Source: Auanema rhodensis
Taxonomy: Eukaryota > Animalia > Nematoda
NCBI GenBank assembly: GCA_964057225.1
Contig: OZ059899.1
Coordinates: 12,338,001 to 12,402,000, forward strand
Length of the DNA: 64,000 bases
Reading direction: 5' to 3'
The position numbers and the translations under genes are program-made. How positions within the stretch are numbered: position 1 is the stretch's first letter; the number at the start of each line of letters is the position of its first letter. The notes under the pieces are model-generated. The model searched no databases. It saw only the letters and a list, made by a program, of their open reading frames with translations, and had not been told where the DNA came from. Shown piece by piece: positions 1 through 64,000 of the stretch.

Positions 1-283
1 ATTTATTTTGTTACTTCTTAATGCAACCAGTTTTGCAATAATTTGCAAAAAAATGAATAGTTCTTCACGTACTTATGCTAATGAGTTCACGTAATTCATA
101 TTATATTTGAAAAAAAAAACAATTTTACAAACTAAGGTTCATGATCCTTGTGCAGAATGTCATCCCTGGAGTATCCAAGCTAAAGAATAGAATTAGTTGC
201 AACTCAAAAATAAGAAGAATGCAAGGGGAGACGAATGAAATAATTGTAACTGCTCTTGGGGATAGAAAAGCATTACGAACTTA

Positions 284-1972
284 TTATGAACTACTTACAC
301 AAACTTCAGCATTATGCCCATAGGTTCGTAACAAGTTTTGATGATAATTCTGCATAGACTTGGCTTATTTGTGAAGTTTTTATTGAAAACTATTACCTCA
401 AGAGCCTTTTTAGCTTTAACTGTTAATGATAAACTGTATAGCCGACGAAATGGTATTCGTCTAACTCCAGGGTGTGTATTGAAAACTTTATTTACAACAA
501 CAAATTTATATCCTAAACAGCATAATTGGCTTATCTGTAAGACATGATTAAAGTTTTGAATGTTTAATTAACATTTTCAATTTTAAAATCGAATAACATA
601 CAAGTGTTGCTTGATTTCTCATACCATATGGTATTTCCTCATGATGTAAAGGTAAACTAGCATGTGATAGAAACATTGGTTCCCATGTTGTAGTATTATG
701 ATCTTCATAATTTGTTATTTCACTGATTAATTGATCAGTTTGAATACTTAAATATTCAAATTTAAATTAATTCTATGATGGTAGTGATGGAGGGGGGGGG
801 GATGAAACTCCACTTACCTTTTCTTTATCCAATTGTCTATGTTAGTTACATTATGAGCTTCTGCAAAGGTAAAACCATGGAATTGAAATGTTGTTTTTCC
901 ATACACAATCGATAATTCTTTTACCGTTTTTGGTATTCTGTAAATCTATAGGTGTATTTGATATTATGATGAATATCTTATATGGATATATACCTGCTTC
1001 CAATTTCATATTCAAATCGTGGAACTATAAAAACAACACGTCTATTATTCATCTGAGAATATTTAGAAATAACTTGTTGCAACAACTTTTCAGCATCTTT
1101 TGAGAAAACTTGCTCTAGATCAGCTTGAAGAAAGTATTCAGAATTATCAAACTGAAGATAGAATAGATTAAACCTTAGAAGGAAAGTGTAAATAAAACAA
1201 TAAGACTAGAAAAACGATAGCGAACCTTTCTAGCTATGTTCCTGGCCACATTTACAGGATAATATTCCAATAAAGGTTTAAAATTAATTGAATCCAATTG
1301 AAATATTCTATTGCAATTTATAGTTTCAGCAAAATCTAACGATAAAAAGATTTCATTGCGAATTTCAACTTGATGAACTTATTACTAATTTCGAAATTTG
1401 TACATGAGATATTAGAAGTTTGCAAATAGAACACATGAACCGATAAAAAATCATAAAGTTTTGGATTGCAATGGTAAATTTGTTGGAGCTAAAATTCAAT
1501 TTCACACTAAAATTCAGGTTTGAACTCATAATTACCTTTTGAATCGTTTGTTCTATGGTTGGCTTCAAATGCATTGGATGTCGAATAGAACTGTCGCTAT
1601 ACACAGCTAAAACTGCTCTCCCATCCCAACTATTTAATGTTTTCAATAATTTGTCATCTAAAACAAATTATAAATTAACAAAAAAAATAGAAAAATTACT
1701 TAACAGATCAGGAGTAGCATGAAGCATCATGGGAATATTTTCCTTTCGTTCATAACTTCTGAATAAATATGGAAGAACACAGAAATTATTATAAGTAACA
1801 GGTTGATAAAGCCTAATATTCAAAGGGTTCAACTGAAATGTCATATTTATTTGAACGTAAACCAATGAATACATACGTCAGTTTCAGTTCTATCAGATTT
1901 CAGATGAAATAACATTAATGACAATAGTAGTATGCTCGAAAATAAATAAAAAAATATTCTATGGTTTTTCAT
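284..1972 (-). CDS. Host GT49-family glycosyltransferase (B4GAT1/LARGE-like), type II membrane protein, about 396 aa, 10 exons
   Basis: Manually spliced exons: 1877-1972, 1700-1832, 1536-1657, 1386-1488, 1226-1335, 994-1151, 818-937, 602-746, 397-534, 284-349 (1191 nt). All introns are GT-AG, 42-74 nt, with consistent phases. The product has an N-terminal hydrophobic anchor and GT49 motifs WDGRAVLAVY, YPVNVARNIAR, ADLE, FIVPRFE, WEPMF and LCCLGYKFVVVNKVFNTHPG. Confidence 0.88.
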
Positions 1973-2146
1973 AATTTTATGAGAATTAAACAGAAAATTT
2001 CATTTTTATCTATGACAACATGTATATCAGAGAACAAGCTATATAAATAGAAAAAAACTAAAAGATACAGAATTTAACGATAGACGACAAATGGATTTAA
2101 TACATAATGTTCACAGTTTTTGGACAGATGGAACAACTTCAACTAT

Positions 2147-2200
2147 TGAGATAGTCGAGCAGTCTCTTCGGAGGCGTGGGTTCGAATCCCAATCTCATCA
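2147..2200 (+). pseudogene. Degenerate first tRNA-Leu unit lacking the anticodon arm
   Basis: TGAGATAGTCGAGC (cf. TGAGATGGCCGAGC) joins directly to AGTCTCTTCGG...CCCAATCTCATCA. This is a 26-nt internal deletion plus point changes. Confidence 0.8.
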
Positions 2201-2285
2201 GAATCCTTTTATTATATAAAACATTTTGATATATACGAAGGGTCGATCGGGATTATTTGATTATCAAGAGTTTCAACTGACAACA

Positions 2286-2367
2286 GGTGAGATGGCCGAG
2301 CGGTCTAAGGCGCTGGTTTAAGGCACCAGTCTCTTCGGAGGCGTGGGTTCGAATCCCACTCTCATCA
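2286..2367 (+). tRNA. tRNA-Leu(AAG), first intact copy, representative of about 217
   Basis: 82-nt cloverleaf: acceptor GGTGAGA/TCTCATC plus discriminator A, D arm GCC...GGC, anticodon stem CTGGT/ACCAG with loop TT-AAG-GC, long variable arm CTC-TTCG-GAG, T arm GTGGG-TTCGAAT-CCCAC. No intron and no encoded CCA. Confidence 0.97.
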
Positions 2368-2373
2368 GAATCC

Positions 2374-2377
2374 TTTT
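2374..2377 (+). terminator. Pol III T4 terminator (representative; present in almost every unit, with a second T4/T5 run about 17 nt further on)
   Basis: TTTT lies 7-10 nt after the discriminator base. Confidence 0.8.
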
Positions 2378-5300
2378 ATTATATAAAACATTTTGATATA
2401 TACGAAGGGTCGATCGGGATTATTTGATTATCAAGAGTTTCAACTGACAACAGGTGAGATGGCCGAGCGGTCTAAGGCGCTGGTTTAAGGCACCAGTCTC
2501 TTCGGAGGCGTGGGTTCGAATCCCACTCTCATCAGAATCCTTTTATTGTATAAAACATTTTGATATATACGAAGGGTCGATCGGGATCATTTGGTTATCA
2601 AGAGTTTCAACAGACAACAGGTGAGATGGCCGAGCGGTCTAAGCCGCTGGTTTAAGGCACCAGTCTCTTCGGAGGCGTGGGTTCGAATCCCACTCTCATC
2701 AGAATCCTTTTATTGTATAAAACATTTTGATATATACGAAGTGTCGACAAGAACCATTTGAGCATCAAGAGTTTCAACAGAGAACAGGTGAGATGGCCGA
2801 GCGGTCTAAGGCGCTGGTTTAAGGCACCAGTCTCTTCGGAGGCGTGGGTTCGAATCCCACTCTCATCAGAATCCTTTTATTATATAAAACATTTTGATAT
2901 ATACGAAGGGTCGACAAGAACCATTTGAGCATCAAGAGTTTCAACAGACAACAGGTGAGATGGTCGAGCGGTCTAAGGCGCTGGTTTAAGGCACCAGTCT
3001 CTTCGGAGGCGTGGGTTCGAATCCCACTCTCATCAGAATCCTTTTATTATATAAAACATTTTGATATATACGAAGGGTCGATCGGGATCATTTGATTATC
3101 AACAGTTTCAACAGACAACAGGTGAGATGGCCGAGCGGTCTAAGCCGCTGGTTTAAGGCACCAGTCTCTTCGGAGGCGTGGGTTCGAATCCCACTCTCAT
3201 CAGAATCCTTTTATTGTATAAAACATTTTGATATATACGAAGTGTCGACAAGAACCATTTGAGCATCAAGAGTTTCAACAGACAACAGGTGAGATGGCCG
3301 AGCGGTCTAAGGCGCTGGTTTAAGGCACCAGTCTCTTCGGAGGCGTGGGTTCGAATCCCACTCTCATCAGAATCCTTTTATTGTATAAAACATTTTGATA
3401 TATACGAAGGGTCGATCGGGATCATTTGATTATCAAGAGTTTCAACAGACAACAGGTGAGATGGCCGAGCGGTCTAAGGCGCTGGTTTAAGGCACCAGTC
3501 TCTTCGGAGGCGTGGGTTCGAATCCCACTCTCATCAGAATCCTTTTATTATATAAAACATTTTGATATATACGAAGGGTCGATCGGGATCATTTGTTTAT
3601 CAAGAGTTTCAACAGACAACAGGTGAGATGGCCGAGCGGTCTAAGGCGCTGGTTTAAGGCACCAGTCTCTTCGGAGGCGTGGGTTCGAATCCCACTCTCA
3701 TCAGAATCCTTTTATTATATAAAACATTTTGATATATACGAAGGGTCGACAAGAACCATTTGAGCATCAAGAGTTTCAACAGACAACAGGTGAGATGGCC
3801 GAGCGGTCTAAGGCGCTGGTTTAAGGCACCAGTCTCTTCGGAGGCGTGCGTTCGAATCCCACTCTCATCAGAATCCTTTTATTATATAAAACATTTTGAT
3901 ATATACGAAGGGTCGACAAGAACCATTTGAACATCAAGAGTTTCAACTGACAACAGGTGAGATGGCCGAGCGGTCTAAGGCGCTGGTTTAAGGCACCAGT
4001 CTCTTCGGAGGCGTGGGTTCGAATCCCACTCTCATCAGAATCCTTTTATTGTATAAAACTTTTTGATATATACGAAGGGTCGATCGGGATCATTTGATTA
4101 TCAAGAGTTTCAACAGACAACAGGTGAGATGGCCGAGCGGTCTAAGGCGCTGGTTTAAGGCACCAGTCTCTTCGGAGGCGTGGGTTCGAATCCCACTCTC
4201 ATCAGAATCCTTTTATTGTATAAAACTTTTTGATATATACGAAGGGTCGATCGGGATCATTTGATTATCAAGAGTTTCAACAGACAACAGGTGAGATGGC
4301 CGAGCGGTCTAAGGCGCTGGTTTAAGGCACCAGTCTCTTCGGAGGCGTGGGTTCGAATCCCACTCTCATCAGAATCCTTTTATTATATAAAACATTTTGA
4401 TATATACGAAGGGTCGATCGGGATTATTTGATTATCAAGAGTTTCAACTGACAACAGGTGAGATGGCCGAGCGGTCTAAGGCGCTGGTTTAAGGCACCAG
4501 TCTCTTCGGAGGCGTGGGTTCGAATCCCACTCTCATCAGAATCCTTTTATTATATAAAACATTTTGATATATACGAAGGGTCGATCGGGATTATTTGATT
4601 ATCAAGAGTTTCAACTGACAACAGGTGAGATGGCCGAGCGGTCTAAGGCGCTGGTTTAAGGCACCAGTCTCTTCGGAGGCGTGGGTTCGAATCCCACTCT
4701 CATCAGAATCCTTTTATTGTATAAAACATTTTGATATATACGAAGGGTCGATCGGGATCATTTGGTTATCAAGAGTTTCAACAGACAACAGGTGAGATGG
4801 CCGAGCGGTCTAAGCCGCTGGTTTAAGGCACCAGTCTCTTCGGAGGCGTGGGTTCGAATCCCACTCTCATCAGAATCCTTTTATTGTATAAAACATTTTG
4901 ATATATACGAAGTGTCGACAAGAACCATTTGAGCATCAAGAGTTTCAACAGAGAACAGGTGAGATGGCCGAGCGGTCTAAGGCGCTGGTTTAAGGCACCA
5001 GTCTCTTCGGAGGCGTGGGTTCGAATCCCACTCTCATCAGAATCCTTTTATTGTATAAAACTTTTTGATATATACGAAGGGTCGATCGGGATCATTTGAT
5101 TATCAAGAGTTTCAACAGACAACAGGTGAGATGGCCGAGCGGTCTAAGGCGCTGGTTTAAGGCACCAGTCTCTTCGGAGGCGTGGGTTCGAATCCCACTC
5201 TCATCAGAATCCTTTTATTATATAAAACATTTTGATATATACGAAGGGTCGATCGGGATTATTTGATTATCAAGAGTTTCAACTGACAACAGGTGAGATG

Positions 5301-8300
5301 GCCGAGCGGTCTAAGGCGCTGGTTTAAGGCACCAGTCTCTTCGGAGGCGTGGGTTCGAATCCCACTCTCATCAGAATCCTTTTATTATATAAAACATTTT
5401 GATATATACGAAGGGTCGATCGGGATTATTTGATTATCAAGAGTTTCAACTGACAACAGGTGAGATGGCCGAGCGGTCTAAGGCGCTGGTTTAAGGCACC
5501 AGTCTCTTCGGAGGCGTGGGTTCGAATCCCACTCTCATCAGAATCCTTTTATTGTATAAAACATTTTGATATATACGAAGGGTCGATCGGGATCATTTGG
5601 TTATCAAGAGTTTCAACAGACAACAGGTGAGATGGCCGAGCGGTCTAAGCCGCTGGTTTAAGGCACCAGTCTCTTCGGAGGCGTGGGTTCGAATCCCACT
5701 CTCATCAGAATCCTTTTATTGTATAAAACATTTTGATATATACGAAGTGTCGACAAGAACCATTTGAGCATCAAGAGTTTCAACAGAGAACAGGTGAGAT
5801 GGCCGAGCGGTCTAAGGCGCTGGTTTAAGGCACCAGTCTCTTCGGAGGCGTGGGTTCGAATCCCACTCTCATCAGAATCCTTTTATTATATAAAACATTT
5901 TGATATATACGAAGGGTCGACAAGAACCATTTGAGCATCAAGAGTTTCAACAGACAACAGGTGAGATGGTCGAGCGGTCTAAGGCGCTGGTTTAAGGCAC
6001 CAGTCTCTTCGGAGGCGTGGGTTCGAATCCCACTCTCATCAGAATCCTTTTATTATATAAAACATTTTGATATATACGAAGGGTCGATCGGGATCATTTG
6101 ATTATCAACAGTTTCAACAGACAACAGGTGAGATGGCCGAGCGGTCTAAGGCGCTGGTTTAAGGCACCAGTCTCTTCGGAGGCGTGGGTTCGAATCCCAC
6201 TCTCATCAGAATCCTTTTATTATATAAAACATTTTGTTATATACGAAGTGTCGACAAGAACCATTTGAGCATCAAGAGTTTCAACAGACAACAGGTGAGA
6301 TGGCCGAGCGGTCTAAGGCGCTGGTTTAAGGCACCAGTCTCTTCGGAGGCGTGGGTTCGAATCCCACTCTCATCAGAATCCTTTTATTGTATAAAACATT
6401 TTGATATATACGAAGGGTCGACAAGAACCATTTGAGCATCAAGAGTTTCAACAGACAACAGGTGAGATGGCCGAGCGGTCTAAGGCGCTGGTTTAAGGCA
6501 CCAGTCTCTTCGGAGGCGTGGGTTCGAATCCCACTCTCATCAGAATCCTTTTATTATATAAAACATTTTGATATATACGAAGGGTCGACAAGAACCATTT
6601 GAGCATCAAGAGTTTCAACAGACAACAGGTGAGATGGCCGAGCGGTCTAAGGCGCTGGTTTAAGGCACCAGTCTCTTCGGAGGCGTGGGTTCGAATCCCA
6701 CTCTCATCAGAATCCTTTTATTGTATAAAACATTTTGATATATACGAAGGGTCGACAAGAACCATTTGAGCATCAAGAGTTTCAACAGACAACAGGTGAG
6801 ATGGCCGAGCGGTCTAAGGCGCTGGTTTAAGGCACCAGTCTCTTCGGAGGCGTGGGTTCGAATCCCACTCTCATCAGAATCCTTTTATTGTATAAAACAT
6901 TTTGATATATACGAAGGGTCGACAAGAACCATTTGAGCATCAAGAGTTTCAACTGACAACAGGTGAGATGGCCGAGCGGTCTAAGGCGCTGGTTTAAGGC
7001 ACCAGTCTCTTCGGAGGCGTGGGTTCGAATCCCACTCTCATCAGAATCCTTTTATTGTATAAAACTTTTTGATATATACGAAGGGTCGATCGGGATCATT
7101 TGATTATCAAGAGTTTCAACAGACAACAGGTGAGATGGCCGAGCGGTCTAAGGCGCTGGTTTAAGGCACCAGTCTCTTCGGAGGCGTGGGTTCGAATCCC
7201 ACTCTCATCAGAATCCTTTTATTGTATAAAACTTTTTGATATATACGAAGGGTCGATCGGGATCATTTGATTATCAAGAGTTTCAACAGACAACAGGTGA
7301 GATGGCCGAGCGGTCTAAGGCGCTGGTTTAAGGCACCAGTCTCTTCGGAGGCGTGGGTTCGAATCCCACTCTCATCAGAATCCTTTTATTGTATAAAACT
7401 TTTTGATATATACGAAGGGTCGATCGGGATCATTTGATTATCAAGAGTTTCAACAGACAACAGGTGAGATGGCCGAGCGGTCTAAGGCGCTGGTTTAAGG
7501 CACCAGTCTCTTCGGAGGCGTGGGTTCGAATCCCACTCTCATCAGAATCCTTTTATTATATAAAACATTTTGATATATACGAAGGGTCGACAAGAACCAT
7601 TTGAGCATCAAGAGTTTCAACAGACAACAGGTGAGATGGCCGAGCGGTCTAAGGCGCTGGTTTAAGGCACCAGTCTCTTCGGAGGCGTGGGTTCGAATCC
7701 CACTCTCATCAGAATCCTTTTATTATATAAAACATTTTGATATATACGAAGGGTCGACAAGAACCATTTGAGCATCAAGAGTTTCAACTGACAACAGGTG
7801 AGATGGCCGAGCGGTCTAAGGCGCTGGTTTAAGGCACCAGTCTCTTCGGAGGCGTGGGTTCGAATCCCACTCTCATCAGAATCCTTTTATTGTATAAAAC
7901 TTTTTGATATATACGAAGGGTCGATCGGGATCATTTGATTATCAAGAGTTTCAACAGACAACAGGTGAGATGGCCGAGCGGTCTAAGGCGCTGGTTTAAG
8001 GCACCAGTCTCTTCGGAGGCGTGGGTTCGAATCCCACTCTCATCAGAATCCTTTTATTGTATAAAACTTTTTGATATATACGAAGGGTCGATCGGGATCA
8101 TTTGATTATCAAGAGTTTCAACAGACAACAGGTGAGATGGCCGAGCGGTCTAAGGCGCTGGTTTAAGGCACCAGTCTCTTCGGAGGCGTGGGTTCGAATC
8201 CCACTCTCATCAGAATCCTTTTATTGTATAAAACTTTTTGATATATACGAAGGGTCGATCGGGATCATTTGATTATCAAGAGTTTCAACAGACAACAGGT

Positions 8301-11300
8301 GAGATGGCCGAGCGGTCTAAGGCGCTGGTTTAAGGCACCAGTCTCTTCGGAGGCGTGGGTTCGAATCCCACTCTCATCAGAATCCTTTTATTGTATAAAA
8401 CTTTTTGATATATACGAAGGGTCGATCGGGATCATTTGATTATCAAGACTTTCAACAGACAACAGGTGAGATGGCCGAGCGGTCTAAGGCGCTGGTTTAA
8501 GGAACCAGTCTCTTCGGAGGCGTGGGTTCGAATCCCACTCTCATCAGAATCCTTTTATTGTATAAAACATTTTGATATATACGAAGGGTCGATCGGGATC
8601 ATTTGGTTATCAAGAGTTTCAACAGACAACAGGTGAGATGGCCGAGCGGTCTAAGCCGCTGGTTTAAGGCACCAGTCTCTTCGGAGGCGTGGGTTCGAAT
8701 CCCACTCTCATCAGAATCCTTTTATTGTATAAAACATTTTGATATATACGAAGTGTCGACAAGAACCATTTGAGCATCAAGAGTTTCAACAGAGAACAGG
8801 TGAGATGGCCGAGCGGTCTAAGGCGCTGGTTTAAGGCACCAGTCTCTTCGGAGGCGTGGGTTCGAATCCCACTCTCATCAGAATCCTTTTATTATATAAA
8901 ACATTTTGATATATACGAAGGGTCGACAAGAACCATTTGAGCATCAAGAGTTTCAACAGACAACAGGTGAGATGGTCGAGCGGTCTAAGGCGCTGGTTTA
9001 AGGCACCAGTCTCTTCGGAGGCGTGGGTTCGAATCCCACTCTCATCAGAATCCTTTTATTATATAAAACATTTTGATATATACGAAGGGTCGACAAGAAC
9101 CATTTGAGCATCAAGAGTTTCAACAGACAACAGGTGAGATGGTCGAGCGGTCTAAGGCGCTGGTTTAAGGCACCAGTCTCTTCGGAGGCGTGGGTTCGAA
9201 TCCCACTCTCATCAGAATCCTTTTATTATATAAAACATTTTGATATATACGAAGGGTCGATCGGGATCATTTGATTATCAACAGTTTCAACAGACAACAG
9301 GTGAGATGGCCGAGCGGTCTAAGGCGCTGGTTTAAGGCACCAGTCTCTTCGGAGGCGTGGGTTCGAATCCCACTCTCATCAGAATCCTTTTATTATATAA
9401 AACATTTTGTTATATACGAAGTGTCGACAAGAACCATTTGAGCATCAAGAGTTTCAACAGACAACAGGTGAGATGGCCGAGCGGTCTAAGGCGCTGGTTT
9501 AAGGCACCAGTCTCTTCGGAGGCGTGGGTTCGAATCCCACTCTCATCAGAATCCTTTTATTGTATAAAACATTTTGATATATACGAAGGGTCGACAAGAA
9601 CCATTTGAGCATCAAGAGTTTCAACAGACAACAGGTGAGATGGCCGAGCGGTCTAAGGCGCTGGTTTAAGGCACCAGTCTCTTCGGAGGCGTGGGTTCGA
9701 ATCCCACTCTCATCAGAATCCTTTTATTATATAAAACATTTTGATATATACGAAGGGTCGACAAGAACCATTTGAGCATCAAGAGTTTCAACAGACAACA
9801 GGTGAGATGGCCGAGCGGTCTAAGGCGCTGGTTTAAGGCACCAGTCTCTTCGGAGGCGTGGGTTCGAATCCCACTCTCATCAGAATCCTTTTATTGTATA
9901 AAACATTTTGATATATACGAAGGGTCGACAAGAACCATTTGAGCATCAAGAGTTTCAACAGACAACAGGTGAGATGGCCGAGCGGTCTAAGGCGCTGGTT
10001 TAAGGCACCAGTCTCTTCGGAGGCGTGGGTTCGAATCCCACTCTCATCAGAATCCTTTTATTGTATAAAACATTTTGATATATACGAAGGGTCGACAAGA
10101 ACCATTTGAGCATCAAGAGTTTCAACTGACAACAGGTGAGATGGCCGAGCGGTCTAAGGCGCTGGTTTAAGGCACCAGTCTCTTCGGAGGCGTGGGTTCG
10201 AATCCCACTCTCATCAGAATCCTTTTATTGTATAAAACTTTTTGATATATACGAAGGGTCGATCGGGATCATTTGATTATCAAGAGTTTCAACAGACAAC
10301 AGGTGAGATGGCCGAGCGGTCTAAGGCGCTGGTTTAAGGCACCAGTCTCTTCGGAGGCGTGGGTTCGAATCCCACTCTCATCAGAATCCTTTTATTGTAT
10401 AAAACTTTTTGATATATACGAAGGGTCGATCGGGATCATTTGATTATCAAGAGTTTCAACAGACAACAGGTGAGATGGCCGAGCGGTCTAAGGCGCTGGT
10501 TTAAGGCACCAGTCTCTTCGGAGGCGTGGGTTCGAATCCCACTCTCATCAGAATCCTTTTATTGTATAAAACTTTTTGATATATACGAAGGGTCGATCGG
10601 GATCATTTGATTATCAAGAGTTTCAACAGACAACAGGTGAGATGGCCGAGCGGTCTAAGGCGCTGGTTTAAGGCACCAGTCTCTTCGGAGGCGTGGGTTC
10701 GAATCCCACTCTCATCAGAATCCTTTTATTATATAAAACATTTTGATATATACGAAGGGTCGACAAGAACCATTTGAGCATCAAGAGTTTCAACAGACAA
10801 CAGGTGAGATGGCCGAGCGGTCTAAGGCGCTGGTTTAAGGCACCAGTCTCTTCGGAGGCGTGGGTTCGAATCCCACTCTCATCAGAATCCTTTTATTATA
10901 TAAAACATTTTGATATATACGAAGGGTCGACAAGAACCATTTGAGCATCAAGAGTTTCAACTGACAACAGGTGAGATGGCCGAGCGGTCTAAGGCGCTGG
11001 TTTAAGGCACCAGTCTCTTCGGAGGCGTGGGTTCGAATCCCACTCTCATCAGAATCCTTTTATTGTATAAAACTTTTTGATATATACGAAGGGTCGATCG
11101 GGATCATTTGATTATCAAGAGTTTCAACAGACAACAGGTGCGATGGCCGAGCGGTCTAAGGCGCTGGTTTAAGGCACCAGTCTCTTCGGAGGCGTGGGTT
11201 CGAATCCCACTCTCATCAGAATCCTTTTATTGTATAAAACTTTTTGATATATACGAAGGGTCGATCGGGATCATTTGATTATCAAGAGTTTCAACAGACA

Positions 11301-14300
11301 ACAGGTGAGATGGCCGAGCGGTCTAAGGCGCTGGTTTAAGGCACCAGTCTCTTCGGAGGCGTGGGTTCGAATCCCACTCTCATCAGAATCCTTTTATTGT
11401 ATAAAACTTTTTGATATATACGAAGGGTCGATCGGGATCATTTGATTATCAAGAGTTTCAACAGACAACAGGTGAGATGGCCGAGCGGTCTAAGGCGCTG
11501 GTTTAAGGCACCAGTCTCTTCGGAGGCGTGGGTTCGAATCCCACTCTCATCAGAATCCTTTTATTATATAAAACATTTTGATATATACGAAGGGTCGACA
11601 AGAACCATTTGAGCATCAAGAGTTTCAACAGACAACAGGTGAGATGGCCGAGCGGTCTAAGGCGCTGGTTTAAGGCACCAGTCTCTTCGGAGGCGTGGGT
11701 TCGAATCCCACTCTCATCAGAATCCTTTTATTATATAAAACATTTTGATATATACGAAGGGTCGACAAGAACCATTTGAGCATCAAGAGTTTCAACAGAC
11801 AACAGGTGAGATGGCCGAGCGGTCTAAGGCGCTGGTTTAAGGCACCAGTCTCTTCGGAGGCGTGGGTTCGAATCCCACTCTCATCAGAATCCTTTTATTG
11901 TATAAAACTTTTTGATATATACGAAGGGTCGATCGGGATCATTTGATTATCAAGAGTTTCAACAGACAACAGGTGAGATGCCCGAGCGGTCTAAGGCGCT
12001 GGTTTAAGGCACCAGTCTCTTCGGAGGCGTGGGTTCGAATCCCACTCTCATCAGAATCCTTTTATTGTATAAAACATTTTGATATATACGAAGGGTCGAT
12101 CGGGATCATTTGATTATCAAGAGTTTCAACAGACAACAGGTGAGATGGCCGAGCGGTCTAAGGCGCTGGTTTAAGGCACCAGTCTCTTCGGAGGCGTGGG
12201 TTCGAATCCCACTCTCATCAGAATCCTTTTATTATATAAAACATTTTGTTATATACGAAGTGTCGACAAGAACCATTTGAGCATCAAGAGTTTCAACAGA
12301 CAACAGGTGAGATGGCCGAGCGGTCTAAGGCGCTGGTTTAAGGCACCAGTCTCTTCGGAGGCGTGGGTTCGAATCCCACTCTCATCAGAATCCTTTTATT
12401 GTATAAAACATTTTGATATATACGAAGGGTCGACAAGAACCATTTGAGCATCAAGAGTTTCAACAGACAACAGGTGAGATGGCCGAGCGGTCTAAGGCGC
12501 TGGTTTAAGGCACCAGTCTCTTCGGAGGCGTGGGTTCGAATCCCACTCTCATCAGAATCCTTTTATTGTATAAAACATTTTGATATATACGAAGGGTCGA
12601 CAAGAACCATTTGAGCATCAAGAGTTTCAACAGACAACAGGTGAGATGGCCGAGCGGTCTAAGGCGCTGGTTTAAGGCACCAGTCTCTTCGGAGGCGTGG
12701 GTTCGAATCCCACTCTCATCAGAATCCTTTTATTATATAAAACATTTTGTTATATACGAAGTGTCGACAAGAACCATTTGAGCATCAAGAGTTTCAACAG
12801 ACAACAGGTGAGATGGCCGAGCGGTCTAAGGCGCCGGTTTAAGGCACCAGTCTCTTCGGAGGCGTGGGTTCGAATCCCACTCTCATCAGAATCCTTTTAT
12901 TATATAAAATATTTTGATATATACGAAGGGTCGACAAGAACCATTTGAGCATCAAGAGTTTCAACAGACAACAGGTGAGATGGCCGAGCGGTCTAAGGCG
13001 CTGGTTTAAGGCACCAGTCTCATCGGAGGCGTGCGTTCGAATCCCACTCTCATCAGAATCCTTTTATTATATAAAACAGTTTGATATATACGAAGGGTCG
13101 ACAAGAACCATTTGAACATCAAGAGTTTCAACTGACAACAGGTGAGATGGCCGAGCGGTCTAAGGCGCTGGTTTAAGGCACCAGTCTCTTCGGAGGCGTG
13201 GGTTCGAATCCCACTCTCATCAGAATCCTTTTATTGTATAAAACTTTTTGATATATACGAAGGGTCGATCGGGATCATTTGATTATCAAGAGTTTCAACA
13301 GACAACAGGTGAGATGGCCGAGCGGTCTAAGGCGCTGGTTTAAGGCACCAGTCTCTTCGGAGGCGTGGGTTCGAATCCCACTCTCATCAGAATCCTTTTA
13401 TTGTATAAAACTTTTTGATTTATACGAAGGGTCGATCGGGATCATTTGATTATCAAGAGTTTCAACAGACAACAGGTGAGATGGCCGAGCGGTCTAAGGC
13501 GCTGGTTTAAGGCACCAGTCTCTTCGGAGGCGTGGGTTCGAATCCCACTCTCATCAGAATCCTTTTATTATATAAAACATTTTGATATATACGAAGGGTC
13601 GACAAGAACCATTTGAGCATCAAGAGTTTCAACAGACAACAGGTGAGATGGCCGAGCGGTCTAAGGCGCTGGTTTAAGGCACCAGTCTCTTCGGAGGCGT
13701 GGGTTCGAATCCCACTCTCATCAGAATCCTTTTATTATATAAAACATTTTGATATATACGAAGGGTCGATCGGGATCATTTGTTTATCAAGAGTTTCAAC
13801 AGACAACAGGTGAGATGGCCGAGCGGTCTAAGGCGCTGGTTTAAGGCACCAGTCTCTTCGGAGGCGTGGGTTCGAATCCCACTCTCATCAGAATCCTTTT
13901 ATTATATAAAACATTTTGTTATATACGAAGTGTCGACAAGAACCATTTGAGCATCAAGAGTTTCAACAGACAACAGGTGAGATGGCCGAGCGGTCTAAGG
14001 CGCTGGTTTAAGGCACCAGTCTCTTCGGAGGCGTGGGTTCGAATCCCACTCTCATCAGAATCCTTTTATTGTATAAAACATTTTGATATATACGAAGGGT
14101 CGACAAGAACCATTTGAGCATCAAGAGTTTCAACTGACAACAGGTGAGATGGCCGAGCGGTCTAAGGCGCTGGTTTAAGGCACCAGTCTCTTCGGAGGCG
14201 TGGGTTCGAATCCCACTCTCATCAGAATCCTTTTATTGTATAAAACTTTTTGATATATACGAAGGGTCGATCGGGATCATTTGATTATCAAGAGTTTCAA

Positions 14301-17300
14301 CAGACAACAGGTGAGATGGCCGAGCGGTCTAAGGCGCTGGTTTAAGGCACCAGTCTCTTCGGAGGCGTGGGTTCGAATCCCACTCTCATCAGAATCCTTT
14401 TATTGTATAAAACTTTTTGATATATACGAAGGGTCGATCGGGATCATTTGATTATCAAGAGTTTCAACAGACAACAGGTGAGATGGCCGAGCGGTCTAAG
14501 GCGCTGGTTTAAGGCACCAGTCTCTTCGGAGGCGTGGGTTCGAATCCCACTCTCATCAGAATCCTTTTATTGTATAAAACTTTTTGATATATACGAAGGG
14601 TCGATCGGGATCATTTGATTATCAAGAGTTTCAACAGACAACAGGTGAGATGGCCGAGCGGTCTAAGGCGCTGGTTTAAGGCACCAGTCTCTTCGGAGGC
14701 GTGGGTTCGAATCCCACTCTCATCAGAATCCTTTTATTGTATAAAACATTTTGATATATACGAAGGGTCGACAAGAACCATTTGAGCATCAAGAGTTTCA
14801 ACAGACAACAGGTGAGATGGCCGAGCGGTCTAAGGCGCTGGTTTAAGGCACCAGTCTCTTCGGAGGCGTGGGTTCGAATCCCACTCTCATCAGAATCCTT
14901 TTATTATATAAAACATTTTGATATATACGAAGGGTCGACAAGAACCATTTGAGCATCAAGAGTTTCAACAGACAACAGGTGAGATGCCCGAGCGGTCTAA
15001 GGCGCTGGTTTAAGGCACCAGTCTCTTCGGAGGCGTGGGTTCGAATCCCACTCTCATCAGAATCCTTTTATTATATAAAACATTTTGATATATACGAAGG
15101 GTCGACAAGAACCATTTGAGCATCAAGAGTTTCAACAGACAACAGGTGAGATGGCCGAGCGGTCTAAGGCGCTGGTTTAAGGCACCAGTCTCTTCGGAGG
15201 CGTGGGTTCGAATCCCACTCTCATCAGAATCCTTTTATTATATAAAACATTTTGATATATACGAAGGGTCGACAAGAACCATTTGAGCATCAAGAGTTTC
15301 AACAGACAACAGGTGAGATGGCCGAGCGGTCTAAGGCGCTGGTTTAAGGCACCAGTCTCTTCGGAGGCGTGGGTTCGAATCCCACTCTCATCAGAATCCT
15401 TTTATTATATAAAACATTTTGATATATACGAAGGGTCGACAAGAACCATTTGAGCATCAAGAGTTTCAACAGACAACAGGTGAGATGCCCGAGCGGTCTA
15501 AGGCGCTGGTTTAAGGCACCAGTCTCTTCGGAGGCGTGGGTTCGAATCCCACTCTCATCAGAATCCTTTTATTATATAAAACATTTTGATATATACGAAG
15601 GGTCGACAAGAACCATTTGAGCATCAAGAGTTTCAACAGACAACAGGTGAGATGGCCGAGCGGTCTAAGGCGCTGGTTTAAGGCACCAGTCTCTTCGGAG
15701 GCGTGGGTTCGAATCCCACTCTCATCAGAATCCTTTTATTATATAAAACATTTTGATATATACGAAGGGTCGACAAGAACCATTTGATTATCAACAGTTT
15801 CAACAGACAACAGGTGAGATGGCCGAGCGGTCTAAGGCGCTGGTTTAAGGCACCAGTCTCTTCGGAGGCGTGGGTTCGAATCCCACTCTCATCAGAATCC
15901 TTTTATTATATAAAACATTTTGATATATACGAAGGGTCGACAAGAACCATTTGAGCATCAAGAGTTTCAACAGACAACAGGTGAGATGGCCGAGCGGTCT
16001 AAGGCGCTGGTTTAAGGCACCAGTCTCTTCGGAGGCGTGGGTTCGAATCCCACTCTCATCAGAATCCTTTTATTATATAAAACATTTTGATATATACGAA
16101 GGGTCGACAAGAACCATTTGAGCATCAAGAGTTTCAACAGACAACAGGTGAGATGGCCGAGCGGTCTAAGGCGCTGGTTTAAGGCACCAGTCTCTTCGGA
16201 GGCGTGGGTTCGAATCCCACTCTCATCAGAATCCTTTTATTGTATAAAACTTTTTGATATATACGAAGGGTCGATCGGGATCATTTGATTATCAAGAGTT
16301 TCAACAGACAACAGGTGAGATGGCCGAGCGGTCTAAGGCGCTGGTTTAAGGCACCAGTCTCTTCGGAGGCGTGGGTTCGAATCCCACTCTCATCAGAATC
16401 CTTTTATTATATAAAACATTTTGATATATACGAAGGGTCGACAAGAACCATTTGAGCATCAAGAGTTTCAACAGACAACAGGTGAGATGGCCGAGCGGTC
16501 TAATGCGCCGGTTTAAGGCACCAGTCTCTTCGGAGGCGTGGGTTCGAATCCCACTCTCATCAGAATCCTTTTATTATATAAAATATTTTGATATATACGA
16601 AGGGTCGACAAGAACCATTTGAGCATCAAGAGTTTCAACAGACAACAGGTGAGATGGCCGAGCGGTCTAAGGCGCTGGTTTAAGGCACCAGTCTCTTCGG
16701 AGGCGTGCGTTCGAATCCCACTCTCATCAGAATCCTTTTATTATATAAAACATTTTGATATATACGAAGGGTCGACAAGAACCATTTGAACATCAAGAGT
16801 TTCAACTGACAACAGGTGAGATGGCCGAGCGGTCTAAGGCGCTGGTTTAAGGCACCAGTCTCTTCGGAGGCGTGGGTTCGAATCCCACTCTCATCAGAAT
16901 CCTTTTATTGTATAAAACATTTTGATATATACGAAGGGTCGACAAGAACCATTTGAGCATCAAGAGTTTCAACAGACAACAGGTGAGATGGCCGAGCGGT
17001 CTAAGGCGCTGGTTTAAGGCACCAGTCTCTTCGGAGGCGTGGGTTCGAATCCCACTCTCATCAGAATCCTTTTATTATATAAAATATTTTGATATCTACG
17101 AAGTGTCGACAAGAACCATTTGAGCATCAAGAGTTTCAACAGACAACAGGTGAGATGGCCGAGCGGTCTAAGGCGCTGGTTTAAGGCACCAGTCTCTTCG
17201 GAGGCGTGGGTTCGAATCCCACTCTCATCAGAATCCTTTTATTGTATAAAACATTTTGATATATACGAAGGGTCGATCGGGATCATTTGATTATCAAGAG

Positions 17301-20246
17301 TTTCAACAGACAACAGGTGAGATGGCCGAGCGGTCTAAGGCGCTGGTTTAAGGCACCAGTCTCTTCGGAGGCGTGGGTTCGAATCCCACTCTCATCAGAA
17401 TCCTCTTATTATATAAAACATTTTGATATATACGAAGGGTCGACAAGAACCATTTGAGCATCAAGAGTTTCAACAGACAACAGGTGAGATGGCCGAGCGG
17501 TCTAAGGCGCTGGTTTAAGGCACCAGTCTCTTCGGAGGCGTGGGTTCGAATCCCACTCTCATCAGAATCCTTTTATTGTATAAAACATTTTGATATATAC
17601 GAAGGGTCGATCGGGATCATTTGATTATCAAGAGTTTCAACAGACAACAGGTGAGATGGCCGAGCGGTCTAAGGCGCTGGTTTAAGGCACCAGTCTCTTC
17701 GGAGGCGTGGGTTCGAATCCCACTCTCATCAGAATCCTTTTATTGTATAAAACATTTTGTTATATACGAAGTGTCGACAAGAACCATTTGAGCATCAAGA
17801 GTTTCAACAGACAACAGGTGAGATGGCCGAGCGGTCTAAGGCGCTGGTTTAAGGCACCAGTCTCTTCGGAGGCGTGGGTTCGAATCCCACTCTCATCAGA
17901 ATCCTTTTATTGTATAAAACATTTTGATATATACGAAGGGTCGATCGGGATCATTTGATTATCAAGAGTTTCAACAGACAACAGGTGAGATGGCCGAGCG
18001 GTCTAAGGCGCTGGTTTAAGGCACCAGTCTCTTCGGAGGCGTGGGTTCGAATCCCACTCTCATCAGAATCCTTTTATTATATAAAACATTTTGTTATATA
18101 CGAAGGGTCGATCGGGATCATTTGATTATCAAGAGTTTCAACAGACAACAGGTGAGATGGCCGAGCGGTCTAAGGCGCTGGTTTAAGGCACCAGTCTCTT
18201 CGGAGGCGTGGGTTCGAATCCCACTCTCATCAGAATCCTTTTATTATATAAAACATTTTGTTATATACGAAGTGTCGACAAGAACCATTTGAGCATCAAG
18301 AGTTTCAACAGACAACAGGTGAGATGGCCGAGCGGTCTAAGGCGCTGGTTTAAGGCACCAGTCTCTTCGGAGGCGTGGGTTCGAATCCCACTCTCATCAG
18401 AATCCTTTTATTGTATAAAACATTTTGATATATACGAAGGGTCGACAAGAACCATTTGAACATCAAGAGTTTCAACTGACAACAGGTGAGATGGCCGAGC
18501 GGTCTAAGGCGCTGGTTTAAGGCACCAGTCTCTTCGGAGGCGTGGGTTCGAATCCCACTCTCATCAGAATCCTTTTATTATATAAAACATTTTGATATCT
18601 ACGAAGGGTCGACAAGAACCATTTGAGCATCAAGAGTTTCAACAGACAACAGGTGAGATGGCCGAGCGGTCTAAGGCGCTGGTTTAAGGCACCAGTCTCT
18701 TCGGAGGCGTGGGTTCGAATCCCACTCTCATCAGAATCCTTTTATTGTATAAAACATTTTGATATATACGAAGGGTCGATCGGGATCATTTGATTATCAA
18801 GAGTTTCAACAGACAACAGGTGAGATGGCCGAGCGGTCTAAGGCGCTGGTTTAAGGCACCAGTCTCTTCGGAGGCGTGGGTTCGAATCCCACTCTCATCA
18901 GAATCCTTTTATTGTATAAAACATTTTGATATATACGAAGGGTCGACAAGAACCATTTGAGCATCAAGAGTTTCAACAGACAACAGGTGAGATGGCCGAG
19001 CGGTCTAAGGCGCTGGTTTAAGGCACCAGTCTCTTCGGAGGCGTGGGTTCGAATCCCACTCTCATCAGAATCCTTTTATTGTATAAAACATTTTGATATA
19101 TACGAAGGGTCGATCGGGATCATTTGAGCATCAAGAGTTTCAACAGACAACAGGTGAGATGGCCGAGCGGTCTAAGGCGCTGGTTTAAGGCACCAGTCTC
19201 TTCGGAGGCGTGGGTTCGAATCCCACTCTCATCAGAATCCTTTTATTATATAAAATATTTTGTTATCTACGAAGGGTCGACAAGAACCATTTGAGCATCA
19301 AGAGTTTCAACAGACAACAGGTGAGATGGCCGAGCGGTCTAAGGCGCTGGTTTAAGGCACCAGTCTCTTCGGAGGCGTGGGTTTGAATCCCACTCTCATC
19401 AGAATCCTTTTATTATATAAAATATTTTGATATCTACGAAGGGTCGACAAGAACCATTTGAGCATCAAGAGTTTCAACAGACAACAGGTGAGATGGCCGA
19501 GCGGTCTAAGGCGCTGGTTTAAGGCACCAGTCTCTTCGGAGGCGTGGGTTCGAATCCCACTCTCATCAGAATCCTTTTATTGTATAAAACATTTTGATAT
19601 ATACGAAGGGTCGATCGGGATCATTTGATTATCAAGAGTTTCAACAGACAACAGGTGAGATGGCCGAGCGGTCTAAGGCGCTGGTTTAAGGCACCAGTCT
19701 CTTCGGAGGCGTGGGTTCGAATCCCACTCTCATCAGAATCCTTTTATTATATAAAACATTTTGATATCTACGAAGGGTCGACAAGAACCATTTGAGCATC
19801 AAGAGTTTCAACAGACAACAGGTGAGATGGCCGAGCGGTCTAAGGCGCTGGTTTAAGGCACCAGTCTCTTCGGAGGCGTGGGTTCGAATCCCACTCTCAT
19901 CAGAATCCTTTTATTGTATAAAACATTTTGATATATACGAAGGGTCGATCGGGATCATTTGATTATCAAGAGTTTCAACAGATAACAGGTGAGATGGCCG
20001 AGCGGTCTAAGGCGCTGGTTTAAGGCACCAGTCTCTTCGGAGGCGTGGGTTCGAATCCCACTCTCATCAGAATCCTTTTATTGTATAAAACATTTTGATA
20101 TATACGAAGGGTCGATCGGGATCATTTGATTATCAAGAGTTTCAACAGACAACAGGTGAGATGGCCGAGCGGTCTAAGGCGCTGGTTTAAGGCACCAGTC
20201 TCTTCGGAGGCGTGGGTTCGAATCCCACTCTCATCAGAATCTTTTT

Positions 20247-20591
20247 CGTTCCGTTATGCTCCTGCGTCGATAATATAAACCATTGTAGTTTATACTATGA
20301 CGCGCATAGTATTCCTTGGTGTAGCGGTAAGGAATAAAGAGCATAAGGTCAATCATAAGATAAAAGAGAGAAAGATTTATTGGCATGAAACTACAACAAT
20401 AATATACAAAGATAAAGATACAATACAATAAGATAAATATAAGTATAAAGACTAAACTACAAGCCGTCCATGAGCTTGCTAAGAGGCGAACTCCCGACCA
20501 AGGGAACGAGGGAAGGCGGAGCCATTCCTCGGTCCTCTGGTCGTCTGGCTCTAACCCTTCAGCTACATATATGGGGAGTCCGAATGGAACG
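20247..20591 (-). repeat. E1 3' LTR
   Basis: Direct repeat of 31766-32110 with termini CGTTCC...GGAACG; the PPT precedes it on the minus strand. Confidence 0.95.
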
Positions 20592-20602
20592 TGCCCTTTT
20601 TC
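20592..20602 (-). promoter_or_regulatory. E1 polypurine tract
   Basis: GAAAAAGGGCA abuts the 3' LTR; E2 has GAAAAAATGGCA at the same position. Confidence 0.8.
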
Positions 20603-21287
20603 AAAGATTTTTCGCGTCCGCGCGATATAAAGTGTTTTTAGTGTATATGTAGCTGAGTTTTAGAGTCTAGGAGTTTACAAATAAAATTAAAAGTTTTAAA
20701 ATCTACATGTAGAAAGATATATAAATAGTTTTAATAGGATTCTTTATGGTATTAAGATAGAATTTGAATACAATAATAGGTTTTACGTTATTTTGTAACG
20801 GAGGATTAGAAAATAAATTTAGTCACTGTAGTACTGTAATAAAAAAAAATTTTCTTTGTTTCATGAATGTGTGATTTATGTGAGACAATAAGGAATTATT
20901 AAACATTTCGCGTACATGGTTACTCGTATCCTAATGATGATGGGGATAATTTTAGTTAATAATTTACTCGTCTCCATATGTCTCTCTAAATGAATCCTTG
21001 AGTACTAATGGAGGCTACCACTCAGATGGGGTGTGGCTTAGGCGCCTGCCAATGTTCGTCTCTTCTTGGAGATACATGTGGAGCTCAGTTTAGCGCAAAA
21101 TATTATCTCTATCGGTCGTATAGGATTACGGTAGCCATTTATTTCTATTATATTCTCACTTATTCCTTAGTTTTGGTTGTTTACTCACTTAATCTCTCAT
21201 CAAAAAGTTTTCTAATTCACCGTTACTTTCATTTTACAATTTACAGAAAAGAAAAGAATGTATATAAAGTTATTTCTTGTCGTCTTT

Positions 21288-22646
21288 TCATGCTTTCTCT
21301 TTTTGATTTTTCATCCGTGGTAACCATAATTCATCTCCATCTTCGTTCTCTGATTCCGGTTCGCTATCGGTGTTATCTTGCTCGTTTCTTTTGATCACTC
21401 TTAGTATCTCTATATCGCTGTCCTCTTCTTCTTCTTCGTAATTGTTGCGTGTATTAGAGCGGGTATTGTGAGTGATATTTTGAGTCGCGTTTGAGAAGAG
21501 TTTGAGATTATCCTTGTGGATATCTTGTATCTTTCCTGATGAATTCCTTATCTGCACCTTGGATCCTTGTACGTTAATAACTTCGTAAGGTCCGTCATAG
21601 CTTTTCCTCAGTTTCTGACCAATTTTATGTGACTTTATTGTTGTCATCACCATGTCGCCGGGTTGAATGTTCCTTTCGTGCGTCCTTTGTGTTCTATCCT
21701 TCTTCTTTCTGGCGTTTTCTTGGTTTTGGGCGATACGTTCACGTATTATTTGGTCTATTTTCATCATTTGAGGTCTTCTCGTGAGTAATTCTTCCGAAAT
21801 CTCTTTGATTTTTGTTATGGTTCCCGGTAATTCGGCATCAATTTTCATTCTGCATTCTTTTCCAAAAAGTGCTACGTATGGGGCTATGCCTGTTGTAGCA
21901 TGCTGAATGTTATTGATAGCGAATGTAATTTTCGGCAATACGCTATCCCAGTCGCTTAGATCTTCCTTCAAGTAGTGTGTTAATCCTTCCTCAAGAGTTC
22001 TGTGTAGTCTTTCGACTTGTCCGTTTGAGTTCTTTTGGTGAGGAAGGGTGGGTTCATGTTGAATTCCCAGTTTTGTACACATTTCTTCAAACTTTTGAGA
22101 TACAAAATTAGATCCTCTATCGGTGATCAGTCGATGAGGCGGTCCGTATATGTATACAAAGTTGCGTAGAAATCTGTCAATTGTTATTTCTGTCGTAATT
22201 TGCGGTACTGCTATCGTTGTTGACCATTTAGTAAAAGCATCCTGGATGGTAATAACGTAAGTACAATTCCTTTTTGACGGGGGAAAAGGTCCCATTACAT
22301 CCATATGAACTCGTTCAAAAGGCTTGGTCGGTATTTCAAATTGACCTATTGGCTGTACTGTCATAGAATGTGGGTCCTTCTTCCTTTGTGCGCATTTAAT
22401 GCAGTTTTTGATATATATCATGATATCATTTTGCATGTTGGTCCAATAAAATCTCCGTAGGATAGCTTCTTTAGTTTTATTAATTCCTTGATGCGCTGCG
22501 ATTGTAGGATCTTCGTGAAATAATTCTATTATCTCGTCCTTGATTGGATGATCTTGTGGCACAACGATTGCAGGATGTGGTTTCTTGTCTGTTGGTTTTG
22601 TGTAGAGTAATCCATTTATAACGCAATATCTATCGTTAGAGACCAT
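21288..22646 (-). CDS. E1 integrase, disconnected from pol by an out-of-frame deletion (the frame is open back to about 22765)
   Basis: HHCC motif (FHED..AHQG...CIKC), catalytic core (VHMDVMGP, ITDRGSNF, NGQVERLH) and GPY/F motif YDGPY. No chromodomain. Confidence 0.92.
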   Translation of the reverse strand: MVSNDRYCVINGLLYTKPTDKKPHPAIVVPQDHPIKDEIIELFHEDPTIAAHQGINKTKEAILRRFYWTNMQNDIMIYIKNCIKCAQRKKDPHSMTVQPIGQFEIPTKPFERVHMDVMGPFPPSKRNCTYVITIQDAFTKWSTTIAVPQITTEITIDRFLRNFVYIYGPPHRLITDRGSNFVSQKFEEMCTKLGIQHEPTLPHQKNSNGQVERLHRTLEEGLTHYLKEDLSDWDSVLPKITFAINNIQHATTGIAPYVALFGKECRMKIDAELPGTITKIKEISEELLTRRPQMMKIDQIIRERIAQNQENARKKKDRTQRTHERNIQPGDMVMTTIKSHKIGQKLRKSYDGPYEVINVQGSKVQIRNSSGKIQDIHKDNLKLFSNATQNITHNTRSNTRNNYEEEEEDSDIEILRVIKRNEQDNTDSEPESENEDGDELWLPRMKNQKEKA

Positions 22647-22741
22647 TTTCTTTTGCGTTCTATATTCGATGTCCGCGATTGTTTTCTTTATCCATAGAGT
22701 ATTTTGTTGAATTTCTTTTATAGCAGGTGTATCAATAGTAT

Positions 22742-25700
22742 TTATTCTGATCGATTCTGCGTTCCCAGTATGTATGTGCGAAATTGATTCAGTGCGTATA
22801 CTAACCCTAAGGCTTCAATTTCGATTGGTGCGTAATTGCGTTCCGCTTTTACCAGTTTTCTGCTGGCAAATGCGATAGGATGAAGATGCTTCAATGGTTG
22901 CGTGGGATCTTCTGGTTGCAATAATACTGCGCCCACTGCTATGTTGCTGCCGTCACTCTCGATAATGAATAATCGATCAGATTTTGGTGGACTTAATACG
23001 GGCGCTTGGGTGAGACTTCTTTTTAATCGATCTACAGCTTCCTGATGTTGCTTTTCCCAAGCGAATTCGGTATCCGTCTTTGTCAAATCGTACAATGGGC
23101 TTGCGATACTTGCAAAATCTTTAATGAATTTGCGAAAAAATCCAACCATTCCTAAGAATGCGCGAACGCCTGTTGCGTTCTTTGGTGCCGGATATTCTTG
23201 TATCGCAGCCACTTTTTGAGGGTCCGGTTTTATTCCTTCTCTTCCAATAATTAATCCGAGAAATTTTACTTCTGGTTGAGCAAAGGCACATTTCTTTAAC
23301 TTAATTTTCATTCCCAAACTTTCGACCGCGTATAATAATTCGTCGATATCTTCAAGGTGTTGCTTTCTTGTATCAGAGATTATCAGCAGATCGTCCAAGT
23401 ATACAAATAATTTGCAAGAGCATTTACTTTGCAAATATCTTACTGCTGTTTGAAAAGTATGAGGGGCTCCACAGAGACCCATAGGCATTCTTTTATATTG
23501 ATACGTGCCTGATGTTGTTGTAAATGCTGTTAAAGGACGATCAGATTTACGTAGTGATATTTGAAAAAATCCTGATACTAAATCAAAGTTTGAGAAGAAT
23601 TGAGCTCCAGCTGCCATGTCAACTATATCCGATATGCTTGGTATAACGTATGTTTGTTTACGCGTGACACTATTGAGGGCTCGAAAATCTGTCACGAACC
23701 TATATGTCTCATCCTTCTTCTTCACTAGCACAGCAGGGCTATTGAAGAGGGATGTAGAGGGTTCGATTATGCCTTGCTCTAGCATTTCTTTTACTTGCTT
23801 TTCCACTTCTTCCTGTTTACCAAGTGGAATCCTCGTTATTCTTGACCTTGGCATGTCCATATCCGATCTTAGTGGAATTGTATGCTCAATGGGTCCTTTA
23901 AATAGACCTATCTTCCTATCTTCATTAAGAAAGGCCTCACGATGGTTCTTAACTATGTTTGTGAGCTCGTGCTTGTCTTCATTATTCAAATCTGCTTTAT
24001 CCAGATTAAGGTCATTCATAAAATTTCTTGGAAAGTGGGGTAATTTATTCTCCCAATCTGCTTCTGGTGGAATATATGGTTGCATAGGGTCTTCTTGTAT
24101 TGTTTGCCAGCTTGGTACTTCTCCTATTGTTGCCTGCCCTATGACTGAATTAGCTTCCATAGCTAATGTTTTGTCCGTATTGTTACGGAAAACTACATAT
24201 ACTCCACTTGTCTCACGGAAAGCTGTTGGATAACTTGAAGCTAATGCATTTCCGTTGTCCCCTAAGATTACCACTTCGTTTGATTTGAGTGGTCTATCAG
24301 CTTTGATTGGAATAGTGGACTCTTCATCGGGTTGTATGATTCTTTTCTTCAAATTGATGATATTTACTGTTATTGCCGTTTGTTTAATGGCGTCCTGTTC
24401 AATTAAAGGGAGTGCGTAATTTCCGATCTCTAGCATCTTTTTCGATGGTTTTAAACTGACATCAATGTTTTCACTGTCGAGCGTGCTCATAAAGTCCATC
24501 CCAATAAGAGCAGGGGCTGGGCAATCACAGTCATTTGAGACCAAAAAGGTATGTTCTATCTCATAGCCAGCAATTTCGATGTTTAAATTTATTTTTCCGT
24601 ATAATGTAAACGTTGTTTTGTTTGCTGCCATTGCCACTAATCGTCGCTTTTTGACGTGTTGAGCCATGTTCAGGTATTTTAATGTCGATAGCCTGACATA
24701 TGAGACTGACGAGCCTGAATCCCATAAAGCTAATATCAGCTTATCTTCTACTGATATATAGATAAGTGGTAGCTTTGTTTCTTTTGATTTAATAAAAGCA
24801 ATAAATGGTATTGCTAGTGGAATGAATGTTACGAGCGCCGGGTAATACTGCTTCATTATATTTTCTGGCATTGGTTGGTCTGGGCGGCTAACGAGTTCTA
24901 ATGTTTCCTCGTAGCCTGGGGGCTCGTTGTCTGCTCTTTGAATATGCATGACTGGTAGTGGCATTGCTTTGAAAAAGTAAAATTTTCCGGCAAAGATGGT
25001 AATTATGATTGCTGCAATGATTAGAACAGTAGATCCTATTAATATTAAGGTTCTTTCAATTGTCCCCATTAAGAATTGTTTTATGCTATTCCCGGCTGTA
25101 GTTGTGAACTCAGTTGCTTTCGAAATATAATCGCTGCCCTTTTTCAAAAGAATAAAGGCTGACGTTATCTTTGGGTCGTTGTGAATCGTATTTAGTACGT
25201 GATTTTGTCGTATTGAAGCTAAACTAGCTCCATACGCTATTGCGGTAGTCATTGAATAGACTCTTGATGAAAGATTAGTATAAAGATGAGCACCTGTAAA
25301 TTTTAAAGGCGTAACTTTATGTTGGTGAGCTCCATCAAAAAGTGTGATGGGATTGACTTCCACAGACCCATTAATGTTCATCCATTCCCCGTTTTTCTCA
25401 TAAATATCAGTTGGTACGTGTTCGCAGTCGATTTCTTTCCCGTACGAGAGTAAATCTCTTGATCCCGGTGCTGCGAAATATAATTTGTTGTCTTCGGTTG
25501 TTACTGGTGTCTCTAAGTAACATGTTTCATTGATTTTATGAGAGTGGTGAACGGTTTTAGGCTCTATTGGAAGGCATATGTGAACATGAACTATTTCGCT
25601 GCCCACGAAACGCGCTGCTATGTCTTCTCTGCCAAGGATTGTTCTCATTGCTATGGTTGGCTCTATTTGGAGAATTGAACGCCACAATTCGAGATATCTA

Positions 25701-28700
25701 TTTTGTATCTCGCATATGGATTCGTAAGATTCCATAAAATGCTTTTGCAATTCTTCCTGTATAAGAGTGGTTGCATATTGTAGATGATCTTGCGCTATTC
25801 TCTGAGATATATTCTGTTTATATTGTATCTCGTTGTTTACTTTGGAGCCTATATAATGTGCTTGCGCTTGTACTGCTTTCGTTTCAATCTCCAAAGGTGG
25901 TGATGACGTTCTCTGCTTTCTTTGCGATCTTAAAGACATATCTGTGACCGTTGCAAACGTAGTAATAGGCTGTTCTTTGTGAACACCATATATTAATGTA
26001 ACCGTTGTTGGCGCGCGCGTGGATGTTATGGCTTGAGTTGTATCGATCTCTGGCGTTGTTTGAGGGTCCTGGATTAGCTTTGTTACTTCCGTTGTTGTCG
26101 TTATATATTCAGTTTTGTCCGTCAGGCGTCTGGTTGAGTAGGGAGGTGTTCTTTTATCCTCTAGTAGCGGTAGAAAGGTTTGAATGAGAAGATTTCGTGT
26201 ATATTTGTTAGGACTTTTTGTTTGTTGATGGGGCCCAACAGGTATACCAAAATTATTCTCCATATCTCGATATAATTTCTCTATATCTGGCAGGATAATA
26301 GTTGGTACAGGCAGATGTCGAAATCTTTCATCGTCTGCTCTGGCCGCTGTTCGATTGGGTTTTATTGTACGTAGTTTGAGAACTTGGTGATATAGGTCAA
26401 TTGTTTCTTTAATAATCAGTTGTTCCTTTTCGTTATTAGTTGATAATACGGGCCTGATTGGCGGCATGTTTACAAATGCTTTCAAAACTTCTTGTTTTGA
26501 TGGCACCGACATGTTATTTTGAGCGAAAATGGTCGGTGTAAATGCCAACTCGAGCGCTATACTTTCGGTTCGCTCTCGATAACTTCCTTCTTTTGTGAGT
26601 ATTTTTTCGTCAAATTCTTCTGCTGTTAATCTATCGCCTATCTGCTCTAAAAGTTGCAAGGAGGTGAGGTATTTAACGGCTCCTCTTGTGGTAGCTGCCA
26701 GTTCTTTTTGGGCGAAGAATTGAAGCATTGCTTCTTCCGGGTCGTAGAATTCATATATTTTTAAGAATCTTTCTATTGATCTATCCGAAGTAGTGCTTCG
26801 TAGGAAGAATTTGAACTGCTCGGGATGTGCTGAGATCCACTTAACGATAGAATATGTTGGATCTATTGTCCGTCTGGCTCGAATTATAGGAATTATTTGT
26901 GATATCCCAGGGTTACTCATTACTGGACGTAAAAATGGGTATGGGCATATGTTCAATGTTAAAGTTTCGTAGTCTTCTTGTTCTTTTATCCAGCTTTCGT
27001 CCAATTGCAGTGCGCATTGCGCTATAGCCCTTTTTTGACGCTTAGCTGGCAACTTTTTATATTCTCTTTCAATTAAGTTGTGTATATTACTGTCATTTGG
27101 ATATTTTGGAAAAAGTATATAATTGCCCGTGGTTGATTGAAATATAGGTTGCGGAAAACATGATGTAATCTGTTTTGGAATTTGTTTATTGTCGATAACA
27201 AGGGCTGACTGCGTATTGGGAATCAGTATTATGCTGTCTCCAATGATGGCATCATATTCGCTCATGTCTATATAGTTGCATCTCTGTTCGTATGATTGGA
27301 TTTCCCAGATGATCATTGAAGTATTGGATGCGCATTGGCCATGATGTGCAAGACAGCCTTCCGTATTGAGTAATAGATTTGTCAATATGGTGTCGTCTGG
27401 CATCCTGGTCATAACGCCTCTTTCCAAAACCAGTCGTTCTTTTTCTTCGCATTGTTCGTAATTGAATGAGCGCGCTGGAGAGAATGTAGGTTCGGTTGTC
27501 GCGTATGTCAAGCTATCCAATTTAATCAGGTCTTCTGATTTCCATTTACGGTCGCGGACAGCCAGTCTACATTCGTTTTCTGTTGTTGGCTCAATTCGAA
27601 CAATGGAGGAGTTATGATCTCTTAAAAATAGCAAATCCCTGATGCATATTTTATGTATTTCTTTTGAACATCGCCATGAATCCCATTCGTGAGCCGTCTG
27701 GTTTCTTGTATACAGATGTATGTTTGTGCGGAGGACATGTTTGGTAGGTGGTATTGTGCATTTCCTCAGGGGTGGGGGTATAAGGAGGGCTCCACCTGTA
27801 GCTTTAGTGCACATCTGATAAGCATCAGTTATAGTGATTAGTGATAAGATCACTGATAAAGCTACTGCTAGTGTTAAGGGGGATATCAAGGTCAAATTAT
27901 TGACTCTTGAGCCTCTTCCTCTACCTCTATTATTGTTGTTTCCCCTGAAGGGATTATTACCGCGTTGACGGTTATCACTCTCCTGATTACGTGATAAGTT
28001 GTTATTTCTTTGATACCAATTTGGATTTGAGAAATTTCTACCGCGATTACCAAGATTGCGGTTTCTTGCGAAAGAATTTTGCAGATTTTGTGGTTTCTGA
28101 TTATTTGATGAATTTTGATAACTTTGATAATTTTGATAATTTTGGTAGTTTCTATTGTTAAATGATTGATAGCCTCTACCGATTCCTCGCCTTCCGGTGT
28201 CGCGCCTGGGAGGGAATGTTCTATCGATTGCGTTAACCAGTAGCGCCTGAGGGTCGGATACTTGGTTAGCAATTGATTCCTCCCATCTGGCATTATCAAT
28301 TGCCTCGGCAAACGTTTTTGGTTTAGCTCTGATTACCCCCGGGCGTATTGTGTTTTTGAGACCGCGTAGAAAGGTGGATCTAAGGATATGGTCCTTGTGT
28401 GGGTCTGTATGGGAGAAAGCGTTTAAGCTTAGGCTTCGTAAAGTTTGTGCGAATCCATCCACTGATAGCTCGCCTTGGGTGGAATTCTGTAGCGTTATCA
28501 GCGCCGGATCTTGATTATACTCTGGGCATAGCCTAGAGGTAAGTTCTTCGATGAGAGTATTCCACGAGCCAGATGTCTTGATAGTATCGCTAAGCTGTGT
28601 ATAAGCTTCTTCAGCTCGTTCGTTTTTGAGAAGTAATGGTAAGATTGTTAATCTTTCGGGCATAACTAAGCCTAAGGCGTTTGCAAAGGTGTTAAACTTG

Positions 28701-30004
28701 GCCACGAAGTCTCTAAAGTTGCGACTTCCGTCGTATATAGGGCAATATGGGGAGCTTAATGCCTGAGCAATGGTAGATTTACCCGCTCCTGGAAGCCGTG
28801 ATGTTTCGGTCATTTCGGATGAGATGCCCTCAGGGTATGTGATAGGTGATATTATCACTTCGCTCCTTGTTGGATCTTGATGAGTGTGTTCTATTGCCTT
28901 AGGGTTTCTGCTAGAGGAGCCTATTATAGGTGTAGTTGTTGCGAAACGGGCTCTTGGAACCTGGATGACTTTACCAGATGCCTGAGGCGATGTTCTATCA
29001 GTTGATCGTGAGCTAGGGATCGCACTATCTGATCTGTTAAGATTAGGATTATGTGAAGAAAACCGGGGTTTTGCTGTTCCGCTGGGTGTTGTGTTATCGC
29101 CTGGGGATAAGTTTAAAATCTTTATCAGTCGATTTGTTAAAGATCTTTTGTTTTTAAACTTATCAGTTGTTAATGATAAGGGTGAAGCTTCTTGTATGCC
29201 TTCGAGGCTGGCTTCTGCTGACAGAGTTTCTGTTGCGCGCTTACTGGGTGTTTTTGTCTTCCGCTTATTAGGGATATTCTTTTTGATCTTATCAGTGATT
29301 TTTGATAAGGATGAAGGGTTGTCACTAGGTTGGGTGGGTTCTAAAGTTAGCGAATGTGGTTGATTAATAGGCGTGGAAGACGCTTGCGGGCTTTGTGTTA
29401 ACCCGAAGGATGGGGAAGGTGCGTTATCAGTGATAACTGATAAGTTCGACGCGTTTGGGTCTGAGGTTACCGGTGAGGCAGATGCGGTTGTCGGCTTTTT
29501 CTTTTGAATTTTTCGCAAATTTTTATTAGTATCAACTGAGCGTACCTTGGGATTTGTAGTTGGAGTTTGAGTGCTGTCGTCGGCTATGATGAAGTCCGGG
29601 TCTTCGTCGGTGTCGTCAGAAGGTGAATATGTACCTTCTCGGGGAGTATAGAACTTGTCGACTTGCGGCTTCGGCTTCTCGTCTGGTTGGTGCGGTTCTT
29701 CTATTTGAACACTGAGAAGTCGGGTGCGGCTTCGGGTACGACTTGCGACAGTAGCGTCACTGTTGGTATCGGACGGGTAAAGGGCTGGGAAAGCCGATGA
29801 GAATCTTTTGGCCACCTTTGTAGGACTTTTGGTTTGGAAAAACCGAGAATGGTGAGCTACGTGTGGGATGTTGATGTAAGGTGCGTAAGATTCTTTTAGA
29901 TGTGTGTTGGGAGAGAGAGAGATTCGGGAGCAATAGGATAGTCGTGCTTCGCTGGGCGATGCGGAGGGTAAATGAGAGGGAGTTTTCCAAATCGTGGCCA
30001 CCAA
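22742..30004 (-). CDS. E1 polyprotein: Ser/Thr/Pro-rich extension - Gag - signal peptide - gB-like Env - TM - protease - RT - truncated RNase H
   Basis: Gag capsid-like region from Met at 28813 (PIYDG..F..F...F; FLRGLK..IR). Hydrophobic signal at about 27821-27893, Cys-rich ectodomain with RQKR, TM at about 24988-25053. Protease LWDSGS, RT YLDD, RNase H SDGS...EIEALG, ending prematurely after YILG. The true start codon is uncertain. Confidence 0.92.
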   Translation of the reverse strand: MVATIWKTPSHLPSASPSEARLSYCSRISLSPNTHLKESYAPYINIPHVAHHSRFFQTKSPTKVAKRFSSAFPALYPSDTNSDATVASRTRSRTRLLSVQIEEPHQPDEKPKPQVDKFYTPREGTYSPSDDTDEDPDFIIADDSTQTPTTNPKVRSVDTNKNLRKIQKKKPTTASASPVTSDPNASNLSVITDNAPSPSFGLTQSPQASSTPINQPHSLTLEPTQPSDNPSSLSKITDKIKKNIPNKRKTKTPSKRATETLSAEASLEGIQEASPLSLTTDKFKNKRSLTNRLIKILNLSPGDNTTPSGTAKPRFSSHNPNLNRSDSAIPSSRSTDRTSPQASGKVIQVPRARFATTTPIIGSSSRNPKAIEHTHQDPTRSEVIISPITYPEGISSEMTETSRLPGAGKSTIAQALSSPYCPIYDGSRNFRDFVAKFNTFANALGLVMPERLTILPLLLKNERAEEAYTQLSDTIKTSGSWNTLIEELTSRLCPEYNQDPALITLQNSTQGELSVDGFAQTLRSLSLNAFSHTDPHKDHILRSTFLRGLKNTIRPGVIRAKPKTFAEAIDNARWEESIANQVSDPQALLVNAIDRTFPPRRDTGRRGIGRGYQSFNNRNYQNYQNYQSYQNSSNNQKPQNLQNSFARNRNLGNRGRNFSNPNWYQRNNNLSRNQESDNRQRGNNPFRGNNNNRGRGRGSRVNNLTLISPLTLAVALSVILSLITITDAYQMCTKATGGALLIPPPLRKCTIPPTKHVLRTNIHLYTRNQTAHEWDSWRCSKEIHKICIRDLLFLRDHNSSIVRIEPTTENECRLAVRDRKWKSEDLIKLDSLTYATTEPTFSPARSFNYEQCEEKERLVLERGVMTRMPDDTILTNLLLNTEGCLAHHGQCASNTSMIIWEIQSYEQRCNYIDMSEYDAIIGDSIILIPNTQSALVIDNKQIPKQITSCFPQPIFQSTTGNYILFPKYPNDSNIHNLIEREYKKLPAKRQKRAIAQCALQLDESWIKEQEDYETLTLNICPYPFLRPVMSNPGISQIIPIIRARRTIDPTYSIVKWISAHPEQFKFFLRSTTSDRSIERFLKIYEFYDPEEAMLQFFAQKELAATTRGAVKYLTSLQLLEQIGDRLTAEEFDEKILTKEGSYRERTESIALELAFTPTIFAQNNMSVPSKQEVLKAFVNMPPIRPVLSTNNEKEQLIIKETIDLYHQVLKLRTIKPNRTAARADDERFRHLPVPTIILPDIEKLYRDMENNFGIPVGPHQQTKSPNKYTRNLLIQTFLPLLEDKRTPPYSTRRLTDKTEYITTTTEVTKLIQDPQTTPEIDTTQAITSTRAPTTVTLIYGVHKEQPITTFATVTDMSLRSQRKQRTSSPPLEIETKAVQAQAHYIGSKVNNEIQYKQNISQRIAQDHLQYATTLIQEELQKHFMESYESICEIQNRYLELWRSILQIEPTIAMRTILGREDIAARFVGSEIVHVHICLPIEPKTVHHSHKINETCYLETPVTTEDNKLYFAAPGSRDLLSYGKEIDCEHVPTDIYEKNGEWMNINGSVEVNPITLFDGAHQHKVTPLKFTGAHLYTNLSSRVYSMTTAIAYGASLASIRQNHVLNTIHNDPKITSAFILLKKGSDYISKATEFTTTAGNSIKQFLMGTIERTLILIGSTVLIIAAIIITIFAGKFYFFKAMPLPVMHIQRADNEPPGYEETLELVSRPDQPMPENIMKQYYPALVTFIPLAIPFIAFIKSKETKLPLIYISVEDKLILALWDSGSSVSYVRLSTLKYLNMAQHVKKRRLVAMAANKTTFTLYGKINLNIEIAGYEIEHTFLVSNDCDCPAPALIGMDFMSTLDSENIDVSLKPSKKMLEIGNYALPLIEQDAIKQTAITVNIINLKKRIIQPDEESTIPIKADRPLKSNEVVILGDNGNALASSYPTAFRETSGVYVVFRNNTDKTLAMEANSVIGQATIGEVPSWQTIQEDPMQPYIPPEADWENKLPHFPRNFMNDLNLDKADLNNEDKHELTNIVKNHREAFLNEDRKIGLFKGPIEHTIPLRSDMDMPRSRITRIPLGKQEEVEKQVKEMLEQGIIEPSTSLFNSPAVLVKKKDETYRFVTDFRALNSVTRKQTYVIPSISDIVDMAAGAQFFSNFDLVSGFFQISLRKSDRPLTAFTTTSGTYQYKRMPMGLCGAPHTFQTAVRYLQSKCSCKLFVYLDDLLIISDTRKQHLEDIDELLYAVESLGMKIKLKKCAFAQPEVKFLGLIIGREGIKPDPQKVAAIQEYPAPKNATGVRAFLGMVGFFRKFIKDFASIASPLYDLTKTDTEFAWEKQHQEAVDRLKRSLTQAPVLSPPKSDRLFIIESDGSNIAVGAVLLQPEDPTQPLKHLHPIAFASRKLVKAERNYAPIEIEALGLVYALNQFRTYILGTQNRSE

Positions 30005-30227
30005 TCTGACTCCGCCTATCTACCGTAAGCTTATTATAGTTAATGATGTTTATCTCTTCTCAAAAACTATTTTTATCCGCTCTTGCACTTTCCTCTAAAT
30101 TTGTTTTCTTACTGCTCTAGAATCTTCAAAAAAAAACTTTATTCATGTCGTCCCCTTTGTACTTTTGCGGCCTTTGGACATTTATTTTAAGGTTAGAAAC
30201 AAAAGAAAAGAAAAGAAAGAAAAAAAA

Positions 30228-30772
30228 ATGGATTTCCAACGTTATAATCCCACTGGCATGACTTATGTCCTGTGGAAATTATACGAATCCATCGTTGAAT
30301 ACGATGGAGAAGGAGTTTTGGCTTATAGGCCACATCCTGATATAATTTTGATGGTTTGTGTATCTCCATTTTATGTTTGATTATTTGATTACTTTAGTTT
30401 ATCGAAGATCTCCAAATGTATTATTTGGGGCAGGGCCATATAAACTTTGCCACCTTCTTAGATGTAGCTCCCGAAGTGGAGCTTGTTGGTCGAAGGTGCT
30501 TAGTTGATCTATGCGCTCATGTATATAATGATAGGGCCGGTTTATTAACCGCACGTCCTTGGGCCTGGTACCAGGAAAAGAGTCATTTTTATTATTATTT
30601 ATTATATAGATTATTGTTTAAAATCTATATTGTTTATGATGACTCATTATTTGGTTTGGAACTTAGGGTTTCGCGAGGTTTAGAATATAGTGAAGATTTA
30701 AATGCGAGCGAAACTCCTATGTTTTTTGCCTCTGAGTTTCGAACTCGGTTGCAAATCAAATATGGGTATTGA
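30228..30772 (+). CDS. Spliced antisense accessory gene in the E1 leader, about 166 aa, unknown function
   Basis: AAAATG start at 30228. A 44-nt GTTTGT...CTTTAG intron (30354-30397) joins two ORF-track ORFs in frame (..PDIILM|FIEDLQMYYLG..). TGA at 30770-30772 is followed by AATAAA at 30776-30781. Confidence 0.7.
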
Positions 30773-31752
30773 CTGAATAAAGTTTGTACTCTGTGTTTTT
30801 ATTTTTGTGCACTTTGCTCTGTTTTCGTCAAGAAAACGGACTTATGTTTTCAATCTTTTCCTCATTCCTTTTCCCTTAAATAGCATGTTTTGCTCAAAAT
30901 GTTTTCGACATTGTGCATGCTAATGAGGTTTGAGGAGAGTTATTGAAAAGGCTGTCCTTTTTCTTGATCAAAATAAGCAAAAGTGCGTTTTCCTAAGCTA
31001 ATTTCTTTTTAAAAATGAGAAAAATACGTCTATTTTTAAACATTTCCCATTTACTTAGGATTACTGTAGGAGATAAGGGGTATCTTATGAGTTGAAACAA
31101 CGAAATGATTTGAGGAAGGTGACATAATCTACGGGGATAAAATCCGTAGCAGTTATGCTTCCGCCAACTTGACCTGACTGTCAAATAAGAGCTGAGAAGT
31201 CTTATTGCAGATTTACCAGGCTTTTTCGGACTAGTGTGGTCTCTTTTTATATTCAATTTATGTAACCGTTTTTGGTTTCCCGCAAAATAATATGTAAAAT
31301 GATCTTTTACGTCTGAATATAATAATTTTTCAAAATTCTAGTCCTGACCACAAATATACAAACTATAAACAATTGCGCGCGTCTTATAAATTTTTGTTCC
31401 AATTATCAAACTTCTCTATGCCCAAAAAAAAAATGTGAACAATTATAATTTCTCGTTTGGCGAAATTGTCCTCTATTTCAATCCAAACGTCCTCAAAATG
31501 GCATGAGAAGCGGTACAAGATACGATAAAGAAAAGGGTGGACATTCAGACGGTTTTTAAATTGAGGACGGCGGGCAAAAATTTTATTGGTCCTATCTCGC
31601 ATTTAAGCGAGATCCCTTGTATCTGTACCTTAAAACAAATTGGCGCCTTCATTTTGTTGTTTCAAGTGGAGGAATTTATAATTTAGAATGCAAAAATGGA
31701 CTTTTACAATAAAAAAAATTTTTTTTTTTTTTTTTCCAAAAGATGAGTTCGA

Positions 31753-31765
31753 GGTGGAACCTCCA
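31753..31765 (-). promoter_or_regulatory. E1 primer-binding site, tRNA-Gln
   Basis: TGGAGGTTCCACC directly follows the 5' LTR and is complementary to GGTGGAACCT-CCA, the conserved 3' end of metazoan tRNA-Gln. Confidence 0.88.
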
Positions 31766-32110
31766 CGTTCCGTTATGCTCCTGCGTCGATAATATAAACC
31801 ATTGTAGTTTATACTATGACGCGCATAGTATTCCTTGGTGTAGCGGTAAGGAATAAAGAGCATAAGGTCAATCATAAGATAAAAGAGAGAAAGATTTATT
31901 GGCATGAAACTACAACAATAATATACAAAGATAAAGATACAATACAATAAGATAAATATAAGTATAAAGACTAAACTACAAGCCGTCCATGAGCTTGCTA
32001 AGAGGCGAACTCCCGACCAAGGGAACGAGGGAAGGCGGAGCCATTCCTCGGTCCTCTGGTCGTCTGGCTCTAACCCTTCAGCTACATATATGGGGAGTCC
32101 GAATGGAACG
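31766..32110 (-). repeat. E1 5' LTR
   Basis: 345-bp copy of 20247-20591, followed on the minus strand by the PBS. Confidence 0.95.
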
Positions 32111-35100
32111 TTTTATTATATAAAATATTTTGATATCTACGAAGGGTCGACAAGAACCATTTGAGCATCAAGAGTTTCAACAGACAACAGGTGAGATGGC
32201 CGAGCGGTCTAAGGCGCTGGTTTAAGGCACCAGTCTCTTCGGAGGCGTGGGTTCGAATCCCACTCTCATCAGAATCCTTTTATTATAAAAAACATTTTGT
32301 TATATACGAAGTGTCGACAAGAACCATTTGAGCATCAAGAGTTTCAACAGACAACAGGTGAGATGGCCGAGCGGTCTAAGGCGCTGGTTTAAGGCACCAG
32401 TCTCTTCGGAGGCGTGGGTTCGAATCCCACTCTCATCAGAATCCTTTTATTGTATAAAACATTTTGATATATACGAAGGGTCGACAAGAACCATTTGAAC
32501 ATCAAGAGTTTCAACTGACAACAGGTGAGATGGCCGAGCGGTCTAAATCGCTGGTTTAAGGCACCAGTCTCTTCGGAGGCGTGGGTTCGAATCCCACTCT
32601 CATCAGAATCCTTTTATTGTATAAAACATTTTGATATATACGAAGGGTCGATCGGGATCATTTGATTATCAAGAGTTTCAACAGACAACAGGTGAGATGG
32701 CCGAGCGGTCTAAATCGCTGGTTTAAGGCACCAGTCTCTTCGGAGGCGTGGGTTCGAATCCCACTCTCATCAGAATCCTTTTATTGTATAAAACATTTTG
32801 ATATATACGAAGGGTCGACAAGAACCATTTGAGCATCAAGAGTTTCAACAGACAACAGGTGAGATGGCCGAGCGGTCTAAGGCGCTGGTTTAAGGCACCA
32901 GTCTCTTCGGAGGCGTGGGTTCGAATCCCACTCTCATCAGAATCCTTTTATTGTATAAAACATTTTGATATATACGAAGGGTCGATCGGGATCATTTGAG
33001 CATCAAGAGTTTCAACAGACAACAGGTGAGATGGCCGAGCGGTCTAAGGCGCTGGTTTAAGGCACCAGTCTCTTCGGAGGCGTGGGTTCGAATCCCACTC
33101 TCATCAGAATCCTTTTATTATATAAAATATTTTGTTATCTACGAAGGGTCGACAAGAACCATTTGAGCATCAAGAGTTTCAACAGACAACAGGTGAGATG
33201 GCCGAGCGGTCTAAGGCGCTGGTTTAAGGCACCAGTCTCTTCGGAGGCGTGGGTTTGAATCCCACTCTCATCAGAATCCTTTTATTATATAAAATATTTT
33301 GATATCTACGAAGGGTCGACAAGAACCATTTGAGCATCAAGAGTTTCAACAGACAACAGGTGAGATGGCCGAGCGGTCTAAGGCGCTGGTTTAAGGCACC
33401 AGTCTCTTCGGAGGCGTGGGTTCGAATCCCACTCTCATCAGAATCCTTTTATTGTATAAAACATTTTGATATATACGAAGGGTCGATCGGGATCATTTGA
33501 TTATCAAGAGTTTCAACAGACAACAGGTGAGATGGCCGAGCGGTCTAAGGCGCTGGTTTAAGGCACCAGTCTCTTCGGAGGCGTGGGTTCGAATCCCACT
33601 CTCATCAGAATCCTTTTATTGTATAAAACATTTTGATATATACGAAGGGTCGACAAGAACCATTTGAACATCAAGAGTTTCAACTGACAACAGGTGAGAT
33701 GGCCGAGCGGTCTAAGGCGCTGGTTTAAGGCACCAGTCTCTTCGGAGGCGTGGGTTCGAATCCCACTCTCATCAGAATCCTTTTATTATATAAAACATTT
33801 TGATATCTACGAAGGGTCGACAAGAACCATTTGAGCATCAAGAGTTTCAACAGACAACAGGTGAGATGGCCGAGCGGTCTAAGGCGCTGGTTTAAGGCAC
33901 CAGTCTCTTCGGAGGCGTGGGTTCGAATCCCACTCTCATCAGAATCCTTTTATTGTAAAAAACATTTTGATATATACGAAGGGTCGATCGGGATCATTTG
34001 ATTATCAAGAGTTTCAACTGACAACAGGTGAGATGGCCGAGCGGTCTAAGGCGCTGGTTTAAGGCACCAGTCTCTTCGGAGGCGTGGGTTCGAATCCCAC
34101 TCTCATCAGAATCCTTTTATTATATAAAATATTTTGTTATCTACGAAGGGTCGACAAGAACCATTTGAGCATCAAGAGTTTCAACAGACAACAGGTGAGA
34201 TGGCCGAGCGGTCTAAGGCGCTGGTTTAAGGCACCAGTCTCTTCGGAGGCGTGGGTTTGAATCCCACTCTCATCAGAATCCTTTTATTATATAAAATATT
34301 TTGATATCTACGAAGGGTCGACAAGAACCATTTGAGCATCAAGAGTTTCAACAGACAACAGGTGAGATGGCCGAGCGGTCTAAGGCGCTGGTTTAAGGCA
34401 CCAGTCTCTTCGGAGGCGTGGGTTCGAATCCCACTCTCATCAGAATCCTTTTATTGTATAAAACATTTTGATATATACGAAGGGTCGATCGGGATCATTT
34501 GATTATCAAGAGTTTCAACAGACAACAGGTGAGATGGCCGAGCGGTCTAAGGCGCTGGTTTAAGGCACCAGTCTCTTCGGAGGCGTGGGTTCGAATCCCA
34601 CTCTCATCAGAATCCTTTTATTGTATAAAACATTTTGATATATACGAAGGGTCGACAAGAACCATTTGAACATCAAGAGTTTCAACTGACAACAGGTGAG
34701 ATGGCCGAGCGGTCTAAGGCGCTGGTTTAAGGCACCAGTCTCTTCGGAGGCGTGGGTTCGAATCCCACTCTCATCAGAATCCTTTTATTATATAAAACAT
34801 TTTGATATCTACGAAGGGTCGACAAGAACCATTTGAGCATCAAGAGTTTCAACAGACAACAGGTGAGATGGCCGAGCGGTCTAAGGCGCTGGTTTAAGGC
34901 ACCAGTCTCTTCGGAGGCGTGGGTTCGAATCCCACTCTCATCAGAATCCTTTTATTGTAAAAACCATTTTGATATATACGAAGGGTCGATCGGGATCATT
35001 TGATTATCAAGAGTTTCAACTGACAACAGGTGAGATGGCCGAGCGGTCTAAGGCGCTGGTTTAAGGCACCAGTCTCTTCGGAGGCGTGGGTTCGAATCCC

Positions 35101-36813
35101 ACTCTCATCAGAATCCTTTTATTATATAAAACATTTTGTTATATACGAAGTGTCGACAAGAACCATTTGAGCATCAAGAGTTTCAACAGACAACAGGTGA
35201 GATGGCCGAGCGGTCTAAGGCGCTGGTTTAAGGCACCAGTCTCTTCGGAGGCGTGGGTTCGAATCCCACTCTCATCAGAATCCTTTTATTGTATAAAACA
35301 TTTTGATATATACGAAGGGTCGATCGGGATCATTTGATTATCAAGAGTTTCAACAGACAACAGGTGAGATGGCCGAGCGGTCTAAGGCGCTGGTTTAAGG
35401 CACCAGTCTCTTCGGAGGCGTGGGTTCGAATCCCACTCTCATCAGAATCCTTTTATTGTATAAAACATTTTGATATATACGAAGGGTCGACAAGAACCAT
35501 TTGAGCATCAAGAGTTTCAACAGACAACAGGTGAGATGGCCGAGCGGTCTAAGGCGCTGGTTTAAGGCACCAGTCTCTTCGGAGGCGTGGGTTCGAATCC
35601 CACTCTCATCAGAATCCTTTTATTGTATAAAACATTTTGATATATACGAAGGGTCGACAAGAACCATTTGAGCATCAAGAGTTTCAACAGACAACAGGTG
35701 AGATGGCCGAGCGGTCTAAGGCGCTGGTTTAAGGCACCAGTCTCTTCGGAGGCGTGGGTTCGAATCCCACTCTCATCAGAATCCTTTTATTATATAAAAC
35801 ATTTTGTTATATACGAAGTGTCGACAAGAACCATTTGAGCATCAAGAGTTTCAACAGACAACAGGTGAGATGGCCGAGCGGTCTAAGGCGCTGGTTTAAG
35901 GCACCAGTCTCTTCGGAGGCGTGGGTTCGAATCCCACTCTCATCAGAATCCTTTTATTGTATAAAACATTTTGATATATACGAAGGGTCGATCGGGATCA
36001 TTTGATTATCAAGAGTTTCAACAGACAACAGGTGAGATGGCCGAGCGGTCTAAGGCGCTGGTTTAAGGCACCAGTCTCTTCGGAGGCGTGGGTTTGAATC
36101 CCACTCTCATCAGAATCCTTTTATTATATAAAATATTTTGATATCTACGAAGGGTCGACAAGAACCATTTGAGCATCAAGAGTTTCAACAGACAACAGGT
36201 GAGATGGCCGAGCGGTCTAAGGCGCTGGTTTAAGGCACCAGTCTCTTCGGAGGCGTGGGTTCGAATCCCACTCTCATCAGAATCCTTTTATTGTATAAAA
36301 CATTTTGATATATACGAAGGGTCGATCGGGATCATTTGATTATCAAGAGTTTCAACAGACAACAGGTGAGATGGCCGAGCGGTCTAAGGCGCTGGTTTAA
36401 GGCACCAGTCTCTTCGGAGGCGTGGGTTCGAATCCCACTCTCATCAGAATCCTTTTATTGTATAAAACATTTTGATATATACGAAGGGTCGACAAGAACC
36501 ATTTGAGCATCAAGAGTTTCAACAGACAACAGGTGAGATGGCCGAGCGGTCTAAGGCGCTGGTTTAAGGCACCAGTCTCTTCGGAGGCGTGGGTTCGAAT
36601 CCCACTCTCATCAGAATCCTTTTATTGTATAAAACATTTTGATATATACGAAGGGTCGACAAGAACCATTTGAGCATCAAGAGTTTCAACAGACAACAGG
36701 TGAGATGGCCGAGCGGTCTAAGGCGCTGGTTTAAGGCACCAGTCTCTTCGGAGGCGTGGGTTCGAATCCCACTCTCATCAGAATCCTTTTATTGTATAAA
36801 ACATTTTGATATA
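32111..36813 (+). tRNA. tRNA-Leu(AAG) array block 2, 28 copies
   Basis: Gene starts run from 32190 to 36699; 4509 = 27 x 167. Confidence 0.95.
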
Positions 36814-37150
36814 CGTTCCATTCGGAAATCAATACGTAGCAGGCGGGTTAGAATCAGACGACATGAGGCTGAGAGAGGACGACACGCCCTTCATATGGAA
36901 CACAGACTTCAGCTTTGCCTTATGGAATGACTATGGATGGTTGGTCTTCCTTTCTTAGCTCTCTTTCACTTTATATCTTTATGTAGACTTATATAACTTA
37001 TTGTAATCATGTAGACATAATAAACCTTTCTTTCTCGAGTCTTATGTTTATCCATTATGCTCTTTATCTACCGCTACATCTGGAATACTATCACACTCAT
37101 CTTGTAGGCTTTATTGGTCTATAGGATCGACGTGAGAGCATAACGGAACG
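36814..37150 (+). repeat. E2 5' LTR
   Basis: Direct repeat of 39801-40137; AATAAA at 37019-37024. Confidence 0.95.
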
Positions 37151-37163
37151 TGGAGGTTCCACC
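37151..37163 (+). promoter_or_regulatory. E2 primer-binding site, tRNA-Gln
   Basis: TGGAGGTTCCACC abuts the LTR and is identical to the E1 PBS. Confidence 0.88.
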
Positions 37164-38502
37164 TCGAACATTTTATCTTGATTTCTTGACTATTTTCTCT
37201 TATATTTCGTTATTTTCCATATTTCATTGAATCTGAATTCTCTTATATCTCTAAACCATCTACTCCATGTCTTAACACAATACGGTGGGGCCAACAACGT
37301 TTAAAAGGGAACAGATGCAAGGACCACTCCTTTTGGAGATGGATTTTATATTTTTTGAAACTGAAGTTATATTTTCCCGTTTGTTCACAATTTTCTGTCT
37401 GTCTGAACCCAACAATTTTTATATCCTTGCTGTTAACATCGAATACTCTGTTACCCGAACTCGAAGCATTTTTGAGGACCCTAGGATGAATTAGTGAACA
37501 AATTCACCCAAGGATAATTTTTATTGAGATTTATGCCCACACTTTCTCTATTTAAGGATTGATTTTGGCTTCGAGGAAAGAATAGCCACGGTTATTTCTT
37601 TATTTTTTGTGGATGAAACAATTTTGCGCACCAAATTGAGATTATTTCATATTTTGCGATCAGGACTATTTTATTTTGAGTTACATTTCTGTTCAGACAA
37701 CTTTTTGCCATTAACATCCAAAAATATTTTGATAACGCATTGAATTTACACGGGAAACTTCACCTAAATGGGAGGAATATTATGAAAAGTGAATTTTAAG
37801 ATCGCTATAGTCCGAAAAATCCTGTACAATTTTACGAACTGAATTATTATTAGTGATTGTCTATCAGGTCGTGTTGGCTTAAGCATATCAGTTTGGATTT
37901 TCTCCCCTTACTATATGTCACCTTCCTCATACCATTATTGTTGTTTTGAAGCATAAGACTCATTCCTAAACACCATAATTCTTTAAATATAGTTATTGTA
38001 ATCTTTAGTCATCTATTCCTAGCCATAATTTTAAAACTAGATTTCTGATCATGATGGGACTACGGTACTCATTCGTTTTCCAAATTGCTTCCTTAAAAAA
38101 TAATGCTATTACGAATGTACATTACAAAAACCGCTAAAATCCTTTGAACATTTACCAAAGTCCATTTTCGTGGCATTTTCGATCACTCGTGAGTCCAAGA
38201 AGATCAGAATCGTCAGAAAAAGAAAAAAAAATGGGAATAAGGACTAATGAGATTGCTCAGGCATCAATCAAGTGAGCACTGAACATTTTCGAACATATAC
38301 AAACTGGTTGAATTATATACATTTAAGAATATTAAATTGGAAAGCGAACAAAGTCCAAATTTTCATACGGTAGTAGGCGGATCTCTGTTAAAGGCCACAA
38401 CTTAGATTCATTCCTTAACGCCGACTATACAAACCAGTTACTCACAGCTTTCTCACCTCTTTTCCAAAATTCCTTATCCATAACACTCATTAACGTCTCA
38501 AA

Positions 38503-39092
38503 ATCCCCCACGTTACTAAACACTCAAGGTTTTTCCAAACCAAGAGCACTACCAAAGTGGATAAGCGATTCCGATCAGCTGTACCTCTCAGTACACGAAC
38601 TGATTTTGATCTGCGAGACTCAGCTCCACTCACCAGAAGCCGAGCTCGCGCACAGAGCACCGCTATAATCAACGACGAGCAGAAAGCCGAGCACAAAACC
38701 GAAAAATTCTTTACTCCTCGTGCAGGCACTTATTCACCTACTGAACGATTAAGCGACAAGGATTACGTACCACCAGGAGGAGAAGAAACATCCGTCATAG
38801 TGGAAGAACAAACACCAGTTACTGCTAAAAAGGAAACATGGTACAACTCAAGAATCCATTTGGAAAAATTCAAGACGTACACAAAGACAATCTCATACTT
38901 TTTGAACGAAAAATGGACCATACAATCGCTCAAAACACGCGATCAAATACAACGACTTATGACACGGACGACGACAGCGATATTGAGATCATAAAAGTCA
39001 TAAATGGTAACGATAACTATGACTCTACTGAAGAAACAGAACCAGAAGACCCATCGGACCAAAATTGGCTACCACCAAGAAGAAGACGATAA
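38503..39092 (+). pseudogene. E2 coding remnant: polyprotein N-terminus fused out of frame to the integrase C-terminus
   Basis: IPHVTKHSRFFQTKSTTKVDKRF and KFFTPRAGTYSP match E1 IPHVAHHSRFFQTKSPTKVAKRF and KFYTPREGTYSP. From about 38840, VQLKNPFGKIQDVHKDNL matches E1 integrase VQIRNSSGKIQDIHKDNL. Confidence 0.9.
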
Positions 39093-39800
39093 AAGAAATA
39101 ATTTCGAGATTAATAAAATTATTGTAAAACTTTGTATCAACTCTCTTTTAAAAAAAAAAAAAAAGAACCAGAGCTATTAATATTATTATATCATTGAAAA
39201 ACTTGAGTTAGACGAGATGTAAGCTAATAATCAAAAAGCATTTCAGTTTCAAAGCATATATGATTATAAAACTTCATCAATTTCAAATAATTTCCCGTAA
39301 ATAAAGAAGAAATGAAAGATAAGAGACATTATATTGCATATTCATCTGAGCAACAGTCCTTATCAAGTAGTTGATGATTCAATTCCGGAAATTATATGGG
39401 ATTTAATTTAATTTTTTTTATTAATACAATTCGCTTTGAATACGCTGAGGAAACATGCTAGCTCCATCGATAATATAGCATGACTCTCGTTTCTCTAAAC
39501 TCAAACAAGTTAGACATGCAGCGTCGTGCCTAAAAAGCTATTTTGCGCACTCTCGCTTACAAAATATAGCCCTGGTATTCTAAAAGATTGTTTTATTACT
39601 TAATATTCATGTATTTTCAAATAATTTTTATTAAATTCTTTTCAGATAATATTCTTTAACACTATATTGTAATTTATCTTTACTATTTTTATGTTAAAAT
39701 TGTAATTTTTGATTTTTAAAACTAAACCTTCTGCTACGATTGGAACAAGCCACATATTTTGCTATTCGCGAGGACGCGACATAAACTCGAAAAAATGGCA

Positions 39801-40137
39801 CGTTCCATTCGGAAATCAATACGTAGCAGGCGGGTTAGAATCAGACGACATGAGGCTGAGAGAGGACGACACGCCCTTCATATGGAACACAGACTTCAGC
39901 TTTGCCTTATGGAATGACTATGGATGGTTGGTCTTCCTTTCTTAGCTCTCTTTCACTTTATATCTTTATGTAGACTTATATAACTTATTGTAATCATGTA
40001 GACATAATAAACCTTTCTTTCTCGAGTCTTATGTTTATCCATTATGCTCTTTATCTACCGCTACATCTGGAATACTATCACACTCATCTTGTAGGCTTTA
40101 TTGGTCTATAGGATCGACGTGAGAGCATAACGGAACG
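39801..40137 (+). repeat. E2 3' LTR
   Basis: Preceded by PPT GAAAAAATGGCA (39789-39800). Confidence 0.95.
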
Positions 40138-43100
40138 TATATACGAAGGGTCGATCGGGATCATTTGAGCATCAAGAGTTTCAACAGACAACAGGTGAGA
40201 TGGCCGAGCGGTCTAAGGCGCTGGTTTAAGGCACCAGTCTCTTCGGAGGCGTGGGTTCGAATCCCAGTCTCATCAGAATCCTTTTATTATATAAAATATT
40301 TTGTTATCTACGAAGGGTCGACAAGAACCATTTGAGCATCAAGAGTTTCAACAGACAACAGGTGAGATGGCCGAGCGGTCTAAGGCGCTGGTTTAAGGCA
40401 CCAGTCTCTTCGGAGGCGTGGGTTCGAATCCCACTCTCATCAGAATCCTTTTATTGTATAAAACATTTTGATATATACGAAGGGTCGATCGGGATCATTT
40501 GATTATCAAGAGTTTCAACAGACAACAGGTGAGATGGCCGAGCGGTCTAAGGCGCTGGTTTAAGGCACCAGTCTCTTCGGAGGCGTGGGTTCGAATCCCA
40601 CTCTCATCAGAATCCTTTTATTATATAAAACATTTTGATATATACGAAGGGTCGACAAGAACCATTTAGGCATCAAGAGTTTCAACAGACAACAGGTGAG
40701 ATGGCCGAGCGGTCTAAGGCGCTGGTTTAAGGCACCAGTCTCTTCGGAGGCGTGGGTTCGAATCCCACTCTCATCAGAATCCTTTTATTGTAAAAAACAT
40801 TTTGATATATACGAAGGGTCGATCGGGATCATTTGATTATCAAGAGTTTCAACTGACAACAGGTGAGATGGCCGAGCGGTCTAAGGCGCTGGTTTAAGGC
40901 ACCAGTCTCTTCGGAGGCGTGGGTTCGAATCCCACTCTCATCAGAATCCTTTTATTATATAAAACATTTTGTTATATACGAAGTGTCGACAAGAACCATT
41001 TGAGCATCAAGAGTTTCAACAGACAACAGGTGAGATGGCCGAGCGGTCTAAGGCGCTGGTTTAAGGCACCAGTCTCTTCGGAGGCGTGGGTTCGAATCCC
41101 ACTCTCATCAGAATCCTTTTATTGTATAAAACATTTTGATATATACGAAGGGTCGACAAGAACCATTTGAGCATCAAGAGTTTCAACAGACAGCAGGTGA
41201 GATGGCCGAGCGGTCTAAGGCGCTGGTTTAAGGCACCAGTCTCTTCGGAGGCGTGGGTTCGAATCCCACTCTCATCAGAATCCTTTTATTGTATAAAACA
41301 TTTTGATATATACGAAGGGTCGATCGGGATCATTTGAGCATCAAGAGTTTCAACAGACAACAGGTGAGATGGCCGAGCGGTCTAAGGCGCTGGTTTAAGG
41401 CAGCAGTCTCTTCGGAGGCGTGGGTTCGAATCCCAGTCTCATCAGAATCCTTTTATTATATAAAATATTTTGTTATCTACGAAGGGTGGACAAGAACCAT
41501 TTGAGCATCAAGAGTTTCAACAGACAACAGGTGAGATGGCCGAGCGGTCTAAGGCGCTGGTTTAAGGCACCAGTCTCTTCGGAGGCGTGGGTTCGAATCC
41601 CACTCTCATCAGAATCCTTTTATTGTATAAAACATTTTGATATATACGAAGGGTCGATCGGGATCATTTGATTATCAAGAGTTTCAACAGACAACAGGTG
41701 AGATGGCCGAGCGGTCTAAGGCGCTGGTTTAAGGCACCAGTCTCTTCGGAGGCGTGGGTTCGAATCCCACTCTCATCAGAATCCTTTTATTATATAAAAC
41801 ATTTTGATATATACGAAGGGTCGACAAGAACCATTTAGGCATCAAGAGTTTCAACAGACAACAGGTGAGATGGCCGAGCGGTCTAAGGCGCTGGTTTAAG
41901 GCACCAGTCTCTTCGGAGGCGTGGGTTCGAATCCCACTCTCATCAGAATCCTTTTATTGTATAAAATATTTTGATATATACGAAGGGTCGACAAGAACCA
42001 TTTGAGCATCAAGAGTTTCAACAGACAACAGGTGAGATGGCCGAGCGGTCTAAGGCGCTGGTTTAAGGCACCAGTCTCTTCGGAGGCGTGGGTTCGAATC
42101 CCACTCTCATCAGAATCCTTTTATTATATAAAACATTTTGTTATATACGAAGTGTCGACAAGAACCATTTGAGCATCAAGAGTTTCAACAGACAACAGGT
42201 GAGATGGCCGAGCGGTCTAAGGCGCTGGTTTAAGGCACCAGTCTCTTCGGAGGCGTGGGTTCGAATCCCACTCTCATCAGAATCCTTTTATTGTATAAAA
42301 CATTTTGATATATACGAAGGGTCGACAAGAACCATTTGAGCATCAAGAGTTTCAACAGACAGCAGGTGAGATGGCCGAGCGGTCTAAGGCGCTGGTTTAA
42401 GGCACCAGTCTCTTCGGAGGCGTGGGTTCGAATCCCACTCTCATCAGAATCCTTTTATTGTATAAAACATTTTGATATATACGAAGGGTCGATCGGGATC
42501 ATTTGAGCATCAAGAGTTTCAACAGACAACAGGTGAGATGGCCGAGCGGTCTAAGGCGCTGGTTTAAGGCACCAGTCTCTTCGGAGGCGTGGGTTCGAAT
42601 CCCAGTCTCATCAGAATCCTTTTATTATATAAAATATTTTGTTATCTACGAAGGGTCGACAAGAACCATTTGAGCATCAAGAGTTTCAACAGACAACAGG
42701 TGAGATGGCCGAGCGGTCTAAGGCGCTGGTTTAAGGCACCAGTCTCTTCGGAGGCGTGGGTTCGAATCCCACTCTCATCAGAATCCTTTTATTGTATAAA
42801 ACATTTTGATATATACGAAGGGTCGATCGGGATCATTTGATTATCAAGAGTTTCAACAGACAACAGGTGAGATGGCCGAGCGGTCTAAGGCGCTGGTTTA
42901 AGGCACCAGTCTCTTCGGAGGCGTGGGTTCGAATCCCACTCTCATCAGAATCCTTTTATTATATAAAACATTTTGATATATACGAAGGGTCGACAAGAAC
43001 CATTTAGGCATCAAGAGTTTCAACAGACAACAGGTGAGATGGCCGAGCGGTCTAAGGCGCTGGTTTAAGGCACCAGTCTCTTCGGAGGCGTGGGTTCGAA

Positions 43101-46100
43101 TCCCACTCTCATCAGAATCCTTTTATTGTAAAAAACATTTTGATATATACGAAGGGTCGATCGGGATCATTTGATTATCAAGAGTTTCAACTGACAACAG
43201 GTGAGATGGCCGAGCGGTCTAAGGCGCTGGTTTAAGGCACCAGTCTCTTCGGAGGCGTGGGTTCGAATCCCACTCTCATCAGAATCCTTTTATTATATAA
43301 AACATTTTGTTATATACGAAGTGTCGACAAGAACCATTTGAGCATCAAGAGTTTCAACAGACAACAGGTGAGATGGCCGAGCGGTCTAAGGCGCTGGTTT
43401 AAGGCACCAGTCTCTTCGGAGGCGTGGGTTCGAATCCCACTCTCATCAGAATCCTTTTATTGTATAAAACATTTTGATATATACGAAGGGTCGACAAGAA
43501 CCATTTGAGCATCAAGAGTTTCAACAGACAGCAGGTGAGATGGCCGAGCGGTCTAAGGCGCTGGTTTAAGGCACCAGTCTCTTCGGAGGCGTGGGTTCGA
43601 ATCCCACTCTCATCAGAATCCTTTTATTGTATAAAACATTTTGATATATACGAAGGGTCGACAAGAACCATTTGAGCATCAAGAGTTTCAACAGACAACA
43701 GGTGAGATGGCCGAGCGGTCTAAGGCGCTGGTTTAAGGCACCAGTCTCTTCGGAGGCGTGGGTTCGAATCCCACTCTCATCAGAATCCTTTTATTGTATA
43801 AAACATTTTGATATATACGAAGGGTCGACAAGAACCATTTGAGCTTTAAGAGTTTCAACAGACAACAGGTGAGATGGCCGAGCGGTCTAAGGCGCTGGTT
43901 TAAGGCACCAGTCTCTTCGGAGGCGTGGGTTCGAATCCCACTCTCATCAGAATCCTTTTATTATATAAAACATTTTGATATATACGAAGGGTCGACAAGA
44001 ACCATTTAGGCATCAAGAGTTTCAACAGACAACAGGTGAGATGGCCGAGCGGTCTAAGGCGCTGGTTTAAGGCACCAGTCTCTTCGGAGGCGTGGGTTCG
44101 AATCCCACTCTCATCAGAATCCTTTTATTGTAAAAAACATTTTGATATATACGAAGGGTCGATCGGGATCATTTGATTATCAAGAGTTTCAACTGACAAC
44201 AGGTGAGATGGCCGAGCGGTCTAAGGCGCTGGTTTAAGGCACCAGTCTCTTCGGAGGCGTGGGTTCGAATCCCACTCTCATCAGAATCCTTTTATTGTAT
44301 AAAACATTTTGATATATACGAAGGGTCGACAAGAACCATTTGAGCTTCAAGAGTTTCAACAGACAACAGGTGAGATGGCCGAGCGGTCTAAGGCGCTGGT
44401 TTAAGGCACCAGTCTCTTCGGAGGCGTGGGTTCGAATCCCACTCTCATCAGAGTCCTTTTATTATATAAAACATTTTGATATATACGAAGGGTCGACAAG
44501 AACCATTTGAGCTTCAAGAGTTTCAACAGACAACAGGTGAGATGGCCGAGCGGTCTAAGGCGCTGGTTTAAGGCACCAGTCTCTTCGGAGGCGTGGGTTC
44601 GAATCCCACTCTCATCAGAATCCTTTTATTGTATAAAACATTTTGATATATACGAAGGGTCGACAAGAACCATTTGAGCTTCAAGAGTTTCAACAGACAA
44701 CAGGTGAGATGGCCGAGTGGTCTAAGGCGCTGGTTTAAGGCACCAGTCTCTTCGGAGGCGTGGGTTCGAATCCCACTCTCATCAGAATCCTTTTATTATA
44801 TAAAACATTTTGATATATACGAAGGGTCGACAAGAACCATTTGAGCATCAAGAGTTTCAACAGACAACAGGTGAGATGGCCGAGCGGTCTAAGGCGCTGG
44901 TTTAAGGCACCAGTCTCTTCGGAGGCGTGGGTTCGAATCCCACTCTCATCAGAATCCTTTTATTGTATAAAACATTTTGATATATACGAAGGGTCGATCG
45001 GGATCATTTGATTATCAAGAGTTTCAACAGACAACAGGTGAGATGGCCGAGCGGTCTAAGGCGCTGGTTTAAGGCACCAGTCTCTTCGGAGGCGTGGGTT
45101 CGAATATCACTCTCATCAGAATCCTTTTATTGTATAAAACATTTTGATATATACGAAGGGTCGATCGGGATCATTTGATTATCAAGAGTTTCAACAGACA
45201 ACAGGTGAGATGGCCGAGCGGTCTAAGGCGCTGGTTTAAGGCACCAGTCTCTTCGGAGGCGTGGGTTCGAATCCCACTCTCATCAGAATCCTTTTATTGT
45301 ATAAAACATTTTGATATATACGAAGGGTCGATCGGGATCATTTGATTATCAAGAGTTTCAACAGACAACAGGTGAGATGGCCGAGCGGTCTAAGGCGCTG
45401 GTTTAAGGCACCAGTCTCTTCGGAGGCGTGGGTTCGAATCCCACTCTCATCAGAATCCTTTTATTGTATAAAACATTTTGATATATACGAAGGGTCGACA
45501 AGAACCATTTGAGCTTCAAGAGTTTCAACAGACAACAGGTGAGATGGCCGAGTGGTCTAAGGCGCTGGTTTAAGGCACCAGTCGCTTCGGAGGCGTGGGT
45601 TCGAATCCCACTCTCATCAGAATCCTTTTATTATATAAAACATTTTGATATATACGAAGGGTCGACAAGAACCATTTGAGCATCAAGAGTTTCAACAGAC
45701 AACAGGTGAGATGGCCGAGCGGTCTAAGGCGCTGGTTTAAGGCACCAGTCTCTTCGGAGGCGTGGGTTCGAATCCCACTCTCATCAGAATCCTTTTATTG
45801 TATAAAACATTTTGATATATACGAAGGGTCGATCGGGATCATTTGATTATCAAGAGTTTCAACAGACAACAGGTGAGATGGCCGAGCGGTCTAAGGCGCT
45901 GGTTTAAGGCACCAGTCTCTTCGGAGGCGTGGGTTCGAATCCCACTCTCATCAGAATCCTTTTATTGTATAAAACATTTTGATATATACGAAGGGTCGAT
46001 CGGGATCATTTGATTATCAAGAGTTTCAACAGACACAGGTGAGATGGCCGAGCGGTCTAAGGCGCTGGTTTAAGGCACCAGTCTCTTCGGAGGCGTGGGT

Positions 46101-49100
46101 TCGAATCCCACTCTCATCAGAATCCTTTTATTGTATAAAACATTTTGATATATACGAAGGGTCGACAAGAACCATTTGAGCTTTAAGAGTTTCAACAGAC
46201 AACAGGTGAGATGGCCGAGCGGTCTAAGGCGCTGGTTTAAGGCACCAGTCTCTTCGGAGGCGTGGGTTCGAATCCCACTCTCATCAGAATCCTTTTATTA
46301 TATAAAACATTTTGATATATACGAAGGGTCGACAAGAACCATTTAGGCATCAAGAGTTTCAACAGACAACAGGTGAGATGGCCGAGCGGTCTAAGGCGCT
46401 GGTTTAAGGCACCAGTCTCTTCGGAGGCGTGGGTTCGAATCCCACTCTCATCAGAATCCTTTTATTGTAAAAAACATTTTGATATATACGAAGGGTCGAT
46501 CGGGATCATTTGATTATCAAGAGTTTCAACTGACAACAGGTGAGATGGCCGAGCGGTCTAAGGCGCTGGTTTAAGGCACCAGTCTCTTCGGAGGCGTGGG
46601 TTCGAATCCCACTCTCATCAGAATCCTTTTATTGCATAAAACATTTTGATATATACGAAGGGTCGACAAGAACCATTTGAGCTTCAAGAGTTTCAACAGA
46701 CAACAGGTGAGATGGCCGAGCGGTCTAAGGCGCTGGTTTAAGGCACCAGTCTCTTCGGAGGCGTGGGTTCGAATCCCACTCTCATCAGAGTCCTTTTATT
46801 ATATAAAACATTTTGATATATACGAAGGGTCGACAAGAACCATTTGAGCTTCAAGAGTTTCAACAGACAACAGGTGAGATGGCCGAGCGGTCTAAGGCGC
46901 TGGTTTAAGGCACCAGTCTCTTCGGAGGCGTGGGTTCGAATCCCACTCTCATCAGAATCCTTTTATTGTATAAAACATTTTGATATATACGAAGGGTCGA
47001 CAAGAACCATTTGAGCTTCAAGAGTTTCAACAGACAACAGGTGAGATGGCCGAGTGGTCTAAGGCGCTGGTTTAAGGCACCAGTCTCTTCGGAGGCGTGG
47101 GTTCGAATCCCACTCTCATCAGAATCCTTTTATTATATAAAACATTTTGATATATACGAAGGGTCGACAAGAACCATTTGAGCATCAAGAGTTTCAACAG
47201 ACAACAGGTGAGATGGCCGAGCGGTCTAAGGCGCTGGTTTAAGGCACCAGTCTCTTCGGAGGCGTGGGTTCGAATCCCACTCTCATCAGAATCCTTTTAT
47301 TGTATAAAACATTTTGATATATACGAAGGGTCGATCGGGATCATTTGATTATCAAGAGTTTCAACAGACAACAGGTGAGATGGCCGAGCGGTCTAAGGCG
47401 CTGGTTTAAGGCACCAGTCTCTTCGGAGGCGTGGGTTCGAATATCACTCTCATCAGAATCCTTTTATTGTATAAAACCTTTTGATATATACGAAGGGTCG
47501 ATCGGGATCATTTGATTATCAAGAGTTTCAACAGACAACAGGTGAGATGGCCGAGCGGTCTAAGGCGCTGGTTTAAGGCACCAGTCTCTTCGGAGGCGTG
47601 GGTTCGAATCCCACTCTCATCAGAATCCTTTTATTGTATAAAACATTTTGATATATACGAAGGGTCGATCGGGATCATTTGATTATCAAGAGTTTCAACA
47701 GACAACAGGTGAGATGGCCGAGCGGTCTAAGGCGCTGGTTTAAGGCACCAGTCTCTTCGGAGGCGTGGGTTCGAATCCCACTCTCATCAGAATCCTTTTA
47801 TTGTATAAAACATTTTGATATATACGAAGGGTCGACAAGAACCATTTGAGCTTCAAGAGTTTCAACAGACAACAGGTGAGATGGCCGAGTGGTCTAAGGC
47901 GCTGGTTTAAGGCACCAGTCGCTTCGGAGGCGTGGGTTCGAATCCCACTCTCATCAGAATCCTTTTATTATATAAAACATTTTGATATATACGAAGGGTC
48001 GACAAGAACCATTTGAGCATCAAGAGTTTCAACAGACAACAGGTGAGATGGCCGAGCGGTCTAAGGCGCTGGTTTAAGGCACCAGTCTCTTCGGAGGCGT
48101 GGGTTCGAATCCCACTCTCATCAGAATCCTTTTATTGTATAAAACATTTTGATATATACGAAGGGTCGATCGGGATCATTTGATTATCAAGAGTTTCAAC
48201 AGACAACAGGTGAGATGGCCGAGCGGTCTAAGGCGCTGGTTTAAGGCACCAGTCTCTTCGGAGGCGTGGGTTCGAATATCACTCTCATCAGAATCCTTTT
48301 ATTATATAAAACATTTTGATATATACGAAGGGTCGACAAGAACCATTTGAGCATCAAGAGTTTCAACTGACAACAGGTGAGATGGCCGAGCGGTCTAAGG
48401 CGCTGGTTTAAGGCACCAGTCTCTTCGGAGGCGTGGGTTCGAATCCCACTCTCATCAGAATCCTTTTATTGTATAAAACATTTTGATATATACGAAGGGT
48501 CGACAAGAACCATTTGAGCTTTAAGAGTTTCAACAGACAACAGGTGAGATGGCCGAGCGGTCTAAGGCGCTGGTTTAAGGCACCAGTCTCTTCGGAGGCG
48601 TGGGTTCGAATCCCACTCTCATCAGAATCCTTTTATTGTATAAAACATTTTGATATATACGAAGGGTCGATCGGGATCATTTGATTGTCAAGAGTTTCAA
48701 CAGACAACAGGTGAGATGGCCGAGCGGTCTAAGGCGCTGGTTTAAGGCACCAGTCTCTTCGGAGGCGTGGGTTCGAATCCCACTCTCATCAGAATCCTTT
48801 TATTGTATAAAACATTTTGATATATACGAAGAGTCGACAAGAACCATTTGAGCTTCAAGAGTTTCAACAGACAACAGGTGAGATGGCCGAGCGGTCTAAG
48901 GCGCTGGTTTAAGGCACCAGTCTCTTCGGAGGCGTGGGTTCGAATCCCACTCTCATCAGAATCCTTTTATTATATAAAACATTTTGATATATACGAAGGG
49001 TCGACAAGAACCATTTGAGCATCAAGAGTTTCAACAGACAACAGGTGAGATGGCCGAGCGGTCTTAGGCGCTGGTTTAAGGCACCAGTCTCTTCGGAGGC

Positions 49101-50814
49101 GTGGGTTCGAATCCCACTCTCATCAGAATCCTTTTATTATATAAAACATTTTGATATATACGAAGGATCGACAAGAACCATTTGAGCATCAAGAGTTTCA
49201 ACAGACAACAGGTGAGATGGCCGAGCGGTCTTAGGCGCTGGTTTAAGGCACCAGTCTCTTCGGAGGCGTGGGTTCGAATCCCACTCTCATCAGAATCCTT
49301 TTATTATATAAAACATTTTGATATATACGAAGGGTCGATCGGGATCATTTGTTTATCAAGAGTTTCAACAGACAACAGGTGAAATGGCCGAGCGGTCTTA
49401 GGCGCTGGTTTAAGGCACCAGTCTCTTCGGAGGCGTGGGTTCGAATCCCACTCTCATCAGAATCCTTTTATTATATAAAACATTTTGATATATACGAAGG
49501 GTCGACAAGAACCATTTGAGCATCAAGAGTTTCAACAGACAACAGGTGAGATGGCCGAGCGGTCTAAGGCGCTGGTTTAAGGCACCAGTCTCTTCGGAGG
49601 CGTGGGTTCGAATCCCACTCTCATCAGAATCCTTTTATTGTATAAAACATTTTGATATATACGAAGGGTCGATCGGGATCATTTGATTATCAAGAGTTTC
49701 AACTGACAACAGGTGAGATGGCCGAGCGGTCTAAGGCGCTGGTTTAAGGCACCAGTCTCTTCGGAGGCGTGGGTTCGAATCCCACTCTCATCAGAATCCT
49801 TTTATTATATAAAACATTTTGATATATACGAAGTGTCGACAAGAACCATTTGAACATCAAGAGTTTCAACTGACAACAGGTGAGATGGCCGAGCGGTCTA
49901 AGGCGCTGGTTTAAGGCACCAGTCTCTTCGGAGGCGTTGGTTCGAATCCCACTCTCATCAGAATCCTTTTATTATATAAAACATTTTGACATATACGAAG
50001 GGTCGACAAGAACCATTTGAACATCAAGAGTTTCAACAGACAACAGGTGAGATGGCCGAGCGGTCTAAGGCGCTGGTTTAAGGCACCAGTCTCTTCGGAG
50101 GCGTGGGTTCGAATCCCACTCTCATCAGAATCCTTTTATTGTATAAAACATTTTGATATATACGAAGGGTCGACAAGAACCATTTGAGCTTTAAGAGTTT
50201 CAACAGACAACAGGTGAGATGGCCGAGCGGTCTAAGGCGCTGGTTTAAGGCACCAGTCTCTTCGGAGGCGTGGGTTCGAATATCACTCTCATCAGAATCC
50301 TTTTATTATATAAAACATTTTGATATATACGAAGGGTCGACAAGAACCATTTGAGCATCAAGAGTTTCAACTGACAACAGGTGAGATGGCCGAGCGGTCT
50401 AAGGCGCTGGTTTAAGGCACCAGTCTCTTCGGAGGCGTGGGTTCGAATCCCACTCTCATCAGAATCCTTTTATTGTATAAAACATTTTGATATATACGAA
50501 GGGTCGACAAGAACCATTTGAGCTTTAAGAGTTTCAACAGACAACAGGTGAGATGGCCGAGCGGTCTAAGGCGCTGGTTTAAGGCACCAGTCTCTTCGGA
50601 GGCGTGGGTTCGAATCCCACTCTCATCAGAGTCCTTTTATTATATAAAACATTTTGATATCTACGAAGGGTCGACAAGAACCATTTGAGCATCAAGAGTT
50701 TCAACAGACAACAGGTGAGATGGCCGAGCGGTCTAAGGCGCTGGTTTAAGGCACCAGTCTCTTCGGAGGCGTGGGTTCGAATCCCACTCTCATCAGAATC
50801 CTTTTATTATATAA
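40138..50814 (+). tRNA. tRNA-Leu(AAG) array block 3, 64 copies
   Basis: Gene starts run from 40194 to 50714; 10520 = 63 x 167 - 1, with a 1-bp spacer deletion near 46035. Confidence 0.95.
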
Positions 50815-51653
50815 CGTTCCGTTATGCTCCTGCGTCGATAATATAAACCATTGTAGTTTATACCATGACGCGAATAGTATTCCTTGGTGTAGCGGTAAGA
50901 ATACAGAGCATAAGGTCAATCATAAGATAAAAGAGAGAAAGATTTATTGACATGAAACTACAACAATAATATACAAAGATAAAGATACATTACAATAAGA
51001 TAAATAAAAGTATAGAGACTAAACTACAAGCCGTCCATGAGCTTGCTAAGAGGCGAACTCCCGACCAAGGGAACGAGGGAAGGCGGAGCCATTCCTCGGT
51101 CCTCTGGTCGTCTGGCTCTAACCCTTCAGCTACATACAGTCCTGTGCGAAATAGTTGGGACACTCACTAGAAACCCTTGTACCTTCTCAGACAAACTACA
51201 AAAATTCAGAAAAAATATATTTTGGGTGTTAAAAAACGATAATGAATTCAGAAAAAATCTTCAAAATTTTAAAAATCATGTTGAAAAGTATTTTCTGAAG
51301 TCTTGAATCTATGCCATAGGAAAAACTTGGTTATTGATCGAGCTCTGTGCTCAGAATGATTTAAAGATATTTTTAATAAATTAACTTGTTTCTAATCTCA
51401 AATTTTGTTATATTAAGAAGGATTATTCAAAATAGTCAAAAAACACTATTTTTCCTTATAAATTTAGAAATCTCATTGAAATCAGTTTTCATTATATTAA
51501 CATATATTTTGACTGAATATAAACTAAACGCAAAATGTTTGAAATTAAAAAAAAAATTTTTTTTGTAGTTTGAAGGGGAATTCTGGGGCCTCTAACATAG
51601 GGGTGTCCCAACTATTTCGCACAGGACTGTATATGGGGAGTCCGAATAGACCG
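50815..51653 (-). mobile_element. Solo LTR of the E1 family (about 10 differences from the E1 LTR), interrupted by a MITE
   Basis: CGTTCCGTTATG...TCCGAATAGACCG with TSD ATAA on both sides; no PBS or PPT adjacent. Confidence 0.92.
51137..51629. mobile_element. Tc1/mariner-type MITE, 493 bp
   Basis: Perfect 27-bp TIR CAGTCCTGTGCGAAATAGTTGGGACAC, TA duplication relative to the empty E1 LTR site, and an AT-rich non-coding interior. Confidence 0.92.
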
Positions 51654-54161
51654 ATAAAATTTTTTGATATATACGAAGGGTCGACAAGAACCATTTGAGC
51701 ATCAAGAGTTTCAACTGACAACAGGTGAGATGGCCGAGCGGTCTAAGGCGCTGGTTTAAGGCACCAGTCTCTTCGGAGGCGTGGGTTCGAATCCCACTCT
51801 CATCAGATTCCTTTTATTATATAAAACATTTTGATATATACGAAGTGTCGACAAGAACCATTTGATCATCAAGAGTTTCAACTGACAACAGGTGAGATGG
51901 CCGAGCGGTCTAAGGCGCTGGTTTAAGGCACCAGTCTCTTCGGAGGCGTGGGTTCGAATCCCACTCTCATCAGAATCCTTTTATTGTATAAAACATTTTG
52001 ATATATACGAAGTGTCGACAAGAACCATTTGAGCATCAAGAGTTTCAACTGACAACAGGTGAGATGGCCGAGCGGTCTAAGGCGCTGGTTTAAGGCACCA
52101 GTCTCTTCGGAGGCGTGGGTTCGAATCCCACTCTCATCAGAATCCTTTTATTATATAAAACATTTTGATATATACGAAGGGTCGATCGGGATCATTTGAG
52201 CATCAAGAGTTTCAACAGACAACAGGTGAGATGGCCGAGCGGTCTAAGGCGCTGGTTTAAGGCACCAGTCTCTTCGGAGGCGTGGGTTCGAATCCCACTC
52301 TCATCAGAATCCTTTTATTATATAAAATATTTTGTTATCTACGAAGGGTCGACAAGAACCATTTGAGCATCAAGAGTTTCAACAGACAACAGGTGAGATG
52401 GCCGAGCGGTCTAAGGCGCTGGTTTAAGGCACCAGTCTCTTCGGAGGCGTGGGTTCGAATCCCACTCTCATCAGAATCCTTTTATTATATAAAACATTTT
52501 GATATATACGAAGTGTCGACAAGAACCATTTGAGCATCAAGAGTTTCAACTGACAACAGGTGAGATGGCCGAGCGGTCTAAGGCGCTGATTTAAGGCACC
52601 AGTCTCTTCGGAGGCGTGGGTTCGAATCCCACTCTCATCAGAATCCTTTTATTGTATAAAACATTTTGATATATACGAAGTGTCGACAAGAACCATTTGA
52701 GCATCAAGAGTTTCAACTGACAACAGGTGAGATGGCCGAGCGGTCTAAGGCGCTGGTTTAAGGCACCAGTCTCTTCGGAGGCGTGGGTTCGAATCCCACT
52801 CTCATCAGAATCCTTTTATTATATAAAACATTTTGATATATACGAAGGGTCGATCGGGATCATTTGAGCATCAAGAGTTTCAACAGACAACAGGTGAGAT
52901 GGCCGAGCGGTCTAAGGCGCTGGTTTAAGGCACCAGTCTCTTCGGAGGCGTGGGTTCGAATCCCACTCTCATCAGAATCCTTTTATTATATAAAATATTT
53001 TGTTATCTACGAAGGGTCGACAAGAACCATTTGAGCATCAAGAGTTTCAACAGACAACAGGTGAGATGGCCGAGCGGTCTAAGGCGCTGGTTTAAGGCAC
53101 CAGTCTCTTCGGAGGCGTGGGTTCGAATCCCACTCTCATCAGAATCCTTTTATTGTATAAAACATTTTGATATATACGAAGGGTCGATCGGGATCATTTG
53201 ATTATCAAGAGTTTCAACAGACACAGGTGAGATGGCCGAGCGGTCTAAGGCGCTGGTTTAAGGCACCAGTCTCTTCGGAGGCGTGGGTTCGAATCCCACT
53301 CTCATCAGAATCCTTTTATTATATAAAACATTTTGATATATACGAAGGGTCGATCGGGATCATTTGATTATCAAGAGTTTCAACAGACAACAGGTGAGAT
53401 GGCCGAGCGGTCTTAGACGCTGGTTTAAGGCACCAGTCTCTTCGGAGGCGTGGGTTCGAATCCCACTCTCATCAGAATCCTTTTATTATATAAAACATTT
53501 TGATATATACGAAGGGTCGACAAGAACCATTTGAGCATCAAGAGTTTCAACAGACAACAGGTGAGATGGCCGAGCGGTCTAAGGCGCTGGTTTAAGGCAC
53601 CAGTCTCTTCGGAGGCGTGGGTTCGAATCCCACTCTCATCAGAATCCTTTTATTGTATAAAACATTTTGATATATACGAAGGGTCGATCGGGATCATTTG
53701 ATTATCAAGAGTTTCAACAGACAACAGGTGAGATGGCCGAGCGGTCTAAGGCGCTGGTTTAAGGCACCAGTCTCTTCGGAGGCGTGGGTTCGAATATCAC
53801 TCTCATCAGAATCCTTTTATTATATAAAACATTTTGATATATACGAAGGGTCGACAAGAACCATTTGAGCATCAAGAGTTTCAACTGACAACAGGTGAGA
53901 TGGCCGAGCGGTCTAAGGCGCTGGTTTAAGGCACCAGTCTCTTCGGAGGCGTGGGTTCGAATCCCACTCTCATCAGAGTCCTTTTATTATATAAAACATT
54001 TTGATATCTACGAAGGGTCGACAAGAACCATTTGAGCATCAAGAGTTTCAACAGACAACAGGTGAGATGGCCGAGCGGTCTAAGGCGCTGGTTTAAGGCA
54101 CCAGTCTCTTCGGAGGCGTGGGTTCGAATCCCACTCTCATCAGAATCCTTTTATTATATAA
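51654..54161 (+). tRNA. tRNA-Leu(AAG) array block 4, 15 copies
   Basis: Gene starts run from 51724 to 54061; 2337 = 14 x 167 - 1. Confidence 0.95.
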
Positions 54162-55000
54162 CGTTCCGTTATGCTCCTGCGTCGATAATATAAACCATTG
54201 TAGTTTATACCATGACGCGAATAGTATTCCTTGGTGTAGCGGTAAGAATACAGAGCATAAGGTCAATCATAAGATAAAAGAGAGAAAGATTTATTGACAT
54301 GAAACTACAACAATAATATACAAAGATAAAGATACATTACAATAAGATAAATAAAAGTATAGAGACTAAACTACAAGCCGTCCATGAGCTTGCTAAGAGG
54401 CGAACTCCCGACCAAGGGAACGAGGGAAGGCGGAGCCATTCCTCGGTCCTCTGGTCGTCTGGCTCTAACCCTTCAGCTACATACAGTCCTGTGCGAAATA
54501 GTTGGGACACTCACTAGAAACCCTTGTACCTTCTCAGACAAACTACAAAAATTCAGAAAAAATATATTTTGGGTGTTAAAAAACGATAATGAATTCAGAA
54601 AAAATCTTCAAAATTTTAAAAATCATGTTGAAAAGTATTTTCTGAAGTCTTGAATCTATGCCATAGGAAAAACTTGGTTATTGATCGAGCTCTGTGCTCA
54701 GAATGATTTAAAGATATTTTTAATAAATTAACTTGTTTCTAATCTCAAATTTTGTTATATTAAGAAGGATTATTCAAAATAGTCAAAAAACACTATTTTT
54801 CCTTATAAATTTAGAAATCTCATTGAAATCAGTTTTCATTATATTAACATATATTTTGACTGAATATAAACTAAACGCAAAATGTTTGAAATTAAAAAAA
54901 AAATTTTTTTTGTAGTTTGAAGGGGAATTCTGGGGCCTCTAACATAGGGGTGTCCCAACTATTTCGCACAGGACTGTATATGGGGAGTCCGAATAGACCG
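54162..55000 (-). mobile_element. Duplicate of the solo LTR plus MITE
   Basis: Same sequence, same ATAA TSD and same private flanking variants as 50815-51653, offset by 3347 bp. Confidence 0.92.
54484..54976. mobile_element. Tc1/mariner-type MITE, second copy
   Basis: Same 27-bp TIR and TA TSD. Confidence 0.92.
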
Positions 55001-55329
55001 ATAAAATTTTTTGATATATACGAAGGGTCGACAAGAACCATTTGAGCATCAAGAGTTTCAACTGACAACAGGTGAGATGGCCGAGCGGTCTAAGGCGCTG
55101 GTTTAAGGCACCAGTCTCTTCGGAGGCGTGGGTTCGAATCCCACTCTCATCAGAATCCTTTTATTGTATAAAACATTTTGATATATACGAAGTGTCGACA
55201 AGAACCATTTGAGCATCAAGAGTTTCAACTGACAACAGGTGAGATGGCCGAGCGGTCTAAGGCGCTGGTTTAAGGCACCAGTCTCTTCGGAGGCGTGGGT
55301 TCGAATCCCACTCTCATCAGAATCCTTTT
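55001..55329 (+). tRNA. tRNA-Leu(AAG) array block 5, 2 copies
   Basis: Genes at 55071-55152 and 55238-55319. Confidence 0.95.
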
Positions 55330-55579
55330 TGTGGCGATATACCACAAATGTATAGTATGGTTGGAAGTAAAACACAAATTGAATATGTAGAAAAGGGTTT
55401 ATTGATGAATTAACAAGACAAGCACGGAATAAAATCACTGACTGCGAACGTTGAAAATGTAAGACTGATCTCTTCTCGTGGGCGGTCGTCAGCCTGAAAC
55501 AAAGAGTTAGTCATGCCACATGTATAACACAACATGTGGTATGGATAAAAATTACTTAGGAAGTTAGAAGAAAGAAGAA

Positions 55580-55627
<48 letters not shown>

Positions 55628-55702
55628 GAGAGAAGGAGAAACGAATAAAACAATTGTTGAAGATAAAAAAAAATTATGCAAACTCACTCGCTTATCGCGA
55701 CA
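55330..55702 (-). repeat. E3 3' LTR, about 373 bp
   Basis: Terminal inverted repeat TGTGGCGATA / TATCGCGACA (9/10 match) with the adjacent purine tract at 55703-55710. The partner LTR is not in the window. Confidence 0.75.
55583..55624. repeat. (AG)n microsatellite inside the E3 LTR
   Basis: About 21 perfect AG units. Confidence 0.9.
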
Positions 55703-55732
55703 CTCCCGGCAATGCGGGAATGAGAAGAAGGC

Positions 55733-56245
55733 CTACAAAGGTCTTTTACGTTTTATATCTCCACAAACCACTCCATGATGCGTATCCGCCTTACATCTAT
55801 AGCAGGATACCTCGCATATCGCTGGATGTTTTTGATTCAAACATCTGATGCATAACCCCAGTTCATGAAGACGGAGAGTGCGTTCCGGTGAGGAAGGATA
55901 AATCGGACAGGCCGCAGTACGGTGCCCATCAGCTGTCGGTTTATTGCAGAATACACATGAAGCTTTAGGAGCAGTCTGAATGGTCAAATTGTCTAGTTTC
56001 AGATTTAACGAATGTTGAATATTGTCCAGTCGTTCGGATAGATGGTTCACCGCGCTAGCTAGGTGCTCGTAGAGCCTCTTTTCAAGCACAATTAGTTGCC
56101 TCAGATTGGCAGCAGTGTTAGGTAGATGGGAATATTTTTTGAGCTCTTCCTCAAAGGAAGCATTCTCAATTATATTCGAGACAATATCTTCCATTTTCAT
56201 GGAATATAGGAAAGACATGATCTGCATCCTTATATACATGTTCAC
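55733..56245 (-). CDS. E3 accessory ORF: coiled-coil plus Gag-like Cys/His zinc-finger array
   Basis: CVFC..H..C, CIRC..H...C and CYRC..HH...C, the same pattern as the element's own Gag knuckles. It lies between env and the PPT. The first ATG is two codons into the listed ORF. Confidence 0.75.
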   Translation of the reverse strand: MNMYIRMQIMSFLYSMKMEDIVSNIIENASFEEELKKYSHLPNTAANLRQLIVLEKRLYEHLASAVNHLSERLDNIQHSLNLKLDNLTIQTAPKASCVFCNKPTADGHRTAACPIYPSSPERTLRLHELGLCIRCLNQKHPAICEVSCYRCKADTHHGVVCGDIKRKRPL

Positions 56246-56547
56246 ATCTGGACTTTAAACTCTGATTAACATCTATTAGTTCATTGTACAATGATGTGTT
56301 TAGGTTATCTTGTTACAGATACAATGAATTTTAGAGCCTGTACAAAAGGTTATGTGTTATGTAACTGAGTTGGATAAAAGAAACTTGATACTACCATAAA
56401 TTGAAAAGAAAGAAAAACAATGATATTGTTTTATTACAATGGTTATATTCGTACATAATGCTTTCTTTTTCTTTTGTTTCATTATTATTTCAATTTTTAA
56501 TTTTAAATTTTATCTCCACAAGAAATTCTTCTCTTATGCTTTTAAAA

Positions 56548-59500
56548 TCATTGATCCCGAAATAAGGCTTTTGATTTTATCCACAGTGTGAATATCCTGG
56601 TAGCTATCCATTGTGTGGTTAAGACTGTATTCAAAACTACACAGTACATGATGGGTGTACATGCCACATATCCTATGGTGGCGGTTATTGCAACGCCTAT
56701 CAATATGATTCCCAACTTTGATAAAATTAACTTGAAGATTGGAGCAAAGTCAATGGATTTGGATTCTGTACCCTTACTTGAGTCACTTTCGTTTATTTCA
56801 TCTATGCTTGCTATGTGATGTAATATTCCTTTAATAATGATCTTAATTTTTTTATTGTCGCATGTGGTGTAGCATAATTCATCAATCTGAGAATTTTCTC
56901 TTTTCATTGTTACTTTTGTGATTGCTACTTTTGGAGAGCATTTTATCATGAATACTTCTTTTTGACATTCGATAGAAATCCATGTTTCTTCTGCCGTAAG
57001 GCATTGGAATTCTGCGAATGCACCCTGCCCGCAGGAGTAGCAACCTGATAGTTTTGTCAGGGCAGGTGCGCAAGGCAAATTGTTGGAGAAAATCACTGAG
57101 TTTAAGAATAGGGATGAATCGACCGTAACTAAATTTTCGTCTAAATTCGTAGAGAATGATAACGTGTTATCTTTAGTTTTAAAGTTTTGGTTAGGAGATT
57201 TTATGTCTGATGTATTGGACATTTTTTCAAAAGTAGGGGTATCACACCTACATTTTATTTCATCAAATCTATTGAATGTGCAAGGGCAGAATGAGGATAC
57301 TGTACAGTTATTAAAATGTTTTAATGCGGCTTCCTCTGTTGCACATTGAATTATTCCCTTTGTGTGTATATCCGTAATGTACGTGTTTTCTTTGGAGGAA
57401 AAAAATAATTTTGTGTACATTTCTGGAGGAGGTTGTGATTGTGATAACGTTGTTATATTGAAAAGTTGTTCACGATTTTTCGTGTAAGGTTGTAGAGTGA
57501 TATTGTAATTATTTTTCTGCTGGAGTAATGTTGTTTCTATATTAAATACGGTTTGGGTGGACCAACTATCACAAGTATAGACTTCGTATACTTCCTCAGT
57601 GACGGGTATATGCTCTATTTTGTAGAAAAGACAAGGATCTGTCCAAATCATAGGACATGTGTAAAATCTCGCTGACGATGTGAAGCAACCTGATTGTGAA
57701 GGGAACGTATATGGTTGTAGTTCCTCGATTTTATTATGGAGCGAGTTAGTTTCACATGTTCCGTCACACGAGCCCCGGTGACGGCATCGTAATATGCTCA
57801 ATATGTTGACGGTTGTCTGTCTAGTGAAGTATCTAGTATTCTTTTGGCAGACATGTTCAGTATATAGTTTAGTTATTTTAAATTGACCAATTTCATGATT
57901 AGAATGCGTTATGGTAATGCATAATTGTTTTGTTCCGGGAGAAAATATGATATCTTGACTGTATTCGTGATAACAAGCTAAGTTGTCATCGCATCGTATG
58001 TTAACGAAGTGTTGAACATGAACATCGGAACATGAACTGCAGCTTCCAATACATAAAGCCAAGATGATTGCCAGTAACGATGGTAAAGATGTTTGCGACC
58101 CTCTAGTAAAGAGAGAGAATTTTGGTGGCTTTCTCGTATGGTTTAAAATAGGGTAAATATGCTTTTGAAAGGTTTCATGATCCACAATATTAGAGTCTTG
58201 TGTGTTCGTTTGTTTTAATTGCAACGTATCATTGTGGTCTTCTGTTATTTTTTGATCAGTTTCATGATCTTCTTGTTCGGAGATTGTTTTATGTTTTAAT
58301 TTCATGATGTTGAGCATGGTTTGAGTGTTTTTGGACCATGTCTTATATCTATATTGGCTGTAGCCCATGCGGCATAGACAAGAGACTATGAGGGTAACTG
58401 CCATAATGGTTATTATCACTGTCCATGTTGCCATTTCTGGGGAGCAATGAGGATTCGCTATAAGTTTTGTGGTGAACATGTTAGAGTCCTTGCAACTATT
58501 GATTTCTTCGGCATATGTCGAAGTAATTATAATCGGTAATGAAAGGGCTTTCATTATGTCAGCTGCTATTTTTGGGTTTATTTTATTTTTTCTTTGGTGT
58601 GTGGCATAGGACATTTTTAGTGGGAAGGCTTTTATATTTTCCTTCTCAGTGACCTCATCTTGTTCTGTATATTTTGCTGTTTTCACTGATGATAGTTTTG
58701 TTTTATTTTGAGGTCGATCGTTTGTTACATCCTCATTATTCTCTGTTTCTGGAGTGTATGTATTATCATGTTGAGAGTTATCTGATTCATATGCAATATC
58801 GTAATTATGGTTGCTATCATTTATGTTATTGTTCTCATGTATTGTTTCATCTGTATGTTCTATAGGATGATCGGAGTGTATGTTGTCTAATACGGTATCA
58901 GTATGTGGTATTCTATCTGTTGAGCTATTATTTTCTTGGACTATGTGTGAGTTGTCTTCTATGATTTTGTTGTTGCTAGTGTTGCATCTTATCTCTAGTG
59001 GATAGAGCTGATTGATAGATCGAGTAATTATGTTTCCGTTGCTTGTTGCAACTTTTGCTGAACGTATGTTGCCATCTGAACTAGTAATTGTTTCAATAAT
59101 GCGACCTAGTTTCCATGTTCCTCGTGGCGACATGTCGTTTTGTATTATTACTATTTCATCCTCGTGAGGAAAGAGATTTGTGTGATTTTTTCTCTTGTTT
59201 TTATGTTTGAAAATGTCTTTTAAACTAGTTAGATACTCCTCCTGGAAACGTGTCCAGAATTTAGACGCTGAGTCTTCTGATAACTGAAGAGCTTCTAGCG
59301 CTTGTTCTGTCGATTGAATCGTTTGGATATCGCTGTGAATATCGAATATATGAGTGTTATCATTGTTTTCTGGTAATGAAAACTTTATTGCTGATGTTAA
59401 AAAATCAATTGGTCTTATGGGTAAAGCATCTAAATTATCTGGGTGTGGATGGGTGAGTGGGCGTGTATTAATTATGGCTTCTATTTTTACAATAGCTGTG

Positions 59501-62500
59501 TGTAAATCATCTAGTGACATTCGACTAGGAACGAAGCATTTTTTGAGGGATGATTTGGTGACACCTACTAAGCGTTCCCAACAACCTCCTTTCCAAGGAG
59601 ATAGCGGAGTGTTGTATATCCATTTAATTTTTCTTTGAGCTAATGTGTTTAGTATGCTTCTTTCATTGTAATCCGAGGTTTTTTCAAGGGTTTCTAATAT
59701 TTTTGAGCTCAGAATAAAGTTTCCTGCGCAGTCACTGCGCATAATTTCTGGAGTACCTCTGCGTGAAATAAATCTATTAAATGCATTCATAAAGGCAACT
59801 GTGGATTGATTTGTGACTACCTCTAAGTGAACCGCTCTAGTTGTCATGCATGTAAACAGACAAATATGGACTTTAGACCCATTTCGAAGGGTGAAGGGGC
59901 CCATAAGATCACACCCTGTTGAAAAGAATGCTCTTGTAAGAATTGCTCTGTCTTTTGGTAGCGATGGCATATCTGGTAATTCATAAGGATGTGATTGAAA
60001 TCTTTTACATGTCACACAGTTTTTCAATGTTTGCTTAATGACTCCGGTTAGTTTTGGTATATAGAACTTTTGTCTGAGTTGAATAAGCGTGAAATTTTTG
60101 CCTTGATGATTATTATCTTTGTGTATTTTGTTGATCAGTTTTTTAACTATGGGGTTTGTTTTGAGAAGGAATATAGGGTTTTTTGTCTCTTCGGGAAGAA
60201 GAGTATTTTGTAAACGACTTCTTACGCGAAAAATGTCCCATGTATCTTTGAAGAATTTTAAATTTATATTTCTTTGCTGTAGCTCATCGAGGCTCATATT
60301 AGATTGGCTGTTACTGATCAAAATTTTTTCAATTATGTTGATGTCTTCAACAGTATTCGTGTCTGTTGACGTGAGATGTTTTATTGTTTGCAACTTGTTG
60401 GCGTTGTTAGGATGGACTTTAAGAAACCATTTTTTGAATAATTTTCCTACGGTTGTCATTGTTTTGATCACATCATCATAGTTTTCATGAATGTTCCAAA
60501 TATCATCGGCTGGAAGATTGTCTATAATTATGTGGACCACATTGTGATGCTCCGATTCTGATTCTGCGTTATTCCTGTTAGAGTGCTTAGGCGAGCCGAA
60601 TGATGTCAGAGGGTTATGAGCAGAAAGTTTAGTTAACCAATGTGGACCCTTTATCCAGTCGGAATCTTGTAGTTTCTCGATGTCTGCACCTCGGGATCCG
60701 ATGTCTGCAGTATTGTACGAGGTGTGTACATGATGTAATTCTACATTGCAACATACTTGTTTGATTTGGTGTAGCTGTTTATTTATAATGTTGGTTTGAT
60801 TTTTAATGAACAATGGGAGGGATTTTAGAGAAATAATCCATGATAGCGCGATGTTGCTATCGCTTACAATGTTGACTTTTGCCACTTTCGGGCATATGGT
60901 TACAATAGCTAATGCCATTCGTACTGCTAAGCGGATGGCTAATAATTCTAATCGAGGAATTGTGGTCTTATTTTTGGGTGCTATGCGGGATTTACCGTTG
61001 AGCAGAGAACTAATCTGCTCGTTTGTTTGGAAATATGAACATGCGGCCATGGCTTGGTTGCTTGCGTCAGCAAAGACCCATAACTGTGTTTTATGTTCAG
61101 AGAATTTAAAATATCTTTTCATGGTCAATTGCTGATTGTTAATGTGATTAATATGTTGTTCCCATTGTTTGATATTATCTGATTCAATGGGTTGGTCCCA
61201 TGATAATTTTGTGTTTATGATTTCTCGCAAGATAAGTTTGAGAGGTAACAGTAATGGTGCTGCTAATCCAATGGGATCAAATATTGAGTGTAGCTGACTG
61301 AGTAGAATTCTCTTGGTGTAACTTGTGTGAGTCGTTGTTATTTTTATTGGGATAATGAAAGAGTCATGTTCTTTATTAAAAGATATGCCAAGTATTTTGG
61401 TTGTCATGTTCGGATATCTGTCTTCTTCAGGAAGGTTCTGTATTACTTGTTCATCGTTTGACAAGAATTCGCGAACATGCATGTTTATTTCTGTGAATAG
61501 TTTTTGGGTTTCTTTACATTTCGTTATAGCTTCTGCTGTTGTATTTGCTGTAAGAATGATATTGTCAACGTATAAGTTGTTCAGTATTTCCATAGCTAAT
61601 GGGTTGTCTACTTTTGATTCTAAGAACCATTTTATGCCCATGTTCAATACGCTGGGGGATGCAGTGATACCGAACGGTAATCTGTTGAATCGAAGGGTTA
61701 TGATATTGTTGTGAGATATTGGGTATTCTTTGTTTTTTATCCAAAAGAATTTGCATAGATTTTTGTGATTTTCTGTCAGTTGTATTTGTAAAAATGCGGC
61801 TTTGATATCGCATGTTATTAATATTGGTCTTGTTCTGCAGGAGATCATGATGTCGTGTATATATGTGATAAATGATCGTCCTGTGTGTATTATCTCATTC
61901 AACGATGGGCTGTCTTTCTGTTTAGCGGAGGCGTCAAAAACGATTCTGAGAGGGTTAGCCTTGCTGGGCTTCCAAACCCCATGGTGGGGCATATAAAACT
62001 CTAAAGGCTCCTGGTGATTGTTGGGAATTTGTTCGACAATGTTATCTTTGAGGTAACTTTCAATGGTTGTAGTATAGTGTGAGAGCATTTCTGGATTGTG
62101 CAGTAACTTTCGCCATAGGGATACGAATCTATGGTACGCGGGCATTTTGTTGTTTTTAAGATTTTTGAAGTTATTTTTTAACGGGAACGGTGCAATAATA
62201 CGGTTGTTCTCAATTTTTATATCTTTTGAGTATTCTTCATAATAATCAATAGTGCGGTCTGCGTTGGCATTTTCTGTATTGATGCCGATAGAATCCAGTT
62301 CAAACAGATTAGTGAGGAGTTCTTTATGAGAGGTTTCTTTTGTTATTTCTTCTACTGTAGAGCATAATATTACTTCTTGTTGTGTATTATCATCGGGAAG
62401 AGGAGCTTCTCCATGTATCATGTGGCCGAATACCGAATTTTTCAATCTCATACGTGAGGGGAGTTCGGTTTCTTCGTTTAAATGCATGAACAGTTTGTAT

Positions 62501-63927
62501 CTATCCATCCCTATCAGTATATCCGGAGTAAATAATTCTCCGTTTGTTTGTGGATTGGCTAATTTTATTTTTCTTGTCTTTATAAATTTCAAGTCTTCTT
62601 TAGATAGTTTTGGACAACGTATGGGTGTGGTTAACATGGGTTTGGTGAATAGTTTTGTTACGATAAGGGATCCACTTGAGGTTCCAATAATTACCTTTAC
62701 GTCCTGAACTTCGTGCGTTTCGGACAATGCTCCGATACCGTAAAAGGTTTTCTTTTGAGAACCAAGGATGGGCAATCCTAACTTAGTGGATAAGTCCTTA
62801 GATATAAACGATCTCATAGATCCTTCGTCTATGAGCATGCGTACTTGCTCATATTTTTTACTATTGTGGTTGTATATGTTTGCCATTGCTGTGCGTAATA
62901 TTACTTGACTTTCTTCAATATTATGGGTGTCGGCAATGTGATTAAGTGATACTGGTGCATTGAGTGCCTCAGTAGGAATTTGATTAGTGTCAGATTCTGG
63001 TTTATAATCTGTTGTTTTTTTATTCAATGATTCTTCTGTGGTGATCAGTAAAGCCTGATCTTTTTTAATTGTAGAAGTTTCTTTATCTTTTTGGATATTT
63101 TGCACGTTGTTTCTTCCTTGTGAGCACAAGGAGGAATTATGGTCTCCTTGGCAATTTCGACATTTTTGTTTTCTGCATTCGGAACTTTTGTGTTTCTCGG
63201 AAAAACAAATCCAACAGATGGCCTTTCCGCGGATGCGGTGTCTTCTTTTCTCTGGTGTTTCAAATGTGGTGCAATGATAAAAGCGATGTTCGGATGAGTC
63301 GCAGAAAACACATGGCCAAGTTTGGGTTTTCCGTTGTTCTACGGAGTTTTCTTTATGTGCTACAGATGTGACATTCTCTTTGTGATTTCGAAACTTTTGT
63401 TCATGACTATTTCTTGTTTGTTCTTTTAGAAAAAAGGAATAGATTTTGTGGTCTACAGCTGTCAGCATTTCTTTAGTGGAATGGTAGTTGTTTGGATAAA
63501 TTAGAATGTCTTCCACGATGTGGTATGGGAATTTGTTGAGAATCATCGCGGTACACATTTCGCGGGATACTGTAGCTCCGGCTGCTTCAATTTGCCTGAT
63601 AAGTGCCTTGGTTTCCCCAAATGTTTCTTTACATGATTTTGCATTATTGCTTGCAAATCTCAAATTACGTAGTTGTGTTAAAAGAGAATTGATATCCGAC
63701 GAATAGTCTCCAAATTCAGAAACTAATGCTTCACGCATGAGCTCATAATTTTGAGCAGAGGGTTCTATTCCTCTGATTGCTATTTGTGAATCGCCTTTGA
63801 GGCTTTCACAGAGTAGGTTTACCTTTTCTAAGGTTGTAAACTGTTCATTATCATGAACAAGTCTATCAAAACGGCCCCAGAATGATTTGAAGTTCTCTGG
63901 TTTGCCATCAAATGTAGGTAGCGACAT
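56548..63927 (-). CDS. E3 polyprotein Gag-PR-RT-RNH-IN-Env (frame open to the window edge, so N-terminally incomplete)
   Basis: Gag LPTFDG..F..FW with three Cys/His knuckles; protease LIDEGS; RT YVDN; RNase H FADAS...TIPRLEL; integrase DLMGP/SDCAGNF/WERLVG. Cys-rich Gc-like ectodomain (RCRHRGSC, CLFY, GCYSCGQGA) with a C-terminal TM. Confidence 0.93.
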   Translation of the reverse strand: MSLPTFDGKPENFKSFWGRFDRLVHDNEQFTTLEKVNLLCESLKGDSQIAIRGIEPSAQNYELMREALVSEFGDYSSDINSLLTQLRNLRFASNNAKSCKETFGETKALIRQIEAAGATVSREMCTAMILNKFPYHIVEDILIYPNNYHSTKEMLTAVDHKIYSFFLKEQTRNSHEQKFRNHKENVTSVAHKENSVEQRKTQTWPCVFCDSSEHRFYHCTTFETPEKRRHRIRGKAICWICFSEKHKSSECRKQKCRNCQGDHNSSLCSQGRNNVQNIQKDKETSTIKKDQALLITTEESLNKKTTDYKPESDTNQIPTEALNAPVSLNHIADTHNIEESQVILRTAMANIYNHNSKKYEQVRMLIDEGSMRSFISKDLSTKLGLPILGSQKKTFYGIGALSETHEVQDVKVIIGTSSGSLIVTKLFTKPMLTTPIRCPKLSKEDLKFIKTRKIKLANPQTNGELFTPDILIGMDRYKLFMHLNEETELPSRMRLKNSVFGHMIHGEAPLPDDNTQQEVILCSTVEEITKETSHKELLTNLFELDSIGINTENANADRTIDYYEEYSKDIKIENNRIIAPFPLKNNFKNLKNNKMPAYHRFVSLWRKLLHNPEMLSHYTTTIESYLKDNIVEQIPNNHQEPLEFYMPHHGVWKPSKANPLRIVFDASAKQKDSPSLNEIIHTGRSFITYIHDIMISCRTRPILITCDIKAAFLQIQLTENHKNLCKFFWIKNKEYPISHNNIITLRFNRLPFGITASPSVLNMGIKWFLESKVDNPLAMEILNNLYVDNIILTANTTAEAITKCKETQKLFTEINMHVREFLSNDEQVIQNLPEEDRYPNMTTKILGISFNKEHDSFIIPIKITTTHTSYTKRILLSQLHSIFDPIGLAAPLLLPLKLILREIINTKLSWDQPIESDNIKQWEQHINHINNQQLTMKRYFKFSEHKTQLWVFADASNQAMAACSYFQTNEQISSLLNGKSRIAPKNKTTIPRLELLAIRLAVRMALAIVTICPKVAKVNIVSDSNIALSWIISLKSLPLFIKNQTNIINKQLHQIKQVCCNVELHHVHTSYNTADIGSRGADIEKLQDSDWIKGPHWLTKLSAHNPLTSFGSPKHSNRNNAESESEHHNVVHIIIDNLPADDIWNIHENYDDVIKTMTTVGKLFKKWFLKVHPNNANKLQTIKHLTSTDTNTVEDINIIEKILISNSQSNMSLDELQQRNINLKFFKDTWDIFRVRSRLQNTLLPEETKNPIFLLKTNPIVKKLINKIHKDNNHQGKNFTLIQLRQKFYIPKLTGVIKQTLKNCVTCKRFQSHPYELPDMPSLPKDRAILTRAFFSTGCDLMGPFTLRNGSKVHICLFTCMTTRAVHLEVVTNQSTVAFMNAFNRFISRRGTPEIMRSDCAGNFILSSKILETLEKTSDYNERSILNTLAQRKIKWIYNTPLSPWKGGCWERLVGVTKSSLKKCFVPSRMSLDDLHTAIVKIEAIINTRPLTHPHPDNLDALPIRPIDFLTSAIKFSLPENNDNTHIFDIHSDIQTIQSTEQALEALQLSEDSASKFWTRFQEEYLTSLKDIFKHKNKRKNHTNLFPHEDEIVIIQNDMSPRGTWKLGRIIETITSSDGNIRSAKVATSNGNIITRSINQLYPLEIRCNTSNNKIIEDNSHIVQENNSSTDRIPHTDTVLDNIHSDHPIEHTDETIHENNNINDSNHNYDIAYESDNSQHDNTYTPETENNEDVTNDRPQNKTKLSSVKTAKYTEQDEVTEKENIKAFPLKMSYATHQRKNKINPKIAADIMKALSLPIIITSTYAEEINSCKDSNMFTTKLIANPHCSPEMATWTVIITIMAVTLIVSCLCRMGYSQYRYKTWSKNTQTMLNIMKLKHKTISEQEDHETDQKITEDHNDTLQLKQTNTQDSNIVDHETFQKHIYPILNHTRKPPKFSLFTRGSQTSLPSLLAIILALCIGSCSSCSDVHVQHFVNIRCDDNLACYHEYSQDIIFSPGTKQLCITITHSNHEIGQFKITKLYTEHVCQKNTRYFTRQTTVNILSILRCRHRGSCDGTCETNSLHNKIEELQPYTFPSQSGCFTSSARFYTCPMIWTDPCLFYKIEHIPVTEEVYEVYTCDSWSTQTVFNIETTLLQQKNNYNITLQPYTKNREQLFNITTLSQSQPPPEMYTKLFFSSKENTYITDIHTKGIIQCATEEAALKHFNNCTVSSFCPCTFNRFDEIKCRCDTPTFEKMSNTSDIKSPNQNFKTKDNTLSFSTNLDENLVTVDSSLFLNSVIFSNNLPCAPALTKLSGCYSCGQGAFAEFQCLTAEETWISIECQKEVFMIKCSPKVAITKVTMKRENSQIDELCYTTCDNKKIKIIIKGILHHIASIDEINESDSSKGTESKSIDFAPIFKLILSKLGIILIGVAITATIGYVACTPIMYCVVLNTVLTTQWIATRIFTLWIKSKALFRDQ

Positions 63928-64000
63928 CGCTGGTTTTTGGATGCTAGTTTGTTGGATGTGTAGGAATGACTTGATAATTTCCAGAAATTGATCATTCGAT

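Follow-up and report, generated by a model that had tools for sequence, protein, structure and literature searches.

Most genomic copies of Pol III-targeted LTR retrotransposons (Ty1, Ty3, DGLT-A, and Skipper-2) lie within a narrow interval close to tRNA or 5S genes. For Drosophila, AT-rich target motifs were described for all LTR families studied, AWTAWNWTAWT for Pao and TATA or ATAT cores for Gypsy elements (PMC3276498). Gypsy GAG-ENV-POL elements with a gB-type env and belpaoviruses with a phlebovirus-like env are both already known in nematodes, and ENV-POL hits have been tabulated for two Auanema assemblies (PMC13524379). In Auanema rhodense, tRNA arrays were reported among the germline-restricted repeats, 39% of eliminated versus ~0.9% of retained genes overlap transposable elements, and the authors argued for weak selection on germline-restricted DNA (bioRxiv 2026.08.27.747507).

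Elements in the tRNA-Leu(AAG) Array

The window, i.e. the whole 64-kb stretch of DNA that was analyzed, contained the following features.

2161..55329, plus strand: tandem tRNA-Leu(AAG) array; 167-bp unit consisting of an 82-nt gene and an 85-nt spacer; 217 genes, the first truncated
20247..32110, minus strand: E1, Ty3/Gypsy GAG-ENV-POL element, delimited by LTRs, target-site duplication (TSD), and domains
21288..22814, minus strand: E1 integrase, encoded in a frame of its own; H2C2, rve, acidic C-terminal tail, without chromodomain
22742..30019, minus strand: E1 long ORF of 2425 codons between stops, with gag, a gB/Monjiviricetes-like env, protease, RT, and RNase H (ends early)
31753..31765, minus strand: primer-binding site (PBS) common to E1 and E2; 12-mer listed as tRNA-Gln, not Leu
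36814..40137, plus strand: E2, non-autonomous member of the E1 clade derived by deletion, recognized by LTRs, TSD, and retained E1-clade pieces
50815..51653, minus strand: solo LTR of the E1 family, 97.5% to the E1 LTR; TSD ATAA at +16..+19
54162..55000, minus strand: second solo-LTR copy, identical; array duplication, not a new insertion
55330..64000, minus strand: E3, BEL/Pao element whose env is phlebovirus G2-like; open frame of 2483 aa at 56548-63999; 5' part outside the window

Site positions in the array unit were counted from the discriminator base of the tRNA gene. The patch at +7..+35 had an AT content of 0.91, compared with 0.42 for the gene and 0.57 for +36..+85, and 80% of the AT-only 4-mers of the unit started in +7..+33. 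Because the genes varied less than the spacers (0.003 versus 0.049 differences per site), they are under some constraint or homogenization; 43 of the 217 were unlike the commonest gene sequence. A telomere-repeat run was not found in the 64-kb window.

E1 was bounded by identical LTRs of 345 bp (20247-20591 and 31766-32110) with CG...CG ends and by the TSD TTTT (20243-20246 and 32111-32114, at +7..+10), and thus combined the LTRs, tRNA PBS, and target duplication characteristic of errantiviruses. Its env was detected between PF03732 and the protease by PF24664 (E 3.6e-17) and PF00606 (E 4.2e-9, below the curated cut-off of this family). A gB-type env was therefore located between gag and a Ty3/Gypsy pol (PR-RT-RH-IN), the arrangement of nematode GAG-ENV-POL errantiviruses. 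To a protein of Auanema sp. JU1783 the element was 45-47% similar (similarity only). The E1 integrase matched no chromo family of Pfam at E<=0.01, a search that a very diverged domain could escape. Instead, its C-terminal tail was acidic, had a hydrophobic core, and terminated in W/Y-x-P; this tail was also present in E2 and in both close relatives whose sequence reaches the C terminus (P0051 and P0056) and absent in three more distant relatives (P0101, P0001, and P0061). We take this tail to resemble a SUMO-interacting motif.

E2, oriented opposite to E1, had identical LTRs of 337 bp that were ~74-77% identical to those of E1 in the aligned parts, and it retained the same PBS, a gag-leader piece, and the integrase tail. 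Its TSD was TATA at +30..+33. The solo LTR contained a TA-flanked inverted-repeat element (51137-51629); as both of its copies were identical over 948 bp, it was duplicated after a single insertion. All three verified target duplications (E1, solo LTR, and E2) were AT-only. A 3-bp TSD with A...T LTR ends fitted E1 and E2 but failed for the solo LTR, whereas 4 bp fitted all three. Since the PBS is of the Gln type, insertion guided by its homology to the array was ruled out.

The LTR of E3 started at 55330, and its 3' end joined the array after +10, the same junction as for E1. PF05380 (E 5e-40), PF03564, PF18701, and PF07245 (E 3.8e-42) were matched; Pao protease, DUF1759, DUF5641, and Phlebovirus G2 plus G2_C stood together in a polyprotein. 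Pao protease, BEL gag domains, and a G2-like env are the features of Belpaoviridae with a phlebovirus-like env. E3 contributed a single junction, at the array end, and extended past the window edge; the T-arm motif of the array did not recur after this junction, so that E3 is a putative in-array insertion.

Position and Density of the Insertions

The initial annotation had described four independent LTR insertions just downstream of tRNA genes. All reported junctions were confirmed (E1 at +7..+10, solo LTR at +16..+19, E2 at +30..+33, and E3 after +10). Neither the 82-nt gene nor +36..+85 was hit, and the T run was kept in all five upstream genes, each of which had the commonest gene sequence. 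The four sites are thus real, but their independence held only in part: E1, the solo LTR, and E2 are of one Gypsy clade, so that at most two integrase types were sampled, and E3 offers a single junction.

Superimposed on one unit, the junctions lay at +7, +16, and +30 (TSD starts) and after +10 (E3). The probability of four sites falling within a 24-bp arc of 167 was 0.0125 under uniform placement, 0.075 under a spacer-only null, 0.065 under a milder AT bias (1.5-fold odds per base), and 0.40 under an AT-only-4-mer target model. For two of four sites at one junction, P ranged from 0.035 (uniform) to 0.16-0.20 (28-35-bp window). With the AT-rich patch and a P of 0.40, the within-unit positions need no Pol III targeting. 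The AT richness of this part of the spacer, raised in the annotation as a caveat, hence explains them, as do the motif ranks given below.

The targeting claim fared better with regard to number. The insertions, all downstream of a gene, are many for an array of this size: three E1-clade insertions were present in 36 kb, where 50-300 copies, if assumed for a genome of 60-150 Mb, would be expected to place 0.01-0.18 (P 3e-7 to 9e-4, with no correction for the choice of window). A preference for sequence leaves this high density unaccounted for.

The fly-derived motifs were scanned across 203 array units. The E3 site (+6, a 5-bp duplication being assumed) ranked first of 167 for the Pao motif, with four positions nearly tied on top. 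For the gypsy-clade motif, the E2 site ranked first of 167; for the 412-clade motif, the solo LTR site ranked third of 167. The E1 TTTT site fitted neither (ranks 18 and 45 of 167); the better of the two Gypsy motifs was picked after the sites were seen. The best motif positions all lay within +6..+32 (8/8 for Gypsy, 6/6 for Pao). In motif fit, the four sites beat random sites within +1..+35 (P = 0.016) and within +6..+33 (P = 0.034). Pol III targeting calls for positions that local DNA sequence leaves unexplained; here, local sequence accounts for them (AT-only P = 0.40; motif ranks 1, 1, 3, and 18). Nor is convergence of Gypsy and BEL elements on tRNA genes, as had been proposed, called for, because the sites match AT-rich motifs described for both groups in Drosophila (PMC3276498).

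On balance, we consider it likely that the sites fall at +6..+33 because this is the sole AT-rich patch of each 167-bp repeat and the integrases prefer AT, rather than through Pol III tethering. Both integrases would likely favor AT-rich, near-palindromic target DNA, provided that nematode integrases share the motif preferences of those of Drosophila, and insertions would land in the only such patch per unit. They may accumulate in the array since it is highly redundant DNA presumably under weak selection, in which inserts would survive and even be duplicated, like the solo LTR. Open, accessible DNA downstream of the terminator may also contribute. If so, the locus is a clean case of AT-rich target preference mimicking tRNA-gene targeting in a tandem array.

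Related Sequences in Public Data

E1 was present in 11 public runs, and the contigs of four of these were inspected. The LTR flanks in these four were mixed, plus one off-register array junction among those listed; public contigs drop short junctions, the flanks covered were those of the E1 LTR towards the spacer, and 215 pieces and 23 loose ends lay beyond the listed junctions. When two mixed loose-end rows were compared with 4362 array 30-mers, the best identities were 18/30 and 17/30, with which an array flank is still compatible. At one LTR end, the final base of mixed loose-end rows was G or C in three of the three runs listing such a row. Rows finishing in G or C imply that some copies have non-AT target bases, which counts against an AT preference.

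An exact 20-nt LTR-end pattern had no match in metagenome contigs and one bacterial match in genome contigs, taken as chance. The E1 integrase had no match in viral contigs. In metagenomes it yielded 63 loci, all distant (25-35% over long matches, up to 50% over ~45-50 residues); a tRNA scan of the best two of the 63 revealed one tRNA-Tyr, ~4 kb from the match.

Alternative Explanations

With TFIIIC on the gene and TFIIIB upstream, or with a phased nucleosome across ~147 bp of each 167-bp unit, the AT-rich trailer would be the only DNA left free, with no tether required. In yeast, TFIIIC occupies the gene and TFIIIB extends over 40-50 bp upstream, and the avoided zone (the gene plus +36..+85) agrees with these footprints; the 167-bp unit is close to a short nucleosome repeat, and an open array could also account for the insertion density. 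The base-level motif fit inside the patch (P = 0.016-0.034) suggests that sequence is read, so we regard passive access as a less probable sole cause, albeit one that is compatible with the AT preference.

It appears unlikely that the E1-clade integrase, in the manner of Dictyostelium Skipper-2, inserts behind the gene by docking through its acidic tail onto Pol III, onto a termination factor, or onto SUMO-rich tRNA chromatin. The high insertion density would agree with such tethering, as would the retention of the tail in E1, E2, P0051, and P0056 but not in P0101, P0001, and P0061. Ty1 binds AC40 through a short C-terminal segment (PMC10050235), and the window of Dd-Skipper-2, 8-23 bp downstream, overlaps the sites found here (PMC5006619). 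Against it, AT preference alone already predicts the positions, and a chromodomain, present in all Skipper elements according to the same source, was not found. A weak further hint, given the gaps in the listed contigs, is that the off-register LTR-to-spacer junction among those listed was only the window's own +16 site (one run; four of 11 public runs), although the depth of LTR contigs in those runs exceeded that of low-depth variants 41-144 times (depth is not copy number). The BEL case has a single junction as its evidence. We likewise doubt the wider proposal that an envelope-bearing nematode Gypsy clade is guided to tRNA-array chromatin by the short acidic tail of its integrase, while AT preference does no more than adjust the exact site past the terminator. 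A literature search covering few subscription papers returned no title dealing with tRNA-directed LTR elements of nematodes or of any other animals. If tethering were true, this clade would be, as far as the literature was searched, the first Pol III-directed example among animal LTR retroelements, and it would be colonizing giant, possibly germline-restricted tRNA arrays. Pol III-directed LTR integration would then extend from yeasts and amoebae to animals, with a new short targeting motif.

That insertions landed anywhere and those in the gene or upstream were purged, or that four sites clustered randomly, is very improbable: small numbers (n = 4, at most two integrase types), the spacer-only null (P = 0.075), and the lower variability of the genes (0.003 versus 0.049 per site) speak for it, but one gene of 217 should be dispensable with 43 already changed, the identical LTRs of E1 and of E2 leave little time for removal, and the motif fit is not predicted. 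The safe-harbor logic of the annotation is weak for a related reason, as in an array of 217 copies, 43 already differing, loss of one gene should cost little.

Comparison with Known Systems

E1 resembles the nematode GAG-ENV-POL errantiviruses with HSV/gB-type env in having LTRs, a Ty3/Gypsy pol, and a gB-like env that separates gag from pol, and its tRNA-Gln PBS 12-mer is identical to that of C. latens and C. tropicalis elements; it differs in its split pol and CG...CG LTR ends (PMC13524379). In the passages of that paper searched, "target site" and "insertion site" each occurred 0 times. E3 shares Pao protease, DUF1759, DUF5641, and Phlebovirus G2 plus G2_C in a single polyprotein with Atlas virus and nematode Belpaoviridae with phlebovirus-like env (PMC9094657), a likeness of domain content, not of a tree, for the 3' part of E3 in the window.

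Dictyostelium Skipper-2 is likewise a Gypsy LTR element directly downstream of tRNA genes, at 8-23 bp in D. discoideum (PMC5006619, PMC5911963). Skipper-2, however, has a diverged chromodomain at the integrase C terminus and was observed at dispersed tRNA genes genome-wide, whereas E1 has an acidic tail in which no chromodomain was recognized (a very diverged one could escape Pfam), and a single array with a confounding AT patch is concerned. Zebrafish Dewa and Dada are animal elements in multicopy tRNA loci, Dewa in a tRNA-Leu spacer, but both are non-LTR or DNA elements that occupy a single fixed, sequence-specific site (PMC3706591), as opposed to three different sites here. The Drosophila Gypsy and Pao motifs stem from another host and other clades, and the E1 site misfits; as in Drosophila, where 4-bp (Gypsy) duplications occur at AT-rich near-palindromes, three of the four sites have ranks of 3 or better among 167 positions.

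Insertions in the tRNA-Leu array

ARAGORN located 217 tRNA-Leu(AAG) genes at 167-bp spacing in window 2286-55319, 174 of them identical in gene sequence. Four interruptions break up the array (E1, E2, and a solo LTR of the E1 family present in duplicate), and E3 marks its end. Features are listed with positions (+n) counted downstream from the discriminator base.

20247-32110, minus strand: E1, Ty3/Gypsy element; identical 345-bp LTRs; TTTT duplication at +7..+10
36814-40137, plus strand: E2, non-autonomous; identical 337-bp LTRs; TATA duplication at +30..+33
Two copies, identical over 948 bp: solo LTR; ATAA duplication at +16..+19
LTR start 55330, minus strand: E3, joined after +10; extends beyond the window
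21288-21450 (E1) and about 38900-39075 (E2): acidic integrase tail

Re-measurement reproduced every insertion coordinate of the initial annotation. The two solo LTR copies represent one insertion event, as deduced from their identity. Because E1 and E2 belong to one clade and E3 to BEL/Pao, the four sites represent no more than two types of integrase, and E3 contributes a single putative junction.

Array spacers comprised a few haplotypes, alternating along the array, and were about 15-fold more variable than the genes. The left edge (window 2161-2201) starts within a tRNA gene, right after unique AT-rich DNA. The unit adjoining E1 reads T rather than C at +6 (window 20242), giving a longer T run where the element joins; this variant was absent among the 202 full units listed. 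The solo LTR carries a 493-bp element (window 51137-51629; copy near 54484-54976) with terminal inverted repeats of about 30 bp and a TA duplication, by its form a Tc1/mariner-like MITE.

Identity of the elements

E1, E2, and E3 are new members of known element kinds. LTR ends of the E1/E2 clade (20247-20591, 31766-32110, and 36814-37150) are CG...CG with short inverted termini, whereas the usual ends are TG...CA. A 2425-codon frame of E1 encodes gag, a gB/Monjiviricetes-like envelope, protease, RT, and RNase H; integrase lies in a second frame. Compared with relatives, RNase H ends early at the junction with the integrase frame, so this copy is broken. The closest named relatives were Auanema sp. 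JU1783 proteins (45-47% over two long segments), and six integrase fragments from the same source matched at 50-71%; a rhabditid nematode is therefore the probable host. GAG-ENV-POL order and a gB-type envelope are shared with nematode errantiviruses already described (PMC13524379), in whose supplement the E1 PBS 12-mer is given as tRNA-Gln and is common to two Caenorhabditis elements. The E1 clade also includes E2, a deletion derivative: it shares the PBS, its LTR parts match at 74-77%, and pieces of the gag leader and of the integrase tail survive in it. E3 belongs to BEL/Pao and carries an envelope resembling phlebovirus G2, as has been described for Atlas virus (PMC9094657). Between the E3 polyprotein and the 3' end of E3 lies a minus-strand frame of 173 codons containing Cys/His clusters (window 55733-56254), for which no Pfam match was found at E<=0.01.

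Position within the repeat unit

The four sites fell within 24 bp of the 167-bp circle, and this clustering exceeded chance for uniform positions (P = 0.0125). P rose to 0.075 under a spacer-only null, to 0.40 if targets were AT-only 4-mers, and to 0.065, 0.24, and 0.58 with softer AT bias of 1.5-, 2-, and 3-fold odds per base. AT content was 91% in +7..+35, 42% in the gene, and 57% in the remaining spacer; 80% of the AT-only 4-mers of the unit lay in +7..+35, and 3/3 verified target duplications were AT-only.

AT-rich target motifs are reported for all LTR families studied in Drosophila, with TATA or ATAT cores for Gypsy and AWTAWNWTAWT with a 5-bp duplication for Pao (PMC3276498). Motif scores were averaged over 203 units and ranked among the 167 positions. 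The E3 site ranked first for the Pao motif (three near ties; 5-bp duplication assumed), the E2 site first for a gypsy-clade motif, the solo LTR site third for the 412-clade motif, and the E1 site 18 and 45 for Gypsy motifs; all top positions lay within +6..+32. Summed fit beat random sites confined to +1..+35 (P = 0.016) or +6..+33 (P = 0.034), and separate values were 0.05-0.09 for Gypsy sites and 0.11-0.14 for the BEL site, with motifs taken from flies and the choice between two Gypsy motifs made after the sites were known. These caveats granted, the local sequence suffices to position the insertions and accounts for the agreement of Gypsy and BEL elements in position.

Of the initial proposal of tRNA-gene targeting, the observed clustering downstream of tRNA genes was confirmed; the within-unit positions are best, and somewhat probably, explained by AT-rich target preference: integrases would choose AT-rich targets and would thereby be led to the patch at +7..+35. 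Passive accessibility of the DNA is an unlikely explanation of these positions.

Other E1 copies and insertion density

E1 was present in 11 public runs from three studies; contigs of four of these were compared with one LTR plus the spacer-side flank. In three runs the main LTR contigs exceeded low-depth variant contigs 41- to 144-fold in depth, which hints at a large family, although depth is not copy number. These data are weak, since short junction contigs may escape them and 215 pieces and 23 loose ends lie beyond the listing. Among the junctions listed, an LTR end met another spacer position in a single run, at +16, a site already present in the window. Loose ends at the opposite LTR end, drawn from 4, 2, and 2 contigs of three runs, disagreed with one another (agreement 0.49-0.63), so flanks of LTR copies vary; the rows listed had G or C as last base, and AT preference is thus not absolute. 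In several runs, public contigs for the LTR at 31766-32110 also showed additional E1-clade LTR subfamilies, diverged by about 10%. Searches of other sequence collections yielded nothing informative on E1-clade copies.

Three E1-clade insertions occurred in 36 kb, against 0.01-0.18 expected under uniformity with assumed copy numbers and genome sizes, uncorrected for the choice of window. Weak selection could account for this excess; the alternatives are open chromatin and a tether. For Auanema rhodense, 19,554 tRNA genes, repeat units from 167 nt, germline-restricted repeats including tRNA arrays, and strong enrichment of TE-derived genes in eliminated DNA are reported, and weak selection in that DNA is argued for (bioRxiv 2026.08.27.747507); the window may be DNA of this kind.

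Integrase tail and possible tethering

True tethering to the Pol III machinery is a still less likely explanation of the within-unit positions than accessibility. In its favor, the E1 integrase ends in an acidic tail that contains a hydrophobic core and closes with W/Y-x-P. E2, although non-autonomous, shares this tail, as do 2/2 close Auanema relatives whose sequence extends to the C-terminus; three distant relatives lack it. By resemblance, the core is a candidate SUMO-interacting motif. A precedent is Ty1, whose integrase can be held to Pol III by a tail segment of 16 residues (PMC10050235). Against it, a profile search found no chromodomain in the E1 integrase, unlike in Skipper-2, which is located 8-23 bp downstream of tRNA genes (PMC5006619, PMC5911963). 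Selection or chance as the source of the positions is very improbable.

Literature searches by title found no tRNA-locus-targeting LTR element in animals, and tethering would therefore be of note, provided a genome-wide map bore it out. Animal elements described as targeting tRNA loci occur among non-LTR and DNA transposons, with Dewa and Dada as examples (PMC3706591).

Follow-up and report, generated by a model that had tools for sequence, protein, structure and literature searches.

An antisense gene, probably spliced, in the 5' leader of an envelope-bearing Ty3/Gypsy element of the nematode Auanema rhodensis

Can an LTR retroelement carry an intron-containing gene on the strand opposite to its own genomic RNA, and if so, what might such a gene do for its carrier? 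The question is raised by a locus on contig OZ059899.1 of Auanema rhodensis, where a first-pass annotation of a 64,000-nucleotide stretch (hereafter the window) had pointed out two apparently junk open reading frames that can be joined in frame through a 44-nt GT-AG intron. These frames lie antisense to a retroelement designated E1, between its 5' LTR and gag. According to our analysis, the antisense gene is very probably real, and there is a good probability that it is spliced as drawn in Table 1; its origin and role are considered below with more reserve.

The host element and its antisense gene

E1, a recently inserted element with identical LTRs, occupies positions 20247-32111 of the window on the minus strand. 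Its domain order according to Pfam is gag, env, protease, RT, RNase H and integrase, with the gag and protease matches below the curated cut-offs, and its envelope is of the gB/class III type (PF24664, E 3.6e-17; PF00606, E 4.2e-9, the latter below the cut-off). Judged by its LTRs, domain order and envelope type, E1 is a nematode GAG-ENV-POL Ty3/Gypsy element with a gB-type envelope. This order in combination with a gB-type envelope has been reported in nematodes (PMC13524379), and E1 shares both features with the elements described there. The sole relative found for the envelope region (1 of 4790 candidates) is a protein of Auanema sp. JU1783 that is 49% identical, and scans of metagenome, viral and prokaryote contigs with the RT and env of E1 returned no relatives. 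The pol of E1 is broken near 22745-22815, because the RNase H profile ends at position 72 of 105 and because E1 has 121 nt where a related contig has 335 nt. Since pol is split despite the identical LTRs, movement in trans or a very recent break may be considered for E1.

Two peculiarities of the sense strand deserve mention. The first Met of the 2425-codon gag frame is found only at codon 403 (28813-30019), yet the start of the frame is conserved with E2, a related element in the same window; an upstream sense-strand exon or a non-AUG start seems to be needed, and the motif TACGGTAG, common to E1 and E2 at the start of the frame, may be a splice acceptor. Moreover, the PBS-like 19-mer (31747-31765 in E1, 37151-37169 in E2) is present in identical copies that can form a small hairpin, and no complement of it was detected elsewhere in the 64-kb window with up to 4 mismatches allowed.

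Table 1. Features of E1, of its antisense gene and of the related element E2 (positions within the window)
Feature	Position	Strand	Remark
3' LTR of E1	20247..20592	-	identical to 5' LTR, 346 nt
Integrase, separate frame	21288..22814	-	Pfam positions; pol broken near 22745-22815
gag/env/protease/RT/truncated RNase H, single 2425-codon frame	22742..30019	-	Pfam positions
TTTTAAG, candidate trans-splice or upstream acceptor	30185..30191	+	from sequence only
Exon 1	30228..30353	+	ATG behind A-run; 42 codons
Predicted intron	30354..30397	+	44 nt, GT-AG, phase 0, GTTTGT...TTTAG
Exon 2	30398..30772	+	124 codons and TGA; 62/125 identical to P0001, E 3e-30
AATAAA, candidate poly(A) signal	30776..30781	+	T-rich tract behind
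Part of 5' leader collinear with E2 37170-37958	31083..31745	-	alignment
PBS-like 19-mer adjoining 5' LTR	31747..31765	-	same 19-mer in E2
5' LTR of E1	31766..32111	-	identical to 3' LTR, 346 nt
E2, related internally deleted element	36813..40138	+	no antisense gene

The anatomy of the gene given in the first-pass annotation was reproduced in full: the coordinates and phase of the two exons, which sum to 166 codons, the start codon at 30228 directly behind a run of A, the AATAAA next to the stop, and the upstream TTTTAAG, whose role as an acceptor is that of a candidate. Short introns are typical of nematodes. The predicted intron has a GC content of 25% vs 39% and 37% in the exons, and contains stops in both flanking frames. 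The first codon positions are the GC-richest in the antisense gene, as in gag-pol, and the stretch of exon 2 contains 5-12 stops in each of the other five frames. If a further GT, at 30360, served as the donor, the intron would have 38 nt and the product 168 codons; the donor at 30354 carries the +5 G that is part of the donor consensus, and the exact choice between the two is predicted, not proven.

Against dinucleotide shuffles of the 1746-nt leader, taken on both strands (n=500), a one-intron frame of at least 166 codons arose 3 times in 500 when any GT..AG pair was allowed and never (0/500) when a TTYAG acceptor was demanded. With the acceptor given, an in-frame exon of at least 42 codons starting with ATG was encountered in 60 of 5000 shuffles for any GT, in 11 of 5000 with the +5 G, and in 1 of 5000 when an A-rich start was added, these last two, stricter criteria having been picked after the sequence was seen. 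An AATAAA as near to the stop as in the gene was found in 144 of 5000 shuffles. The support for exon 1 is thus statistical, with no contribution from a homolog. About 9.6 kb separate the coding part of the gene from the 3' LTR of E1, and no spliced frame antisense to the 3' region of E1 does better than 43 codons. Contigs of three sequencing runs, with a word share of 0.00 and aligned at 80% likeness, do not cover 29885-31039, which has no bearing on expression, and 30175-30972 is likewise left uncovered. A snoRNA over the A-run was considered and dismissed, as a single Rfam match was weak and below the threshold.

The gene is flanked by a 12-nt inverted repeat (30134-30145 and 30774-30785), which places an AATAAA also on the sense strand of E1 in the leader; such a repeat is expected by chance at a frequency of about 4-5% (85/2000 shuffles, 82/1606 natural background pairs). 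An inversion of the whole cassette between these repeats, hinted at by a 16-mer around the A-run and ATG that E2 also has, but oppositely oriented, was rejected as chance-level: its score was reached by 10 of 300 natural background pieces, the match disappeared once the A-run was left out, and tests of the flanks gave negative results.

E2 has its own identical pair of LTRs (339 nt, about 74-77% like those of E1 where alignable) and is devoid of most of gag-pol; it is a diverged deletion derivative rather than a sister copy of E1. From the LTR as far as 31083 the two leaders align collinearly, and they do so once more where gag starts (none of 300 background pieces scored as high). The stretch between these two firm blocks measures 1208 nt in E1 and 539 nt in E2, i.e. 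669 fewer, and the two sub-intervals of it that were aligned score at the background level. The difference is therefore a replacement that does not align, not a demonstrated clean insertion. E2 has no match to exon 1, exon 2 or the homolog P0001 described below, and its best antisense spliced frame has 74 codons. The earlier claim that E2 lacks the cassette stands as far as the gene and the shorter interval are concerned; one of its anchors, AAGTCC.TTTT, proved unreliable, as it matches E1 twice (31703 and 30843). A contig from run X1 has a short, E2-like leader (598 nt vs 1266 nt in E1) from which the gene is also absent. Because both E2 and this contig lack the gene, it is not universal in the E1/E2 lineage. 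The best conserved block of the two leaders (31083-31177 in E1, 37864-37958 in E2; 77% over 96 nt) recurs in runs X1 and X2 and exhibits no consistent reading frame; possibly it is a packaging signal or another RNA signal.

Coding capacity, splicing and predicted product

Among 1.84 billion representatives, exon 2 has a sole match, the predicted protein P0001 (E 3e-30), which comes from a single Logan record, a contig of 1035 nt. The two sequences are identical at 62 of 125 positions (50%) and positive at 86, all gaps are in-frame, and the similarity extends from codon 1 of exon 2 through the shared position of the stop. At 50% identity, a frame evolving neutrally would be expected to remain without a stop with a probability of about 0.002-0.004. 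Of the 59 differences 24 are conservative vs 25-28% expected (P 0.006-0.024), an excess that weakens to P 0.052 if the expectation is set at 30%. Exon 2, which the homolog spans as a whole and with matching ends, is thus under selection at the protein level.

A word-indexed protein search with exon 2 gave 0 matches, a profile built from exon 2 and P0001 recovered only P0001 among 91 candidates, and locus scans for the antisense gene in contigs of metagenomes, viruses and prokaryotes revealed no relatives. Named proteins, in a collection that includes annotated Auanema proteins, gave no match to the gene either; this speaks against its being a conserved gene of the host. The tie of the gene family to retroelements stands on one copy, that in E1.

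The homolog also bears on the splice. The first in-frame Met of exon 2 is codon 7, and it is kept in P0001; of the six residues ahead of it four are identical in P0001, with F-x-E-D-L conserved. In E1 this motif sits directly after an in-frame TAG, and since the stop precedes it and the first Met follows it, F-x-E-D-L could be translated solely after splicing. P0001 has three extra N-terminal residues, M-F-Q, ahead of the similarity with exon 2. The acceptor consensus of nematodes is of the TTYCAG type, and M-F-Q fits such an acceptor read in frame, as it would be by a gene-calling program blind to introns; the chance of F,Q is 0.0016, and that of any residue encodable by a codon ending in AG is about 0.09, an argument taken from the protein, not from DNA. 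From the start of the similarity at codon 1 of exon 2 and its end at the shared stop, the identity ahead of the Met and the M-F-Q residues, we infer that the gene is likely spliced from two exons and that the splice is likely conserved in the homolog.

The predicted product does not resemble any family we searched, in agreement with the initial failure to recognize it. Pfam gave 0 families for exon 1, exon 2 or P0001 (hence also no TRP28), as did NCBIfam; a PDB sequence search gave 0 matches; PHROGs returned 3 weak rows (E 0.12-0.5), for P0001 only; and the Atlas provided no usable match for exon 2. A DUF3800 assignment of P0001 (Atlas 0.81) was discarded, as the score lies within the range of shuffled proteins and is unsupported by Pfam. 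Two predicted structure models are poor (mean pLDDT 45.9 and 41.9), yet both are four-helix; Foldseek found 0 matches to them at E 0.001, and the best VIA-align Z was 4.7 and 5.9, respectively. A likeness to four-helix domains, which we take to be of the tyrosine-recombinase core-binding kind, appeared in 5 of 50 VIA-align rows of one search (Z 3.5-3.8) and in none of the other, and was set aside as noise. The product is rich in aromatic residues but lacks a membrane segment, its hydropathy over 19 residues reaching 0.91 at most, and no catalytic motif was found in it. The net charge is -3 and -4 for the two exon products and -10 for P0001, and none of them contains a basic or Arg-rich RNA-binding stretch. 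To the extent that the models can be relied upon, an acidic, helical, soluble product would be more in keeping with a small adaptor that binds proteins than with an export factor that binds RNA.

Possible origins and roles

The frames might be chance products of an AT-rich leader, where a lone open frame of 124 codons occurs in 84/2000 shuffles; however, a homolog that matches in frame and at both ends, with E 3e-30, largely refutes chance, to which we give almost no credence. The suggestion that exon 2 alone codes, from the Met at codon 7, with exon 1 and the intron being accidental, draws on the conservation of that Met in P0001, itself predicted as a single open frame that begins with a Met, and on the lack of a homolog for exon 1. 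Nonetheless, the identity of four of the six residues ahead of the Met and the scarcity of comparable ATG exons in the shuffles (just 60/5000) make it highly unlikely. It could also be imagined that the antisense RNA is the working product, acting by pairing with the leader or by interference with genomic transcription, with the protein incidental: such a transcript would match the leader by full complementarity, and antisense RNA roles have been discussed in other elements (PMC7264820, PMC10186651). Such a role could coexist with a coding one, but it does not explain why exon 2 is conserved as a protein with in-frame gaps only, and as the sole function it seems most improbable.

A more serious question is whom the gene serves. 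It may be cargo, i.e. a gene of the host that evolves fast, or part of another mobile element, that was moved into the leader as DNA, with its intron, and that is of no use to E1. This would be in line with the absence of the gene from E2 and from the E2-like contig of run X1, with the failure of the E1 and E2 intervals to align, and with the inverted repeat 30134/30774 on either side of the gene. On the other hand, inverted repeats of this kind also arise by chance in some of the shuffles and background pairs, no target-site duplication stands out, named host proteins give no match, and the identical LTRs allow little time for a later insertion; we consider cargo rather unlikely. If the gene does serve E1, a Rev- or CERV-like factor for the export of unspliced genomic RNA would be a candidate, as the nematode element Cer1 requires one (PMC10309623) and the Met-less start of gag hints at splicing on the sense strand, hence at an export problem. 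However, CERV is a 517-aa sense product in the gag frame, and the gene considered here encodes 166 aa, is antisense, and specifies acidic products without an Arg-rich stretch. Export is therefore the weakest of the three roles that had been suggested, and very unlikely.

We lean, by a modest degree, towards an accessory gene borne by the element, likely spliced, and likely encoding a regulator that binds a host protein and tempers the silencing of the element. Taken separately, the proposition that the gene belongs to E1 is fairly probable, and the more specific proposal that the 166-aa product works in the germ line as an adaptor for a silencing or chromatin factor of the host is tentative and argued by analogy. 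In such a scenario, an internal promoter near the boundary of the leader and gag would give rise to a short antisense mRNA, which would be spliced, perhaps trans-spliced at 30191, and polyadenylated just past 30781 with a very short 3' UTR. The genomic RNA would be transcribed from the opposite strand, and the intron would be copied intact in every round. An intron that reads CT..AC on the genomic strand is no substrate for the spliceosome, and it is because the genomic RNA carries the intron backwards that it would survive retrotransposition. The position of the gene inside identical LTRs implies that gene and intron together went through reverse transcription, unless the gene arrived after the insertion. 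The original proposal of an antisense accessory gene with a surviving intron has been borne out as regards a protein-coding gene, its antisense orientation, its location between identical LTRs and its predicted intron, which reads CT..AC on the genomic strand, and the gene probably moves along with the element. The product would tune host silencing, as has been proposed for SDG-1 in the Cer9 element of C. elegans. It is tempting to go further and to regard envelope-bearing retroelements in nematode tRNA arrays as carriers of an undescribed family of intron-bearing antisense leader genes, whose small protein, of no recognized fold, blocks or retunes the small-RNA silencing of the host; this generalization is speculative and, at present, unlikely. 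If true, it would constitute a transposon-encoded silencing suppressor in nematodes, missed by ORF-based annotation owing to its strand and its intron.

Relation to known systems and genomic setting

Antisense accessory genes of retroelements are already known; the location in the 5' leader and the protein family appear, from our searches, to be new. Extra antisense ORFs have been described in Ty3/Gypsy elements of plants and fungi such as maize Grande (gene23), rice RIRE2, Retand (TRP28) and Botrytis Boty (brtn) (PMC7264820, PMC11963269). According to the parts of the literature available to us, they mostly occupy the interval between pol and the 3' LTR and are of unknown function (PMC7264820, PMC11963269, bioRxiv 2021.04.13.439636), Grande gene23 has its own internal promoter (PMC7264820, PMC11963269), and extra ORFs may also sit upstream in either orientation (PMC7264820). 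The gene of E1 resembles these ORFs in being an extra gene within the LTRs, antisense to gag-pol, and differs from them in its position upstream of gag, its animal host, its predicted intron and the lack of a Pfam domain; the word "intron" is absent from the main text of either of the two papers on the plant antisense ORFs.

Closer to home, sdg-1 and its paralogs reside in the Cer9 and Cer8 elements of C. elegans and have been proposed to tune silencing (PMC11793870, PMC13277809). As far as these accounts go, SDG-1 is, like the E1 product, an orphan and poorly foldable protein inside a nematode LTR element, and sdg-1 has been described with exon junctions; its mass is about 35 kDa vs the 166 aa of the E1 product, and SDG-1/ZK262.8 gave no match in our protein searches, two of which were restricted to 68-219 aa. 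CERV, the genomic RNA export factor encoded on the sense strand of C. elegans Cer1 (PMC10309623, PMC3315495), is described as a protein of 517 aa with five exons and H, M and G domains that shares the gag frame (PMC10309623). It is likewise an accessory protein of a nematode Ty3/Gypsy element, translated from a spliced mRNA, as the E1 product would be by its predicted splice; by contrast, the E1 gene is antisense, in a separate frame, and has 166 codons. The deltaretroviral genes HBZ and APH-2/3/4, reported as spliced antisense genes for regulatory proteins (PMC10186651), lie antisense inside a retroelement, as the E1 gene does, and have the kind of splicing that is predicted for the E1 gene from its sequence and the homolog. 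They belong to vertebrate retroviruses and are driven by the 3' LTR, and a bZIP domain is present in HBZ; the E1 gene showed no likeness in sequence to HBZ or APH.

The word "antisense" does not occur in the main text of PMC13524379, and the portions of PMC7084138, PMC5408684, PMC9984802 and PMC9071541 at our disposal contain nothing on such a gene. Titles and the beginnings of abstracts in the literature likewise revealed no nematode element with an intron-bearing antisense gene ahead of gag, and we found no prior description of a gene in the slot upstream of gag in an envelope-bearing nematode Ty3/Gypsy element. The annotation of retroelements seeks long sense ORFs, and short spliced antisense genes are therefore overlooked. 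How elements of this kind deal with silencing by piRNAs and 22G RNAs has so far been linked to CERV and SDG-1 in C. elegans, and the product of the E1 gene provides a small, expressible candidate for their study.

Most of the window (2063-55329) is a tandem array of about 220 copies of a 167-bp unit, in which ARAGORN identified a tRNA-Leu(AAG) in 5 of 5 units of the scanned stretch. The insertion sites of E1, of E2, of the solo LTRs and of a BEL/Pao element are alike: none is more than about 30 nt downstream of a tRNA, and each falls at the T-run or directly behind it. It is possible that two superfamilies of elements target tRNA genes. The BEL/Pao element (55330-64000, minus strand) has an open frame of at least 2483 codons with a phlebovirus G2-type envelope, and an extra frame at 55736-56254 (173 codons, 0 Pfam matches) with Cys/His knuckles. 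Two identical blocks of 854 nt (50815-51668 and 54162-55015) contain a solo LTR of the E1 family (97.5% to the LTR of E1) split by a MITE-like insert of about 530 nt with inverted ends of 30 nt; they probably represent one insertion that was duplicated along with the array. Large tandem tRNA arrays have been reported in germ-line-restricted DNA in a preprint on an Auanema species (10.64898/2026.08.27.747507).
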